Origin: Neisseria sp.
Lineage (GTDB): Bacteria; Pseudomonadota; Gammaproteobacteria; Burkholderiales; Neisseriaceae
Assembly: GCA_041855125.1 (NCBI GenBank)
Contig: JBHADP010000034.1
Coordinates: 8,724-72,723 of the forward strand
Length of the DNA: 64,000 nucleotides
Reading direction: 5' to 3'
Part shown: piece after piece, positions 1-64,000 of the stretch
Layout of the letters: every line of letters starts with the position of its first letter
Position numbering within the stretch: the first letter of the stretch is position 1
The notes under the pieces: generated by a model
Databases searched by the model: none
Seen by the model: only the letters and a program-made list of their open reading frames with translations
Told to the model about the DNA's origin: nothing
Translations under genes and position numbers: made by a program

Positions 1-173
1 GGAAACGTTGTCAAAAATGCGTTTGCCTAATTCGTTGGGCAAGGGGGCAAATTTCATGGCAGGGGCTTCTTTGCCCAGTTTCACACAATGCACCATACGG
101 GTCATGGCGAGTTCCTTTTTTGATGTGTTACAAAGTTGGCATTCTAATATAGATGCGGCAGACTGGGTATCTT

Positions 174-1019
174 TTAGTTTAGCCATGCTTTGATTTTGGC
201 TAATAGGGAGGCATTGGGGCTTTCGGGTTCGAGTGGGGTGGGTTCTGGCTCGGCAGGCACAGGTGCAGGCGGTGTTTCGCGATGCACAGGCAAGGCACCA
301 AAAGACTGCGCCACAGGCATGATTTCGATGCTGTTCACATTCATGTGGGCAGGGCGTTGGTATAACCACAAGGCGGTATCGGCAATATCTTGGGGTTCAA
401 TATAGCCTACGTTTTCGTATAACTTGCTGGCGCGTTCATCATCGCCTTTAAAGCGAATATTGGAAAACTCGGTGCCACCGCATAACCCTGGTTCAATATT
501 GCTGACGCGCACACCTGTGCCGTGTAAATCGGCGCGTAGATTAAGCGAGAATTGGCGTACATAGGCTTTGGTTGCACCATAAACATTGCCACCAGGGTAG
601 GGATAAGTGCCTGCGATGGAGCCAATATTGATGATATAGCCTCTGTTGCGCTCAACCATTTGTGGTAACACTTGGCGGGTGAGATAGCTTAAACCAATGA
701 TGTTGGTTTGAATCATGGTGTACCAATCGTTGAAATCGGCTTGTGGCGCGGCATCTAAGCCCAATGCCAAACCGCCATTGTTGATTAAACAATCAATTTC
801 TGCAAACTCGGCAGGCAGGCTTTGTAAAGCAGCATCAATAGAAGCGGTATCGGTTAAGTCCATTTGTAATGGGTAAAAACGCTCACCCAATTCGGTTTGC
901 ATCTCTTGTAAACGCTCTAAACGTCGCGCTGCGCCAATTACTTGATAGCCTGCTTGAATAAAGCTCTTGCACATGGCTTGTCCGAAGCCTGCTGATGCAC
1001 CTGTAATAAAAATAGCCAT
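174..1019 (-). CDS. ydfG: SDR family NADP-dependent oxidoreductase (YdfG-like)
   Basis: ITGASAGFG Rossmann motif, LINNGG, YxxxK (YGATK); Pro-rich C-terminal extension. Confidence 0.85.
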
Positions 1020-1040
1020 GAATATTCCTTTGGTTGGTAT

Positions 1041-1076
1041 GTTTCAACACACAGGGCAGCACATCAAGCGCAGCCC
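1041..1076 (-). repeat. Dispersed hairpin+TGTGTTGAAAC unit, copy A
   Basis: Minus strand reads GGGCTGC-GCTTGATGT-GCTGCCCTG-TGTGTTGAAAC; closely similar to copies at 21445 and 35006. Confidence 0.8.
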
Positions 1077-1180
1077 AAGAAATTGAAGTTAAGTGGTGTA
1101 CATAACTCTGCGAATAACAACATTTCTTAACAAACTTTCAGGTATCATACAACATCCATATAAAAAAAGACTATAGGAAC

Positions 1181-1648
1181 ATGATGATGAAGATAAAAAT
1201 GACTTTGGCATGTGTTGCCACTACTTTGGTTTTGGCGGCTTGTGGTGGTGGTTCTGCACCCGCAGCAAGCGATAAAGGTCAAATTTCTGAAAACCGCACC
1301 ACTGCATTTAAAGCCATGATGCCTGATTTTTCTAGCATGGGTAAAATGGTGAAGGGCGAAGAAACTTACGATGTGGAAAAGTTTAAAACCCATGCGGCGG
1401 CATTTGCGGAAAATGCTAAAAAACCATTTGAGTTTTTCCAGAATGACCCTCAAGGCAATGGTGATGCCCTGCCTAATATTTGGGAAAAACCAGCCGAATA
1501 TCAAGCAGAACAAGATAAATTCTTGGCGGCAGTTGCCAATTTAAATGCCAAAGCGCAAACGGGTAATTTGGAAGAAATTAAAGTGGCATACGGTGAAGTT
1601 GGCGCAAGCTGTAAAGCGTGCCATGATACTTATCGCCGTCCTAAATAA
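1181..1648 (+). CDS. cycP: Lipoprotein cytochrome c'
   Basis: Lipobox LAAC; C-terminal CKACH heme motif; class II cytochrome c pattern. Confidence 0.9.
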   Translation: MMMKIKMTLACVATTLVLAACGGGSAPAASDKGQISENRTTAFKAMMPDFSSMGKMVKGEETYDVEKFKTHAAAFAENAKKPFEFFQNDPQGNGDALPNIWEKPAEYQAEQDKFLAAVANLNAKAQTGNLEEIKVAYGEVGASCKACHDTYRRPK

Positions 1649-1680
1649 GCCATAATGTAAACGCCTTCATTTATTTGTTT

Positions 1681-1719
1681 AAAAGCTGAATATTTCTGAT
1701 GGGAAGTATTCAGCTTTTT
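1681..1719 (+). terminator. Intrinsic terminator after cycP
   Basis: AAAAGCTGAATA/TATTCAGCTTTT inverted repeat with T-run. Confidence 0.75.
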
Positions 1720-1916
1720 GTATGGGTGAGAAACAAAATCGGCGGTTTAGCCTGTTTGATTTTTTGTAATGTTAATTGATGTTATTAAAGATTTATACTT
1801 GTAAATTTTTGATACTGCTGGCATGATTCAGGCATAAGCATCATGTTTTGTGGCACAACAAATCATGATAACGGCAAATTTGTCGTGATTACAACAGAAA
1901 TATAGGAAATGAGAAC

Positions 1917-3272
1917 ATGACAAAAAATCATAAACATACACATGCCCAATGGGGTTCGCGTGTTGGTTTTATTTTGGCTGCGGTGGGTTCTGCCGTGGGT
2001 TTGGGTAATATTTGGAAATTCCCTTACATGTTGGGTAAAAGCGGTGGCTCCGCTTTTATGTTTACTTATTTGGCGTGTATTTTGCTGATTGGCTTGCCTA
2101 TTTTGGTGGCGGAATGGATGATTGGTCGCCGTGGTCAGCGCAACCCTGTGGATACCATGAAGATTGTGGCAGAGCAAAACGGTCGCAGTCAGGCTTGGTC
2201 GTGGGTGGGTATTTCAGGCACGCTAGGCGGTTATTTGATTTTGTCGTTTTATAGTGTGATTGGCGGTTGGGCGGTTAATTATATTTTTAAAGCAGGCTCA
2301 GGCGCGTTTGCGGGTTTAAATGGCGATCAAACAGGGGCGATTTTTACGAGTATGTTGGCTGAACCCAGCACGTTGTTACTATGGCATACGGTGTTTATGG
2401 GTTTAACCATAGCGATTGTTGCGGCTGGTGTGGCGGGCGGCTTGGAGCGCGCGTCTAAGATTATGATGCCTATGCTGGCTTTATTTTTGGGTATTTTGGT
2501 TGTTTATGGTATGAACACGGGGCATTTTGGTAAAGCAGTTAGCTTTTTGTTTAGCCCTGATTGGAGTGCCATTAATAAAGATGTGATTTTGGCGGCATTG
2601 GGTCATGCGTTCTTTACCTTATCATTGGGTATGGGCATTATGTTGGCTTATGGCTCTTATTTGGGCAAAGAGGTGAGCTTGATTCGCTCGGCTGCGATTG
2701 TGGTGGCATTGGATACCACAATGGCGGTATTGGCTGGTTTGGCGATTTTCCCGATTGTGTTTGCCAATGGTTTAGACCCTGCGGCAGGGCCTGGCTTGGT
2801 GTTTGTTACTTTACCGATTGCGTTTGGTAGCATGAGCGGTGGCACGATTTTAGGCTTGATTTTCTTCTTGTTATTGAGCTTTGCGGCTTTAACATCGTCT
2901 ATTTCTTTATTGGAATCTGCGGTGGAGTTTTTGGAAGAACGCACGCCGTTAGGTCGTGTGGGCAGTACTTTATTAGCAGGTGTGGTGGTATGGGCTTTGG
3001 GTATCGCTTCTGTGTTGTCGTTTAACTTGTGGAGCGAAGTGAAGTTCTTTGGTTTGAATATTTTTGATTTACTCGATACCTTTACCAGTAAATTTACATT
3101 ACCGCTCACAGGTTTGGCTGCCATTATTTTCTTGGGCTGGTTTATGAAGCAAGACAGTATTCGTGAAGAATTGAATATGGGCGAAGGTCGTTTCAAAATC
3201 TGGCAATTTATCTATCGTGTGGTTGCGCCTATTGGAGTGATTATTGTCTTTGTGGGTCAATTAATGGGTTAA
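1917..3272 (+). CDS. Sodium-dependent transporter, SNF/NSS family
   Basis: [24 protein letters not shown] signature; multiple TM helices. Confidence 0.92.
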   Translation: [451 protein letters not shown]

Positions 3273-3291
3273 TCCGATTGATGCGATGACG

Positions 3292-3317
3292 AAGCTGCCT
3301 AAATGATAGGCAGCTTT
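3292..3317 (+). terminator. Intrinsic terminator
   Basis: AAGCTGCCTA/TAGGCAGCTT inverted repeat. Confidence 0.65.
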
Positions 3318-3425
3318 GTGCATTTTAGGAGAAGATAGCGCAAATTATCGAAACTTGTACGGTGTTCAAACAAGTGTGCTATGATATTTTTTACTCTGCT
3401 TGACTGTTGAAACAGGAGTTTATTT

Positions 3426-3545
3426 ATGTGGCACAAAATGATTCGATTGGTGGCTTTAGCGGTGTTGGGAGCCAGCTTAAGTGCTTGTTATGTGATACAG
3501 CCGCAATCTGGCACCAATGTGGTGATACAAAATCCTGCACGTTAA
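3426..3545 (+). CDS. 39-aa putative lipoprotein (below ORF-track cutoff)
   Basis: AGGAG RBS; MWHKMIRLVALAVLGASLSAC-YVIQPQSGTNVVIQNPAR with LSAC lipobox. Confidence 0.65.
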   Translation: MWHKMIRLVALAVLGASLSACYVIQPQSGTNVVIQNPAR

Positions 3546-3566
3546 TGTCTATTTAAGAGGTTAAAA

Positions 3567-4007
3567 ATGAATAAACGTATGAATTCTTTATTGGCTTGTG
3601 TGGCTTTAGGTGTGGTATTAACAGGCTGTTATGTTGTGCCGATTCAAGATGGTTCGCGTGTGGTGCAAACCAGTAATCTACCCAGTAGTAGTTCAACAGC
3701 CGTGATGCCCAGTTCTACCTTAAATGCTAAATTGTATCCCACTAATGCAGAAGCGCAGCGTTATGGTACGGTTTTTGCCACGGTAAATATTAATCAAACA
3801 GGGCATGGAACATTTAGCGCCAATATTGGTGGTGAAAACTTTAATGGTGATGCCACACGCTATGCCAATTCGCGCAAAGGTAAGGCGAATGGTGCAGGAG
3901 TAGGCGGTCGTTATATTAGTTGTGATTATGAAATGAATACCCACCAACAAGGCATGGGACAATGCCGTATGTCAACAGGGGCAACGTTCTCTATGCACAT
4001 TAATTAA
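3567..4007 (+). CDS. Hypothetical lipoprotein
   Basis: Lipobox LTGC; Ser-rich linker; beta-rich domain with two further Cys; GAGG RBS. Confidence 0.75.
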   Translation: MNKRMNSLLACVALGVVLTGCYVVPIQDGSRVVQTSNLPSSSSTAVMPSSTLNAKLYPTNAEAQRYGTVFATVNINQTGHGTFSANIGGENFNGDATRYANSRKGKANGAGVGGRYISCDYEMNTHQQGMGQCRMSTGATFSMHIN

Positions 4008-4029
4008 TCCCGTTATTGGGTTGTCAATC

Positions 4030-4061
4030 GCATCTTGTGCTGGTCGCAAGATGCTTTTTTA
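4030..4061 (+). terminator. Intrinsic terminator
   Basis: GCATCTTG/CAAGATGC followed by T-run. Confidence 0.7.
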
Positions 4062-4118
4062 TTTTCTTGTGCAAACTTCTACACCATCAGTTTAATGAAT
4101 ATTAGAGTTTATTGATGA

Positions 4119-4258
4119 TTGACCAGCGAAACGGTTTTTTGAGGCAAAAACCGCGTATGCAAGGCAAAAAGCGCAGCAAGGTTGAACACCTTGCGAGCAT
4201 TTTTAACGCCACAAACGGAGGTTTTGAACAAAAATACCGCCATTGCGTTAATGGTCAA
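4119..4258. repeat. 140-bp imperfect palindrome (MITE/ERIC/Correia-like)
   Basis: Terminal TTGACCA/TGGTCAA; nested arms around central GCAAGG-TTGAACA-CCTTGC hairpin; GCAAGGC...AACGCC internal motif. Confidence 0.6.
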
Positions 4259-4311
4259 CAAACCCTAGAATACTCACCTTTATTTTTAAAAAAAGATTAA
4301 GGACTATAACC

Positions 4312-6171
4312 ATGCCAGCCTATCGTTCTAAAACCTCTACTCATGGTCGCAATATGGCAGGAGCGCGTGCGTTGTGGCGCGCTACGGGTGTAACTGATGA
4401 AGATTTTGGTAAGCCCATTATTGCCATTGCCAACTCGTTTACACAATTTGTACCTGGGCATGTGCATTTGCATAATATGGGACAACTGGTTGCACGTGAA
4501 ATTGAAAAAGCAGGTGGTTTAGCCAAAGAGTTCAACACCATTGCTGTAGATGATGGTATTGCGATGGGGCATAGTGGGATGTTGTATAGCTTGCCTAGCC
4601 GTGATTTGATTGCCGATAGTGTGGAATATATGGTCAATGCCCACTGTGCGGATGCGTTGGTGTGCATTTCTAACTGCGACAAAATTACACCGGGGATGTT
4701 GATGGCAGCCATGCGCTTGAATATTCCTACTGTGTTTGTGTCGGGCGGACCAATGGAAGCGGGTAAAGTGATTGGGATTGCCAATATTCAAGATGAACGT
4801 AAATTGGATTTGGTCGATGCGATGGTGGATGCGGCTAATGACCAAGTTTCTGATGAAGAAGTGGCGGCAGTAGAACGTTCGGCTTGTCCTACTTGTGGTT
4901 CTTGTTCGGGTATGTTTACGGCAAACTCAATGAACTGTTTAACTGAAGCCTTGGGATTATCTTTACCGGGTAATGGCTCATTATTGGCAACCCATGCAGG
5001 GCGGAAAGAACTGTTTTTAGAGGCAGGACGTTTGATTGTAGAAATCACCAAGCGTTATTATGAGCAAGACGATGAGAGCGTATTGCCACGCAGTATTGCC
5101 ACCAAAGCCGCGTTTGAAAATGCCATGAGCTTAGATGTGGCAATGGGGGGGTCAACCAATACTGTTTTGCATTTATTAGCGGCTGCCAGCGAAGCAGCAG
5201 TGGATTTTAAAATGGCAGATATTGACCGCATCAGCCGTCAAGTACCTTGCTTGTGCAAAGTTGCCCCTGCCACGCAAAAATACCATATGGAAGATGTACA
5301 TCGTGCAGGTGGCGTGATGGGTATTTTAGCCGAACTGAATCGCGCAGGCTGCTTGCAAACCGATGTTGCCACCGTTCATGCACCCACTTTAAAAGATGCC
5401 CTTGCACAATGGGACGTGATGAATCCTGCCAATGAAACCGCGCACGCCCGTTATAAAGCCGCACCCGCAGGCATACGCACCACCGAAGCCTTTTCGCAAA
5501 ACCGTGAATGGAAAACACTCGACCTTGACCGCGAAAACGGCTGTATCCGCAGTAAAGAACACGCTTATTCACAAGATGGCGGTTTGGCGGTGTTGTTTGG
5601 CAATATTGCTGAACGTGGTTGCGTGGTGAAAACCGCAGGGGTTGATGACAGCATCTTGAAGTTTACAGGACGCGCGCGCGTGTTTGAAAGCCAAGATTCG
5701 GCTGTGGCAGGCATTTTGGCAAACCAAATTGTAGCAGGCGATATTGTGATTATTCGCTACGAAGGACCCAAAGGTGGGCCGGGGATGCAAGAAATGCTGT
5801 ATCCCACTTCTTACCTGAAATCCAAAGGTTTAGGTAAAGCCTGTGCCTTGCTGACCGATGGACGTTTTTCAGGCGGAACATCAGGTTTGAGCATTGGACA
5901 CGTTTCACCTGAAGCAGCAGAAGGTGGTGCGATTGGCTTGGTGCAAGAAGGTGATACCATTGAAATTGATATTCCCAACCGCAGCATTCGTTTAGCCATC
6001 ACCGATGAAGAATTAGCCAATCGCCGTGCTGCGATGGAAGCGCGTGGCGCACAAGCATGGAAGCCCGAAAACCGCGACCGCCATGTTTCCGCCGCTCTGC
6101 GTGCTTATGCCGCCATGACCACTTCGGCAGACACAGGCGCAGTGCGCGATGTGAGCCAAGTGGAGCGTTAA
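4312..6171 (+). CDS. ilvD: Dihydroxy-acid dehydratase
   Basis: [52 protein letters not shown]. Confidence 0.97.
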
Positions 6172-6186
6172 GCACATTTTGACACA

Positions 6187-6232
6187 AACAGGCAATTTGA
6201 AAGCCGATTGATGTGTTTTCAAATTGCCTGTT
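6187..6232. terminator. 16-bp perfect inverted repeat after ilvD
   Basis: AACAGGCAATTTGAAA/TTTCAAATTGCCTGTT with 14-nt loop. Confidence 0.6.
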
Positions 6233-6407
6233 GCGATTTCAAAATACAATTTTTGATTATTCAGCTTTATGGCTAGCCGACAAACATATCGGGTTGAAGT
6301 ATCTAACTGATGTTTAAAAAACATGATTGCAAGCCCAATAGCCTGATTCAAATATAATCAAGCCGCTTCGTCTAACTCCACGAAGCGGCTTATTGTTAAT
6401 GGGCGGG

Positions 6408-7475
6408 TTAATGTTGGCAGCCACCGCCACAAGTGTGGGCGTGGGTTGAGTGTTCTACCACGGCTTCAGGGGTTTCTGCTTGATATTGCAAGGGATACAA
6501 ATCCAGTTTATCCATTAATAAACGGTCGCCATCTTCTTCGGGGTTTTCGGTGGTGAGCAGTTTATCGCCATAGAAAATAGAGTTTGCCCCTGCTAAGAAA
6601 CACATGGCTTGCATGGCTTCGGGCATGGCGGTTCGCCCTGCGCTCAAACGTACATAGCTTTTGGGCATGGTAATACGGGCAACAGCAATGGTGCGTACAA
6701 ACTCTGTCCAATCCAAATCTTCAGCATCAGCTAAGGGCGTGCCTTCCACTTTAACTAATTGATTAATCGGCACGCTTTCGGGCTGGGGGTCAAGATTGGC
6801 AAGGCTGGCGATTAAACCTGCACGTTCTGGGCGCGTTTCATTCATGCCCACAATGCCTCCACAACACACTTTTAAACCTGCACCGCGCACTTTGCCTAAA
6901 GTATCCATACGGTCTTCATGTTGGCGGGTGTGAATAATATCGTTATAACGCTCGGGGTCGGTGTCTAAATTATGATTATAGTAATCCAAACCTGCTTGTT
7001 TTAAATCTTCTGCCATGCCGTCTTCAAGCATACCAAACGTGCCACAAGTTTCTAAGCCCAAACCTTTGACTGCTTTAATAATTTCCGACACGGTTTGCAC
7101 ATCGTTGGGCTTAGGTCCGCGCCATGCCGCACCCATACAAAAGCGACTGGCACCGCGTGATTTGGCAATTTTGGCTTTTTCAACAATTTCTGCCACATCC
7201 ATCATGCGGGCTTTTTCTAAGCCTGTGTTGTAGTGCGCCGATTGCGGACAATATTCGCAATCTTCAGGACAACCGCCTGTTTTAATGGATAACAAGGTGG
7301 AAAGCTGAATTTCACGCGGATTAAAATGTTGCCGATGAACTTCGGCAGCACGGTAAACCAAGTCTAAAAACGGCAAGGCGAATAATTCTTCCACTTGGCA
7401 TTTGCGCCAATATTCAGCAGTTTGATGGGGCTTACGCTCGCTTTGGCGGCGTAAAGCAATAGGGGAGACAGTCAT
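6408..7475 (-). CDS. bioB: Biotin synthase
   Basis: Radical SAM CxxxCxxC (CPEDCEYC), YNHNLDT, SVPINQL. Confidence 0.97.
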
Positions 7476-7661
7476 AATGATTTCCTAAAAAATTTGCAAT
7501 GGCGCAATGACATTGACAGGTTTGCTTGATGCGTAATGAATCAGGCAACACGGGAAAAAGCAGTGTAGCGTGTTTGTTTATTTCTATCAAACTTTGTGCG
7601 TAGGAGGTATGCTAAGATATGATAAATAGATGGTTTATCATTGATAATGAAAGGGTAAGTG

Positions 7662-8018
7662 ATGAAAGCATGGCAAATGGGTTTGAGCAGTGTGGTGTTG
7701 TGTTGCGGTTTGACTGCGCCTGCGTGGGCGGATGCTGATAGTGTGCCGTGTAGAGTTACCGACCCCACAGGTACACCTTTAAATGTGCGTGAAACGCCCA
7801 ATGGTGTGAAAATTGGCACGTTGCGTAATGGTACCAAAGTAACGCTTTTTGAAGATGGCTCGGACAGTCAAGGGCGTGCTTGGGGCTTGGTTACTTGGGA
7901 CGGCAATCAGTTAAAAAATACGCGCGCTAAGAATAAAGCAGCCTCTGAAGGTTGGGTGCTTCGTGAATACATCAGTTGCAGGGTTGAGTTTCTCGGTCCA
8001 TCAGGCTCAAAGCAATAA
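7662..8018 (+). CDS. Secreted SH3b-like domain protein, paralog 1
   Basis: Signal peptide (AWA-D); C-x-VTDPTGTPLNVR...GTLRNGT...GWVLREYISC. Confidence 0.75.
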   Translation: MKAWQMGLSSVVLCCGLTAPAWADADSVPCRVTDPTGTPLNVRETPNGVKIGTLRNGTKVTLFEDGSDSQGRAWGLVTWDGNQLKNTRAKNKAASEGWVLREYISCRVEFLGPSGSKQ

Positions 8019-8064
8019 GTGTGGATAGCTTGATTGATGTTGATAAGGAATGAAAGGATACGCA

Positions 8065-8388
8065 ATGAAAGCATGGCAAATGGGTTTGGGCAGCGTGGTG
8101 TTATGCTGTGGTTTGGCTGCGCCTGCATGGGCAGGTGATCGTCATGGTTGGTCGTGCAAAGTTACCGACCCCACAGGTACGCCCTTAAATGTGCGTGATA
8201 CACCCAATGGTAAGAAAGTGGGCACGTTGCGTAATGGTACAAAAGTAATCATGACGGGGGACAGTACGGACAGTAAAGGACGTTCTTGGGCTTTGGTTTA
8301 CTGGAAAGGTGGGCAACGGCTCAAAGGGTCTTCGGGCGCAGATAATGAAGGCTGGGTGATTCGTGAATACATCAGTTGTTTGAAATGA
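8065..8388 (+). CDS. Secreted SH3b-like domain protein, paralog 2
   Basis: Same signal peptide and motif blocks as paralog 1; start moved to the ATG after GAAAGGA RBS. Confidence 0.75.
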   Translation: MKAWQMGLGSVVLCCGLAAPAWAGDRHGWSCKVTDPTGTPLNVRDTPNGKKVGTLRNGTKVIMTGDSTDSKGRSWALVYWKGGQRLKGSSGADNEGWVIREYISCLK

Positions 8389-8396
8389 AAGGATTA

Positions 8397-8723
8397 ATGA
8401 TGAAAAGATGGCAAAAGGGTTTGGGCAGTGTGTTGTTGTGCTGTGGCTTGGCTGTGCCTGCATGGGCAAGCAATGCGGCGGTGATGTGTAAGGTAACGGA
8501 CCCCACAGGCACGCCCTTAAATGTGCGTGAAACGCCCAACGGTAGGAAAATTGGTACGCTACGCAATGGTACGCAAGTGGAATTTATGGGTGAAGATGTG
8601 GACAGTAAAGGGCGTACTTGGGCATTGATTCAATTATATGGACCGCAGCGTTTAAAAGGCTATTCGGGCGAGGCAGCTTATGAAGGCTGGGTGATTCGTG
8701 AATACATCAGTTGTAAAGTTTGA
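8397..8723 (+). CDS. Secreted SH3b-like domain protein, paralog 3
   Basis: Same motif blocks; start 9 nt after stop of paralog 2. Confidence 0.75.
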   Translation: MMKRWQKGLGSVLLCCGLAVPAWASNAAVMCKVTDPTGTPLNVRETPNGRKIGTLRNGTQVEFMGEDVDSKGRTWALIQLYGPQRLKGYSGEAAYEGWVIREYISCKV

Positions 8724-8735
8724 TGATGAGCAGTG

Positions 8736-8769
8736 AAAAACAGGTGGTATGAAAAACCGCCTGTTTTTT
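8736..8769. terminator. Bidirectional terminator
   Basis: AAAAACAGGTGG/CCGCCTGTTTTT between convergent genes. Confidence 0.7.
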
Positions 8770-8771
8770 AT

Positions 8772-9671
8772 TTACCATTCAGCCAGTAGGGCGCGATGGT
8801 CGGAATATTGGAATGGTAGGACATGGGTTTGTACGGTTAGGTTTTTGCTGAGAATGTGGTCGATATACAGCAAAAAGGGTCGCCATGTAGCTTGGAGGGC
8901 GTGAGTGGTGGCTTGGAGTTGGCTCTGTTGGGTGAAGGTGCGAAAGAGTGGGGAAAATGGGCTGTTATTGAGGTCGCCTACCACTAAGACCTGTTGGCTG
9001 GCTTGGATGAGGGGAATGAGTTGGCTGAAATAGTCGTGCCGTGCTTGGGCGAGTGTGGCGTTAATGGGCGGAGGTGGATGGAGGGCGAATAGGGTGGTGT
9101 TGCCATATTGGGCGTGAATATAGGCAAATTCACCAATAAAGTGGACTTCACAGGCAGCTAAAGGCTGTTTACTGAATACAGCAAGGGCAAATGGGCTGTA
9201 TTCTTGGTGGGCGCAACCATGTGGATAATGTTGTAAAAGGGCTTGCCAAGCAGGGTTGTGAAAGTTGATTTCGGCTAAGGCAATGACATCAGCTTGTTGT
9301 TGGAGGATAAAACGGCTTTCTTGGCTGGCATCGGGGTTATCTAAATGGACGTTGTACCATAATAGGCGATGCTGTGTGGGTGTGGAAAGGGTGGGAAAAA
9401 CGTTGGTGTTGAGCAAACTGATGGCGTATAAGAGGGCTAAAGTTGCCCATAATATCCGCACACGATGGATACATAAGAGGGCAGCTAAAATGAAGATGAG
9501 GGTGTAGTGGGGTAAAAAGTGGCTGAATAATTCTGCTATCCAATGCCAGTTGCCTAAGAGTTGCCCTGTGATGAGAGCGAATAAGGATAAACAGGCGAGA
9601 ATGTTGAAACGGCGATGTAAAAACATGCGCCAACGGGGTGGAGAAGAAGACGGCAAAATCATGGTATTCAT
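8772..9671 (-). CDS. Membrane-anchored endonuclease/exonuclease/phosphatase family protein
   Basis: N-terminal TM helices; YNV, LAE, GDLN, IDHIL, SDHR EEP motifs. Confidence 0.85.
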   Translation of the reverse strand: MNTMILPSSSPPRWRMFLHRRFNILACLSLFALITGQLLGNWHWIAELFSHFLPHYTLIFILAALLCIHRVRILWATLALLYAISLLNTNVFPTLSTPTQHRLLWYNVHLDNPDASQESRFILQQQADVIALAEINFHNPAWQALLQHYPHGCAHQEYSPFALAVFSKQPLAACEVHFIGEFAYIHAQYGNTTLFALHPPPPINATLAQARHDYFSQLIPLIQASQQVLVVGDLNNSPFSPLFRTFTQQSQLQATTHALQATWRPFLLYIDHILSKNLTVQTHVLPFQYSDHRALLAEW

Positions 9672-9729
9672 TCGTTAAAAAGCCACGCTGTGATGATAAC
9701 AACAGCGTGGCAGGCATGAAAAGATGGGT

Positions 9730-10101
9730 TTAACGTGGGGTACAGTTTTTAAACACCAGCTCATCTTTGGGTGAGGTAACTAAGATGGATAATTTGCGGT
9801 AATTTTTTTTGTCCATATAGTCGGTGCCCAAACGGTAGTTGTTCTCGCTACCAAAGTAAGTGCCAACATTGTCGGAGCGGTCTAAGTTAATGGGCATGGT
9901 GCGTTTTTTGCCATGGATGGTGGCAGCAGCATAAGTAGGTAAGTTTTGTTTGTTAAAACCGTAGGTAACGGTTACTTTTTTGCCACTTTGGCAAGTATAG
10001 GCTACTTTAGCAGTTGAAACAGTAGGGTTAGAGATTTGGGCATAGGCACTGCTGGTGATGGTAGCCAGTGCAGCAAATAAAGTAAGAGATAAGGCTTTCA
10101 T
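9730..10101 (-). CDS. Adhesin complex protein ACP (lysozyme inhibitor)
   Basis: Signal peptide; YTCQSGKKVTVTYGFNKQ...MPINLDRSDN...FKNCTP resembles Neisseria ACP as recalled. Confidence 0.85.
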   Translation of the reverse strand: MKALSLTLFAALATITSSAYAQISNPTVSTAKVAYTCQSGKKVTVTYGFNKQNLPTYAAATIHGKKRTMPINLDRSDNVGTYFGSENNYRLGTDYMDKKNYRKLSILVTSPKDELVFKNCTPR

Positions 10102-10221
10102 TTATTCACTTTCTTAATTTTGAAATAAAAATACATTAAGGTGAGGGTTCACCTACTTGCTATTATAGTTGTTTGAGTGGTTAGAAAATAGCAATTAAAG
10201 CGTGAAAATAAGCAAATATGG

Positions 10222-10755
10222 CTAACTTAATAGCATTTCTTGCAATAGTTTCATACCCCATTGCCAACCTGAGAGGGCTTGGTTTAAATGCCCTGTGTGG
10301 GGGGAAACCAGTAATTTGGCGCGCCATAAGTTGGCTTGTTGTTGCGCCCACTCGGCTGGGCAATGGGGGTCGTCTTTGCCGATAACCAATGCTGTGGGGC
10401 AATGGCAATGTATGCGTTGTAAGGTGTGATTAGGGTCATCGGGTAGGGCGGTTTGTAGTGGTGCAACCAATAACATATGGCGAATGCGTTTTTGGGCGTG
10501 TATATCGGTTTGATAAAGCCATGCCAAACACCCCGAAACCCCTGCACCGTGTGCCACGATTACCACAGTTTCGCTGCGGATGGTTTGCCAAATAGGGTGC
10601 AGTTGTTGTTGCCATTGGCTGAGGGAATCATGGCGATTGATTTCCGCCACCCGAACGGTGGGATAGCTTACCGCCCAACGGTCTAGCCACATATCGGCTT
10701 CGGCGGTATCGCGGATAAGGAAAAGGGTTAAATCTTCTAATTCTTGGCTGTGCAT
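10222..10755 (-). CDS. RBBP9/YdeN-like alpha/beta hydrolase fold protein, nucleophile Ser apparently absent
   Basis: VIVAHGAG at nucleophile elbow, LLVAP, DDP, GHLN. Confidence 0.65.
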   Translation of the reverse strand: MHSQELEDLTLFLIRDTAEADMWLDRWAVSYPTVRVAEINRHDSLSQWQQQLHPIWQTIRSETVVIVAHGAGVSGCLAWLYQTDIHAQKRIRHMLLVAPLQTALPDDPNHTLQRIHCHCPTALVIGKDDPHCPAEWAQQQANLWRAKLLVSPHTGHLNQALSGWQWGMKLLQEMLLS

Positions 10756-10842
10756 AATCGTGGTAATTGGATTGGTTTTTTAAACATTTAGTAGTATGAT
10801 GACTGAAATTCACTGCTGTTATCAATAGAGAAAGGATTTGCT

Positions 10843-11145
10843 GTGAAACAATATCAATCGATAATATTATGGGGTGTATTAACGGGGGCAATGATGGCAT
10901 CAGCCCAAGCCAGTGTATGTAAATTAAGTGAGCCAAGCAATACCCCTGTGAATGTGCGTAATTCGCCTAATGGCACGATTTTAGGACAACTGGATAATGG
11001 CACGGTGGTGCAGGTGCGTTCTAATGATAATGGTGGCGATGGCAAGGGGTGGGCATATATTGCTTGGCAGGGTCAGCCTTTAAAAAATGCGAAAACCGCT
11101 CGGTTTGAGGGGTGGGTGCCACAAGAGCATATTAGTTGTCGTTAA
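10843..11145 (+). CDS. Secreted SH3b-like domain protein, divergent paralog 4
   Basis: GTG start with GAAAGGA RBS; signal peptide; CKLSEPSNTPVNVR...GWVPQEHISC. Confidence 0.7.
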   Translation: MKQYQSIILWGVLTGAMMASAQASVCKLSEPSNTPVNVRNSPNGTILGQLDNGTVVQVRSNDNGGDGKGWAYIAWQGQPLKNAKTARFEGWVPQEHISCR

Positions 11146-11172
11146 AAAAGCACTGCCAAACAGTGCTTTTTT
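11144..11172. terminator. Bidirectional terminator
   Basis: AAAAAAGCACTG/CAGTGCTTTTTT. Confidence 0.75.
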
Positions 11173-11603
11173 CATGCTTCATCTTTGAAAAATGATGGGG
11201 TTTTGTCAGGAAATGCCGCTAAATCGCGGGTATTTTTTTGAATGGTAATCACAGCAAAGAGGCTTAATATGTATGACATGGTATAGAAGCCTTTTTCGCT
11301 TAACAGTAATTCAGCATTCCATAGCCCCACTACTATCAGAATTAAGGACGCTGCCAATGCCACCCAACTGATGCTGTAATATAAATCGGATGTGGGGATG
11401 CCTTCGTTTTTATCGCGAATGGTTTTTTGCAAACTGATGGCGGCGTATAAACCTAATATCAAAACGGCAAGATAATAGCCTTTTTCGTTTAACATCATTT
11501 CTGCATTCCATAGTCCGATTAAATAAGCCATCACGCCAATAAATAAGGCTGCCCATGATGCACCAACATAGGCGCTAGTAGGTGGTTGGATGGTGGGTGT
11601 CAT
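11172..11603 (-). CDS. yiaA: Inner membrane protein YiaA (YiaAB two-helix repeats)
   Basis: Duplicated GLWNA...EKG[YF]Y...QK[TN].RD repeat. Confidence 0.9.
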   Translation of the reverse strand: MTPTIQPPTSAYVGASWAALFIGVMAYLIGLWNAEMMLNEKGYYLAVLILGLYAAISLQKTIRDKNEGIPTSDLYYSISWVALAASLILIVVGLWNAELLLSEKGFYTMSYILSLFAVITIQKNTRDLAAFPDKTPSFFKDEA

Positions 11604-11639
11604 GCTGTGTACTCCGTAATGTGGGTGGATAAAAAAGTG

Positions 11640-12296
11640 TTATTGGCAAATGCGTTGATTAAATTGGGCGTGTTTCACTTCGCGCTGATAGGCTTCTTTA
11701 TAAAGCATTGAAGGTTCAAAAGGATGGGAAGTGGGCTGAATATGATGCGCAATGGGCTGTAACACACGGCGGCAAGCGGCTAGATTACCTGTGTTTTTAT
11801 AGCTGATGGCTAAATCGTTGCGTGTTCGCATGTCATCTACGATATGCAAAAAATCTTGGCATTGGTTGAGATAGCGTTGTTTGATTTGTGCGGCTTGTGG
11901 ATAGCGTTTTTGCTGATAAGCTGTTTTAAACTGTTGCTCCATCTGGGCGACCGCTTGTTGTTGACAAGCGGTGGGCAGGGCATGGTATTCGCCCACAAAA
12001 TCGGCATTCATGCCACAATATTGACGACAAGCATCTGTTGCGGCATCGGGTATGCTGATATGGACGCGGTTGCCTGTAAATTGGAAACGCACTTCGCAGC
12101 CTTCGCCATCATACCAACGTCCTTGTTGAATACTTCCCTCGAGTTGGCACAGATTGCCTGAATGATTCACGGTGTTGAGGTCAAATTGTGCTTGTTTTAA
12201 AGTAAGCTGCTTTGAAATATAAGCATTTTTAACACGGTATTCGTTGGCAACAGCAGGCATGCTGATGGCTAGGAAAACCAATACCAAAGTTTTCAT
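11640..12296 (-). CDS. Exported Cys-rich hypothetical protein
   Basis: Signal peptide; 8 Cys; predicted helical (TPR-like) C-terminal half. Confidence 0.7.
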   Translation of the reverse strand: MKTLVLVFLAISMPAVANEYRVKNAYISKQLTLKQAQFDLNTVNHSGNLCQLEGSIQQGRWYDGEGCEVRFQFTGNRVHISIPDAATDACRQYCGMNADFVGEYHALPTACQQQAVAQMEQQFKTAYQQKRYPQAAQIKQRYLNQCQDFLHIVDDMRTRNDLAISYKNTGNLAACRRVLQPIAHHIQPTSHPFEPSMLYKEAYQREVKHAQFNQRICQ

Positions 12297-12344
12297 GGCG
12301 ATTCCTTTAGGGGCGTGCGTTTTACCTTTTGCTTGGGCAATGGC

Positions 12345-13118
12345 TTAGGCATAATCATACGATACCACCAAGGGCGCATGGTCGGAAAATTTTTGTTCTT
12401 TGTAAACAGAAGCGCTGATGGCTTTTTGAGCTAATTCAGGCGTAACCATTTGGTAATCAATCCGCCAGCCCACATCTTTGCTATACGCTTGTCCACGATT
12501 ACTCCACCATGTATAGCCTGCAATTTCGGGATATAGGGTGCGCCAAATGTCCACCCAACCCAATTCTTGAATCACTTTGCTCAACCACGCACGTTCTTCA
12601 GGCAGAAACCCTGAGTTTTTTTGATTGCCTTTCCAGTTTTTTAAATCAATGTTTTGATGTGCGATATTCCAATCACCGCATACCACAACATCTCGTCCTT
12701 CAGCTATGAGACTTTGCAACATGGGATAAAACGCATCTAAAAATTGGTATTTAAAGTCTTGCCGTTCGGGTGCGCTGGTGCCTGAGGGCAAATACAATGA
12801 AATCACGCTGAGCTGACCAAAATCAGCACGCACAAAACGCCCTTCACGGTCGAAGGCTTCGATGCCCATGCCGATTTGAGTGCGGTCGGGTTGTTGTTTG
12901 CTGTAAATCGCCACACCGCTATAACCGCGTTTTTCTGCACAATGCCACACGCCATACATACCATGCGGACGCTGCATATTGCTGCTTAAATCGGCTTCTT
13001 GTGCTTTAAGTTCTTGCACACACACAATATCTGCGCCTGAAGCGGCGATGTAGTCTTCAAAACCTTTTTGATAAGCGGAACGGATGCCATTGACATTGGC
13101 AGAAATAATGGTTAACAC
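12345..13118 (-). CDS. xth: Exodeoxyribonuclease III / AP endonuclease
   Basis: ISANVNGIR, CVQELK, CGDWN, WRIDY, SDHAP; GTG start at 13118 preceded by AGGA. Confidence 0.93.
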   Translation of the reverse strand: MLTIISANVNGIRSAYQKGFEDYIAASGADIVCVQELKAQEADLSSNMQRPHGMYGVWHCAEKRGYSGVAIYSKQQPDRTQIGMGIEAFDREGRFVRADFGQLSVISLYLPSGTSAPERQDFKYQFLDAFYPMLQSLIAEGRDVVVCGDWNIAHQNIDLKNWKGNQKNSGFLPEERAWLSKVIQELGWVDIWRTLYPEIAGYTWWSNRGQAYSKDVGWRIDYQMVTPELAQKAISASVYKEQKFSDHAPLVVSYDYA

Positions 13119-13192
13119 GAGTTGTTTTCCTGTAAGCAAAGAACGCTATTCTACAAACAGTTTTGCTATACTGTCATTGAGTTTGAATACAT

Positions 13193-13218
13193 GGGACAAC
13201 ACATCAAGCGTTGCCCTG
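13193..13218 (-). repeat. Dispersed hairpin unit, copy B (lacks TGTGTTGAAAC tail)
   Basis: Minus strand reads CAGGGCAAC-GCTTGATGT-GTTGTCCC. Confidence 0.65.
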
Positions 13219-13328
13219 AATTGAGTGGGGTGATGCCCCTATCCATTGATGATAATCTGCTGGCAACAGTCGGGTTTTAACCATTAAGTTTTTTTGATGA
13301 ACTCTGATGCCATCTTAAAAAGGAGGAA

Positions 13329-15389
13329 ATGATGCCGTTATCCAATCGTTTGCTGTGTCGTGAAATGAGTTTATTGGCGTTTAATCGCCGTGTGTTGGCG
13401 CAAGCACAAGATACGCGCGTGCCTTTGCTGGAGCGTTTGCGTTTTTTGTGCATTGTTTCTTCTAATTTAGACGAGTTTTTTGAAGTGCGGATGGCGTATT
13501 TAAAGCGGGAACAGAAAATGCGCCCCAATCAAATTTTGGATAGTGGCATGACACCTGCGGAAACCATTGCCGCAACTGCTGAAGAAGCGCATAAATTGGT
13601 GCGTGAACAATATGCTTTGTTTAATGAAGAATTACAGCCTGCTTTAAGTCAAGAGGGGATTCATTTCTATCGCCGCCGTAATTGGACAGCCGCGCAACGT
13701 GCTTGGATTGAAGATTATTTTGCGCGTGAATTGTGGCCGATTTTAACGCCGATTGGTTTAGACCCTGCTCATCCGTTTCCCCGTCCTGTGAATAAATCGC
13801 TGAATTTTGCGGTGGAGTTGGTGGGCAAAGATGCGTTTGGACGCGCTTCAGGCATGGCGATTGTGCAAGCACCGCGTATTTTACCGCGTGTGGTGCAGTT
13901 GCCTGCGGAAATCTGTGGTGGGGACAATGGCTTTGTGTTTTTATCGTCTATTTTGCATGAATATGTTTACAAGTTGTTCCCCGGTATGGACGTGAAAGGC
14001 TGTCATCAATTCCGTTTAACGCGCGACAGTGATTTAACGGTGGACGAGGAAGATTTGCAAAATTTACGCACCGCCATTCAAAGTGAATTGCGCGACCGTG
14101 AATATGGTGATGGCGTGCGTTTGGAAGTGGCAGAAACGTGCCCACAGCATATTTATGAGTTTTTATTGGGGCATTTTCAGTTGGAACGCAGCGAGCTGTA
14201 TCAGGTGAAAGGTCCTGTGAATTTGGTGCGCTTGATGGCGGTGCCTGATATGGTGGATAGACCTGATTTAAAGTTTCCTCCCCGCATTGCGGGTTTACCC
14301 AAATTTCTTGCGAAGAATCAATCGGTCATCGATGCGATTAAGCGGGAAGATATTTTGTTGCATCACCCTTATCAATCTTTTGAACCTGTGGTGCGGTTTA
14401 TTCGCGAAGCGGCTGCCGACCCTGCGGTGGTTGCCATTAAGATGACGATTTATCGCACAGGCTCCAATTCGGAATTGGTGAATGCTTTGATGAAAGCGGC
14501 ATTAAGCGGTAAGCAGGTTACGGTGGTTGTGGAATTGATGGCGCGGTTTGATGAAGCGAATAATGTAAACTGGGCGCAAAAATTGGAAAACGCAGGGGCG
14601 CATGTAGTGTATGGTGTGTTTGGCTATAAGGTTCATGCCAAGATGGCGTTGGTGATACGCCGTGAAGAAGGGGTATTGAAACGCTATGCACATTTGGGAA
14701 CGGGTAATTATCATCAAGGCACCTCTCGGATTTACACGGATTTTGGTTTGCTGACCGCCGATGATGCTATTACCGCCGATGTGAATACTTTGTTTATGGA
14801 AATCACGGGTTTGGGGCAGCCCAGCCGTTTGAATAAGCTGTATCAAAGTCCATTTACTTTGCATAAAATGGTGATGGACAGTATTGAGCGTGAGGCGGAA
14901 CACGCTAAAGCGGGGTTGCCTGCACGCATTATCGCTAAAATGAATTCTTTGATTGAACCCAGTATTATTGAAGCCTTGTATGCTGCCAGTGCGGCAGGGG
15001 TGGAAATTGATTTGATTGTGCGCGGTATGTGTGCGTTGCGTCCTGAAGTGGCGGGTTTATCAGACCATATTCGAGTGCGTTCGATTATTGGTCGGCAGTT
15101 AGAGCATTCGCGTGTGTATTATTTCTATAATAATGGCGCGGAAAATACCTATATTTCAAGTGCCGACTGGATGGGGCGCAATTTTTTCCGCCGCATTGAA
15201 ACGTGTACGCCGATTGAACAAGCGCATTTGAAAGAACGGGTGATTCGGGAAGGTTTAACGCAAGCCTTGCAAGATAATCGCCAATCATGGTTGATGCAAG
15301 CAGATGGCAGTTATGTGCGCGCGCCTGTGGCAGAGGGTTGTGAGGAAGTGAGTATTCAAGAGGATTTGTGGGCAGAATATGGTGCTTGA
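13329..15389 (+). CDS. ppk1: Polyphosphate kinase 1
   Basis: REMSLLAFNRRVL, SNLDEFFEVR, ARFDEANN, KVHAK, LEHSR, SADWMGRN. Confidence 0.96.
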   Translation: MMPLSNRLLCREMSLLAFNRRVLAQAQDTRVPLLERLRFLCIVSSNLDEFFEVRMAYLKREQKMRPNQILDSGMTPAETIAATAEEAHKLVREQYALFNEELQPALSQEGIHFYRRRNWTAAQRAWIEDYFARELWPILTPIGLDPAHPFPRPVNKSLNFAVELVGKDAFGRASGMAIVQAPRILPRVVQLPAEICGGDNGFVFLSSILHEYVYKLFPGMDVKGCHQFRLTRDSDLTVDEEDLQNLRTAIQSELRDREYGDGVRLEVAETCPQHIYEFLLGHFQLERSELYQVKGPVNLVRLMAVPDMVDRPDLKFPPRIAGLPKFLAKNQSVIDAIKREDILLHHPYQSFEPVVRFIREAAADPAVVAIKMTIYRTGSNSELVNALMKAALSGKQVTVVVELMARFDEANNVNWAQKLENAGAHVVYGVFGYKVHAKMALVIRREEGVLKRYAHLGTGNYHQGTSRIYTDFGLLTADDAITADVNTLFMEITGLGQPSRLNKLYQSPFTLHKMVMDSIEREAEHAKAGLPARIIAKMNSLIEPSIIEALYAASAAGVEIDLIVRGMCALRPEVAGLSDHIRVRSIIGRQLEHSRVYYFYNNGAENTYISSADWMGRNFFRRIETCTPIEQAHLKERVIREGLTQALQDNRQSWLMQADGSYVRAPVAEGCEEVSIQEDLWAEYGA

Positions 15390-15405
15390 TGTTTAGTGGA
15401 TAAGC

Positions 15406-15435
15406 AACAGGTCGGCTTAAACCGACCTGTTTTTT
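15406..15435. terminator. Terminator after ppk1
   Basis: AACAGGTCGG/CCGACCTGTT followed by T-run. Confidence 0.75.
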
Positions 15436-16351
15436 ATTCTATGATTAAAAAGGGGTTATGCCCACCGCGTTGATAGCCGTTTTCGCCCATTAAGATGTCA
15501 AGGGGCAGGCTGGCGAGGTCATCGGCAAGAGGTTCGGCATATTGCTGGTGTTGTTGCATAAAGAGTTTGCGATAGTTGTGGCAAGCATCGCAGCTTTCGG
15601 CGCGTGCGCCTTGTAGGGCGCTGTATGGGGTGGCGGAGATGTCTTGCAGTGCGATGCTGGATTGGTCGTTGCAAAAGGTGCATTTGGCGCGTAAGGCGTT
15701 CCAACGGCTGTTGCAGGTGGGGCAATGTTGGTAGCGTAAGCCATGTAAGTCGTTGTTGATTAATACGATGCTGGCAACGGCTTCGCTGCCACAGCAAGGG
15801 CAATGGCTACGCTGTTCGATGATGGGAACATCGTCTTCTTGTAATTGGATTGCCCATGCTGTCCACATGATTTGTAGGGCTGCGTGGAGCCAGATTTGGT
15901 AGGGGGCTTCGGCAGGCGACAATGTGCCTTGTAAAACGCGACATGCCAATTCTTCTGCATCGGAATAGGTGAGGCTGGCAAGGTTGTCTAAGGTGGTTTG
16001 TGCAACGGCAGGAACTTTGCCTTTGAGTTCTAATAATAAGCTGCGAAACAGGGGGTAGAAGTGAGTAGGCAGTTCTACACCATCGGCAGTGGGTAAGAGG
16101 GTGGCGGTTTGGGCTAAAGGGGGAAGACTTTGGGGATGGGTGTCGAGAACGTGTTGTTGGGCGCGACACAGTTGGGCTAGTAAGTGTAAGTAGCCGCTCC
16201 ATTCGCTGGGGTCTTCGGCTGCCAGTTCGTCAAAGCGAATGGCGCGTTCGGCAAATACTTGGGCAGAAGGGGCAATAAAAAAGGGTTTATGAAATAAGCC
16301 TTTTTGTTGTTGAATGTGTTCGGCAGTTTTGATAGGAGTGATGTTAGACAT
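15434..16351 (-). CDS. fdhE: Formate dehydrogenase accessory protein FdhE
   Basis: CPCC, CPTC, CTFC, CDAC Cys pairs; ADDLASLPLD; start set at MSNITP (16351). Confidence 0.9.
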   Translation of the reverse strand: MSNITPIKTAEHIQQQKGLFHKPFFIAPSAQVFAERAIRFDELAAEDPSEWSGYLHLLAQLCRAQQHVLDTHPQSLPPLAQTATLLPTADGVELPTHFYPLFRSLLLELKGKVPAVAQTTLDNLASLTYSDAEELACRVLQGTLSPAEAPYQIWLHAALQIMWTAWAIQLQEDDVPIIEQRSHCPCCGSEAVASIVLINNDLHGLRYQHCPTCNSRWNALRAKCTFCNDQSSIALQDISATPYSALQGARAESCDACHNYRKLFMQQHQQYAEPLADDLASLPLDILMGENGYQRGGHNPFLIIE

Positions 16352-16356
16352 GGTGT

Positions 16357-17148
16357 TTACTCGGGTTGGATATAGTGTGAATGGGTGTAGATGGTTTGGC
16401 GTTGGGGATGGGCAAAGCCTATCAGGGTAAGGTTGGTTTGTTCGGCAACGCGCACGGCTAAGGCGGTGGCGGCTGAAACGGCAACCAAGCAACCTATCCC
16501 CAGTTGGGCGGCTTTTGCCACCATTTCATAGCTGGCGCGGCTGGAAACGAGTATCCAGCCTGCGGTTTTATCGATGTTTTGTTGGGCAAGATAGCCTAGG
16601 AGTTTGTCGAGGGCATTGTGTCGCCCCACATCTTCAAACACGGCAACGATATTGCCTGCTTCCACCCATGCTGCGCCATGTAGTGAGCCTGTTTGTTGGC
16701 GTAAGGGTTGGCGATGGTGAAATTCGGCTAAGGCATTTGCAATATGGGCAGCTTGAATGGGCTGGCGGTGGGATACGATAGGCAGGGTTGGCATCATGGC
16801 TGCCAAGCTGTCGATGCCGCATAAGCCACAGCCTGTGCGTCCGCTCATATTGCGGCGGCGTTCTTTAAGGGCAGCAAAACGTGATGAGGCAATTTCCAGA
16901 TGCACCGACCAACCTTCGCAACTGGTTTGAACTTCGATATCGTATAGTTGTTGGGGGGTGTGCAAAATGCCTTCGCTTAAGCTAAAGCCTAAGGCTAATT
17001 CGGCAAGGTTTTGCGGTGTTGCCATGAGAACCACATGGGAAATGCCGTTATACACTAAGGCAATGGCTTGTTCTTCTGCTAGGAAGTCGTGTTGTGCCAA
17101 CAGCTTGCCTTGTTGTAAATGATGGATGGGAAGGGAAACAATGCTCAT
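16357..17148 (-). CDS. fdhD: Formate dehydrogenase accessory sulfurtransferase FdhD
   Basis: GRTGCGLCG, TGSLHGAA, EDVGRHNALDK, SSRASYEM. Confidence 0.95.
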   Translation of the reverse strand: MSIVSLPIHHLQQGKLLAQHDFLAEEQAIALVYNGISHVVLMATPQNLAELALGFSLSEGILHTPQQLYDIEVQTSCEGWSVHLEIASSRFAALKERRRNMSGRTGCGLCGIDSLAAMMPTLPIVSHRQPIQAAHIANALAEFHHRQPLRQQTGSLHGAAWVEAGNIVAVFEDVGRHNALDKLLGYLAQQNIDKTAGWILVSSRASYEMVAKAAQLGIGCLVAVSAATALAVRVAEQTNLTLIGFAHPQRQTIYTHSHYIQPE

Positions 17149-17151
17149 GGT

Positions 17152-17904
17152 TTAAAACTGGTTTTTGAGAAGACGCAATGCCGTAAACACATCGGCTTCA
17201 TTGCGTAAATCGGTGCCGCTTAATGCTGCCACACGTTGTTGGAGGGCAGGTTGTGAGAGGCGGAGAAAAGGGTTGATTTGTTGTTCGTGCGCCAAGCCAA
17301 CAGGCAAGGTAGGCACGGTTTGCGCTTGACTAAGGGCGGCGGCAATGGCTGGGTTTTCTGGTTCAATATGGGCAGCAAACCGCAAGTTGGCAGCTGTATA
17401 TTCGTGGGCAGGATAAAACAAGGTATCGGCAGGCAGGGTTTGGAAACGCTGTATGCTGTGATAAAGCTGTGTCATGGTGCCAGTAAACACGCGCCCGCAA
17501 CCTGCGCTAAACAAGGTGTCGCCACAAAACACATGGTGTTGCCCGTTGATGCTTAAGATAAACGTTAAATGTTGATTGGTATGCCCTGCGGTATGCCAAA
17601 CTTGAACGGTATGGTGGGCGAAATCAATCACGCTGCCTTCTTGTACGCGATGGGTAGCATGGGCAATATCGTCATTGCCATACACCTGACAATCGGGAAA
17701 GGCTTGTAATAATTCTGCCACGCCCCCTGTGTGGTCGTGATGCAGATGGGTGAGCCAAATTTGGCTGAGTTGCAAACGATGCTGCTGCAAATAGGCTAAT
17801 ACAGGCGCAGCATCGCCTGTATCCACACAGGCAATGTGTTCGCCTGCTTGTAAGAGCCAAATGTAGTTGTCTTGAAAGGCGGGGATGGGGGTGATGGTGA
17901 GCAT
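17152..17904 (-). CDS. gloB: Hydroxyacylglutathione hydrolase (glyoxalase II)
   Basis: THLHHDH, GHT, GDTLFSAGCGR, AHEYT. Confidence 0.93.
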   Translation of the reverse strand: MLTITPIPAFQDNYIWLLQAGEHIACVDTGDAAPVLAYLQQHRLQLSQIWLTHLHHDHTGGVAELLQAFPDCQVYGNDDIAHATHRVQEGSVIDFAHHTVQVWHTAGHTNQHLTFILSINGQHHVFCGDTLFSAGCGRVFTGTMTQLYHSIQRFQTLPADTLFYPAHEYTAANLRFAAHIEPENPAIAAALSQAQTVPTLPVGLAHEQQINPFLRLSQPALQQRVAALSGTDLRNEADVFTALRLLKNQF

Positions 17905-17908
17905 GGGA

Positions 17909-18442
17909 TTAGGTATTCAGGAGCCAATATTGTAAGCCGATGAGGGTTTTACCATCTTGAATGGCGTTGTTTTGAATGGCTTGTTGAACTTCCGCACGGC
18001 TTAATAATACAGTTTCAACAAATTCGTCTTGGTCGGGTTGTAATTGGCTGTTGGCACTCACGCCATGCGCTTGGTAAAGATACATTTTTTCATCGCAAAA
18101 ACCGGGGGCGGTGAAAAAAGTTGCCAACAATTCTACACGTTCCGCACAATAAGGCGTTTCTTCTGCCAATTCGCGCAACGCACACACAGCAGGGTCTTCG
18201 CCTGCATCCAGTTTGCCCGCAGGCAGCTCTAATAAGGCTTGGTTGGTGGCATAACGCCATTGGCGCACAAAAATCACTTGCTCATCAGGAGTAACCGCAA
18301 GCACGCACGCGGCACCGGGGTGGCGCACCACCACACGTTGGGTTTCCTTGCCATTGGGTAAACGAATTTGGTCGCGAGTGATGCGGATAAAACCACCGTC
18401 TAAAATCGGTTCGCTGCTTAATGGGGTTTCGGTTAAGTTCAT
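17909..18442 (-). CDS. nudF: NUDIX hydrolase, ADP-ribose pyrophosphatase-like
   Basis: Nudix box GKLDAGEDPAVCALRELAEET. Confidence 0.8.
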   Translation of the reverse strand: MNLTETPLSSEPILDGGFIRITRDQIRLPNGKETQRVVVRHPGAACVLAVTPDEQVIFVRQWRYATNQALLELPAGKLDAGEDPAVCALRELAEETPYCAERVELLATFFTAPGFCDEKMYLYQAHGVSANSQLQPDQDEFVETVLLSRAEVQQAIQNNAIQDGKTLIGLQYWLLNT

Positions 18443-18454
18443 GATAGGCTTTCT

Positions 18455-19741
18455 TTAGGCTTGAAACAAAAGGGGCTGTTGTACCGCTTGGGCGATGGCA
18501 TCGGTGAGGGCTTGTAGTTGGGATGCGGTGATAAGATAGGGTGGCATCAGATAAATCAGTTTGCCAAATGGACGTATCCACACACCGTGTTGCACAAAAA
18601 AGGCTTGCATTTTTGCCATATCCACCGCTTGCCGCGTTTCCACCACCCCAATGGCACCTAACACACGCACATCGGCAACCGCAGGCATTTCGCGCAAGGG
18701 CATCAGTGTGCGTTGTAATTGCTGTTCAATTTGAGCAACTTGAGCTTGCCATTCGCCTCGTGCCAAAATATTTAAATTGGTATGGGCAACGGCACAGGCT
18801 AAGGGATTGCCCATAAAGGTAGGGCCGTGCATAAATACGCCTGCTGCTCCATTGGAAATGGTGTTGGCAATAGAGCGACGGGTGAGGGTGGCGGATAAGG
18901 TCATCATACCGCCAGTTAGGGCTTTGCCCACACACATCATATCAGGGACAATGCCTGCGTGTTCACAAGCAAACAGCTTGCCTGTGCGCCCAAAACCTGT
19001 GGCAATCTCGTCTAAAATCAAGGGTATGTGATATTCATCACATAAGGCACGGATTTGGCGCAAATATTCGGCATGGTAAATCCGCATGCCGCCTGCCCCT
19101 TGCACAATCGGCTCAAGAATAATGGCGGCGATTTCACGGTGTTGTTTTGCCAAAATGTTTTGCACAGGTTCGATATCACGAGCATCCCATGCACCATCAA
19201 AACGACTGCGTGGCGCAGGGGCAAACAGATGTTGGGGTAAAAAATGATGATACAGGCTGTGCATGGAATTGACAGGGTCGCATACGCTCATGGCACCAAA
19301 AGTGTCGCCATGATAACCGCGTGTGATGGTTAAAAATTGGCTGCGGGTTTGTCCTAAACTATGCCAATATTGCAATGCCATTTTTAACGCCACTTCCACC
19401 GCCACCGAGCCTGAGTCGGCTAAAAACACACATTCCAACGCAGATGGCACCATACGCAATAATTGTTCACACAATGCCACCGCAGGTTCATGCGTTAAAC
19501 CGCCAAACATCACATGCGACATCCTATCCAGTTGTGCTTTGGCGGCGGCGGTTAATTCAGGGTGCGCATAACCATGTTGTGCTGCCCACCAAGATGACAT
19601 CCCATCAATCAAACGTGTGCCATCTTCCAATTCAATATACACCCCTTGCGCTCGTGCCACAGGATAAACGGGCAGGGGTTGCGTCATGGAGGTGTAAGGA
19701 TGCCAAATGTGTTGGCGGTCGAAGGCAAGATTAATTGGCAT
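18455..19741 (-). CDS. bioA: Adenosylmethionine-8-amino-7-oxononanoate transaminase
   Basis: [37 protein letters not shown]. Confidence 0.96.
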
Positions 19742-19770
19742 GGTGTGAACAACAAATAAGAAAGGGCGTA

Positions 19771-20445
19771 TTATAACAAACCCCGTTCCATAAACGACAC
19801 CGCTTGGCGATGGGTGATAATAAAATGGTCGAGCAAGCGCACATCAATCAAACTTAAGGCTTGCTGCAAACGTTGGGTAAAGACAATATCAGCAGAAGAG
19901 GGTTCGGGCGAAGCGGCAGGGTGGTTGTGAGCAATAATCAGCGCGGAGGCATCATGCGCCAATGCCCATTTCACCACTTCCCGAATATAGACGGTGTTTT
20001 CAGCCACCGTGCCGCGCGACAATTCCACTTGTTGAATCAACTGATTTTGTTGGTTTAACAATAATGCCAGCGACACTTCCACCCGTTCATGCCCTAATTG
20101 CAAACGCAAATAATCGGTAACGGCTTGTGGATGAGTAAACACCGTGTTTTGCTGTAATTCCTCGCCCAATACGCGCCGTCCAATTTCTTTCACCACCGCA
20201 AACTGCGTAAAACTGGCTTGCCCCATGCCTTTGTGTTTAACCAATTCATGCTTGGGCGCGTTCATCAATTTGCCCAAGCTGCCAAATTCGTTTAACAAAT
20301 AACGTGCCAAATCCACCGCACTCATGCCGTGTGTGCCTGTGCGTAACAGCACCGCCAGTAATTCCGCATCGCTTAATGCCCCTGCGCCACGTTCCACCAA
20401 TTTTTCACGCGGTCGCTCCCCAGCAGGCCAATGCTTAATGCTCAT
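19771..20445 (-). CDS. radC: RadC family JAB-domain protein
   Basis: [25 protein letters not shown]; start at MSIKHW. Confidence 0.92.
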
Positions 20446-20493
20446 GATGTTTTCCCCAAAAATCATTGAAGGGCGGAATGTTCCGCCCCTGTT

Positions 20494-20910
20494 TTATGCT
20501 GCAACCAGTTCAAAACTGTGCGTTACCTTAGCCGATTTACCCAACATAATCGAAGCAGAACAATATTTTTCTGCCGACATTTGCACCGCTTTTTCAATCG
20601 CACTTTCTTTTAAATCATGTCCAAACACTTTAAAGTGAATATGAATTTCGGTGAATACGCGCGGGGTATCGTCAGCGCGTTTGGCAGTAACCGTGGCTTG
20701 GCAATCGGTAATGTGTTGGCGTTGCTTTTCTGCAATCATCACCACATCAATGCTGGAACAACCTGCCACGCCCATTAATAACAATTCCATTGGGCTGGCA
20801 CCGCGTTTGGCTTGCCCTTCCACAGGCACACCTTCCATCACCACACTATGCCCCAATTCATTGCTGGCAACAAAACACATATTGTCCAGCCATTTAGAAG
20901 TAATTTGCAT
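20494..20910 (-). CDS. OsmC family protein (YhfA-like)
   Basis: SPMELLLMGVAGCSSIDV, SAEKYCSAS; GGAG RBS before MQITSKW. Confidence 0.88.
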   Translation of the reverse strand: MQITSKWLDNMCFVASNELGHSVVMEGVPVEGQAKRGASPMELLLMGVAGCSSIDVVMIAEKQRQHITDCQATVTAKRADDTPRVFTEIHIHFKVFGHDLKESAIEKAVQMSAEKYCSASIMLGKSAKVTHSFELVAA

Positions 20911-20920
20911 ACCGTACTCC

Positions 20921-21412
20921 TTATTTTTCAATTGGTGTGGGTGAAACTAACACGCCATCTTCATCACAATAAACATAATCGCCTGTGTGGAAGGTAACAC
21001 CACCAAAGCTTACAGGCACATCCACTTCGCCTGCGCCATCTTTAGCACTTTTACGCGGATTGGTGCCTAAGGCTTTCACACCAAAATCCATCATATCCAA
21101 TGCCACGCTATCGCGAATAGCACCAAAAATCACTGCGCCTGCCCAACCATTGGCCGCTCCTGCACTGGCAATCATATCGCCCATCAAGGCACTATACAGC
21201 GAACCACCCCCATCCACAATTAACACTTCGCCATCAGAAGCAGAGTTCATTAATTGTTTGACCAAACCATTATCACGTTCACATTTAACCGTGCGCACCC
21301 GTCCGCTAAATTGTGCGCGGCGACCAAAATGGCGAAACTGGGTTTCACAAGAAGGCGTGTGGGGGGCAATGTCGATTAAATCGGCAGTTGAAAACTCAAA
21401 GACATGGCTCAT
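20921..21412 (-). CDS. rraA: RraA family protein (RNase E inhibitor / HMG aldolase-like)
   Basis: TADLID, DNGLV, VDGGGS, GDMIA, GAIRD; start MSHVFEF with AGGAG RBS. Confidence 0.88.
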   Translation of the reverse strand: MSHVFEFSTADLIDIAPHTPSCETQFRHFGRRAQFSGRVRTVKCERDNGLVKQLMNSASDGEVLIVDGGGSLYSALMGDMIASAGAANGWAGAVIFGAIRDSVALDMMDFGVKALGTNPRKSAKDGAGEVDVPVSFGGVTFHTGDYVYCDEDGVLVSPTPIEK

Positions 21413-21444
21413 GATGTTTCTCCTGTTGGTTGATGAGGAAGAAG

Positions 21445-21483
21445 GTTTCAACACACAGGACGACACATAAAGCGTCGCCCTAC
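21445..21483 (-). repeat. Dispersed hairpin+TGTGTTGAAAC unit, copy C
   Basis: Minus strand reads GTAGGGCGAC-GCTTTATGT-GTCGTCCTG-TGTGTTGAAAC. Confidence 0.8.
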
Positions 21484-21506
21484 ATGAAATGATTATATAG
21501 CAATTT

Positions 21507-23945
21507 TTAACGGCGCAAACGCAAAGCATTCAGCAATACCAGCAAAGAGCTGGAACTCATGCCCAAAGCGGCTATCCAAGGATTGACCAATCCTGCCACT
21601 GCCAATGGCACAGCGATAAGATTATAAGCACTTGCCCAAATCAGATTTTGGCGAATGATTCGTGCCGTTTTACGGGCTTGCTGAATGGTGGCAGGGATAG
21701 CAGTCATTTCATCATTCAGCAAGACAATATCCGCGCCATCGCGTGCCACATCTGCCCCACTGGCAACCGCAATCGACACATCAGACGCTGCCAACACAGG
21801 CGCATCATTAATGCCATCGCCTATCATCAACACTTTTTTACCTTGTCGTTGCAAGGTTTCCACATAAGCCAGCTTGTCTTCGGGAGTGGCTTCGGCATGA
21901 ATATGGGGAATGTTTAAGGTTTGAGCTAAGGCTTGTACGGCAGCTTGGCGGTCGCCACTTAAAATATGTAGGTGTAAACCTTGTTGTGTCAGTTGTGCCA
22001 ACATGGTGGGAATTTGGGCTTTGGTTTGGTCTTGCAGCAAAAAGGCAGCAACAAAACCCTGTTGGTTGCCTAAGGCAATCACCGTGCCATGATGTTGAAT
22101 GTGTTGTAACTCGGTGGGCAGTGCGCCTGCGGTTTCTTGCACAAATTCAGGGCGACCAATCGACCATTGTTGGTTTTGTCCGTGTAGAGTGAGTTGGGCG
22201 CGTACACCATGTCCCACGCGATTAATGCGCTGTTCACTGTGAACGTGAAGGGTGGACGCGGTGGATAATTGGGCAATGGCACGCGCGATGGGGTGTTCTG
22301 ATTGTTGTTCCAACACTTGAGCAAGATAGATGGCATCATCTTGGCTCAAGTTGTGAAACAGCATGATGTGTTGCACGGCAAGTTTGCCTTCGGTGAGTGT
22401 ACCTGTTTTATCAAACACCACATCGGTGGCGAGTGCTAAGGTTTCGAGCGCTTGGCTGCCCGACACTAAAATGCCTTGTCCTGCTAACTTGCCTGTTGAA
22501 GCGGCAAGTGCGGTGGGTGTGGCAAGCGAGAGGGCGCAAGGGCAGGTAATCACCAACAGGGAAACCGTAATCCACAAAGCTTTATAAATATCGGCATACC
22601 ACCACCAGCCCAAAAAGACAGGAATGGCAAATAAGATGGTACTTAGTACAAACGAAGAAGCGTATTTATCAGCTAACACAGCCAAACGCGGTTTTTGTGA
22701 TAAAGCGCGGTCAAGCAGTTTTACGATATGCGCCAAACGGGTGCGGTTGCCCACTTCATCAGCGCGAATAATTAACGGGCTGGCAGTGTTGAGCGTGCCT
22801 GCGGTAACTTTATCGTGAGTGGTTTTGCTGATGGGGAGGTTTTCACCCGTGAGCATGGCTTCATCCACAGCGCTTTCGCCCGATAAAACCGTGCCGTCCA
22901 CAGGAATCACTTCGCCCGCTCGTACCACAATCACATCGCCTGTTTTGAGTTTAACCACGGCGGCTTCTACGCTTTGTTCATTTGGATAATCGGGCAAATG
23001 ATGGCAAAAAGCAGGTACCAGTTTCACCAAGCGTTCTGCCGCATCGCCTGCTTTACGCCGCGCGTCTTGTTCCATAAAACGACCCAGCAGCAGCAAAAAC
23101 ACCAGCATCGCCAAGCCTTCAAAATACATACCTTCGCCTGCATCACTAAAGAGGGCGTATAAGCCAGCCAGCGAGGTGAGAAAAATGGCAAGTGTGATGG
23201 GGGTATCCATGCCTGCACGGCGGTTTTTGATGTCGCGCCAAAAGCCTTGATAAAACGGAACGGCAGAATACAACAACACTGGCAACGCCATTAAAAATAC
23301 GCCCCAATGCAAAATGGTGAGGTAAAGCGGTTCAATGTCGTTATAAAGATAAGTGGGCAGGGCAAACATCATGGTTTGCATCATGGATAAACCTGCCACC
23401 GCCACGCGAATCAGGGATTTTTTGCGTTCTTGTTGTGCGCTGGCTTCTGCTTTTTGTGCGTCATACGGTGCAGCAGAATAACCTGTTTGCTGAATGCGCA
23501 ACAGGATATCGGATAATTTCACACGGCTGTCATCCCATTGAATGCGGGCGCGTTGGGTGCTGTAATTGAGTTCTACGCTAACGATGCCATTGAGTCGCAA
23601 TAATTGTTGTTCAATCAGCCACACGCATGCCGCACAGGTGATGCCGTGTAGCATCAATACTGCCTCGCGCTGGTGTTCGGCTAAGGTTTCCACAAAATCG
23701 GCTTGCACTTCAGGTAAGTCATACAGTTTGAGCTGCTCTAAGATTTCGGGAGGGGGCAAACCTGCTTGTTCAGCTTGCGCGGTGCGTTGTTTATAGTAAT
23801 TGCCCAAGCCTGCATCAATAATGCTTTGCGCCACCGCTTGACAGCCCGCACAACAGGTGGGGTGTTCTTGGTGTTCATATTGAATGGGCAATTCGGTATG
23901 AGGGGGGACAGGAAGTCCGCAATGGAAGCAGTTTTTTTCGTTCAT
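21507..23945 (-). CDS. ccoI: Heavy-metal (Cu) P1B-type ATPase, CcoI/FixI type
   Basis: CFHC..CCAGC N-terminus, CAAC HMA, CPCALSL, DKTGT, SEHP, GDGIND. Confidence 0.9.
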   Translation of the reverse strand: MNEKNCFHCGLPVPPHTELPIQYEHQEHPTCCAGCQAVAQSIIDAGLGNYYKQRTAQAEQAGLPPPEILEQLKLYDLPEVQADFVETLAEHQREAVLMLHGITCAACVWLIEQQLLRLNGIVSVELNYSTQRARIQWDDSRVKLSDILLRIQQTGYSAAPYDAQKAEASAQQERKKSLIRVAVAGLSMMQTMMFALPTYLYNDIEPLYLTILHWGVFLMALPVLLYSAVPFYQGFWRDIKNRRAGMDTPITLAIFLTSLAGLYALFSDAGEGMYFEGLAMLVFLLLLGRFMEQDARRKAGDAAERLVKLVPAFCHHLPDYPNEQSVEAAVVKLKTGDVIVVRAGEVIPVDGTVLSGESAVDEAMLTGENLPISKTTHDKVTAGTLNTASPLIIRADEVGNRTRLAHIVKLLDRALSQKPRLAVLADKYASSFVLSTILFAIPVFLGWWWYADIYKALWITVSLLVITCPCALSLATPTALAASTGKLAGQGILVSGSQALETLALATDVVFDKTGTLTEGKLAVQHIMLFHNLSQDDAIYLAQVLEQQSEHPIARAIAQLSTASTLHVHSEQRINRVGHGVRAQLTLHGQNQQWSIGRPEFVQETAGALPTELQHIQHHGTVIALGNQQGFVAAFLLQDQTKAQIPTMLAQLTQQGLHLHILSGDRQAAVQALAQTLNIPHIHAEATPEDKLAYVETLQRQGKKVLMIGDGINDAPVLAASDVSIAVASGADVARDGADIVLLNDEMTAIPATIQQARKTARIIRQNLIWASAYNLIAVPLAVAGLVNPWIAALGMSSSSLLVLLNALRLRR

Positions 23946-24046
23946 GGCGGGGGATTTTACGCGCAAATGCAGGCGAAAGAAAAGGGTTCTGGTGTTATGA
24001 AAAAACCGCCTGCGTATCAACACAGGCGGTGATGTGAGTAAACGGT

Positions 24047-26527
24047 TTAAGCCGATTCAATGGGCAATTCAGTTTCGCTTAATGGGTCGATATACCAAAT
24101 GTTGTCGGCATAATCTTGAATTGAGCGGTCAGATGAGAAATAGCCCATGTTGGCAATGTTGATTAAGGCGGATTTGAGCCATGCCGAACGATTGCGATAA
24201 TGTTCATCGGCACGGGCTTGGGCATCAACATAGCTGCGGAAGTCTGCCATTAATTGATAATGGTCGCCATAGGCTTGCAACACATCGCTATAACGGTTTG
24301 GCTCATCAGGTGAGAACGTGCCAGTTACCACTTGTTTTACCACACGGCGCAAATCGCTGTCTTGTTCCATATAGCTGAATGGGTCGTAACCTTCGCGGCG
24401 CAAGGTTTCTACTTGCTCTACGGTGTTACCAAAGATAAAGATGTGCTCTTTACCCACACATTCCAAGATTTCAACGTTTGCCCCATCAAGTGTACCCATG
24501 GTTAATGCGCCATTGAGGGCAAATTTCATGTTGCCTGTACCCGATGCTTCCGTACCCGCCAAAGAGATTTGTTCAGACAAATCTGCCGCAGGAATGATGA
24601 TTTGTGCCAAGCTCACGCTGTAATTGGGGATAAACACCACTTTAATTAAATCGCGTACACGTTCATCATTGTTAATCACATTGGCAACATCGTTAATCAA
24701 ACGAATGATTTTCTTCGCCATGTAGTAAGCTGAAGCCGCTTTACCTGCGAAGATAAACACGCGAGGCTGCCAATCGGCATAGGGGTTTTCCAAAATCTTG
24801 TTATAGCGGTCGATGATGTGCATCACATTCAAGGCTTGACGTTTGTATTCATGAATGCGTTTGATTTGTACGTCAAACAAGGCTTCAGGGTTGATTTTGA
24901 TGCCCAATTCTTTAGCAATATAGTTTGCCAAACGTTGTTTATTGGCTTGTTTCACTGCCGCAAATTCGTTTTGCACTTCAGGTTTATCCACCAAAGCATT
25001 CAGTTGTGTGAGGTGGTCAAGATGCAAACGCCAATCTTCTTCGCCCAAATGTTTGTCTAAGAATTGGGTGAGTGGGCGGTTGGCAACGGCAATCCAACGG
25101 CGTGGGGTTACCCCATTGGTAACATTGGTAAAGCGGTCGGGGAAGATTTTGGCAAAGTCGGCAAAAATCGAGGTTTTCATTAAATCAGAGTGGATTTTTG
25201 CCACGCCGTTGATTTTGTGTGAACCTACCACTGCTAACCATGCCATGCGAACGCGGCGACCGTTTTCTTCATCAATAATAGACACGCGACGAATCAAGTC
25301 ATCATCGGTATAACCCATGGCGCGTAAAGCGTCTAAGAAATATTCGTTGATTTCAAAAATGATGTCTAAATGACGAGGCAATAAGCGACCCATTAAATCA
25401 ACCGACCATGTTTCTAAGGCTTCGCTCATTAAAGTGTGGTTGGTGTAAGAGAAAATCTTACAACACATATTCCATGATTCTTTCCAGCTCAAGCCTTCTT
25501 CGTCAATCAGAATACGCATTAATTCTGGAATGGCTAATACAGGGTGGGTGTCGTTTAAGTGAATCGCGGTGGTTTCGGGCAACGTTTTGATGCTGGGGAA
25601 ACGGCATTTATGACGGGCAATGATGTCTTGAATGGAAGCCGATACCAAGAAATATTCTTGTTTTAAACGCAATTCGCGACCAATATCGGTGGAATCATTG
25701 GGATACAACACGCGTGAGATGTTTTCATCGCTGGTTTGTTCGCGCATGGCGGCAAAATAATCGCCTTGGTTGAAGTTGGCTAAATCAAACGTGTCGCCAG
25801 CATGGGCTGTCCACAAACGCAAGGGGTTGGCAACATTGCCACCATAACCGGGTATCACTTCATCATAAGCTAAGGCAACAATGTGTTCGGCAGGCTGCCA
25901 ATGCTTGATATTGCCATTGTGTTGCATATGACCGCCAAAATACACGGGATAGCGTTTATTGGGGCGGGCAAATTGCCAAGCCATATCGTTGTCTAACCAT
26001 AAATCGGGTTTTTCAACTTGCTGACCATCCACGATTTCTTGTTTAAACATACCATATTGATAGCGAATACCATAACCCACAGCAGGCATACGCAAGGTGG
26101 CTAACGAATCCAAGAAACACGCCGCCAAACGACCCAAACCACCATTACCTAAGCCGGGGTCTTCTTCTTGCTCGCACACATCGGCAAAGTCTAAGCCGAG
26201 TTGTTGGAAGGCTTCGTTAAACGCATCGTAAACCCCTTCGTTAATCAAAGAGTTTACAAATGAGCGACCCATCAAAAATTCCATGGATAAATAATAAACT
26301 GTGCGTTTACCGTGGTCTTCGTGGCTGCGGCGGGTTTTTAAGAAACTTTCTGTTACCAAATCGCGCGCTGCAAACATGGCAGCATTCAGCCATTGTTGTG
26401 GTGTGGCTTCGCGTGGGTCCACACCCAAAATAAAAATCAGCTTATACACAATCGAACGACGCACGAAGTCCGCATCGGGCTTCGGCATCACATATTCATA
26501 TTCGGGTAGCGGCAGTTGATTAACCAT
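24047..26527 (-). CDS. glgP: Glycogen/starch/alpha-glucan phosphorylase
   Basis: [39 protein letters not shown]. Confidence 0.95.
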
Positions 26528-26666
26528 AATAATAAACCTGTATTGAATGAAAAATAATCTCTATTGGGGAGGCTATTCTAAAATGCGATTCTGCTTACTG
26601 CCAATCATTCTTTTTAAAGAAGCCCATTTTGTTCTAAATAGCAATGAAACTGTTGGTAGTGAACAC

Positions 26667-26695
26667 AAAAAAGGGGAGGTAAGCCCCCTTTTTTT
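26667..26695 (-). terminator. Terminator after engB
   Basis: AAAAAAGGGG/CCCCTTTTTT. Confidence 0.7.
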
Positions 26696-26705
26696 GCTGA
26701 ATCAT

Positions 26706-27344
26706 TTAGCACGATGGTGTGGGTGAGGTGGGTTCGTGGGCAGGCGGTAAGCGTTGAAACCATTGTGCAACAACGGCATTGACTTCCTCTGTGCCTTGTT
26801 TTTTCAAGCTGGAAAACAGTTGCACTGACACTTCTTGACGTTCCATAAAAGGTTTTAACAATTTTTTGACAGAAGACAAGGTTTTAATTTGGTCATTCTT
26901 GGATAATTTGTCTGCTTTCGACAACAAAATATGCACGGGCTTGTGGGTCAGCGCAAAAAAGTCAAGCATTTGAATATCCAAGGGTTTGAGTGGGTGGCGA
27001 CAATCCATAATCAGCACCAAACCAATTAATTGTTGGCGGGTTTGGAGGTAGTTGCCCAGCAGTTCTACCCAATGTTTGCGTACGGCTTCGGGCACTTCGG
27101 CATAACCATAACCGGGTAAATCCACCATAAAATGATGGTTGCTTAACTCAAAAAAGTTAATGTGTTGGGTGCGACCGGGGGTTTTAGACACATAAGCCAA
27201 ACGCACATGATTGCATAAGGTATTGATGGCGCTGGATTTGCCTGCGTTGGAACGCCCCACAAAAGCGATTTCGGCTTGGGTGGCGGGCAAGTCTTTCAGA
27301 TGATTAACGGTGGTGAAGAATTTGGCGTTTTGAAATAAGTTCAT
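26706..27344 (-). CDS. engB: Ribosome biogenesis GTPase YihA/EngB
   Basis: [25 protein letters not shown]. Confidence 0.95.
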
Positions 27345-27564
27345 CAAAGTCCCTTAATGGTTGAAACTTCGCGCTTGTGTCATTGGAAACAAGGTGCTGT
27401 TTAAAAATGTTGAAATAAACATGGCTATGGAAAAATACGGTAAATTTAGTATAGAATACCATGTTTGAAGAATAATCGGTTTAGTCGGTGTAAATAAAGT
27501 CCGACCAGAGTATGAGAGAATAAGGGTGTTGCGGTTTCGCAATGCTACAATCAGGAGCCTTTCC

Positions 27565-28194
27565 ATGAAACGTATGACCTTGTTGATGTTGGCTGCAGTT
27601 GGCAGTATGGCTGTGGCTGCCCCTAAAGGGGATGTTGCTAAAGGTAAAGAAATTGCCAACAATATTTGTGCCGCTTGCCACGCTGCCGATGGTAACAGTG
27701 GTATTGCCATGTATCCTAAGCTGTCTGCGCAACATGCGGCTTATATTATTAAGCAAACAAAAGACATCAAAGAGGGTAAACGCACCACAGGTGCGGCGGC
27801 TTCAATGGTGCCAACAGTGGCGAATTTGTCTGACCAAGATATTGCTGATGTGGCAGCTTATTTTAGTAAGCAATTCCCGAAAGCTGGTGAAGCCAATCCT
27901 AAGCAAAATTTTGAATTGGGCGCGAAGATTTTCCGTGGTGGCATTGCCAGCAAGAAGATTCCTGCGTGTATGGCGTGTCATGGTCCGAATGGCGCAGGGA
28001 TTTCGGCAAATGGTGTCGATGTAACGGCTTATCCTCGTTTGGGTGGTCAGCATCATGCGTATGTGGTGGAACAGTTGAAAGCCTATGCTTCTGGTAAACG
28101 TACCAGTGCCAATAGTATGATGGAAGATGTGGCAAAACGGATGTCGGAAGAGGAAATGAACGCGGTTGCCAACTTTATTCAAGGTTTACATTGA
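27565..28194 (+). CDS. cycA: Diheme cytochrome c4
   Basis: Signal peptide; CAACH and CMACH; AGGAG RBS before MKRMTLL. Confidence 0.9.
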   Translation: MKRMTLLMLAAVGSMAVAAPKGDVAKGKEIANNICAACHAADGNSGIAMYPKLSAQHAAYIIKQTKDIKEGKRTTGAAASMVPTVANLSDQDIADVAAYFSKQFPKAGEANPKQNFELGAKIFRGGIASKKIPACMACHGPNGAGISANGVDVTAYPRLGGQHHAYVVEQLKAYASGKRTSANSMMEDVAKRMSEEEMNAVANFIQGLH

Positions 28195-28371
28195 TTGGTG
28201 TTGTAATCTGAATTTGGGCTGTCTATACCAGATGATGTATAGGCAGCCCAAATTACGTTGCTGTGTGTCAAGTGATTGTGTAATTTCTGATTGGTTTTTT
28301 TTATAACCATGCTTTCTGTTGGGAGAATCCGTTAAAATCGGGATTCTCTGCTGGGTAGTTTGTTTTTTGTT

Positions 28372-30384
28372 ATGACTAAGAAAATTCCGCTTATTCGCCG
28401 TCCGTGGTTTGCTTTTTTAAGTTCGATGCGCTTTGCTGTGGCATTGTTGTGTGTGCTGGGGATTGCTTCGATTATTGGTACGGTGTTGCAGCAAAATCAG
28501 CCTATGGCTAATTATGTGGTGAAATTTGGTCCTTTTTGGACGCAAATTTTTCAGTTTTTAGGCTTGTTTGATGTGTATGCTTCGGGCTGGTTTGTGCTGA
28601 TTATGTTGTTTTTGGTGATTAGCACGGCATTGTGTTTGTGGCGCAATATTCCGCCTTTTTTGCGTGAGATGAAGTCGTTTCGGATTCAAGCCAGTAAGCA
28701 GTCGTTGGCTGCGATGCGACACAGCCAAGTGTTGGCGGGTAAGATTTCGCCAGAAGTGGCAGAACGTTATTTGGCGGTGCAAGGGTTTAGCAGCAAACGG
28801 GTGGAGCGGGAAGATGGCTCGGTCTTGGTGGCTGCCAAAAAGGGGGCGATGAATAAGTGGGGTTATATTTTTGCGCACTTGGCGATTATTGTGATTTGTG
28901 TGGGCGGTTTGATAGACAGTAATTTGCTGCTGAAAATGGGTATGCTCACAGGTAAGATTGTGCCTGATAATACGGCGGTGTTTGCGAAAGATTTTAAAGC
29001 GGAAAGTATTTTAAGCGACACGAATCCTTCATTTCGCGGTAATGTGAATATCACGGAAGGGCAAACGGTTGATGTGGTGTTTTTAAATGCCGATAAGGGT
29101 ATGCTGGTGCAGGATTTGCCATTTAGTGTGCAATTAAAACGGTTTCATATTGATTTTTATAACACGGGGATGCCGCGCGACTTTGCCAGCGATGTGGTGG
29201 TAACGAAAAAATCGGGCGAAGTGATTGAGCAAACCATACGGGTGAATCATCCGCTCACGGTGGATGGCATTACGATTTATCAAGCCAGTTTTGCCGATGG
29301 CGGTTCAGATTTGCAGTTTAAAGCATGGGATTTATCCACTTATAACAGTCAATCGGCTGATTTAAAAGCCACTTCAATGAACACGTTTCCTTTAAATATG
29401 GGGGAACAAAAGCAGTTTAAATTGGAGTTTGACCAATTTGCTGCATTGAATGTGGAGGACATGAGTCAGCCTAAAGAGAAACAGGGTGGCTTGGCAGCAA
29501 CGCTGAATGATGTACGCGCGGTGAAACAAGAAAAACGGTTTACCAATATTGGTCCCTCTATTATTTATCGTTTACGCGATGCGGCAGGACAAGCCGTTGA
29601 GTTTAAAAATTATATGTTGCCTGTGAAGCAAGAAGAAGATTATTTCTTTATCACAGGCACACGTTCAGGCTTAGACCAACAATATCGTTGGCTACGTTTG
29701 CCTGCGGATAGACAGGGTTCAATCGATACTTTTATGGCATTGCGTCAAGTGATAGCCGATAAAACGATGCGTCCCAAAGTGGTGGCAACTGCGGTAGCGG
29801 GTACGGCAGACCATTTGCGTCCACAATTAGAACAAGCGGTGGATAATATGCTGACCTTGTTTGCGCGTGGCGGCTATTTGGCATTAAATGAGTTTATCCA
29901 AACGGTGCCTGAAGCCGAGCGGGGCAGAATGCAGGAATATTTCTATCAAATTTTATACAGTGCGATTAATGCCGCATTGGATACCACCTTAGCCCAACAG
30001 CAGCAAGCAGCATGGGCACCCGATGACACCCGAGCGCGGTTTTTATTGCATGCGATGGATGCCTATACAGGCTTAACCGAATATCCTTCGCCTGTGTTGT
30101 TGCAACTAAATGGTTTTAAAGAAGTGCGTTCATCAGGTTTACAGATGACCAAATCACCGGGGGCATCGTTGGTGTATTTGGGTTCGGTGTTGCTGGTGTT
30201 AGGAACGGTGTTTATGTTTTATGTGCGTGAAAAACGCGCGTGGTTATTATTTGAAGGCGATAGTGTGCGTTTAGCCATGTCGTCTAGTCGCAATGAACGT
30301 GATTTGCAAAAAGAATTTCCCGAGCATTTGCAACGCTTGGAACAATTAGCGAAGGACTTAAACCATGACTCAATCTCTGGATAA
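28372..30384 (+). CDS. resB: System II cytochrome c biogenesis protein ResB
   Basis: SSMRFAV, SIIGTVLQQ, AHLA, VNHPL, LQMTKSPG. Confidence 0.92.
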   Translation: MTKKIPLIRRPWFAFLSSMRFAVALLCVLGIASIIGTVLQQNQPMANYVVKFGPFWTQIFQFLGLFDVYASGWFVLIMLFLVISTALCLWRNIPPFLREMKSFRIQASKQSLAAMRHSQVLAGKISPEVAERYLAVQGFSSKRVEREDGSVLVAAKKGAMNKWGYIFAHLAIIVICVGGLIDSNLLLKMGMLTGKIVPDNTAVFAKDFKAESILSDTNPSFRGNVNITEGQTVDVVFLNADKGMLVQDLPFSVQLKRFHIDFYNTGMPRDFASDVVVTKKSGEVIEQTIRVNHPLTVDGITIYQASFADGGSDLQFKAWDLSTYNSQSADLKATSMNTFPLNMGEQKQFKLEFDQFAALNVEDMSQPKEKQGGLAATLNDVRAVKQEKRFTNIGPSIIYRLRDAAGQAVEFKNYMLPVKQEEDYFFITGTRSGLDQQYRWLRLPADRQGSIDTFMALRQVIADKTMRPKVVATAVAGTADHLRPQLEQAVDNMLTLFARGGYLALNEFIQTVPEAERGRMQEYFYQILYSAINAALDTTLAQQQQAAWAPDDTRARFLLHAMDAYTGLTEYPSPVLLQLNGFKEVRSSGLQMTKSPGASLVYLGSVLLVLGTVFMFYVREKRAWLLFEGDSVRLAMSSSRNERDLQKEFPEHLQRLEQLAKDLNHDSISG

Positions 30385-31558
30385 AACAGCAGGTAAGTTG
30401 CCACAACATGCTTTGCTGGAACATAAATCGTTTTGGCGTTCGTTAGATATTAAAGATGGATTGTTTGCGCTGGCAATTTTGGCGGTAGCAGGGTTTGCTC
30501 ACTATACGTTGCCTCACCATATGGATGGTTATGAAGTGGCGATTTTGTGGAGCAGCGCCATTAGTACCATCGCATTGGGTTGGTTTTTTAAACCTTTGCG
30601 TTGGTTTTTGCCTTTAAGTATTGCTTTGGCTTATGGTGCGGTGCAGCTTTATGCGGGTCATTTTGATAATGGCAACCGCTTTTTATTGCGTTATTTTTTA
30701 AGCAGCCAATCGGCGATTATGTGGCAATGTGCGTTTGTGTTTTTTGCTTTGTTTTGCTATGTGGCAGGCGCGATGGTTGCTGCTAAACAAAAAACAAATA
30801 GCAACACGCTGCTCGGGATGGGAACGGCTTTTGCTTGGGTATCGGCATTAGGTGGGTTTACAGGCTTATTGGTGCGTTGGCATGAAAGCTATTTGCTGCG
30901 CCCCGATGCAGGGCATATGCCTGTGTCGAATTTATATGAAGTGTTTATTTTATTTATGGTGATTACCACACTGATGTATTTGTATTATGAAAACAAGTTT
31001 ACCATGCAGCGTTTGGGTGCATTTGTGTTTGCCTTTTTAGCAGTGGTGGTGGGCTTTGTGTTGTGGTATAGCGTGGCGCGTGATGCCCATCAAATTCAAC
31101 CATTAATTCCTGCTTTACAATCGTGGTGGATGAAAATCCATGTGCCTGCCAATTTTATTGGTTATGGTGCGTTTTGTATGGCTGCAATGTTGGGAACGGC
31201 TGAACTGTGGGCATTAAGTGGTCGCCCCAGTAGCAAATGGTTGCCCGATGCTGCTGTGATTGAAGAAGTGATGTATAAAGCCATTGCGGTGGGCTTTTTG
31301 TTTTTTACCATTGCAACGATTTTAGGTGCGTTGTGGGCAGCCGATGCGTGGGGACGTTATTGGAGTTGGGACCCCAAAGAAACATGGGCGTTTATTGTGT
31401 GGCTGAATTATGCAGTATGGTTGCATTTACGCTTGGTGGCAGGTTGGCGCGGTAAAGTGTTGGCTTGGTGGGCAATTATTGGTTTGTTTATTACTGCTTT
31501 TGCTTTTATTGGTGTGAATATGTTTTTAAGTGGTTTACACTCTTATGGTGCATTGTAA
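30365..31558 (+). CDS. resC: System II cytochrome c heme ligase ResC/CcsA
   Basis: WWD motif WGRYWSWDPKETWA, IHV, GLHSY. Confidence 0.94.
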   Translation: MTQSLDKTAGKLPQHALLEHKSFWRSLDIKDGLFALAILAVAGFAHYTLPHHMDGYEVAILWSSAISTIALGWFFKPLRWFLPLSIALAYGAVQLYAGHFDNGNRFLLRYFLSSQSAIMWQCAFVFFALFCYVAGAMVAAKQKTNSNTLLGMGTAFAWVSALGGFTGLLVRWHESYLLRPDAGHMPVSNLYEVFILFMVITTLMYLYYENKFTMQRLGAFVFAFLAVVVGFVLWYSVARDAHQIQPLIPALQSWWMKIHVPANFIGYGAFCMAAMLGTAELWALSGRPSSKWLPDAAVIEEVMYKAIAVGFLFFTIATILGALWAADAWGRYWSWDPKETWAFIVWLNYAVWLHLRLVAGWRGKVLAWWAIIGLFITAFAFIGVNMFLSGLHSYGAL

Positions 31559-31719
31559 AATTGCCAAGAATGCTGTATATTTAAGCAGTTTGAACATTCA
31601 AAATTAAAACTTAGGCTGGAGATGTTTTTCCAGCCTAATATTCATAAAAAATACGATAATATAGCCATATATTGAAATGTAATATGGCATAACACATTAC
31701 AAAAAAGGAAGCAATCATC

Positions 31720-32949
31720 ATGGCGGTGCGTTTTCCACGCAAAATCACATTTATCATGTTGATATTTGTTTTGTTGCTGATCACTTTGATGGGGAGCGGA
31801 ATATTCGCATGGCTTTTTCTGAGCGAATTAGCCACACAAAAATACGGTATCATAGAAACCCCTATTGCCCATTATATGTGGTGGGGGATTATGATTGTGC
31901 AGTTAGTGGGATTGGCGGTGTTGGTACGCTATATGTTGGTATGGATACAACAGAATGCCACTTATCCTGCTGCATGGGTATTGTCGGCACGTTTGCGTGC
32001 AGCGGCGTTATTATTAGCGTTTTTAGTATTGGGCAACGTATTAACATGGCTCAACTGGAAACCCCAAGAAAGCTGGGCAGACTATTTTCTAGGGGGCTTA
32101 CTGATTGCCTTGTTTGCCACCACCGTGATTATGACGCGCCGTGCCATTAAAGTGGAGGGTGCAGCAAGCGATTGGATTGCCGATATTGAAGCCGAAGCCC
32201 AAGCCAAAGAAATCTTTTGGCAAGACATCCATAGCCGCCATCATAAAATTCCCCCTTTGCCCCCTATTGCGATTGAACATATCCACAATAGCCAGCCCCA
32301 ATATCCCTTAAACACCCGTTTTGAACGCATAGCTGTTGCTGCGGAGCAATTTACCGCCCTAATGATGCCCCTAGATGGCATAACCAATTACCAAAACACC
32401 TTAGAATGTTTTGCCAAACCGCACAACCAAGCCATTTTAAACATCTTTAAAGAAGACCTTGCCCAAGCGTGGGGCATTACCGATAGCCAAAGTAACCGTG
32501 AACAAGTCCAAGAGTTGCTCTCGCGTGCTGCCAACAGCTATAACGAACGGTTTAGCAACTGGAGCGAAGGTGGGCAGCAAATTTTGCACAATCTCGAAGA
32601 CTATTTTAACCAACTGGGTTTACATCTGGGCGACCGCAGCACCCTGCGTAACACCCCCATATCAGGCTTTGACTTGGTGCGTGTGCCTATCTTAGTGCGA
32701 CGCGGTTTTATGTTGGGCTATTTAAGCGAACAAGAAAGTCGGCAGTATTTAGAAGAAGCAGGCTTATATATCGTGCGCCATTATCCTAATTGGAAACAAT
32801 TTGCCTATTCCTATTTAGTGAGCTATTTAGAATGGCATTATCGCGAACGCGCCAAGCTCATTCATGTGGCGCATACCCGCGTGCAAATTGCCGAATACCT
32901 GCTCACACAACCCAATAGCATTGTGCAACAAAACCCCTTAGATGGCTGA
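31720..32949 (+). CDS. Membrane protein with C-terminal DUF1266-like domain
   Basis: About 4 N-terminal TM helices; AWGI, GFDLVR, GYLSEQE, NWKQFAYSY pattern as recalled for DUF1266. Confidence 0.65.
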   Translation: MAVRFPRKITFIMLIFVLLLITLMGSGIFAWLFLSELATQKYGIIETPIAHYMWWGIMIVQLVGLAVLVRYMLVWIQQNATYPAAWVLSARLRAAALLLAFLVLGNVLTWLNWKPQESWADYFLGGLLIALFATTVIMTRRAIKVEGAASDWIADIEAEAQAKEIFWQDIHSRHHKIPPLPPIAIEHIHNSQPQYPLNTRFERIAVAAEQFTALMMPLDGITNYQNTLECFAKPHNQAILNIFKEDLAQAWGITDSQSNREQVQELLSRAANSYNERFSNWSEGGQQILHNLEDYFNQLGLHLGDRSTLRNTPISGFDLVRVPILVRRGFMLGYLSEQESRQYLEEAGLYIVRHYPNWKQFAYSYLVSYLEWHYRERAKLIHVAHTRVQIAEYLLTQPNSIVQQNPLDG

Positions 32950-33130
32950 CAAGGCTTGCTTCTTTCCCATAAACTGCTAAACTCTTTACTCTCTTTTACA
33001 GATACACCATACACAATAATGAAGCACACAGCCTTACCCATTTTATCTTTTTATCAATCTTAATTTTGGGCAGCCCTGTTTTAAAGAGTGGCTGCCTATT
33101 GTTTTAAATTACTAAGGAAAACAAAAAACT

Positions 33131-34699
33131 ATGGATTTAAGCTGGTTAGCCGAGCCGCAAACATGGATAGGTTTTGCCACCCTATTAATCTTAGAAGTCG
33201 TGTTGGGGGTGGATAACCTCGTCTTTGTTGCCATTTTAGCCAACAAAGTCAAACCCAAATTACGCGACCACGCTCGTATTGTGGGTTTAACCCTAGCCGT
33301 ATTGATGCGTTTAGTGATGCTGGGCTTTATGGCACACATCATGACCTTAACTGCCCCATTTATGCACATTGCAGGATACCCTGTGGCGGGCAAAGACCTG
33401 ATTATGCTGTTTGGCGGTTTATTTTTGCTCTACAAAGCCACCACCGAACTACATGAACGCTTAGAAGGCGTGAACCACTTTGCCGTTGCCGACCACAACA
33501 AAAAACACGCTTCCTTTTGGAGTGTTGTGATTCAAATCTTAATTTTAGATGCCGTATTCTCCATTGATGCCGTGATTACTGCTGTGGCGATGGTGGAACA
33601 TGTGGTGGTAGCAATGGGCGCGGTGGTGGTCGCCATGACGTTGATGATACTTGCCAGCAAACCCCTGACCGAATTTGTGGATAAACACCCCACCGTAGTG
33701 ATGCTGTGTTTGGGCTTCCTATTAATGATTGGTTTTAGCTTGATTGCGGAAGCCTTCCATTTTGCCATTCCCAAAGGCTATCTCTATGCAGCGATTGGCT
33801 TTTCTATCCTGATTGAGATTTTCAACCAAGTTGCCCAACGCAACACCAAGCGCAACGACTATATTGGCAGCTCATGGCGACAACGTACGGCTGAAAACGT
33901 CTTAGGCATGATGGGAATACGCGAAAGCATCTTGGCAAAAGCAGGCAACGAAGCCAAAGACGACAGCCATTTTGAAGAAAACGAAAAATCCATGATACGC
34001 AGCGTATTAACCTTAGCAGAGCGTCCTATTTTGGGCGTGATGATACCGCGCCGCGACATTGAACGCTTGGATATTTCCCAAAGCAAAGCCGAACAAAAAC
34101 AACAACTGCAAACCACACCATATTCCCGTTTATTAGTGGTGGGGAAAGCAGGGGTAGATGAACCCTTGGGCTATATCAATAAAAAAGACTTATTAAACCA
34201 AGTATTAGCCGATGGTGAACTCAATATTCATGCCGCATTGCGTCAGCCCCTCATTCTGCCCGACAGCACCACCGCTTTAAACGCCATCGAATTATTCCGC
34301 CAAAACAGTGCCGATTATTCCCTTGTGGTAGATGAATTTGGTGCGGTGTTAGGCATGGTAACCATGAAAGATTTATTGGAAACCATTGCAGGCGAGTTCC
34401 CCGAAGAATTTGAGCGCACCGAAGAACCTTCTTTACAAGCTGATGCCGTCAATCAAACCTTAATTGTGGATGGGGCATTAGAATATGTGGAACTTGCTCC
34501 GCAGCTTAATCTGCCGCCACCAGAAGAAGATGCCGATTATCACACCGTAGCAGGCTTGATTATGGAGGAATTGCAAACGCTGCCCGAAGTGGGCGAATAT
34601 ACTGATTTTCATGGTTGGCGATTTGAAGTGTTGGAAAAAGCAGGGCAGCGTATTGAGCGCGTGAAAATCAGCAAACTTGGTGAAACAGAAGAAGATTAA
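33131..34699 (+). CDS. TerC family protein with CBS and CorC/HlyC domains (YegH-like)
   Basis: LEVVLGVDN, DAVFSID, VVDEFG, CBS pair. Confidence 0.9.
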   Translation: MDLSWLAEPQTWIGFATLLILEVVLGVDNLVFVAILANKVKPKLRDHARIVGLTLAVLMRLVMLGFMAHIMTLTAPFMHIAGYPVAGKDLIMLFGGLFLLYKATTELHERLEGVNHFAVADHNKKHASFWSVVIQILILDAVFSIDAVITAVAMVEHVVVAMGAVVVAMTLMILASKPLTEFVDKHPTVVMLCLGFLLMIGFSLIAEAFHFAIPKGYLYAAIGFSILIEIFNQVAQRNTKRNDYIGSSWRQRTAENVLGMMGIRESILAKAGNEAKDDSHFEENEKSMIRSVLTLAERPILGVMIPRRDIERLDISQSKAEQKQQLQTTPYSRLLVVGKAGVDEPLGYINKKDLLNQVLADGELNIHAALRQPLILPDSTTALNAIELFRQNSADYSLVVDEFGAVLGMVTMKDLLETIAGEFPEEFERTEEPSLQADAVNQTLIVDGALEYVELAPQLNLPPPEEDADYHTVAGLIMEELQTLPEVGEYTDFHGWRFEVLEKAGQRIERVKISKLGETEED

Positions 34700-34718
34700 A
34701 AATAATTGCAAAAAACGC

Positions 34719-34747
34719 TTGACAGCTTTTTTAGAGATTACTATAAT
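34719..34747 (+). promoter_or_regulatory. Consensus sigma70 promoter of tRNA-Asn
   Basis: TTGACA-17 bp-TATAAT just upstream of the tRNA. Confidence 0.9.
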
Positions 34748-34759
34748 TCTATCTTCAAT

Positions 34760-34835
34760 TCCCCGATAGCTCAGTCGGTAGAGCGACGGACTGTTAATCC
34801 GCAGGTCGCTGGTTCGAGCCCAGCTCGGGGAGCCA
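34760..34835 (+). tRNA. tRNA-Asn(GTT)
   Basis: Cloverleaf: TCCCCGA/TCGGGGA acceptor, GTT anticodon, GGTTCGAG T-loop, encoded CCA. Confidence 0.97.
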
Positions 34836-34840
34836 AATAC

Positions 34841-34871
34841 AAAAGCCCAGTTTATTGAAACTGGGCTTTTT
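34841..34871 (+). terminator. tRNA terminator
   Basis: AAAAGCCCAG/CTGGGCTTTT. Confidence 0.85.
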
Positions 34872-34933
34872 GCTGTCTCTCCAAAAGCCCATCTTATGAT
34901 GCAAAGCCACCCTTCATCAAATTTTCTTTTTGG

Positions 34934-35043
34934 TTGAAACCCCGCCATTGATGGCGGATCATTCAAACAGGGGGGGCGTAACCCCTTCTGTTTCAGAGCA
35001 ACACACAGGGCGACGCTTGATGTGTTGTCCTGTGTGTTGAAAC
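34934..35043 (+). repeat. Composite three-hairpin element X ending in copy D of the TGTGTTGAAAC unit
   Basis: Colinear similarity with 46375-46466. Confidence 0.7.
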
Positions 35044-35069
35044 ATGGATACAAGCGGTTGGTACCTTAT

Positions 35070-35106
35070 AAAAAAACAACGCCTATCATGGGCGTTGTTT
35101 TTTTTT
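35070..35106 (-). terminator. Terminator of fetA-like gene
   Basis: AAAAAAACAACGCC/GGCGTTGTTTTTTT. Confidence 0.8.
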
Positions 35107-35118
35107 GCGAAGATGCAC

Positions 35119-37192
35119 TTAGAAAGTGTAGTTCAATGCAACACGATATTCACGACCTGCACCGGGTAAATCACTGCGTTGGGCGTGAGGGATATAATTT
35201 TTGTTGGCAATATTATTGATGGCAAAATTCACATTCATTTTGTCCTTACCAAAAGGTTTCCAGTTGGCAATAATATCGGTTACGCCATAAGAGGGTTTAT
35301 CGCGGGTGGTGGCGGTAACAGTTTGATGAGACAAGAAAATAGTATCTTGCTTGTTCAATTTTTCCACTTGGCGATGTTGTACACCAATTTCTAAATTCGG
35401 TTTAGCAAAACGATAGGACAATGAACCCGTCCAAGTGCGACCAGTACGCATTGCATATTCAGGCTTATTGCTTAAAAGTTCACCATAAAATTTCGGCTTA
35501 CTGTGGGCAACGCCTAAACGCGCGATCCAACCGTTTTTACGGAATGATGCGCCCAATTCATAGCCTGAATTTTTCACTTTACCCGCATTGATAATTTCTG
35601 AGTAACAGGTGCGGTTGCCCCCTGTACACAAGTGATTATTGCGACCTGTGGTGGTGCCTAAGGCATCATTGATATTTTGCCAGAAATAGCTGCCTTCAAA
35701 GCCAAAAGTGCCGTCATTGTAGTTAAAACCAATTTCGGTGTTTCTGGCTTTTTCTGCTTTGGTGCCATTGGCAATGGAAACGATACCACGCGCACCATGT
35801 GCCATTAAAGCATCATGCATACGAGGGCTACGAGTGGCATAGTTATGGCTAGCGCTCAAGCTCAAAGCAGGCAGGGCTTGCCAAATCACACCCACGCTAG
35901 GATTCACGGCACCATCGCTTACTTTTTTGCCATCCATGGCTTTAAAATTAAAATGGTCATAACGTAAACCTGTGGTGAGCGTTACATTTTTAATATCCGT
36001 AATCAGCTCTGCATAAGTGCCCACATCTTGTTTTTCTTGATTGTTTATCCCTGCAAGGAAAAATTGATTGGGTTTCACTTCTTGAGTGCGGTAGTTCACA
36101 CCATATTTCAACAACATATTATCCCGAATATTGGAATCAAAATTGACATTGGCACCAATGGTTTCCACTTCGGTTTTGGTAGAACCCGTATTGCGATTGC
36201 CGCCTGCATAGCCATTACCTGCATCGCTGGCAGACCAACGACCATGTTCCATGCGATAAATATTGGCATTGGCAGCTTGAGCAAAGCCTAAATCTTTCGC
36301 CGTCCATTCCAAATTGGTGTTGGTAACGCTCATTTTACGCATCGCAGGGGCTTGGCGTGCCACAGAAAGGTCGCGGGCAATAGAAAATTCTTCGCGCACC
36401 AAGCGGTCGCCTTCATGTTGCTCTTTCATATGGCTCAATGCAAAGCGATGGTCGCCCACATTTGCACCAATTTTTGCCAGATAGCTGATTTTATCCAATG
36501 CGCTATACGGTACTTTATTCAAACCTGTTGCTGAATTAATATAACCTTTACCGCCTTCATATTCATTTTCATTGACGCGGTTGCCTGCGATTAAGTAGTC
36601 AAACACCTCGTTTTTGCCAAATACCGACAAGCCATAGTTATGACCATCATTGCTGCTGTATCCTGCATTGATTTTGGCACCAAAATTAGGATTGCTGCTG
36701 TTTTTCAATAAATCTTTAGCATCTAAGGTTTTGGCAATGATGGCACCATTGGTTTGACCAATACCTGCTGATGCGCTGCCTGCACCTTTTTGCACCGATA
36801 CAATTTTCACCAAAGCAGGGTCTAACATATGACGACCTTGGTGATAGTGGATTTGGCTGTCGGAATAAGCATTGTCTAGCTTAATATCCACCGAGTTTTG
36901 TCCCATATTGCGGATATACAGATATTGCGATGTACCATTACCGCCGCCGATGGCAATTGCAGGTTCATCTTTAAACAAGCCGCGTAAATCGGTTTCGGTG
37001 CTTTCGTCTTTTAATTGGGTGGTAACCACATTGGTTTTAACTTTCATCCCTTGGCGGTCGCCCGTAACCGTTACGGTGTCAAGATGCGCGGTCGTGGTTT
37101 CGGGGGGGAGAGGCTGTATCAGCAAATGCAGGAACAGCAAATAATGCACCTAATACAGCAGTTGTTAAAGGGACGGGTTTAAAATGAGTCAT
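35119..37192 (-). CDS. fetA: FetA/FrpB-like TonB-dependent iron receptor, frameshifted (+1) at C7 tract after the signal peptide
   Basis: LDTVTVTGDRQG TonB box, GGGNGTSQ, DPALVK, C-terminal NYTF; signal peptide starting 37192 is out of frame with the body. Confidence 0.85.
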
Positions 37193-37262
37193 CCTGTATA
37201 TCCTTGAATTTAAAATGGTTCAATCTTAAATTATTTACTGTTTTTTTTACTTCATAAATAAC

Positions 37263-37281
37263 AATAATGATTATCAATAAA
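37263..37281. promoter_or_regulatory. Fur box upstream of fetA-like gene
   Basis: AATAATGATTATCAATAAA, 14/19 to GATAATGATAATCATTATC. Confidence 0.7.
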
Positions 37282-37329
37282 ATGATTGCAGATATTAACA
37301 GGATTTTTCATCATTGTAAAAAAGTTTGT

Positions 37330-37360
37330 AAAAAAAACGCTGCTTGGATAGCAGCGTTTT
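37330..37360 (-). terminator. metNIQ terminator
   Basis: AAAACGCTGC/GCAGCGTTTT with T-run on minus strand. Confidence 0.75.
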
Positions 37361-37377
37361 GTATGGATGCAACGTGA

Positions 37378-38322
37378 TTATTTGCTGGCGGCGGTGGCAG
37401 AAGCAGTGGAAGCGGCTTCGGCTTTCGCGCCTGCGGCAGCGTTTTCGCCCCATGCAGCAGGGTATTTATAGCCTGCAAAACGGGTTTTGGCATATTGTTT
37501 AAAGTCGTCTGAATTGTAGGCAGCCGTAACGTCTTGCAACCATTTGCTGTCTTTGTCTGCCACTTTCACTGCCGACCAGTTTACATAAGCATAGCTTGGC
37601 TCTTGGAACAAGGCTTCGGTGAGCTTCATGCCTGAGCTGGTGGCGTAGTTGCCATTTACAATCGCAAAGTCTACATCTTGACGGCTGCGCGGTAATTGTG
37701 CAGCTTCTAATTCAACGATTTTGATGTTTTTCAGATTTTCGGCGATGTCGGCTTTAGAAGCGGTGAGTGGGTTAACATCGGCTTTTAATTTAATCCAACC
37801 CAATTCGTTTAACATCACTAAAGCACGAGCGAAGTTAGAAGGGTCGTTAGGGGCAGACACGCTCACACCATCTTTAACTTCTTCCAATGATTTTAATTTA
37901 CCAGGGTATAAGCCCAAAGGTGCGGTTGGCACTTGGAAGGCTTCAGTAATGTTTAAATTGTGTTTGGCTTTGAAATCATCTAAATAAGGTTTGTGTTGGA
38001 ACACGTTTAAGTCTAATTCGCCTTCTGCCAAAGCCAAATTAGGACGCACATAATCGGTGAATTCAACCAATTTCACTTGATAGCCTTGTTTTTCTAAGGC
38101 AGGTTGAATTTGGTCTTTTACCATGTCGCCAAAATCGCCTACGGTTGTACCAATGACGATTTCTTTTTTCTCGCCTGTGGTGGGAGCAGAGGCAGCAGAA
38201 GCGGCTGATGCTGTGCCAGAAGCAGCAGGGGCAGCAGGTGTGTTTTGGTTTTGACCGCCACAAGCAGCCAATGCCAACACGAGGGCAGACAAGGAAAAGG
38301 TTTTCAATACATTAACTTGCAT
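37378..38322 (-). CDS. metQ: Methionine ABC transporter lipoprotein MetQ
   Basis: LAAC lipobox; EFTDYVRPNLAL, FQHKPYL, PNDPSNFARAL. Confidence 0.93.
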   Translation of the reverse strand: MQVNVLKTFSLSALVLALAACGGQNQNTPAAPAASGTASAASAASAPTTGEKKEIVIGTTVGDFGDMVKDQIQPALEKQGYQVKLVEFTDYVRPNLALAEGELDLNVFQHKPYLDDFKAKHNLNITEAFQVPTAPLGLYPGKLKSLEEVKDGVSVSAPNDPSNFARALVMLNELGWIKLKADVNPLTASKADIAENLKNIKIVELEAAQLPRSRQDVDFAIVNGNYATSSGMKLTEALFQEPSYAYVNWSAVKVADKDSKWLQDVTAAYNSDDFKQYAKTRFAGYKYPAAWGENAAAGAKAEAASTASATAASK

Positions 38323-38359
38323 GGTTTACTCCAAAAAGGGAAAGAGGATAGGGGATGTT

Positions 38360-39046
38360 TCAACGTTTATCGAGTTTGCGAGCAATTTGATTGCCCAAAG
38401 TTTGTATTAATATCACTAATAAGACTAAGATGGCAACAATAAAGATGATGACTTCGGTTTGATAGCGATAATAACCATAGCGAATGGCTAAATCGCCCAA
38501 ACCACCACCACCAATCATGCCTGCTGCCGCGCTGTATGATAATAAACCAATCGCCAGCACGGTAATGCTGGACACCATGCCTGCGCGGGCTTCATTGAGC
38601 AAAACTTTGCGGATAATGGTTAATGGTGTTGCGCCCATGCTGGTGGCAGCTTCAATCACGCCACGCGGCACTTCACGCAAATTTTGTTCGACTAAACGGG
38701 CAAAATAAAATAAACCCGATACGCTTAACACCAACGAAGCCGCCACAGGACCGATGGTGGTGCCTACAATGGCGCGTGTGGCAGGAATCATGGCAATCAT
38801 TAAAATCACAAAGGGAAAAGCGCGCATTAAATTGACCAGATTATCCAAAGTGAAATGCAGGGGGCGATGGTAATAAAGCTGACGATTACCTGTTACAAAT
38901 AAGCCCACGCCTAATAAGGTGCCAAATAAAGTGGCAACGGTGGTGGATAAACCCACCATAATAAAGGTTTCCCATAAGGCTTGTATGATTTCGCCGCGCA
39001 TATTGCTGATGGTTTGCAAGGCGGGAGCAACTTGTGTTTCACTCAT
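38360..39046 (-). CDS. metI: Methionine ABC permease MetI
   Basis: RAFPFVILM, EAA loop, GGGGLGDLAIRYGY. Confidence 0.93.
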   Translation of the reverse strand: MSETQVAPALQTISNMRGEIIQALWETFIMVGLSTTVATLFGTLLGVGLFVTGNRQLYYHRPLHFTLDNLVNLMRAFPFVILMIAMIPATRAIVGTTIGPVAASLVLSVSGLFYFARLVEQNLREVPRGVIEAATSMGATPLTIIRKVLLNEARAGMVSSITVLAIGLLSYSAAAGMIGGGGLGDLAIRYGYYRYQTEVIIFIVAILVLLVILIQTLGNQIARKLDKR

Positions 39047-39047
39047 C

Positions 39048-39785
39048 TTAATCTTCCTGTATCAATTCGCGCCCGATTTCGGATTGTGCGTGTAACTGGT
39101 TGTCTTTAATATTAACAACTTCCAATAGCTTGCCTTGGTGCAATAAAGCGGCGCGGTCGCATAAGCGGCGCAATACACTCATCTCGTGGGTAACAATGAC
39201 AATGGTAACGTTGAAGCGATGATTAATATCGGCTAAGCATTCTAAAACGCTGCGAGTGGTGGCAGGGTCGAGAGCGGAGGTGGGTTCATCTGCCAAAATA
39301 ACGCTGGGGCTAGGTGCAAGGGCGCGTGCAATGCCTACGCGCTGTTTTTGTCCACCTGATAATTGGGCAGGATAATGTTGGGCGCGGTCTGCCAATCCCA
39401 CAATCTCCAAGCATTCGGCAACACGCTGTTGAATTTTATCGCTTTGCCAACCTGCAATTTCTAAGGGAAATGCCACATTATCGGCAACGGTGCGGTTGCT
39501 TAATAAATTAAACTGTTGAAACACCATGCCAATATTTTGCCGCGCTTCACGCAGTTGGGCAGCATTCATACTGGTTAATTCTTTACCGTTTACAGTAACG
39601 GTGCCGCTATCAGGTCGCTCCAGTAAATTAATCAAGCGCAGTAAAGTGGATTTACCTGCGCCTGAATAACCCATCAAACCAAAAATCTCGCCTTGTTCAA
39701 TGCTCAAACTGGTTTCTTCTACGGCAGTAAACCAGCTTTTATCACGATGTTGATAACGTTTGGCAACTTTATCTAAAATAATCAT
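39048..39785 (-). CDS. metN: Methionine ABC ATPase MetN (short form without C-terminal regulatory domain)
   Basis: [32 protein letters not shown]; 245 aa. Confidence 0.92.
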
Positions 39786-39881
39786 GTTTTATGCTTTGTA
39801 ATCAATCCATACAACGAAGCCCGATGCGAAAGAATCACAACGGGCTAAAAAATATAACAGCTTAAAATAAAAAACTCTGCA

Positions 39882-39928
39882 CGCTTTAGCTGTTTTTTAA
39901 CGCCCGCAAGCTGTATCAAATCGGCGCT
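39882..39928 (-). ncRNA. SAM-II riboswitch
   Basis: Minus strand AGCGCC-GATTT-GATACAGC-TTGC-GGGCGT-TAAAAAACA-GCTAAA-GCG shows SAM-II conserved blocks; upstream of metNIQ. Confidence 0.8.
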
Positions 39929-40114
39929 TAATCCATAAGTTAGAATTAAACTGTAATTTAACTTCAACGTCAAGCAGTTTCTTTTTCATTTTCCTAAGTT
40001 TAATTGATTTAAACAATCCTTACGGCTGCTTCAGATGATTTTCTGACCGTTTGGTGTTTAAGCCACTCTTTTTCAATAAGAAAATTTAATGTTGATTAGA
40101 GTGGGAAAACTAAA

Positions 40115-40867
40115 TCAGTGCATGACTTGGGCTAAGAATTGTTTGGCACGGTCGCTTTTGGGGTGGGTGAAGAACGACTCGGGCGTGGTGTCTTCCACGA
40201 TTTGTCCGTGGTCAACAAAAATAATGCGGTCGGCAACTTCGCGCGCAAAACCCATTTCGTGGGTAACACACATCATGGTCATGCCGCTGCCTGCCAAGTC
40301 TTTCATCACTTTTAATACTTCGCCCACCATTTCAGGGTCAAGGGCGGAAGTGGGTTCATCAAACAGCATTACTCGTGGTTCCATTGCCAAGCCGCGTGCA
40401 ATGGCAACGCGCTGTTGTTGTCCACCTGATAATTCTCCGGGCATGGCATCTTTTTTGTGCGCCAAACCCACACGGGTGAGCAATTCAACGGCTTTGCGTT
40501 CGGCTTCTGCACGGCTGACTTTTTTCACTTTCATGGGAGAGAGAATGATGTTTTCTAATACGCTTAAATGGGGATATAAATTAAAGTGTTGAAACACAAA
40601 GCCCACTTCAGCGCGTACTTGGTTTAAATCGGTTTTGGGGTCGGCAACATTAAAGCCATCTACCCAAATTTCGCCTGATTGAATACTTTCGAGCTGATTG
40701 ACGGTGCGAATCAGGGTGGATTTGCCACTGCCTGAAGGTCCACACACCACCACCACTTCGCCTTGTTTGATGTCGAGATTGGCGTTGTTGATAACGTGTA
40801 AGTCGTGGAAGTATTTGTTGACGTTTTTGAAACTTACCATGATTTTGTTGCTGTCGATAATGGTCAT
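40115..40867 (-). CDS. Polar amino-acid ABC transporter ATP-binding protein (GlnQ-like)
   Basis: [32 protein letters not shown]. Confidence 0.9.
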
Positions 40868-40882
40868 TGTTGGGCTTTCTGT

Positions 40883-41656
40883 TTATTTTTGAATGAGATG
40901 GTTACTCAGTTGAACGTATTGTTCGGGGGCAATATGTTCGGCGCGGTCTTGCGGATTGATGTGGACGGCAAGTAAGTCGTCATCGTTGGCAAGGTCTTTA
41001 AGGTTGTTGCGTATGGTTTTGCGCCGTTGATGAAACGCTTGTTTCACTAATTGGCTAAAATGGGCAAAATCATGTGCTTTGCCTAAACGATGGGCAACGG
41101 GAATCATGCGAACCACAGCAGAATCAACTTTAGGTGCAGGGTCAAACGATTCGGGCGGCACATCAATTAAGGATTCCATATCAAAGAAATACTGCAACAT
41201 CACGCTCAAGCGTCCATAATCGTTGCTTTTAGGTGTTGCCACCATGCGTTCAACCACTTCTTTTTGTAGCATAAAGTGCATATCAATGACTTCATCTGCC
41301 ACTTCGCTTAAGCGAAAGAGGAGGGGTGTGGAAATGTTGTAAGGCAAGTTGCCCACAATTTTTTTTCTGCCTACGATGCTGTGAAAATCAAATTGTAAAA
41401 CATCGCCTTCGTGAATGATGAGTTGGTGGGCAAAAGGCAGGTTTTTTAAGCGTTTGACAATATCGCGGTCAATTTCTATCACATGCAGTTGTTTGAGTTT
41501 TTGGGCTAACGGCTCGGTGATGGCGGCTAAACCCGGTCCAATTTCAATCACAATATCATCAGGCTGTGGGCGAACGGCATTCACGATGTCGCTGATGATG
41601 CGGGTGTCTTGTAAAAAATTTTGCCCAAATCGTTTGCGGGCTTTGTGTTCTTTCAT
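40883..41656 (-). CDS. rsmA: 16S rRNA dimethyladenosine transferase
   Basis: [35 protein letters not shown]. Confidence 0.96.
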
Positions 41657-41757
41657 TGTTTATTGGCAGGGGAAAAAATTTAAGGGCATATTGTAGCGGA
41701 AAAATTTGTGCTGATGGGTTTTGTTGATAAGATGGCGCTTTTTTGGGGAGGATAAAG

Positions 41758-42375
41758 ATGGCTTTGGTGTATTTGGCTTCGGGCAGTCCGCGCCGCCGTG
41801 AGATTTTGCAGCAATTAGGTTATCAGGTGGAACGGTTGGTGGCGGAAATTGATGAAACGCCTGATGGGGGCGAAACGGCTTGGGATTATGTGCAGCGTAT
41901 GGCGCAGGAAAAAAATGCTGCCGCCGTGCAAAAATGGTATCAGCAGTGTGATGATGCCCCTGCTGCGCCTATTATCACGGCTGATACAACGGTGGCACTG
42001 CATAATCAGATTTTGGGTAAACCGCAGCATGCAGAACACGCACAAGAGATATTGTCGGCTTTATCGGGCAACACGCATCAGGTTTTAACGGCGGTGTGTG
42101 TGTCTTTTCAAGGGCAAACGGAAAGTGTGGTGCAAAGCAGTGATGTGTGTTTTAAAACGCTAACGTCTGCTGAAATTCAAGCCTATATTGCTACGGGCGA
42201 GCCGATGGATAAGGCTGGGGCGTATGGTATTCAAGGTTTGGGCGGGGTGTTTGTGCATCATTTAGAAGGCAGTTTTACGGGGGTGATGGGTTTGCCTGTG
42301 TATGAAACGTGTGCATTATTGGCAAAAATGGCTTATGTGGTGCCGCCATTTTTACCGAATTTGATTAAAAAATAG
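41758..42375 (+). CDS. maf: Maf family nucleoside triphosphate pyrophosphatase
   Basis: LASGSPRR, ADTTV, GKP, DKAGAYGIQG; GGAGG RBS before MALVYL. Confidence 0.92.
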   Translation: MALVYLASGSPRRREILQQLGYQVERLVAEIDETPDGGETAWDYVQRMAQEKNAAAVQKWYQQCDDAPAAPIITADTTVALHNQILGKPQHAEHAQEILSALSGNTHQVLTAVCVSFQGQTESVVQSSDVCFKTLTSAEIQAYIATGEPMDKAGAYGIQGLGGVFVHHLEGSFTGVMGLPVYETCALLAKMAYVVPPFLPNLIKK

Positions 42376-42400
42376 GCAATTTAATAAGCTATTTGTTTTG

Positions 42401-42473
42401 TATGGATAAATTGGACTTATCCACCGCTTTTTTGCCGAGTTATCCACAATGATGGGGGATAAGTTGGGGAAAA
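42401..42473. promoter_or_regulatory. Cluster of five DnaA-box-like 9-mers
   Basis: TTATCCACA at 42440 plus four near matches in both orientations. Confidence 0.6.
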
Positions 42474-42490
42474 TGGTTCCCCCAACAGAT

Positions 42491-44467
42491 TTATGATTGC
42501 CAATGGCGTTTGGCAACTTTGTGAATGCGTTTTAACCAAGCACGTTGGCGGGCTTTGCTGGGCAGTTTGTCGGTGGCGTAATACCAGTATTCATATTCGG
42601 CAAGTAAGGTATTGATTTCGGGGTCGTGAATGTGGTTGGCTTGTAGCCATTGTTGTAATTCGTGGGCAGACCAAGCTGCAAGGCGTTCATCGTCTTCGCC
42701 TAAGAATGTGGCTTTGAGCAGTAAAAAGCCTTCTACCAATGGCTCTTGTTCTTGTCGTCTTCCTTCGCGCCACCACCACCAAATGGGGAAACACGCCAAA
42801 ATCAAACCCACCGCCAACACCAATGCGAAACTGCTGATGTTAAAGCTGCCTAAGCCCAATAAGGCAAATAGGCTGTTTTGCCGACTTTGGTCGTAATTGA
42901 CGACCCATTGTTGCCAATAGAATTGTCCTGTTTCTGCCCATGTTTGCCATGTGCTGTTTTGGCTGGGAAGCAGTTCGCGTTCGTTTTCGGGCAAGGCTGC
43001 GTCTAATCCGCCTTGGATGCGTCCTGATACTGCGCCTGTGGGGTCAACGCGCAACCATGCTTGTTCATTGGGCAACCACACTTCTGCCCATGCGTGGGCA
43101 TTTTTGCTGCGGATTTGCCAGAAATTGCCATTGCTTTGGTATTCGCCCCCTAAATAGCCTGTTACCACGCGAGCAGGCACGCCTGCCGCCCGCATCATGA
43201 CCACAAAACTTTGGGCATAATGTTCACAAAAGCCTCGTTTATGGGTAAACATAAAGGTGTCGATGCTGTCCATGCCTTCGGCTTTGGGTGGTTGTAGGGT
43301 GTAGGAAAACTGTTGGCGGCGATAATAGTTGAGCGTGTTATCCACAAAAGAGCGCACGCTATTGGATTGTGTTGCCAGTTGTTGTGCTAATTGACGGGTG
43401 CGGAAATTACCGCTCGCAGGCAGATGAAGATATAAGGCTTGTTCGCCCTCTTTTAATACATGAGGTAGGGTATCGCTGGCGGTGGCGGTGAGTGCGACCC
43501 GCCGTAAACCATCACGACTTCGCACACGTAACACATCGCCCAAACGCACTTGCATACTGCTTATGTTGGGGTTGGGTGGAAGGGGATAATCTAAGGCAGG
43601 AATGATGCCGTTTTGGTCGCGCAATATCATTTGATAATCGAGCATTTGGGCAGCAGAACGCGCTTGCGGTTGGGCGTTGTCAATGTAATCATTTGCCACC
43701 GCGCGCCAACTGATGCCGTTGAAGTCTGCCATAATGATGGCGCGCCAATACAGTTCTTGTTGTTGCGGTTGGCGACCATTGAAGGTAACGTTGGCAACCA
43801 GTTCATTGCTTTGCACCAAATCGCTGATGCTACCAGGTTGCATGGTTTCTGATAAACCCGTTTGCGCTTTGCCTTTGTCTTGTTGTGGAATACGCCAAAA
43901 GGGTTCGTTTTTGCGTGGTACGGCAATAAACAACACCGCCATTAAAGGCAAGGTGAGCATTAAGGCTTGTGTGCCTCGTTTGGCTGCTTCTTTGCCATCT
44001 AAACCGCATAACACCGCAAAACATATGCTCACCATAAAGAGCGACAATAAAAGCCACATTCCCACCAAGAGGCTTTGGTTAAACAAAACCGATGAGCCTA
44101 TTAAAAACAACATCGCCAACAGCAAGATTTGCAAATCGCGTTGTGTGTTGCCTTCATAGGCTTTCAGCATAATCATTAGTAACAAAAAGGAAATACCGCC
44201 TTCTCGTCCCACCACGCTGCCCAATTGTTGCCACACTAAACCGCCGCCCACCAAGATTAAGCCAATTAAAACGGGCAGGGGCATTTTATTGAGATTCAGT
44301 TGTAACAACACCATACGCAAAAGCCACAAGCAGGCAAAAACGACCATCACCGCAGGCGGCAAAGCAGTTAGCAGAGGCAAAGTAGTCCACAATAAAGCCA
44401 ATAAAATGGTTGCCATCACTGCGCGTGAAGGGGGATGTTGCAAGAAAGCAGGATTGAGAATAATCAT
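42491..44467 (-). CDS. tgpA: Transglutaminase TgpA family membrane protein (DUF3488 + TGase-like)
   Basis: TM N-terminus; GFCEHYA, GVPARVVTGY, AHAWAEV, RVDPT. Confidence 0.9.
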   Translation of the reverse strand: MIILNPAFLQHPPSRAVMATILLALLWTTLPLLTALPPAVMVVFACLWLLRMVLLQLNLNKMPLPVLIGLILVGGGLVWQQLGSVVGREGGISFLLLMIMLKAYEGNTQRDLQILLLAMLFLIGSSVLFNQSLLVGMWLLLSLFMVSICFAVLCGLDGKEAAKRGTQALMLTLPLMAVLFIAVPRKNEPFWRIPQQDKGKAQTGLSETMQPGSISDLVQSNELVANVTFNGRQPQQQELYWRAIIMADFNGISWRAVANDYIDNAQPQARSAAQMLDYQMILRDQNGIIPALDYPLPPNPNISSMQVRLGDVLRVRSRDGLRRVALTATASDTLPHVLKEGEQALYLHLPASGNFRTRQLAQQLATQSNSVRSFVDNTLNYYRRQQFSYTLQPPKAEGMDSIDTFMFTHKRGFCEHYAQSFVVMMRAAGVPARVVTGYLGGEYQSNGNFWQIRSKNAHAWAEVWLPNEQAWLRVDPTGAVSGRIQGGLDAALPENERELLPSQNSTWQTWAETGQFYWQQWVVNYDQSRQNSLFALLGLGSFNISSFALVLAVGLILACFPIWWWWREGRRQEQEPLVEGFLLLKATFLGEDDERLAAWSAHELQQWLQANHIHDPEINTLLAEYEYWYYATDKLPSKARQRAWLKRIHKVAKRHWQS

Positions 44468-44507
44468 GATGTAATGTGTGGAAATGTAGTTATTATGTTG
44501 AAGCGGT

Positions 44508-45455
44508 TTACCATAAAGCTAAGGCGGTTAAACAAATTTCTCGTTGCCCTTTTTGCGGCACAATGGTGCGTTGCGGCAATTCTAAGGTGTAAAGCAAACC
44601 GCGTTGTTCTGCTTCTAACACACGGTAACACAATAAACCTGCCAACCGTTCAACTGCGGTGCCTGCGGGGTAGTCTAAATAAGAAATCACGGTGTTATTG
44701 ATAGCCGCAGGCGGTTCTTCAAACCGTTTGTCTAATAATTGCCCTGTTTTGGCATAGGTTTTCCATGCGATATGTTGCAAGGAAACGCCTTCTTGATGGT
44801 CGATTAAATACGATAAATCATCGCCACCGACAATAGGTGTACTCTTGCGTTTTTCCTCTTCATTCGGAGTGCGGCTGGCAGGGGTTTCATGTGCGATAGG
44901 GGCAGGATAAACCACCGCATCGCTGGGCCAATGCCAAATACATTGCACCATGCTTAAACCAAAGGGCGCAACCGATGCCGTGCGTAATGAGGGTACACGC
45001 AAATAGCCGCGCATTAAGGTGGGAATTGACCATTGAAACATGCTAGGCGTGTTTGCGCTGATGTGCCAAGCGTGCCACAGCTTATCAGGTGCAGTATTGG
45101 GATTGAGAAAATCATCTTCACTGCACAGCCATAACCAACGGCGGCGATGATTGTGAGATGAAATCAGCTCTAACGTGGCTGTTCCTCCTGCAAACACTTC
45201 TTTTGGCATTTCCACATCAATGCGAAACGCCAATAATTGCCGAAAGTTGAGCAAAATTGCCACCACCAAAAAACCAGCCAACCAAAATGCCGCCACATAA
45301 GCCAAATTGACCTGATAATTTACCCCCACCAGCCATAACAGTCCCACTAATACCACCAAGCCCGCGCCCAAGCGCGTGGGGCGGCAATAAATCGCTGCTA
45401 GGGTGGGCGTGCGTGATGGGGCAACAGGCAAACGATGTTTACTGAACAGCCACAT
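44508..45455 (-). CDS. DUF58 domain protein
   Basis: RG..PFGL, YPAP, IAWK pattern; canonical position between moxR and tgpA. Confidence 0.8.
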   Translation of the reverse strand: MWLFSKHRLPVAPSRTPTLAAIYCRPTRLGAGLVVLVGLLWLVGVNYQVNLAYVAAFWLAGFLVVAILLNFRQLLAFRIDVEMPKEVFAGGTATLELISSHNHRRRWLWLCSEDDFLNPNTAPDKLWHAWHISANTPSMFQWSIPTLMRGYLRVPSLRTASVAPFGLSMVQCIWHWPSDAVVYPAPIAHETPASRTPNEEEKRKSTPIVGGDDLSYLIDHQEGVSLQHIAWKTYAKTGQLLDKRFEEPPAAINNTVISYLDYPAGTAVERLAGLLCYRVLEAEQRGLLYTLELPQRTIVPQKGQREICLTALALW

Positions 45456-46353
45456 GATTCAAAATATCCATCAATAATTGACTGCTGCTCAAACCCTGTT
45501 GCACAGGTTGCAAACGATGATTGGCAACAGGAATCCACACCGATTTAATATCATCAGGCAACACATGCGGACGACCATGAATAAATGCCGATGCTTTGGC
45601 AGCTTGTACCACCGCCAAACCTGCTCGTGGGCTTAATCCTGTTACAAAACGTCCTGATTGGCGCGTGGCTTGCACCAAACGGAACACATAATCTGCTGCT
45701 GCTGTAGCAAATTTCACTTGGCGTACTTCTTCTTGCCATTGTTGCAACAGCGCAGCATGGCAAACAGCTTGCAAAGCAGGCAAAGTTTGACGGCGGTCGC
45801 CTGCAAAATATAATTGTTTTTCCGCTTCAGGCGCAGGATAACCCATGCTCAAACGCATCATAAAGCGGTCTAATTGAGATTCGGGCAGTGGGAAGGTGCC
45901 TAATTGTTCGGTGGGGTTTTGCGTGGCAACCACCAAAAAGGGTTTGGGCAGCGCATAAGTGGTGCCATCAACTGACACCTGTTGTTCTTCCATGGCTTCC
46001 AGTAATGCCGATTGCAATTTAGGTGAAGCGCGGTTGATTTCGTCTGCCAATAAAAAAGAATGGAACACAGGACCGGGGTGAAACTCAAATTTACCCTCAT
46101 TGGGGCGATAAACATTCACACCCAATAAATCAGAAGGCAACATATCATTGGTAAATTGTACACGGCGATAGTCCAGCCCCAATACTGCTGCCACACCATG
46201 CGCCAATGTGGTTTTCCCCACCCCTGGCACATCTTCCAATAACACATGCCCACCTGCTAAAACAGCAGTGAGTAATTGTTGTAACACATTTTCTTTTCCC
46301 AAAATCAGCTTGTTAAGCTGTTGTAATGCGTGTTGAATAGATGGATTCATCAT
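45439..46353 (-). CDS. moxR: MoxR family AAA+ ATPase
   Basis: DVPGVGKT, QFTNDMLPSD, DEINRA, ATQNP, LPESQLDRF. Confidence 0.94.
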   Translation of the reverse strand: MMNPSIQHALQQLNKLILGKENVLQQLLTAVLAGGHVLLEDVPGVGKTTLAHGVAAVLGLDYRRVQFTNDMLPSDLLGVNVYRPNEGKFEFHPGPVFHSFLLADEINRASPKLQSALLEAMEEQQVSVDGTTYALPKPFLVVATQNPTEQLGTFPLPESQLDRFMMRLSMGYPAPEAEKQLYFAGDRRQTLPALQAVCHAALLQQWQEEVRQVKFATAAADYVFRLVQATRQSGRFVTGLSPRAGLAVVQAAKASAFIHGRPHVLPDDIKSVWIPVANHRLQPVQQGLSSSQLLMDILNHVAVQ

Positions 46354-46374
46354 GTATTCCTTTTTTTATTGAGA

Positions 46375-46466
46375 TTGAAACCCCACCATTTAGGGTGGAG
46401 CATTGGGGTGTAAGCCCAACCAATTCAGAGCGGCACGATTTTAAGTGTCGTTCTGAATATTGAAAC
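46375..46466 (+). repeat. Composite three-hairpin element Y
   Basis: TTGAAACCCCACC...GGTGG, GGGT-GTAA-GCCC, TCAGAGCGGCAC...GTGTCGTTCTG-AATATTGAAAC; homologous to 34934-35043. Confidence 0.7.
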
Positions 46467-46560
46467 ATAAACATACCCTTATCAATTCGAGCCTTTCTCT
46501 TGAATGGAACTGATTCCACTGGAAAGCAATGTTTGCTTTTTTCATCTTATTGATATGTAT

Positions 46561-46596
46561 GCTGCCCGTTTTGTTGTTGCGAACAAAACGGGCAGC
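46561..46596. terminator. 15-bp perfect inverted repeat
   Basis: GCTGCCCGTTTTGTT/AACAAAACGGGCAGC downstream of the DUF3079 gene. Confidence 0.6.
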
Positions 46597-46662
46597 AATA
46601 TTATAGCAACAGCGCATCAAAAGATAACCCGAGCTAACCTAATTTTAAACAAAACGGTGTAT

Positions 46663-46920
46663 TCACGCTTTTTTAGGCAAGGGCAATTTAATATGCGGTT
46701 TCTTTTGTGCTGGCTTTAATCCCAACTCAATTTGTTGGGCATCGCTTAATAAATCACTCCAATCGCCTGTTTGATACCAATATTGACCGTCTAATTCAAT
46801 AGGGTGTTGAATACGTTCGCTGCCGTTGCCACATTGCAAATCGGCTTCTTTACAATATTTATCACAGCCCCAACAAATGCGTTCAGGATTTTTGGGAGCA
46901 ATGGGAAATTTTTTTGCCAT
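46663..46920 (-). CDS. DUF3079 domain protein
   Basis: KKFPIAPKNPERICWGCDKYC...CGNGS..QHP. Confidence 0.8.
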   Translation of the reverse strand: MAKKFPIAPKNPERICWGCDKYCKEADLQCGNGSERIQHPIELDGQYWYQTGDWSDLLSDAQQIELGLKPAQKKPHIKLPLPKKA

Positions 46921-46984
46921 GATGTTTGACCTAATTAAAAAAGGCTTGTCAAATAAAAAAGCCCCGATGGGTTGGGGCTATAGG

Positions 46985-47296
46985 TTAAGCAATAATTTCA
47001 ATGCCTTTGTGTTGGACAAGTGTGAGCAGTTTCAATGCTGTGCCGCTTGGCTTTTTTACCCCTCGTTCCCATTCTGAAACCAGCTTGGCGCTAATATTAA
47101 GATAATTGGCAAAGACGGCTTGTGAAAAGTTTGCTTTCTCTCTAATTTGACGAATTTCTTCAGGGGAAAGCATTTTTACTGGCGTTAAACAGTTTTTGTC
47201 AAACTGCTGCATTGTTTTTTTGTCCATTAAACCTGCATCAAATAAATCAACAGCGTTTTCGTGGATCATTTGTGCAATTTCATTGTTGTATTTCAT
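46985..47296 (-). CDS. XRE-family HTH antitoxin (HigA-like)
   Basis: IRQIREKANFSQAVFA..WERG.KKPSG HTH; start overlaps the toxin 3' end. Confidence 0.85.
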   Translation of the reverse strand: MKYNNEIAQMIHENAVDLFDAGLMDKKTMQQFDKNCLTPVKMLSPEEIRQIREKANFSQAVFANYLNISAKLVSEWERGVKKPSGTALKLLTLVQHKGIEIIA

Positions 47297-47663
47297 TTTG
47301 TTTTACCTCAATTAAGGCACCGCGTTGAAGCAGTAATTCAATTTGTTCAGTTTGATAAGTTTCGTATTGCTGCGCTAATAGTTTCAAACTGGCTAAATCT
47401 GTTGCGGAAATATTTTCTTGTTTATTTTTAGCAAAACCAACGACAAAGAAATGGTTTTTGTTGATACGATAAAAAATGAGCGAACGATAACCGCCTGATT
47501 TACCTTGCCCTTGTCGCGAAATACGTTGCTTAATGATATTACCACCTAAGTTTGCGTCAATTAAGCCCGCTTCAGCTCTTTGAATCGCTTCAAGAAGTTG
47601 AATATCAGTAATCTGCTGCTTTATGGCAAATTTGGCAAATGCTCTTGTTTTGAAAATTCTCAT
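47280..47663 (-). CDS. RelE/HigB-like toxin (DUF1044-type)
   Basis: IFKTRAF, IDANLGG, GKSGGYR, GFAKN; toxin-first operon. Confidence 0.85.
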   Translation of the reverse strand: MRIFKTRAFAKFAIKQQITDIQLLEAIQRAEAGLIDANLGGNIIKQRISRQGQGKSGGYRSLIFYRINKNHFFVVGFAKNKQENISATDLASLKLLAQQYETYQTEQIELLLQRGALIEVKQNEIQQ

Positions 47664-47688
47664 TTTATTTTCTATGCTCTTTAGCGGT

Positions 47689-47717
47689 ATGGTAAAAAAT
47701 TAAAATCAGCTTGTCAA
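47689..47717 (-). promoter_or_regulatory. sigma70 promoter of the TA operon
   Basis: TTGACA-17 bp-TACCAT on the minus strand. Confidence 0.7.
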
Positions 47718-47946
47718 TTTATTGGCAATAAAAAGCCCCGAACATTCGGGGCAATGATTATTCTGCAAGGCGTTGATTGTAGCTTTCCATGCATTTATTG
47801 CATGAATTTCAATTTGGCATCATTCAATGGCAGTCAATGTACAGTCTAAACTTTTAACTAAAATTGCCGTTTGACTTAATGCTTATCTGAGGGAGTTGGC
47901 ATAGACTTGTTTTTAGGGCATTTTAACGGTGTTGGTTGGCGGGAGA

Positions 47947-48309
47947 CTACGCATCAGGTAAACGCGACATCCACCATGCGCTGCCTAAGCAAATGATGGC
48001 AGCCACCCCTGCTACCCACCATCGTTCAGGAAAACGCCATAATAACATCAAACACGATGCTGTCATCATGGAATAAGCTAGATATTTGGCATGGCGCGGA
48101 ACGGAGCGATTGCGTTCCCAATTTTGCACCATGGGCCCAAAATAATGATGCTGATGTAACCAACGATGAAAACGAGGTGAAGCGCGCGCCCAACATGCGG
48201 CTGCCAGCAACACAAAAGGCGTGGTTGGCAACACAGGCAAGAAAATGCCCAAAATACCCAAGCCCAAAGCGATTGCCCCCAATATCCAAAATAAGGAACG
48301 AACAATCAT
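47947..48309 (-). CDS. ybaN: YbaN/DUF454 inner membrane protein
   Basis: GIFLPVLPTTPFVLLAA. Confidence 0.9.
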   Translation of the reverse strand: MIVRSLFWILGAIALGLGILGIFLPVLPTTPFVLLAAACWARASPRFHRWLHQHHYFGPMVQNWERNRSVPRHAKYLAYSMMTASCLMLLWRFPERWWVAGVAAIICLGSAWWMSRLPDA

Positions 48310-48884
48310 GATGTTTTCCGATGAATGGGGCAACCACGGGGAATATCCAATTTATCCCAGCCTGTTTGTCCCATTTCTTCTAATAAAGCGATGTTGCGTT
48401 CAAAAATGGCGGCTGCATCGGGAAAGGCGGCACTGGCTTTGGCGATGCTGTCTTCCCGAATCAGATGCAGCGTGGGATAGGGCGAACGGTTGGTGTAATT
48501 GCTAATATCATCGGCATCGGTGCCATCAAATTGGAAATCGGGGTGGAATGGGGCAATTTGTATCACGCCCTCTAATTCATTATCCACAATGGCTTGTTCA
48601 GCAATATCCAACATATCGTTAAATACGAAAAAATCGGGAAACAAATCAGGGTGTATCAGCAGCGTGGTTTCTAAGGTGTCGGCAGGGGTGTTGCCCAATA
48701 ATTGTAATTCGCGGTCAAGGTCTTCTAAAAAGCCATCTAGATGTTTGGCATGGCTAATGCTGATGCGAACGCGGTTTTTCACATAAGGTGCTTTGGCAAA
48801 TGGGCAAAGGTTTAAACCAATCACGGCTTTTTCAAGCCAAATTCGGGTGTGTTGAATCAGAGTGTCATCGTCGATAGATTGCAT
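48306..48884 (-). CDS. DUF1415 domain protein
   Basis: VIGLNLCPFA, APFHPDFQF, TNRSPYPTLHLIRE. Confidence 0.88.
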   Translation of the reverse strand: MQSIDDDTLIQHTRIWLEKAVIGLNLCPFAKAPYVKNRVRISISHAKHLDGFLEDLDRELQLLGNTPADTLETTLLIHPDLFPDFFVFNDMLDIAEQAIVDNELEGVIQIAPFHPDFQFDGTDADDISNYTNRSPYPTLHLIREDSIAKASAAFPDAAAIFERNIALLEEMGQTGWDKLDIPRGCPIHRKTS

Positions 48885-48993
48885 GGTGTGTTAAACAGTG
48901 AGTAGTAATTCTTATTTGCAATCATAAAACGTTTTGCGTGGAAAAGAAATAAGCCACTCAAAATGGGTTTTGAGTGGCTCAGTGAAAAGAGGG

Positions 48994-49479
48994 TTAATCT
49001 TGTTGCTGTAAATGACCTAATGGCAGGGCAGTGGTGTTTTTAATTTCTTTCAACACAAAACTGGATTTTGCATCTTGTACACCAGGGTGTGAGAGCAGGG
49101 TGTCGAGTACGAAATGGGAAAAAGCGTTCATATTGGGAAAGAAGGTATGCAATAAATAATCGGTTTCACCCGTGAGCGCAAAACAGCTCAACACTTCAGG
49201 CCAACTTTGAACGGCATTGGAAAATTGTTCGCGTGATTCGCTGGCTTTATCAATAGACACCCGAATGAAGGCTTGTAAACCTAATTGCACCGCCACAGGC
49301 GATAATAAGGCAGCATATTGGCGAATGATGCCTGCATCTTCTAATTGTTTTAAACGGCGCAAACAAGGTGAAGGCGACAATGCCACCCGTTCAGACAATT
49401 CCACATTGGTTAAGCGACCATTGTTTTGCAATACTTGTAAAATTTTCAGATCGGTTTTATCTAAAGTAATTTGTGCCAT
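48994..49479 (-). CDS. Lrp/AsnC family transcriptional regulator
   Basis: LDKTDLKIL, LSPSPCLRR, TGETDY; start MAQITL; divergent from gcvT. Confidence 0.92.
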   Translation of the reverse strand: MAQITLDKTDLKILQVLQNNGRLTNVELSERVALSPSPCLRRLKQLEDAGIIRQYAALLSPVAVQLGLQAFIRVSIDKASESREQFSNAVQSWPEVLSCFALTGETDYLLHTFFPNMNAFSHFVLDTLLSHPGVQDAKSSFVLKEIKNTTALPLGHLQQQD

Positions 49480-49729
49480 GATGGGATTCCTTTTTCTTCT
49501 TTGGGGCGTATTAAATAATGAGCGGGTAAGTGGCAAGAGCGCAGTCTTGCCAAACGATTTTGTTATTTTTCCTGCATACAGGTGCAATATAAGGTAAATT
49601 TTGTTAACGCACAATGGTTTAAAAAATAAATTATTTGGCACACAAAATCCCCATTTTTATTCAATTTTAAATTTAACTTGTTAAAGCCGAAAAAAATGAA
49701 TGAATTTGGGGAATTATGTAAAGAAAAAC

Positions 49730-49758
49730 TTGCGAGCCAAGCCGTTTAACGCCATAAT
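49730..49758 (+). promoter_or_regulatory. sigma70 promoter of the gcvT leader
   Basis: TTGCGA-17 bp-CATAAT directly before the riboswitch. Confidence 0.65.
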
Positions 49759-49765
49759 CTTTGGC

Positions 49766-49942
49766 GTGTGCAGGAGAGCGTTGTGTTGAGAAACAACATA
49801 ACCACCGAAGGCGCAGACACCCTTAAATCGCTCAGGTAAAAGGACTGTACACATCAATCATCTGGAGAGTGGTGCGGCTGCACCCACCGAAGGGGAAAAG
49901 AGGGCGGTATGCCATCGAAAATCTCAGGTTTCAAGGACAGAT
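49766..49942 (+). ncRNA. Tandem glycine riboswitch (aptamers ~49766-49852 and ~49860-49942)
   Basis: Two GGAGAG...CCGAAGG...CTCAGG...GGAC units upstream of gcvT. Confidence 0.95.
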
Positions 49943-49991
49943 AGGGGCGCGTGTGAAGCATCGCAGCCTTTAATCTATGGAGAATCCAAAC

Positions 49992-51092
49992 ATGACGACT
50001 TTGAAAACCACCCCTTTCAATCAAGCTCATCGAGACGCTGGCGGCAAATTAGTTGATTTTGCTGGCTGGGAGTTACCTGTGAACTATGGTTCACAAATTC
50101 AAGAACATGAAGCGGTGCGTACCGATGCAGGTATGTTTGACGTATCGCATATGTTGGTTTCTGATATTACAGGCGAACACGCTAAAGCATGGTTGCAAAA
50201 ATTATTGGCAAATGATGTGGCAAAACTTTCATTTGTGGGTAAGGCTTTGTATTCTGCCATGCTCAATGAGCGAGGCGGTGTGATGGACGATTTGATTGTG
50301 TATCGCGGCAATGAAGCCGAAACGCAATACCGCATTGTTTCTAATGCTGCCACGCGCGAAAAAGATTTGGCTCAGTTTCGTCAAGTGGGCGAAGCCTTTG
50401 GTGTTCACATTACACCGCGTTATGATTTGTGTATGTTGGCGGTGCAAGGTCCTAAAGCGATTGAAAAATTATTAAGTGTGAAACCTGATTGGGCAGCAAC
50501 AGTGCAAGGTTTGAAGCCTTTCCAAGGTGCGGATTTGGGCAATGATTGGTTTGTGGCGCGCACGGGTTATACAGGCGAAGACGGTGTGGAAGTGATTTTA
50601 CCTGCCACAGAAGCCGATGCGTTTTTTAAAGCCTTGCATGCTGCGGGTGTGCAGCCTTGTGGCTTGGGTGCGCGAGATACTTTGCGTATGGAAGCGGGTA
50701 TGAATCTGTATGGCAATGATATGGATGATGATACCAGTCCTCTGCAAGCAGGTATGGCATGGACGGTGGATTTGAAAGATGAAAACCGCGACTTTGTGGG
50801 CAAAGCAGCGTTGGTGGCTTTGAAAGAGCAAGGCGTAGATGTGAAGCAAGTGGGCTTGTTGTTGGCAAAAGGCGGTGTTTTGCGTGATGGTATGGAAGTG
50901 ATTACCGAGCAAGGTAAAGGCTTAACTACAAGTGGTGTGTTTTCGCCTAGCTTGAAGCAATCTATTGCGATTGCGCGTGTTCCCAAAGCGTTTGATGGCG
51001 ACAGCGCAAAAGTGGTGATTCGCGGTAAGGAAGTGGATGTGCGCGTGTTGAAATTGCCTTTTGTACGCAATGGTCAAAAGCAGTTTGATTAA
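49992..51092 (+). CDS. gcvT: Glycine cleavage system aminomethyltransferase T
   Basis: [33 protein letters not shown]. Confidence 0.96.
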
Positions 51093-51102
51093 GGCGTGAA
51101 GA

Positions 51103-51139
51103 AACGTGTAGATAATGCATTGAGGGTTATCTACACGTT
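51103..51139 (+). terminator. 13-bp inverted repeat after gcvT
   Basis: AACGTGTAGATAA/TTATCTACACGTT; no clear U-tract. Confidence 0.55.
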
Positions 51140-51164
51140 GGATAATTTGGAAAGATGTTGGTAA

Positions 51165-51734
51165 TTGATGGATAAAAAAACGGAAATAGGTAATCGCGGT
51201 GAAGAAGCAGTGCGCGATATCTTGAAAACTTTGCAAGGCTCATTAATTGCGGGTTTTATTCGTTCAAAAAATATTTGCTATTATGGTCGCAATTTTCAAA
51301 TTGATTTTTTGGTGTTTGTACCTAAAATAGGTTTGGTAATTGTGGAGGTAAAAAATTGGCGTGGAACCATCAAGGCAACTTCAAAAGACCAGTGGACTCA
51401 AGAGTTTAAAAATAATACTCATGAATATGGCAATGCTTCTTTGCAAGCCTTGAGAACAGCAGGAATGTTGTTACAGATTCTGGAAAAAGGGGGCATGAAT
51501 AAATATCCGATTCGTCCTGTGGTGGTGTTTGCACATGATGATGCAACGATTTTGAGAGCCAATAAAGCGCATTTGGCACCACAAACGGATATTATTAGAA
51601 AATCCATGTTGGAAAATTGGTTACAAGAAAATTCAAGCAGTGAAATCAATTATCGGTTTTCACAAAATGATTTTGATGCAGTTAAGAATATTATTATTCA
51701 ATATACACAAGAATATGTTGCAAAAGAAATGTAA
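51165..51734 (+). CDS. Standalone NERD-domain (PD-(D/E)XK nuclease-like) protein
   Basis: GEE, QIDFLV, VEVKNW.G NERD motifs; AT-rich relative to neighbours. Confidence 0.8.
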   Translation: MMDKKTEIGNRGEEAVRDILKTLQGSLIAGFIRSKNICYYGRNFQIDFLVFVPKIGLVIVEVKNWRGTIKATSKDQWTQEFKNNTHEYGNASLQALRTAGMLLQILEKGGMNKYPIRPVVVFAHDDATILRANKAHLAPQTDIIRKSMLENWLQENSSSEINYRFSQNDFDAVKNIIIQYTQEYVAKEM

Positions 51735-51855
51735 ATGGCTATTTAGGATATGGATAGTTGGTTTAGTAGGTGTTTTAGCCGCTTGTGATGCGAAAGATGC
51801 GTGTTTGGATCAGGGCGGTTCATATAATGAAACCACAAAACAATGTGAAAAATAG
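51715..51855 (+). CDS. 46-aa lipoprotein
   Basis: LAAC lipobox; C-L-D-x-GG-x8-C motif; overlaps NERD end by 20 nt. Confidence 0.65.
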
Positions 51856-51971
51856 GTGGTTCAACTTTTTTCAGGGTGTCCTCCTATCGCCCTGAACGGC
51901 TGCCCGAGTGTTTTTATCTCCTTTCTTACTTTGGGCAGCCACCCTTTATCACTACAATGGAGAGAGCAATC

Positions 51972-52550
51972 ATGAGCAAGAAAATTTTGTTGTTGGCTGG
52001 CGATTATGCCGAAGATTATGAAACCATGGTGCCGTTTCAATTTTTATTGGGTTTGGGCTATGAAGTGCATGCGGTTTGCCCCAATAAAAAAGCAGGCGAG
52101 ACAGTTGCGACGGCTGTGCATGATTTTGAGGGTGAGCAAACGTATAGCGAGAAACGTGGGCATAATTTTGCGTTGAATTATGATTTTGACGCGGTAAACA
52201 CGGCTGATTATGTGGGCTTGGTGATTCCAGGGGGACGTGCGCCTGAGTATTTGCGTTTGAATCCGCGTGTGATTGAAGTGGTGCAAGAGTTTGATGCAGC
52301 GAAAAAGCCGATTGCGGCAGTGTGTCATGGCGCACAATTATTGTCGGCGGCAAATGTGTTGCGCGATAAACGTTGTTCGGCTTATCCTGCTTGCGCGCCT
52401 GATGTGCGTGCGGCAGGCGGTGAATATGCGGATATTGCGGTAACGGAAGCGATTACTGATGGTCATTTGGTAACGGCTCCTGCTTGGCCGGCTCATCCTG
52501 CATGGTTGAGTCAATTTGTGAAGCTGTTGGGCGCAGAAATTAAGATTTAG
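51972..52550 (+). CDS. DJ-1/PfpI family protein
   Basis: [17 protein letters not shown]; GGAG RBS before MSKKILL. Confidence 0.92.
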
Positions 52551-52952
52551 GCAGTGGTTTGAAGGTATGGCGGGTGGAATACTCGCCTTCTGTTGTTTGT
52601 TGGCAGGAAATGATGTTGGATAATGGCGCAACGCGGGTAAAGTGAAGCAAAATGGCAAGCAGTGTTCGCAACTTGGCACATGCTTCATGCAGCCATGAGC
52701 CAACATGATATGGATTGTGAATAAAGGGAAGATAAATCCGCGTAGCTGATGAAACCGCTTGATTTTGAGTGAGTTTGCGCGGTGGTGGTATTGTTTATTG
52801 TTATAAATAATCAAGCGGTGCAAGCGTATCGGTATTAAATAGAAGAATAGGATTTTGAGCCATCTTGTGGGAAACAAGATGATGTTTTTTAAAACGCCAA
52901 TAGGTTTGTTGGCATAATATGATAGGTCTTTTTTGACAACTGGAGTGAAACC

Positions 52953-53336
52953 ATGAGCAATATTCCTGCTGATTTGAAATATGTTGCCAGCCATGAGTGG
53001 TTGCGTTTGGAAGCCGATGGCACGGTAACGGTGGGTATTACGGAACACGCGCAAGAATTGTTGGGCGACATTGTGTTTGTGGAGCTGCCTGAAGTGGGCG
53101 CGAATTTGGCTGCGGAAGAGCAAGCGGGTGTGGTGGAGTCGGTAAAAGCGGCTTCTGATGTGTACGCGCCGATTGCGGGTGAGGTGGTAGAAATCAATCA
53201 AGCCTTGGTGGATGCGCCTGAAACAGCTAATAGTGAGCCTTATGGTGCAGGTTGGTTCTTTAAAGTGAAACCTGCGAATCCTGCTGATTTAGATGGTTTG
53301 TTAAGCGCGGAACAATACGCGGCTGAAATCGAGTAA
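52953..53336 (+). CDS. gcvH: Glycine cleavage system H protein
   Basis: [23 protein letters not shown] lipoyl-Lys. Confidence 0.96.
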
Positions 53337-53349
53337 GATGACAGATAAG

Positions 53350-53382
53350 AAAACCGCTTGGACGATGGTTCAGGCGGTTTTT
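53350..53382 (+). terminator. gcvH terminator
   Basis: AAAACCGC/GCGGTTTTT. Confidence 0.7.
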
Positions 53383-53475
53383 GTGTTGGGGACAAGATAA
53401 ATTGCTTGGTGTGTTGTCTTGCTGGGGAAGCGTGATGTTGTTATAACAGACGGTTGTTGAAATAAAACGGGAGCG

Positions 53476-54168
53476 ATGATGAAAACGTTAGGCATGATAG
53501 GGGGCATGAGTCCTGAAAGTACGGTGTTGTATTATCAAATCATTAATCGGGAAGTGAATCGGCGTTTGGGGGGTAACAACAGCGCCAATATCGTGATGCA
53601 CAGTGTGAATTTTGCGGAAATCGCGGCGTTGCAAGCACAAGGAAATTGGCAACAAGCGGGTGTGTTGTTGGCAGATAGTGCGCAAAAGTTGGCGCAAATG
53701 GGGGCGGAAGGTTTGGTGTTGGCAACCAATACCATGCACAAGGTTGCCGATGTGATTCAAGCAGCCGTGGCAATTCCATTATTGCATGTGGTTGATGCAA
53801 CGGCAGCCGCGATTCACGCGCAAGGTTTGGATAAAGTGGGTTTGTTGGGTACGCGCTTTACCATGAGCGATGGTTTTTATACGCAGCGTATGCGTGAACT
53901 CGGCATTACTACGGTGTTGCCTAATGAGGCGCAACGAGCTGAGATTCATCGGGTGATTTTTGAAGAATTGTGTTGTAATCGTTTCACGGATACTGCTAAG
54001 CGGTATTATCAGCAAGTGGTGGGGGATTTGCAGGCACAAGGCGCACAGGGTGTGATTTTGGGTTGTACGGAAATCGGTTTATTATTGCAGGCACAAGATT
54101 GTGTGTTGCCTGTGTGGGATAGTGCGGTCATTCATGCGTTGGCTGCGGTGGAATGGATTTTAGGTTAG
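53476..54168 (+). CDS. Aspartate/glutamate racemase family protein (YgeA-like)
   Basis: GMIGGMSPEST, ATNTMH, LGCTEI. Confidence 0.88.
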   Translation: MMKTLGMIGGMSPESTVLYYQIINREVNRRLGGNNSANIVMHSVNFAEIAALQAQGNWQQAGVLLADSAQKLAQMGAEGLVLATNTMHKVADVIQAAVAIPLLHVVDATAAAIHAQGLDKVGLLGTRFTMSDGFYTQRMRELGITTVLPNEAQRAEIHRVIFEELCCNRFTDTAKRYYQQVVGDLQAQGAQGVILGCTEIGLLLQAQDCVLPVWDSAVIHALAAVEWILG

Positions 54169-54177
54169 ATAAACGAG

Positions 54178-55551
54178 ATGTTGTTGGATATAAATCGCTA
54201 TTCATGGTCGGTGTTTCGACATGAAAGTAAGCAGTTGGTGGCTTTGGCATTACCGATGATGTTGGCGCAAATCGCGGCAGTAGGTGTGGGCTTTGTGGAT
54301 ACGGTGATGGCAGGGGCAGCAGGTAAAGATGAATTGGCGGCAGTGGCGTTGGGCAGCGCGGCATTTTCTACCTTATACATCACTTGGCTGGGGGTGATGA
54401 CGGCACTGAATCCGATGATTTCGCAGTTATGGGGTGCGGGTAAAACGGCAGAAGTGGGCGAAACAGGGCGACAAGGGCTGTGGTTTGGTTTGCTATTGGG
54501 CATGGTGGGTATGCTGTTGTTGTTGGCAATGGTGAAGCCGTTTATGTGGTATTTGGATTTGCCTGATAAGGTGGAGTATTCATTAGCTTTGTATTTGATT
54601 TTTGCCGCTTTAGCCATGCCTGCTGCGATGTTGCATCGGGGCTTGCATGCGTATGCTGCCAGTTTGAATCGTCCTAAACCGATTATGTGGGTCAGTTGGG
54701 CGGCTTTGTTGTTGAATATTCCATTGAATTATGTGTTTGTGTATGGCAAATTGGGGATGCCTGCTTTGGGCGGTGCAGGATGTGGTTTGGCAACGATGTT
54801 GGTGTTTTGGTTTAACGCGGCGGCTTTATGGTGGTATATTAAAAAGCAACCTTATTTCAAACCATTTGGCTTGAATGAGGGTTTTTCTTTGCCTGATTGG
54901 GCGTTGATGAAGCATATTTGGAAACTGGGTTGGCCGATTGGCTTTTCGTTTTTTTTAGAAGTGAGCCTGTTTTCTTTTATTGTGTTTTTGATTGCGAAAT
55001 TTGGTGCCGACCATGTGGCAGCGCAGCAAGTGGTGATTAGTTTAACCAGTTTGATTTATATGATACCGCAAGCGGTGGGCGCAGCAGCAACGGTGCGGGT
55101 GGGCTATGCCTTGGGCAAAGGGCAAAAGCAACGGGCGCGTTATTTGGCAGGGGTGTCGGTGGTGATGGGCTTGTTATTGGGCTTATTCACGATGGGTGCG
55201 TTAATCTTGTTACGCGAACCGTTGGCGCGTATTTATACCGATGATATGGGGGTATTGGCGTTGGCTGCCAGTGTGTTGCTGTTTGCAGCCGTGTTCCAAT
55301 TATTTGATTTTACGCAATGTATTGCTTCTTATGCTTTGCGTGGTTATAAAGTAACCAAAGCGCCTATGGTGATACACGGTATTGCATTTTGGGGCTTGGG
55401 CTTATTGCCAGGGTATTTATTAGCCAATCAAGGTGAAATGGGCATTTATGGTTTTTGGACGGCGTTGATTGTATCGTTAGCGGTGGCGGCAGTTGGGCTG
55501 ATTTGGTTTTTGGAGCAACACAGTATGCGCGTGGCGCAAGGTAGGCATTAA
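54178..55551 (+). CDS. norM: MATE family efflux transporter
   Basis: FVDTVMAG, about 12 TM helices, RVG motif. Confidence 0.88.
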   Translation: MLLDINRYSWSVFRHESKQLVALALPMMLAQIAAVGVGFVDTVMAGAAGKDELAAVALGSAAFSTLYITWLGVMTALNPMISQLWGAGKTAEVGETGRQGLWFGLLLGMVGMLLLLAMVKPFMWYLDLPDKVEYSLALYLIFAALAMPAAMLHRGLHAYAASLNRPKPIMWVSWAALLLNIPLNYVFVYGKLGMPALGGAGCGLATMLVFWFNAAALWWYIKKQPYFKPFGLNEGFSLPDWALMKHIWKLGWPIGFSFFLEVSLFSFIVFLIAKFGADHVAAQQVVISLTSLIYMIPQAVGAAATVRVGYALGKGQKQRARYLAGVSVVMGLLLGLFTMGALILLREPLARIYTDDMGVLALAASVLLFAAVFQLFDFTQCIASYALRGYKVTKAPMVIHGIAFWGLGLLPGYLLANQGEMGIYGFWTALIVSLAVAAVGLIWFLEQHSMRVAQGRH

Positions 55552-56570
55552 TGGAATTACAACACAATGTAGATTTAAGCACGCTCAACACGTTTGGTTT
55601 GCCTGCGCGGGCGCGTGATTTTATTGAGTTAAACGATGCAGCGGATTTGCCTGCTTTGTGTCAAATGGCGGGTTTTGACCGTAAAACGGTGTTGTGGCTG
55701 GGCGGTGGAAGCAATGTGTTATTTCGGGGCGACTACGATGGCTTGGTGGTTAAAATGGCTAATCGAGGGGTGCGCGAGTTAAAACGTGAAAACGGTAAAG
55801 TGTGGTTGCAAGCGCAAGCAGGCGAAGTGTGGCACGATTTTGTGTTGCACACTTTAGATTTGGGTTTAAATGGCTTGGAAAATTTGAGCCTTATCCCCGG
55901 TACTGTGGGCGCATCGCCTGTGCAAAACATCGGTGCTTATGGGGTAGAAGTGAAAGAATTGATTGATTCCGTGAGCTGTTTTGATTTGGAGCAACAGGCG
56001 TTTGTGGAATTGAGCAATGCGGAATGTGAATTTGCTTATCGTGAAAGCCTGTTTAAACAAGCGGGTAAAGGGCGTTATGTGATTGTGGCGGTAACGTTTG
56101 TGTTGTCTGAGCAATTTACTGTGCAAGCACGTTATGGCGACTTGGCGGCGGTTTTGGCAGAAAATTGTGGTAATCGTGCCATTACAGCGCGTGATGTTTC
56201 ACAAGCGGTTTGTCAAATTCGTGCCAGTAAGTTACCCGACCCCAAAGTGTTAGGAAATGTAGGGAGTTTTTTTAAGAATCCTGTGGTATCGGTAAAATTG
56301 GCGCAAAGTTTATTGACCAATTATCCTAATATGCCGCATTATCCGCAACCCGATGGCAGCGTAAAATTAGCAGCAGGCTGGCTCATCGACCAATGTGGTT
56401 TAAAAGCGTATCGTATGGGGCAAGCAGCCGTACATGATAAACAAGCATTGGTGTTGGTTAATTTGGGTGGGGCGTGTGCAGCAGAAGTGGCAGCGTTGGC
56501 TGCTAAGATTCAAGACACGGTGCAGCAACGCTTTAATGTAACGTTAAGCCCCGAACCCAGTTGGTTGTAA
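55551..56570 (+). CDS. murB: UDP-N-acetylmuramate dehydrogenase
   Basis: GGGSNV, GLENLSLIPG, QNIGAYG, GSFFKNP. Confidence 0.95.
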   Translation: MELQHNVDLSTLNTFGLPARARDFIELNDAADLPALCQMAGFDRKTVLWLGGGSNVLFRGDYDGLVVKMANRGVRELKRENGKVWLQAQAGEVWHDFVLHTLDLGLNGLENLSLIPGTVGASPVQNIGAYGVEVKELIDSVSCFDLEQQAFVELSNAECEFAYRESLFKQAGKGRYVIVAVTFVLSEQFTVQARYGDLAAVLAENCGNRAITARDVSQAVCQIRASKLPDPKVLGNVGSFFKNPVVSVKLAQSLLTNYPNMPHYPQPDGSVKLAAGWLIDQCGLKAYRMGQAAVHDKQALVLVNLGGACAAEVAALAAKIQDTVQQRFNVTLSPEPSWL

Positions 56571-56586
56571 ACAGAATTGAGGAGAC

Positions 56587-57240
56587 GTGATGGCACGGCA
56601 AAATACATACACACGGATTATTGAAGCAGGCTTGCTGCTATTTAATGAAGAAGGTGAACGCAATATCAGCACCAACCATATTGCAGCCCATTTAGGCATC
56701 AGCCCCGGTAATTTGTATTACCATTTTCGCAATAAAGATGAAATCATTGTGCAACTGTATCGCCAATATGGTGAACGCATGGTGAAATGCTTACAAGAAG
56801 CTGAGGCGGCACACAATATTCATGATATGGCAAACTATTTCAGCCATATTTTTGATGTGATGTGGGACTACCGCTTTTTATTTAGCGGCGTGAATACCTT
56901 ATTGGCGCGCAGCGAAGAATTGGTGGGGGAACACAATGAATTTACCCAAGCCAAACTCTCGCCGCTCACACTCAAAATCATGTTGCAATTAATGGAAGCA
57001 GGCATTTTAAAAGGCAGCCAACAAGATATGCACGATTTGTGTTTGAATATTTGGTTGGTAACACGCTATTGGTTTGACTTTGATGCTGCCATGCGCGGAC
57101 AAGGCAAGCTGTTGCCCGATTCTAAAAAACTGGGTGTGTTACGCAATTTTAGCTTGATTCGACCTTATGTGGCAGAAGCCCATTTGGCAGAATTTAACGA
57201 AGTGATTGCCCGTTTGCAAACTGAAAAAGTAGCAAAATAA
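56587..57240 (+). CDS. TetR/AcrR family regulator
   Basis: STNHIAAHLGISPGNLYYHFRNK HTH. Confidence 0.9.
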   Translation: MMARQNTYTRIIEAGLLLFNEEGERNISTNHIAAHLGISPGNLYYHFRNKDEIIVQLYRQYGERMVKCLQEAEAAHNIHDMANYFSHIFDVMWDYRFLFSGVNTLLARSEELVGEHNEFTQAKLSPLTLKIMLQLMEAGILKGSQQDMHDLCLNIWLVTRYWFDFDAAMRGQGKLLPDSKKLGVLRNFSLIRPYVAEAHLAEFNEVIARLQTEKVAK

Positions 57241-57285
57241 ATCATATTAAAACATCACTTGTAACAAATAGTTAAATCTTACAAC

Positions 57286-57317
57286 AAGCCTAACGGAAGG
57301 ATACAACCGTTAGGCTT
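57286..57317 (+). terminator. Inverted repeat after tetR
   Basis: AAGCCTAACGG/CCGTTAGGCTT. Confidence 0.6.
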
Positions 57318-57463
57318 AATTATTAAGAACTAGCCGAAAGTGTTAATCGTGTTAAGAAACGTATATAATGGCTTTATTGCTTGATTTAACCAAGCATAAT
57401 CGTGATAAAACAGCCATGTTTACCAACAAAATGGCACATAATAAATAACGCAGGAATACCACC

Positions 57464-60400
57464 ATGAATGTAACACGACGCCAGTTTTTTAAAATTACGG
57501 CGGCAGGCGCGGGTGCGTCTGGCTTGGCTGTAATGGGCATGATGCCAACCCAAGCGTTTGCTGAAGTGCGTCAGTACAAACTATCACGGGCTTCAGAGGC
57601 GCGTAATAACTGTACTTATTGTTCCGTAGGCTGCGGCACCTTGCTGTATAGCTTGGGCGATGGCGCAAAAAACGCTAAAAAGAAAATTTTTCATATCGAA
57701 GGCGACCCCGACCATCCTGTGAGTCGTGGTTCATTATGCCCCAAAGGTGCATCGCTGATTGATTTTGTTAACAGCGAAAACCGCTTGCATTATCCCGAAG
57801 TACGCGAAGCAGGCAGCAATGAATGGAAACGCATTTCATGGCACGATGCGCTCACTCGCATTGCCAAACACATCAAAGCCGACCGCGATGCCAATTTAAT
57901 TGTGAAAAACGAACAAGGTGTGCCTGTACACCGTTTGCCCACCTTAGGCATGCTCACCGCTTCGGCAGCTTCCAATGAAACCGGTATTCTGACGCAAAAA
58001 TGGATGCGTGCTTTAGGCATTGTGGCAACCGATGCTCAAGCGCGGGTGTGTCATGGTCCAACCGTATCGGCATTGGCATCGACTTTTGGTCGTGGTGCGA
58101 TGACCAACACCTTTATGGACATTCAACACGCTGATTTTATTATGGTGATGGGCGGTAATGCTGCCGAAGCCCACCCCGTTGGTTTCAAATGGGTGATTGA
58201 AGCGAAAAAGAAAAAAGGCACCAAATTATTTGTGGTAGACCCTCGCTTTAACCGCACCGCCGCCGTTGCTGATTTTTATGCGCCTGTACGCTCGGGCAGC
58301 GATATTGCCTTTTTAGGTGCATTAATCAACTGGTTGATTGAAAACAATAAAATCCAATGGGAATACGTTAAAGCCTATACCAATGCCAGCTTTATCGTGG
58401 CAGAAGGTTTCAACTTTGACGAAGGCATGTTTAGCGGTTATGCAGCCGATAAGAAAAAATACGACAATACCACATGGTATTACGAATTAGACGAAAACGG
58501 CTATGCCAAAACCGACCCCACATTAGAACATCCGCGTAGCGTGTGGCAAATGCTGAAAAAACACTATTCACGCTACACCTTGGATATGATGAACACCATC
58601 TGTGGTACCCCCAAAGAAGACTTCCTAAAAGTTGCCGAGGCGTGGGGTGAGATGGCAGCGCCCAATAAAGCAGGCACCATTTTGTATGCCTTAGGCTGGA
58701 CGCAACACACCTATGGCAGCCAAATCATTCGCACTATGGCAATGGTGCAACTCTTGCTAGGTAATATCGGTATGGCAGGTGGGGGCGTGAACGCCTTGCG
58801 CGGACACTCCAACATTCAAGGCTTATCCGATTTAGGCTTATTATCAACCCAATTACCGGGTTATTTAGCCTTGCCAAATGAATTTAACCATCCCACTTTT
58901 GCCGACTATATCAGCAAGCAAACCCCCAAACCCTTACAACCTAACCAATTAAACTATTGGAGCAACACCCCTGCGTTCTTCGTGAGCTTCCTCAAATGGA
59001 TGTATGGCGAAAACGCAACTGCTGAAAACAACTGGGGTTACGACTGGTTGCCCAAATGGGACAAAATGTATGACATTTTGCAACTGGTTGAATTAATGTA
59101 TCAAGGCAAAGTCAATGGCTTATTGGTACAAGGCTTTAACGCACAAGGCTCATTCCCTGATGCTCATCGCGTAACCGAAGCCTTCTCAAAATTAAAATAC
59201 ATGGTGGTGATGGACCCCATCAAAACCGAAACCGCGTCTTTCTGGGAAAACCATGGCGAAGCGCATGATGTTGACCCATCCAAGATTCAAACCGAAGTGT
59301 TCCGTTTGCCCACACCTTGTTTTGCCGAAGAAGCAGGCTCAATCGTGAACTCCTCACGTTGGTTACAATGGCACCACCCTGGTGCAGAACCTCCGGGTGA
59401 AGCCTTGCCCGACTTAGATATCTTGGGTGAACTCTATCTCATATTGAAAGACATGTATGAAAAAGAAGGGGGCACCGCACCCGAACCCATTACCAAATTG
59501 GCTTGGCACTACGCCAAACCACACGCCCCTGCGCCTGAAGAAATGGCAAAAGAATCTAATGGTCGTGCGTTAGCCGATATTAAAGATGCAGATGGCAACG
59601 TGATTCGCAAAAAAGGCGAATTGCTCGATGGTTTCCACCAGTTGCGTGATGATGGCACAACCGAATGTGCGACATGGATTTTCTCGGGTTCATGGACACA
59701 AGCGGGCAACCAAATGGACAGACGCGATAACACCGATAGCGGCTTAGGCAATACCCCTAAATGGGCTTGGGCTTGGCCTGCCAACCGCCGCATTCTGTAT
59801 AACCGCGCTTCTTGCGACCCAAGCGGCAAACCATGGGATGCGAATCGCACCTTAATCAAATGGAATGGCGAAAAATGGGTAGGGGCAGATGTGCCCGACT
59901 TTAAAGCCGATGCCGCTCCTGATTCAGGTATGAATCCCTTTATCATGAACGAAGAAGGCGTAGGGCGTTTATTCTGCCAACGTAAATTGGTTGATGGGCC
60001 TTTCCCCGAACACTATGAACCGCTGGAATCGCCCATTGGCACCAATCCTTTGCATCCCAAAGTGGTGCAAACGCCTGCGATGCGCTTATTCGATAGCGTG
60101 AAAGACCGTATCGGCACGCATGAAGAATTCCCTTATGTAGGCACAACTTACCGCCTCACCGAGCATTTCCAATTCTGGACGAAATCAGTCAAATTACTGA
60201 TGATTGCCCAGCCTGAACAATTCATTGAAATCAGCGAAGAATTGGCAAAAGAAAAAGGCATTCAAAAAGGCGATTGGGTAAAAGTCAGCTCGAAGCGTGC
60301 ATGGATTAAAGCGCGCGCGGTGGTAACGAAGCGCGTGGTTCCGCTTGTCATCAATGGCAAAACCGTGCATCAAGTGGGTATTCCTTTGCATGGCGGTTGG

Positions 60401-60517
60401 GAAAATGTGTCAGGGCAAAAACAGTTTTTGGTGAATAGCTTAACCCCATTTGTGGGCGACTGTAACACGCAAACCCCTGAATACAAAACCTTCTTAGTGA
60501 ATATTGAGAAAGCATAA
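57464..60517 (+). CDS. fdnG: Formate dehydrogenase-N alpha subunit (Cys form)
   Basis: Tat RRQFFK; CTYCSVGC...C; ARVCHG (TGT at codon 196). Confidence 0.95.
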
Positions 60518-60528
60518 GGAGCGGAACA

Positions 60529-61443
60529 ATGGCATTGCAATCATTAGACATTAAACGCCGCTCTGCAACGGCGGATATTACCCCCCCACCGGGTGTACGC
60601 AAACCCATAGAAGTTGCCAAGCTGATAGACGTAACCACTTGTATTGGCTGTAAGGCTTGCCAAGTGGCGTGTTCAGAGTGGAATGATATTCGTGATGAAA
60701 TCGGCATCAATCATGGGGTGTATGATAATCCTATCGACTTAACTGCCAATAGTTGGACGGTGATGCGGTTTGCCGAAACCGATGAGCATGGCAAATTAGA
60801 ATGGCTGATTCGTAAAGACGGCTGTATGCACTGTTCTGACCCCGGTTGTTTAAAAGCCTGTCCTTCGCCAGGGGCAATTATCCAATATCACAATGGGATA
60901 GTGGATTTTCATCAGGAAAACTGTATTGGCTGTGGCTATTGTATTTCGGGTTGTCCGTTCAATATTCCGCGTATCAATAAAAAAGACAATCGGGCGTATA
61001 AATGTACCTTGTGTTCTGACCGCGTGGCGGTGGGACAAGAGCCTGCTTGTGTGAAAACCTGTCCAACAGGCGCGATTCAGTTTGGCGCGAAAGAGGACAT
61101 GAAAGCGGTGGCAGCCGAACGGGTGAAAGATTTAAACAATCGTGGCTATAAAAATGCAGGTTTGTATGACCCTGAAGGTGTGGGCGGTACGCATGTGATG
61201 TATGTGTTACACCATGCCGATAAGCCGAATTTGTATAGCGGTTTGCCAGAAAATCCTGCTATCAGCACGGCAGTGAAGTTGTGGAAAGGTTTCTTAAAGC
61301 CGTTGGCAACCATTGGTATTGCGGCTGCTACGCTCACAGGCTTCTTCCACTATATCACGGTGGGTCCTAGCCGCGCCGAGGAAGAATCGCCCGAGGTGAT
61401 TGGTAAAGATGGTAAAACGCTCAAAGGCGAGGAGGACGCATAA
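60529..61443 (+). CDS. fdnH: Formate dehydrogenase iron-sulfur subunit
   Basis: Four 4Fe-4S motif sets; C-terminal TM helix. Confidence 0.95.
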
Positions 61444-62099
61444 TGAGTAAAGAGAAACTGATTCAGCGTTATAAACGCAGTGAGCGCATCAATCACTGGA
61501 TTGTGGCGGTGTGTTTTGTGTTGTTAGCCATTTCGGGCTTGGCATTTTTCTATCCTGCCTTTTTCTGGCTAACTGGCGTGTTTGGTACGCCACAATTAGC
61601 GCGGATTCTGCACCCCTTTATTGGTGTGGTGATGTTTGTGGGCTTCTTTGTGCAGTTTTTCCGTTATTGGAAATACAATTTCTTGGATAAAGAAGACATT
61701 AAATGGATGACATCGGTAAAAAGCGTGTTAAAAGGTCATGGCGTGGGCGACATTGGTAAATACAATGGCGGTCAAAAAGGCATGTTTTGGCTGATGACAG
61801 GCTGTATGATGGTGTTGATGATTACTGGCTTCATCGCATGGCGACCTTATTTTGCTGAAATGTTCCCCATTCCTGTGATTCGTTTGGCATTGTTGTTCCA
61901 TGCGTGGGCGGCTTTGATTTTGATTGCGGGCATTATTGTGCATGTGTATGCCGCTTTCTGGGTGAAAGGTACGATTCGCGCCATGGTGGAAGGGGTGGTA
62001 ACACAAGCATGGGCGAAAAAACACCATCCACGTTGGTATCGTGAGATGATGGCAAAAAATGCCGAAGCCGATAAAGCCGATGGCAAAACTGCTAAATAA
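61443..62099 (+). CDS. fdnI: Formate dehydrogenase cytochrome b556 subunit
   Basis: ERINHW, RILHP, KYNGGQK, HPRW. Confidence 0.94.
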   Translation: MSKEKLIQRYKRSERINHWIVAVCFVLLAISGLAFFYPAFFWLTGVFGTPQLARILHPFIGVVMFVGFFVQFFRYWKYNFLDKEDIKWMTSVKSVLKGHGVGDIGKYNGGQKGMFWLMTGCMMVLMITGFIAWRPYFAEMFPIPVIRLALLFHAWAALILIAGIIVHVYAAFWVKGTIRAMVEGVVTQAWAKKHHPRWYREMMAKNAEADKADGKTAK

Positions 62100-62119
62100 G
62101 ACGCCAACCGCGTAAAATG

Positions 62120-62152
62120 ATGGGCAAAAGTGTAACGCTTTTGCCCATTTTG
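62120..62152 (+). terminator. fdn operon terminator
   Basis: TGGGCAAAAG/CTTTTGCCCA. Confidence 0.65.
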
Positions 62153-62163
62153 TTAGGAAGAAT

Positions 62164-63735
62164 ATGATTGCTCTTTGGAATGCTTTTCCACCCGTAGCCG
62201 ATTTATTGGCAGCCGCGTCGTCATACCGTTATTTGGTGGTATGTTTAACACAATCGCAGTTGCCACCACTCATACTCTCTGCCCAGCCATCGGCTGCCGA
62301 ACATGCTTTCGCGCAAGCATGGCAACAGCAAACGGCTTGTGTGCAATTTCGCGCGGTGAATGTGTTGAAACATCTGTTTCCCCATGCGGAATTATGGTTG
62401 ATTCCACCGCATGAAGTGGGGTATCTTGCCGATTATTTCGCTCCGCAAACAATGGTTTGGCAAACCGAGCCTGTGCCACAAACACCACGTCCTGCCCCAA
62501 AGCCTTGGTTTATCCAGCCCAGCAGTTCTCCACCTGAACATGTGGTGATAATTGGTGCAGGGATAGCAGGTGCGGCAACAGCGTATGCGTTGGCAACACG
62601 CGGTGTGCGTGTGAGTGTGTTGGAAGCAGCAACGGCAGCTCATGCCGCCAGCGGCAATCGGCAAGGCTTGTTGTATGCCAAAATCTCGCCTTATCCCACC
62701 GCGCAAACCGAATTATTATTGGGTGCGTATGGCTATACCCATCGTTTATTACATCATCTGTTGCCTCAAAGCGAGGCTTGGCAAGCGTGTGGCGTATTGC
62801 ATCTTAACCACAATGCTGCCGAAAGCAAGCGCAATGCCGCGCTAGCCCAACAGCATGAACACCACAAACTTTATTATGGCATTAATGCCGCACAAGCCAG
62901 CGAAAAAGCAGGCATTCCCATTGCCCAAGATGGTTTGTTTTGGCAACATGGCGCGTGGATACACCCTCCTGCCTTAGTACGCGCCTTATTGGCACACCCT
63001 CATATCACCTTATATGAACAACAACCCTTATTACACGCCCAATATCATGGCGAACATTGGCAACTGACCACCCCAAAACAACAATTAACTGCCAGCCATA
63101 TCGTTTATTGCACAGGCGCAAACAGCCCCCAATTAACAGCCTTACAAGCCTTACCTTGGCAATTAATTCGCGGACAAACTTCCTTAGCTCCTGCCAATCC
63201 GTTTTCTCAACAACTTAACATCGCCTTATCAGGTGCAAGCTATATCAGCCCTGCTTGGCAAGGCATACATTGCTATGGTGCGAGCTTTGTTCCCCAAAAT
63301 AGCGATAGCGAATGGCGTCAAGCCGATGAACAACATAACCAAAACGAATTGGCACAACTGCACCCCAACTTAGCTGCCTCATTTGCCTCATCTTCCCACC
63401 CTTTGCGCGGTCATGCTGCGGTACGCTGCGATAGCCCCGACCACCTGCCTATCGTAGGCAGATTAGGCGATATAGCTGCCATGCAACAAGTGTATGCCAA
63501 GCTCGCGTTAGACAAAAATTATCGCCTGAACCATGCTTGCCCTTATCTCCCTCATGTTTGGATTAACAGCGCACACGGCAGCCGAGGATTAAGCACTGCC
63601 GCGTGGTGTGCAGAAAGCGTGGCTGTCGATATATTAGGCTTACCCAACCCCTTATCGCGCCCCCTACGCGAAGCCTTACACCCCAATCGCTATGTGATTC
63701 GCAGCATTGTGCGAGGGCAGAATCAGCCACTTTAA
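62164..63735 (+). CDS. mnmC: FAD-dependent cmnm5s2U34 oxidoreductase MnmC (reduced N-terminal domain)
   Basis: IGAGIAG, ASGNRQG, IRGQ, HGSRGL. Confidence 0.85.
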   Translation: MIALWNAFPPVADLLAAASSYRYLVVCLTQSQLPPLILSAQPSAAEHAFAQAWQQQTACVQFRAVNVLKHLFPHAELWLIPPHEVGYLADYFAPQTMVWQTEPVPQTPRPAPKPWFIQPSSSPPEHVVIIGAGIAGAATAYALATRGVRVSVLEAATAAHAASGNRQGLLYAKISPYPTAQTELLLGAYGYTHRLLHHLLPQSEAWQACGVLHLNHNAAESKRNAALAQQHEHHKLYYGINAAQASEKAGIPIAQDGLFWQHGAWIHPPALVRALLAHPHITLYEQQPLLHAQYHGEHWQLTTPKQQLTASHIVYCTGANSPQLTALQALPWQLIRGQTSLAPANPFSQQLNIALSGASYISPAWQGIHCYGASFVPQNSDSEWRQADEQHNQNELAQLHPNLAASFASSSHPLRGHAAVRCDSPDHLPIVGRLGDIAAMQQVYAKLALDKNYRLNHACPYLPHVWINSAHGSRGLSTAAWCAESVAVDILGLPNPLSRPLREALHPNRYVIRSIVRGQNQPL

Positions 63736-63741
63736 ATATTC

Positions 63742-64000
63742 TTATTCCTTACGCATAAACTCCGCATGAAACGAAACAGGAATTTGTTCCACTATCGTTT
63801 TTAAGCCCATCACTTCTACTAATTGCATCACCCCTTGCGACATATCCATCGCTTTCGTATCTAATACAACGGGGCTGAGTGTGCTGACCATGATTTTGTC
63901 TGCCTGCGTATGTTGGGCGGATAAATGCGCTTCAATGGGCAACTCTTTGCCGTGGATATGCAACATCAAAGGCTGTTTAAAAGAGACGGATTCACCCAGT
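63742..64000 (-). CDS. C-terminal part of a YceI-like protein running off the window
   Basis: Frame is open from 63969 to the window edge (LGESVSFKQPLML...); IHG...VST..PVVL...IPVSF pattern. Confidence 0.55.
   Translation of the reverse strand, partial: LGESVSFKQPLMLHIHGKELPIEAHLSAQHTQADKIMVSTLSPVVLDTKAMDMSQGVMQLVEVMGLKTIVEQIPVSFHAEFMRKE

Follow-up and report, generated by a model that had tools for sequence, protein, structure and literature searches.

Hairpin units resembling a type I-C CRISPR repeat are very probably the distal module of the REP2/CREN intergenic element of Neisseria

Published descriptions of REP2, an intergenic repeat of Neisseria, give it a length of 59-154 bp, about 23-26 copies in pathogenic species, no terminal inverted repeats, internal stem-loops, and a ribosome binding site (RBS) plus ATG fused to open reading frames (ORFs). 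It is documented upstream of pilC1, and also of crgA and nhba, where the 150-bp form is known as CREN (contact regulatory element of Neisseria). The literature gives REP2 a promoter and induction on host-cell contact, and its origin and means of spread are acknowledged there to be unsettled. A review describes the IR-A/IR-B repeats of Borrelia plasmids as elements directly upstream of genes that likewise contain a promoter, an RBS, an ATG and two stem-loops, but they have no sequence homology to REP2 and serve as an analogy only. ERIC, Correia and other co-transcribed intergenic repeats are likewise dispersed and structured and can alter the expression of neighboring genes; however, these have terminal inverted repeats or are near-palindromic, and none ends in a Shine-Dalgarno (SD) site plus ATG.

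Racr anti-CRISPR RNAs and CreA/CreR-type regulators are near-complete copies of a CRISPR repeat, present once or a few times in cas loci or mobile elements. The units described here share with them a single repeat-like hairpin outside an array, but REP2 has about 100 chromosomal copies that share only the foot and tail of the repeat. For type I-C systems, Cas5d has been reported to read the stem base and 3' overhang of the repeat, leaving an 11-nt tag.

The window, which is the whole 64,000-nt stretch of Neisseria sp. DNA that was analyzed, had been described in an earlier note as holding dispersed, solitary hairpin-plus-tail units shaped like such a repeat. The units at 1041-1076(-), 13181-13218(-), 21445-21483(-) and 35006-35043(+) are real, as a 29-nt pattern matched these four in the window versus 0.00 expected (100 shuffles). 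We conclude, with a probability of roughly 0.85, that the units correspond to one part of REP2/CREN, an intergenic repeat already known from Neisseria, ~120-150 nt long and without terminal inverted repeats. That part is the distal stem-loop module, at positions ~90-131 of an element of ~131 nt. Copies were found with an nhmmer model of 131 positions, built from 34 own-genome copies and used at a threshold of E<=0.01. The features of the window are:

1039..1079, minus strand: copy A, distal module only (nhmmer model positions 91-131)
13181..13298, minus strand: copy D, full-length diverged REP2 (nhmmer 42 bits, model positions 2-129)
21444..21486, minus strand: copy B, distal module only (nhmmer hit; sequence)
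34915..35045, plus strand: copy C, full-length canonical REP2 (nhmmer 146.8 bits, model positions 1-131)
34915-34917, in copy C, CRISPR-like "F" sense: CAT (the reverse complement of ATG), then the anti-SD, proximal GGTTGAAAC and hairpin 1
34934..34962, plus strand: sigma70-like promoter within copy C (consensus match: -35 TTGAAA, -10 GATCAT)
~34969-34994, in copy C: hairpin 2
34999-35039, in copy C: 18-bp distal hairpin, with the tail TGTGTTGAAAC at 35033-35043
46357..46468, plus strand: copy E, full-length diverged REP2 (nhmmer 45.9 bits, model positions 9-131)
51859..51895, minus strand: non-member, a loosely similar hairpin next to a GC-rich terminator-like stem

The description of the units as solitary thus fits copies A and B, which contain the distal module only, and fails for copies C, D and E, which are full-length elements. 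Copies A and B would be truncated or decayed elements that kept the best-conserved module alone. The unit at 13193 that had been called tail-less has a degenerate tail, CATGTATTCAAAC, its hairpin and tail spanning 13181-13218(-), and the diverged unit at 46425-46466(+) is part of the longer copy E. The possible copy at 51859-51895(-) falls outside the family, having no nhmmer match at E<=0.01. A search of the whole window with Rfam returned only a tRNA and a glycine riboswitch.

The settings of these copies are varied. Copy C (predicted fold -34.9 kcal/mol, z -6.2) is an orphan: its SD side is toward a tRNA at 34760-34832(+), and its tail side toward the 3' end of ORF 35119-37149(-). Copy D has its SD/ATG end toward ORF 13329-15389(+), 30 nt off, and its tail side toward the start of ORF 12345-13139(-). 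The SD/ATG end of copy E adjoins the ATG of the 304-aa ORF 45439-46353(-), and its terminal ATG opens a 304-codon ORF. Copy A occupies the space between two divergent ORFs, with its tail ending 21 nt ahead of the ATG of ORF 174-1019(-); on the other strand, its start precedes the AGGAAC-ATG of ORF 1181-1648(+) by 140 nt, the length of one REP2. Copy B is in sense orientation, flanked by the co-directional ORF 21507-24023(-) and a downstream gene with its ATG at 21412-21410, and its 39 nt are identical to units of N. gonorrhoeae and N. polysaccharea. A terminator role for this solitary copy was considered and rejected, as a scan of copy B for a terminator-like site found none.

The family to which these elements belong was identified by direct sequence homology. 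The own-genome model hit full-length elements in six or more Neisseria species (E 1e-25 to 1e-34), including loci of N. meningitidis, N. gonorrhoeae, N. lactamica, N. polysaccharea and N. sicca. Copies lie directly upstream of pilC in N. gonorrhoeae (locus L081) and of both pilC genes of N. lactamica (L083, L084), in the same position and orientation as REP2; the single N. meningitidis pilC locus examined had no copy. The name REP2 rests on homology, the position at pilC, and reviews. Further likenesses to REP2/CREN are that the element is 119-141 nt long, has internal stem-loops but no terminal inverted repeats (its ends read CATCAAATTTCC... and ...GTTGAAACAT), and ends in an RBS and ATG fused to unrelated genes.

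The element has about 130 nt, three stem-loops (z about -6), an SD site and an ATG. On the gene strand it opens with ATG-TTTCAACAC, followed by three hairpins: the long distal one, one that is G-rich and has a GTAA-type loop, and one with a CCGCC/GGCGG stem. After these come GGTTTCAACC, AAGGAAA, a gap of about 5 nt and ATG, with the gene end reading AAGGAAATTTG-ATG. The central hairpin is a local variant in the host genome (AAACAGGAGGGG...), which is a difference from published REP2. As the earlier note had proposed, substitutions in the distal stem mostly keep pairing: in a set of copies pre-selected for at least 7/9 pairs, seven of the nine pairs were altered on both sides, none of 500 shuffles reached the observed values, and slid controls dropped to 34-51% paired. 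Within REP2, conservation is highest in the tail, with CTG-TGTGTTGAAAC identical in at least 50 of 57 copies. The CAG proposed as the start of the unit occurs in only 15/57 copies, TAG being present in 39/57. Nor does the tail appear to be an 11-nt single strand, since in full copies TGTGTTG is predicted to pair with upstream CAACACG. The predicted folds of copies A, B and C leave 4-7 nt of the tail in pairs (in copy A, GUUGAA with upstream UUCAAU; in copy B, which has a 15-bp stem, UGUG), whereas all 11 nt are free in the predicted fold of the true I-C repeat.

Several other interpretations of these sequences were tried. In 56/82 copies TTTCAAC at the distal end follows an ATG, and an upstream SD is found in only about 15, so this ATG is the element's own, and insertion at SD-ATG sites with duplication of the ATG was rejected. 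A 26-codon mini-ORF opening at this ATG was set aside because covariation of the stems speaks for structure and not for coding. The element does not resemble integron attC-like core sites, as GTTGAAA is unlike GTTRRRY and its two TTGAAAC motifs are direct rather than inverted. Finally, hairpin 1 was considered as a second repeat-like unit forming a "mini-array", but Neisseria copies do not conserve its ATTCAAAC tail.

REP2 has undergone a lineage-specific expansion to about 100 copies in this host, versus the 23-26 reported for pathogenic species. Estimates range from about 60 to 100 copies in the 2.03-Mb genome: 68 copies were found genome-wide at <=5 mismatches, and nhmmer gave 134 hits, of which 120 were non-overlapping and 78 near full length. 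Words containing TGTGTTGAAAC are the commonest 12-mers of the genome. The last bases of REP2 would provide the SD site and start codon of the downstream gene, making the element a portable cassette of 5' leader and translation start. The terminal ATG opened an ORF of at least 100 codons in 32 of 70 copies (46%), compared with 15.5% of random ATGs and 53% of SD-preceded ATGs. Roughly half of the copies lack fusion to any recognizable gene, and orientation relative to genes is mixed. At coaBC, the element is present in the host and in none of 18 same-genus relatives, and the protein begins MKN-SKQ in the host versus M-SKH in the relatives, as expected if REP2 donates the start codon. No empty-site junction could be defined at coaBC, because the intergenic DNA of the relatives has diverged beyond alignment.

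The likeness of the units to a type I-C repeat of Neisseria was borne out. The host has a type I-C system with Cas1c (393.8 bits; cut-off 385) and Cas2 beside the arrays, Cas3 on contig C85, and two arrays, on contigs C99 and C55. Their repeat, (G)TCAGCCGCC-TTCG-GGCGGCTG-(T/C)GTGTTGAAAC, can be written GTCAGCCGCC-TTCG-GGCGGCTG-TGTGTTGAAAC, and its last 14 nt are those of the REP2 module. The shared end is CTGTGTGTTGAAAC, and both sequences stop at exactly the same base. As in the N. lactamica-type repeat, the hairpin base is CAG...CTG followed by TGTGTTGAAAC, so the two have the stem base and an 11-nt 3' overhang in common. This identity is too long for chance and covers exactly the Cas5d determinants. 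In contrast, the stem and loop of REP2 are unrelated to those of the repeat, its units are unarrayed and without spacers, and it also occurs where I-C is missing. We found no literature linking REP2 to I-C repeats, and the link, which is unexplained, is apparently undescribed although the family itself is known. We read the 14-nt identity as real, and as a sign of shared history or convergence rather than of present Cas dependence.

REP2 occurs independently of type I-C systems. Among 151 genomes of the family, the REP2 module was present in 41 and this I-C repeat type in 67, and no association between REP2 and I-C arrays was found; within the genus, arrays were present in 9/12 REP2-rich genomes versus 43/62 others. 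Modules number 15-24 in three genomes (G098, G033 and G045) that have neither Cas8c nor an array, two REP2-rich genomes (G129 and G108) have only a broken Cas8c pseudogene, and N. gonorrhoeae carries REP2 and lacks CRISPR. Nor does the tail co-vary with the host repeat. Genome G010 has the CRISPR tail TGAATTGAAAC alongside REP2 tails of TGCG/TGGG/TGAG-TTGAAAC, and the variant CGTGTTGAAAC of the host's C99 array has no counterpart among REP2 tails. Covariation of the G010 tail with its upstream arm was also considered, but was only partial, A-T having become G-C in about 9/17 copies and other tail variants being unpaired.

The two strands of the element differ. Unexpectedly, the mRNA strand folds less well than the CRISPR-like strand. 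A second unexpected observation was a conserved sigma70-like promoter on the CRISPR-like strand, aimed through the module; in copy C its 17-nt spacer is hairpin 1, and it points to hairpin 2 and the distal module. Its consensus is TTGAAA-N17/18-GATAAT or TAGAAT, and this site scored at least 9/12 in 39/65 own-genome copies and 46/60 Neisseria copies, versus 7-8% of shuffles. At the same score, the gene strand had sites in only 2/65 own-genome and 0/60 Neisseria copies. The promoter-like site is conserved between genera. A better-folding strand and sole detected sigma70-like promoter opposite the RBS/ATG depart from what would be expected under the published model. This putative promoter would fire outward, transcribing the distal hairpin.

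The possibility that the units mimic CRISPR repeats, their hairpin-TGTGTTGAAAC RNA being bound or cut by I-C Cas5d or Cascade to serve as decoys, regulators or sources of guide-like RNA, draws on this strand as well as on the identity with the host repeat in a genome with Cas1c, Cas2 and Cas3. The conserved promoter-like site is directed through the module in the repeat sense, copies A and B are in sense orientation within gene leaders, the features that Cas5d reads are those retained, and one repeat plus spacer is enough for a working guide in N. lactamica, according to the literature. Nevertheless, we consider this explanation improbable. REP2 and I-C arrays do not co-occur; some REP2-rich genomes have no Cas8c or arrays, and N. 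gonorrhoeae has no CRISPR; the tails of G010 differ, the repeat has another upper stem and loop, part of the tail is predicted to be paired, and just 3-4 of 12 distal-only units are in sense within a leader. Cas5d was not found in the host assembly, probably because of an assembly gap, and N. lactamica Cascade expressed in N. gonorrhoeae is reported to have only a small fitness cost. The earlier suggestion that the units are RNAs recognized by Cas5d or Cascade is thus not supported, nor is a Cas-dependent role in general. We hold it equally doubtful that REP2 is two-faced, with an SD and ATG on the gene strand and, from the opposite strand's promoter, an RNA bound or cut by Cas5d or Cascade in I-C-positive Neisseria. 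Such an RNA would pass through hairpin 2 and then the distal hairpin, with its stem base and 11-nt Cas5d handle.

Common ancestry of the distal module and the Neisseriaceae I-C repeat, by copying or recombination, with the identity a relic of no present interaction, is a tentative but somewhat better candidate. The 14-nt identity and common final base, the wide distribution of both sequences in the family, and the G010 tails, which have drifted apart as unlinked relics would, are consistent with it. Yet a likeness confined to the stem base and tail, with wholly different stems and loops, is odd for simple descent, and something still constrains the tail, given that it is the best-conserved part of REP2. 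The earlier note's alternative of a REP-like family came closest to the truth in that this is a dispersed repeat family, and high copy number, intergenic location, a conserved hairpin, and the GTAG that starts some copies would suit a REP/RAYT-type or MITE-type mobile element whose hairpin is recognized by a transposase. That origin is very unlikely, however: the Y1_Tnp/RAYT transposase (PF01797) was absent from the host genome, which argues for REP2 rather than REP/RAYT, and the element has no terminal inverted repeats, no inverted doublets (paired copies being head-to-tail direct repeats), and no definable target-site duplication.

Assignment to REP2/CREN, an element already known, largely explains the observation of CRISPR-like units, and we infer a regulatory role for the element. 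The host genome has the largest REP2 expansion among the 151 sampled genomes of the family. The better-folding CRISPR-like strand and its promoter-like site question the simple picture in which promoter, RBS and ATG are on one strand. If REP2 were two-faced, its RNA might soak up Cas proteins or be processed in a Cas-dependent manner, and guide-like RNAs from flanking sequence would be possible, which would tie a family of chromosomal repeats to CRISPR; where I-C is missing, this RNA would act by itself. The most conserved module of REP2 ends in exactly the Cas5d determinants of the Neisseriaceae I-C repeat, and as N. lactamica combines REP2 with an I-C system that is functional and genetically tractable, the link to Cas is directly testable in a commensal.

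A degenerate 29-nt pattern for the hairpin and its tail matched exactly four units in the window (1041(-), 21445(-), 35006(+) and 13181(-)), against 0.00 expected from shuffles, which bore out units of this shape at 1041-1076(-), 21445-21483(-), 35006-35043(+) and 13181-13218(-). The possible further copy at 51859-51895 was not a member, and the majority of units begin with TAG instead of the CAG that had been proposed. Across the whole genome (2.03 Mb, 153 contigs, 45.6% GC; the window is C34:8724-72723), the pattern with up to 5 mismatches returned 68 copies, and the commonest 12-mers were words with TGTGTTGAAAC inside. The top 12-mers came from REP2 (the element described below) and CRISPR repeats only. 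Among copies chosen beforehand for at least 7 of 9 pairs, the 9-bp stem covaried: both sides had changed in 7 of its 9 pairs, values reached by none of 500 shuffles, and pairing fell to 34-51% in slid controls.

The earlier note had called these units solitary, but about 95 nt of flank is conserved on one side, making the unit one end of a longer element. On the CRISPR-like (repeat-sense) strand, F, the consensus reads CAT-CAAATTTCCTTTTCGG-TTGAAAC-CCCGCCATTGATGGCGG-ATCATTCAAACAGGAGGGGCGTAACCCCTTCTGTTTCAGGGCAACACGTAGGGCGACGCTTTATGTGTCGTCCTGTGTGTTGAAAC-AT, and on the opposite strand, R, it ends in GGGGTTTCAACCGAAAAGGAAATTTG-ATG-AA, in which a Shine-Dalgarno site precedes a start codon. Searched with a 131-position nhmmer model, the genome gave 134 hits, with 120 non-overlapping and 78 near full length. 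The terminal ATG began an ORF of at least 100 codons in 32 of 70 copies (46%), compared with 15.5% of random ATGs and 53% of ATGs preceded by a Shine-Dalgarno site. Five members (A-E) lie in the window, listed here with two other annotated features.

Members of the repeat family and RNA features in the window
1039-1079, minus strand: copy A, distal module (hairpin and tail) alone
13181-13298, minus strand: copy D, full length, diverged; a 686-aa ORF lies 30 nt downstream
21444-21486, minus strand: copy B, distal module alone
34760-34832, plus strand: tRNA (Rfam search)
34915-35045, plus strand: copy C, full length; an orphan that serves no gene
46357-46468, plus strand: copy E, full length, diverged; joined to the ATG of a 304-aa ORF
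49761-49857, plus strand: glycine riboswitch aptamer (Rfam RF00504, 60.3 bits)

The units belong to the known REP2/CREN family, in an unusually large expansion in this genome. An element-specific 20-mer matched 73 DNA stretches from public genomes, the majority from Neisseria species, in which the own-genome model found full-length copies with module order unchanged. The pilC gene of N. gonorrhoeae and both pilC genes of N. lactamica had a copy directly upstream, with its orientation unchanged; upstream of pilC1 is a documented REP2 position. According to reviews, REP2 is 59-154 bp long, numbers about 26 copies, lacks TIRs, contains internal stem-loops, and provides a promoter, an RBS and an ATG that is joined to ORFs; CREN is the 150-bp form upstream of nhba. 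The alternative of a REP-like family held insofar as this is a dispersed repeat family, but not as the REP/RAYT type, since the genome has no RAYT gene and its REP2 copies show no TIRs or inverted doublets. REP2 also occurred in public loci under other genus labels (L003, L016, L024, L028, L021, L052, L053), among such records being four 'Haemophilus haemolyticus' contigs of about 850 bp with an identical REP2 joined to a ksgA-like start, one 'Brevundimonas vesicularis' contig, and an 'Actinobacillus sp.' MAG with copies 97% identical to our consensus; these are likely contamination, mis-binning or transfer.

The distal-module pattern was found in 41 of 151 family genomes and 4 of 25 genera, and the 62 copies of this genome were the maximum. 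At coaBC, the element was present in none of 18 same-genus relatives, and the protein starts MKN-SKQ here versus M-SKH in the relatives, a comparison that fits a lineage-specific REP2 insertion donating the start codon. Head-to-tail pairs, in which the SD-ATG end of one copy adjoins the ATGTTTCAAC start of the next, were seen at C22 9962-10193, C42 6415-6653, C66 3483-3873, C87 26462-26708 and C89 659-953. A frequent 119-nt variant (e.g. C1 1405-1523 and C144 11661-11779) lacks 12 nt (ACGTAGGGCGAC) between direct repeats AGGGCAAC and AGGGCGAC, which leaves the outer left arm to pair straight with the inner right arm. The genome shares its GTDB genus with genomes whose intergenic DNA abounds in classical DUS hairpins (GCCGTCTGAA), and is itself almost without DUS (ATGCCGTCTGAA 0, GCCGTCTGAA 10, the two best-represented dialects 21 each).

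The likeness to a Neisseria type I-C repeat proved real. Two I-C arrays, each with 13 repeats, carry the repeat (G)TCAGCCGCC-TTCG-GGCGGCTG-(T/C)GTGTTGAAAC; one follows cas1-cas2 on C99, and the other is an orphan adjoining greA on C55. This repeat and the REP2 module have CAG...CTG-TGTGTTGAAAC in common, agree in all of their final 14 nt and terminate at the same base. The C99 cas1 product was Cas1c (393.8 bits; cut-off 385), with Cas2 beside it, and cas3 runs off the edge of C85. The GC content of these segments (56-58%, versus 45.6% for the genome) suggests that the I-C system was acquired horizontally. Cas5d was not found in the assembly, in which a gap has probably taken the central part of the operon. 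On C98 there is a separate I-F system, with an array of 29 repeats (GTTAACCGCCACACAGGCGGCTTAGAAA) and its own cas1. Cas5d is reported to recognise the stem base and 3' overhang, leaving an 11-nt tag, and a working N. lactamica guide can be obtained from a single repeat plus spacer. No paper linking REP2 with CRISPR was found in the literature searched.

The proposal that the units are Cas-recognised elements failed when checked for co-occurrence, for co-variation and by predicted structure. In the genus, 9 of 12 genomes with at least 5 REP2 modules had I-C arrays, versus 43 of 62 others. Cas8c and arrays were absent from three family genomes (G098, G033 and G045), though these hold 15-24 modules. 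In two REP2-rich same-genus genomes without an I-C array, Cas8c had decayed, to a pseudogene with three internal stop codons in G129 (C5:87439-88740) and to three fragments in G108 (C1:919841-921568); both appear to be what is left of an I-C system that was lost. N. gonorrhoeae is reported to have REP2 and no CRISPR, and N. lactamica Cascade expressed there imposed only a small, guide-independent fitness cost. G010, with an intact Cas8c, has the CRISPR repeat CTCAGCCGCC-TCACAC-GCGGCTG-TGAATTGAAAC, and its REP2 tails (TGCG/TGGG/TGAG-TTGAAAC) are unlike the tail of that repeat. The true I-C repeat was predicted to fold into an 8-bp stem with the 11-nt tail free. In the folds predicted for full REP2 copies, TGTGTTG joins an upstream CAACACG in a hairpin of 18 bp; in those predicted for the solitary copies, UGUG of copy B is base-paired, and GUUGAA of copy A is bound to an upstream UUCAAU. 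On their tail side, full copies faced a gene start in 30 of 78 cases and a gene's 3' end in 35, and just 3-4 of 12 distal-only units lay sense in a leader, so the two window cases of the earlier note are not the rule.

Unexpectedly, the F strand was predicted to fold better than the mRNA (R) strand, with a mean MFE of -45.0 versus -37.8 kcal/mol in own copies and -58.2 versus -48.4 in Neisseria copies, z-scores against composition-matched shuffles of -6.3 versus -4.0 and -5.7 versus -4.5, and about twice as many G.U pairs in F-strand stems; given the relatedness of the copies, this asymmetry is suggestive and not a formal test. The F strand also has a sigma70-like promoter at a constant position: the proximal TTGAAA is the -35, hairpin 1 forms the spacer of 17-18 nt, and the -10 reads GATAAT or GATCAT in this genome and TAGAAT in Neisseria. 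Scores of at least 9/12 were reached on this strand by 39 of 65 own-genome and 46 of 60 Neisseria copies (shuffles, 7-8%), and on the RBS/ATG strand by 2 of 65 and 0 of 60. REP2 goes unmentioned in a meningococcal dRNA-seq paper. If active, this putative promoter would drive transcription through hairpin 2 and the distal hairpin in the CRISPR-like sense, the sole way we saw for Cas5d to encounter such an RNA. The REP2 module shares exactly the reported Cas5d determinants of the I-C repeat. An accessory interaction of REP2 with Cas proteins in I-C-positive hosts has a low probability.
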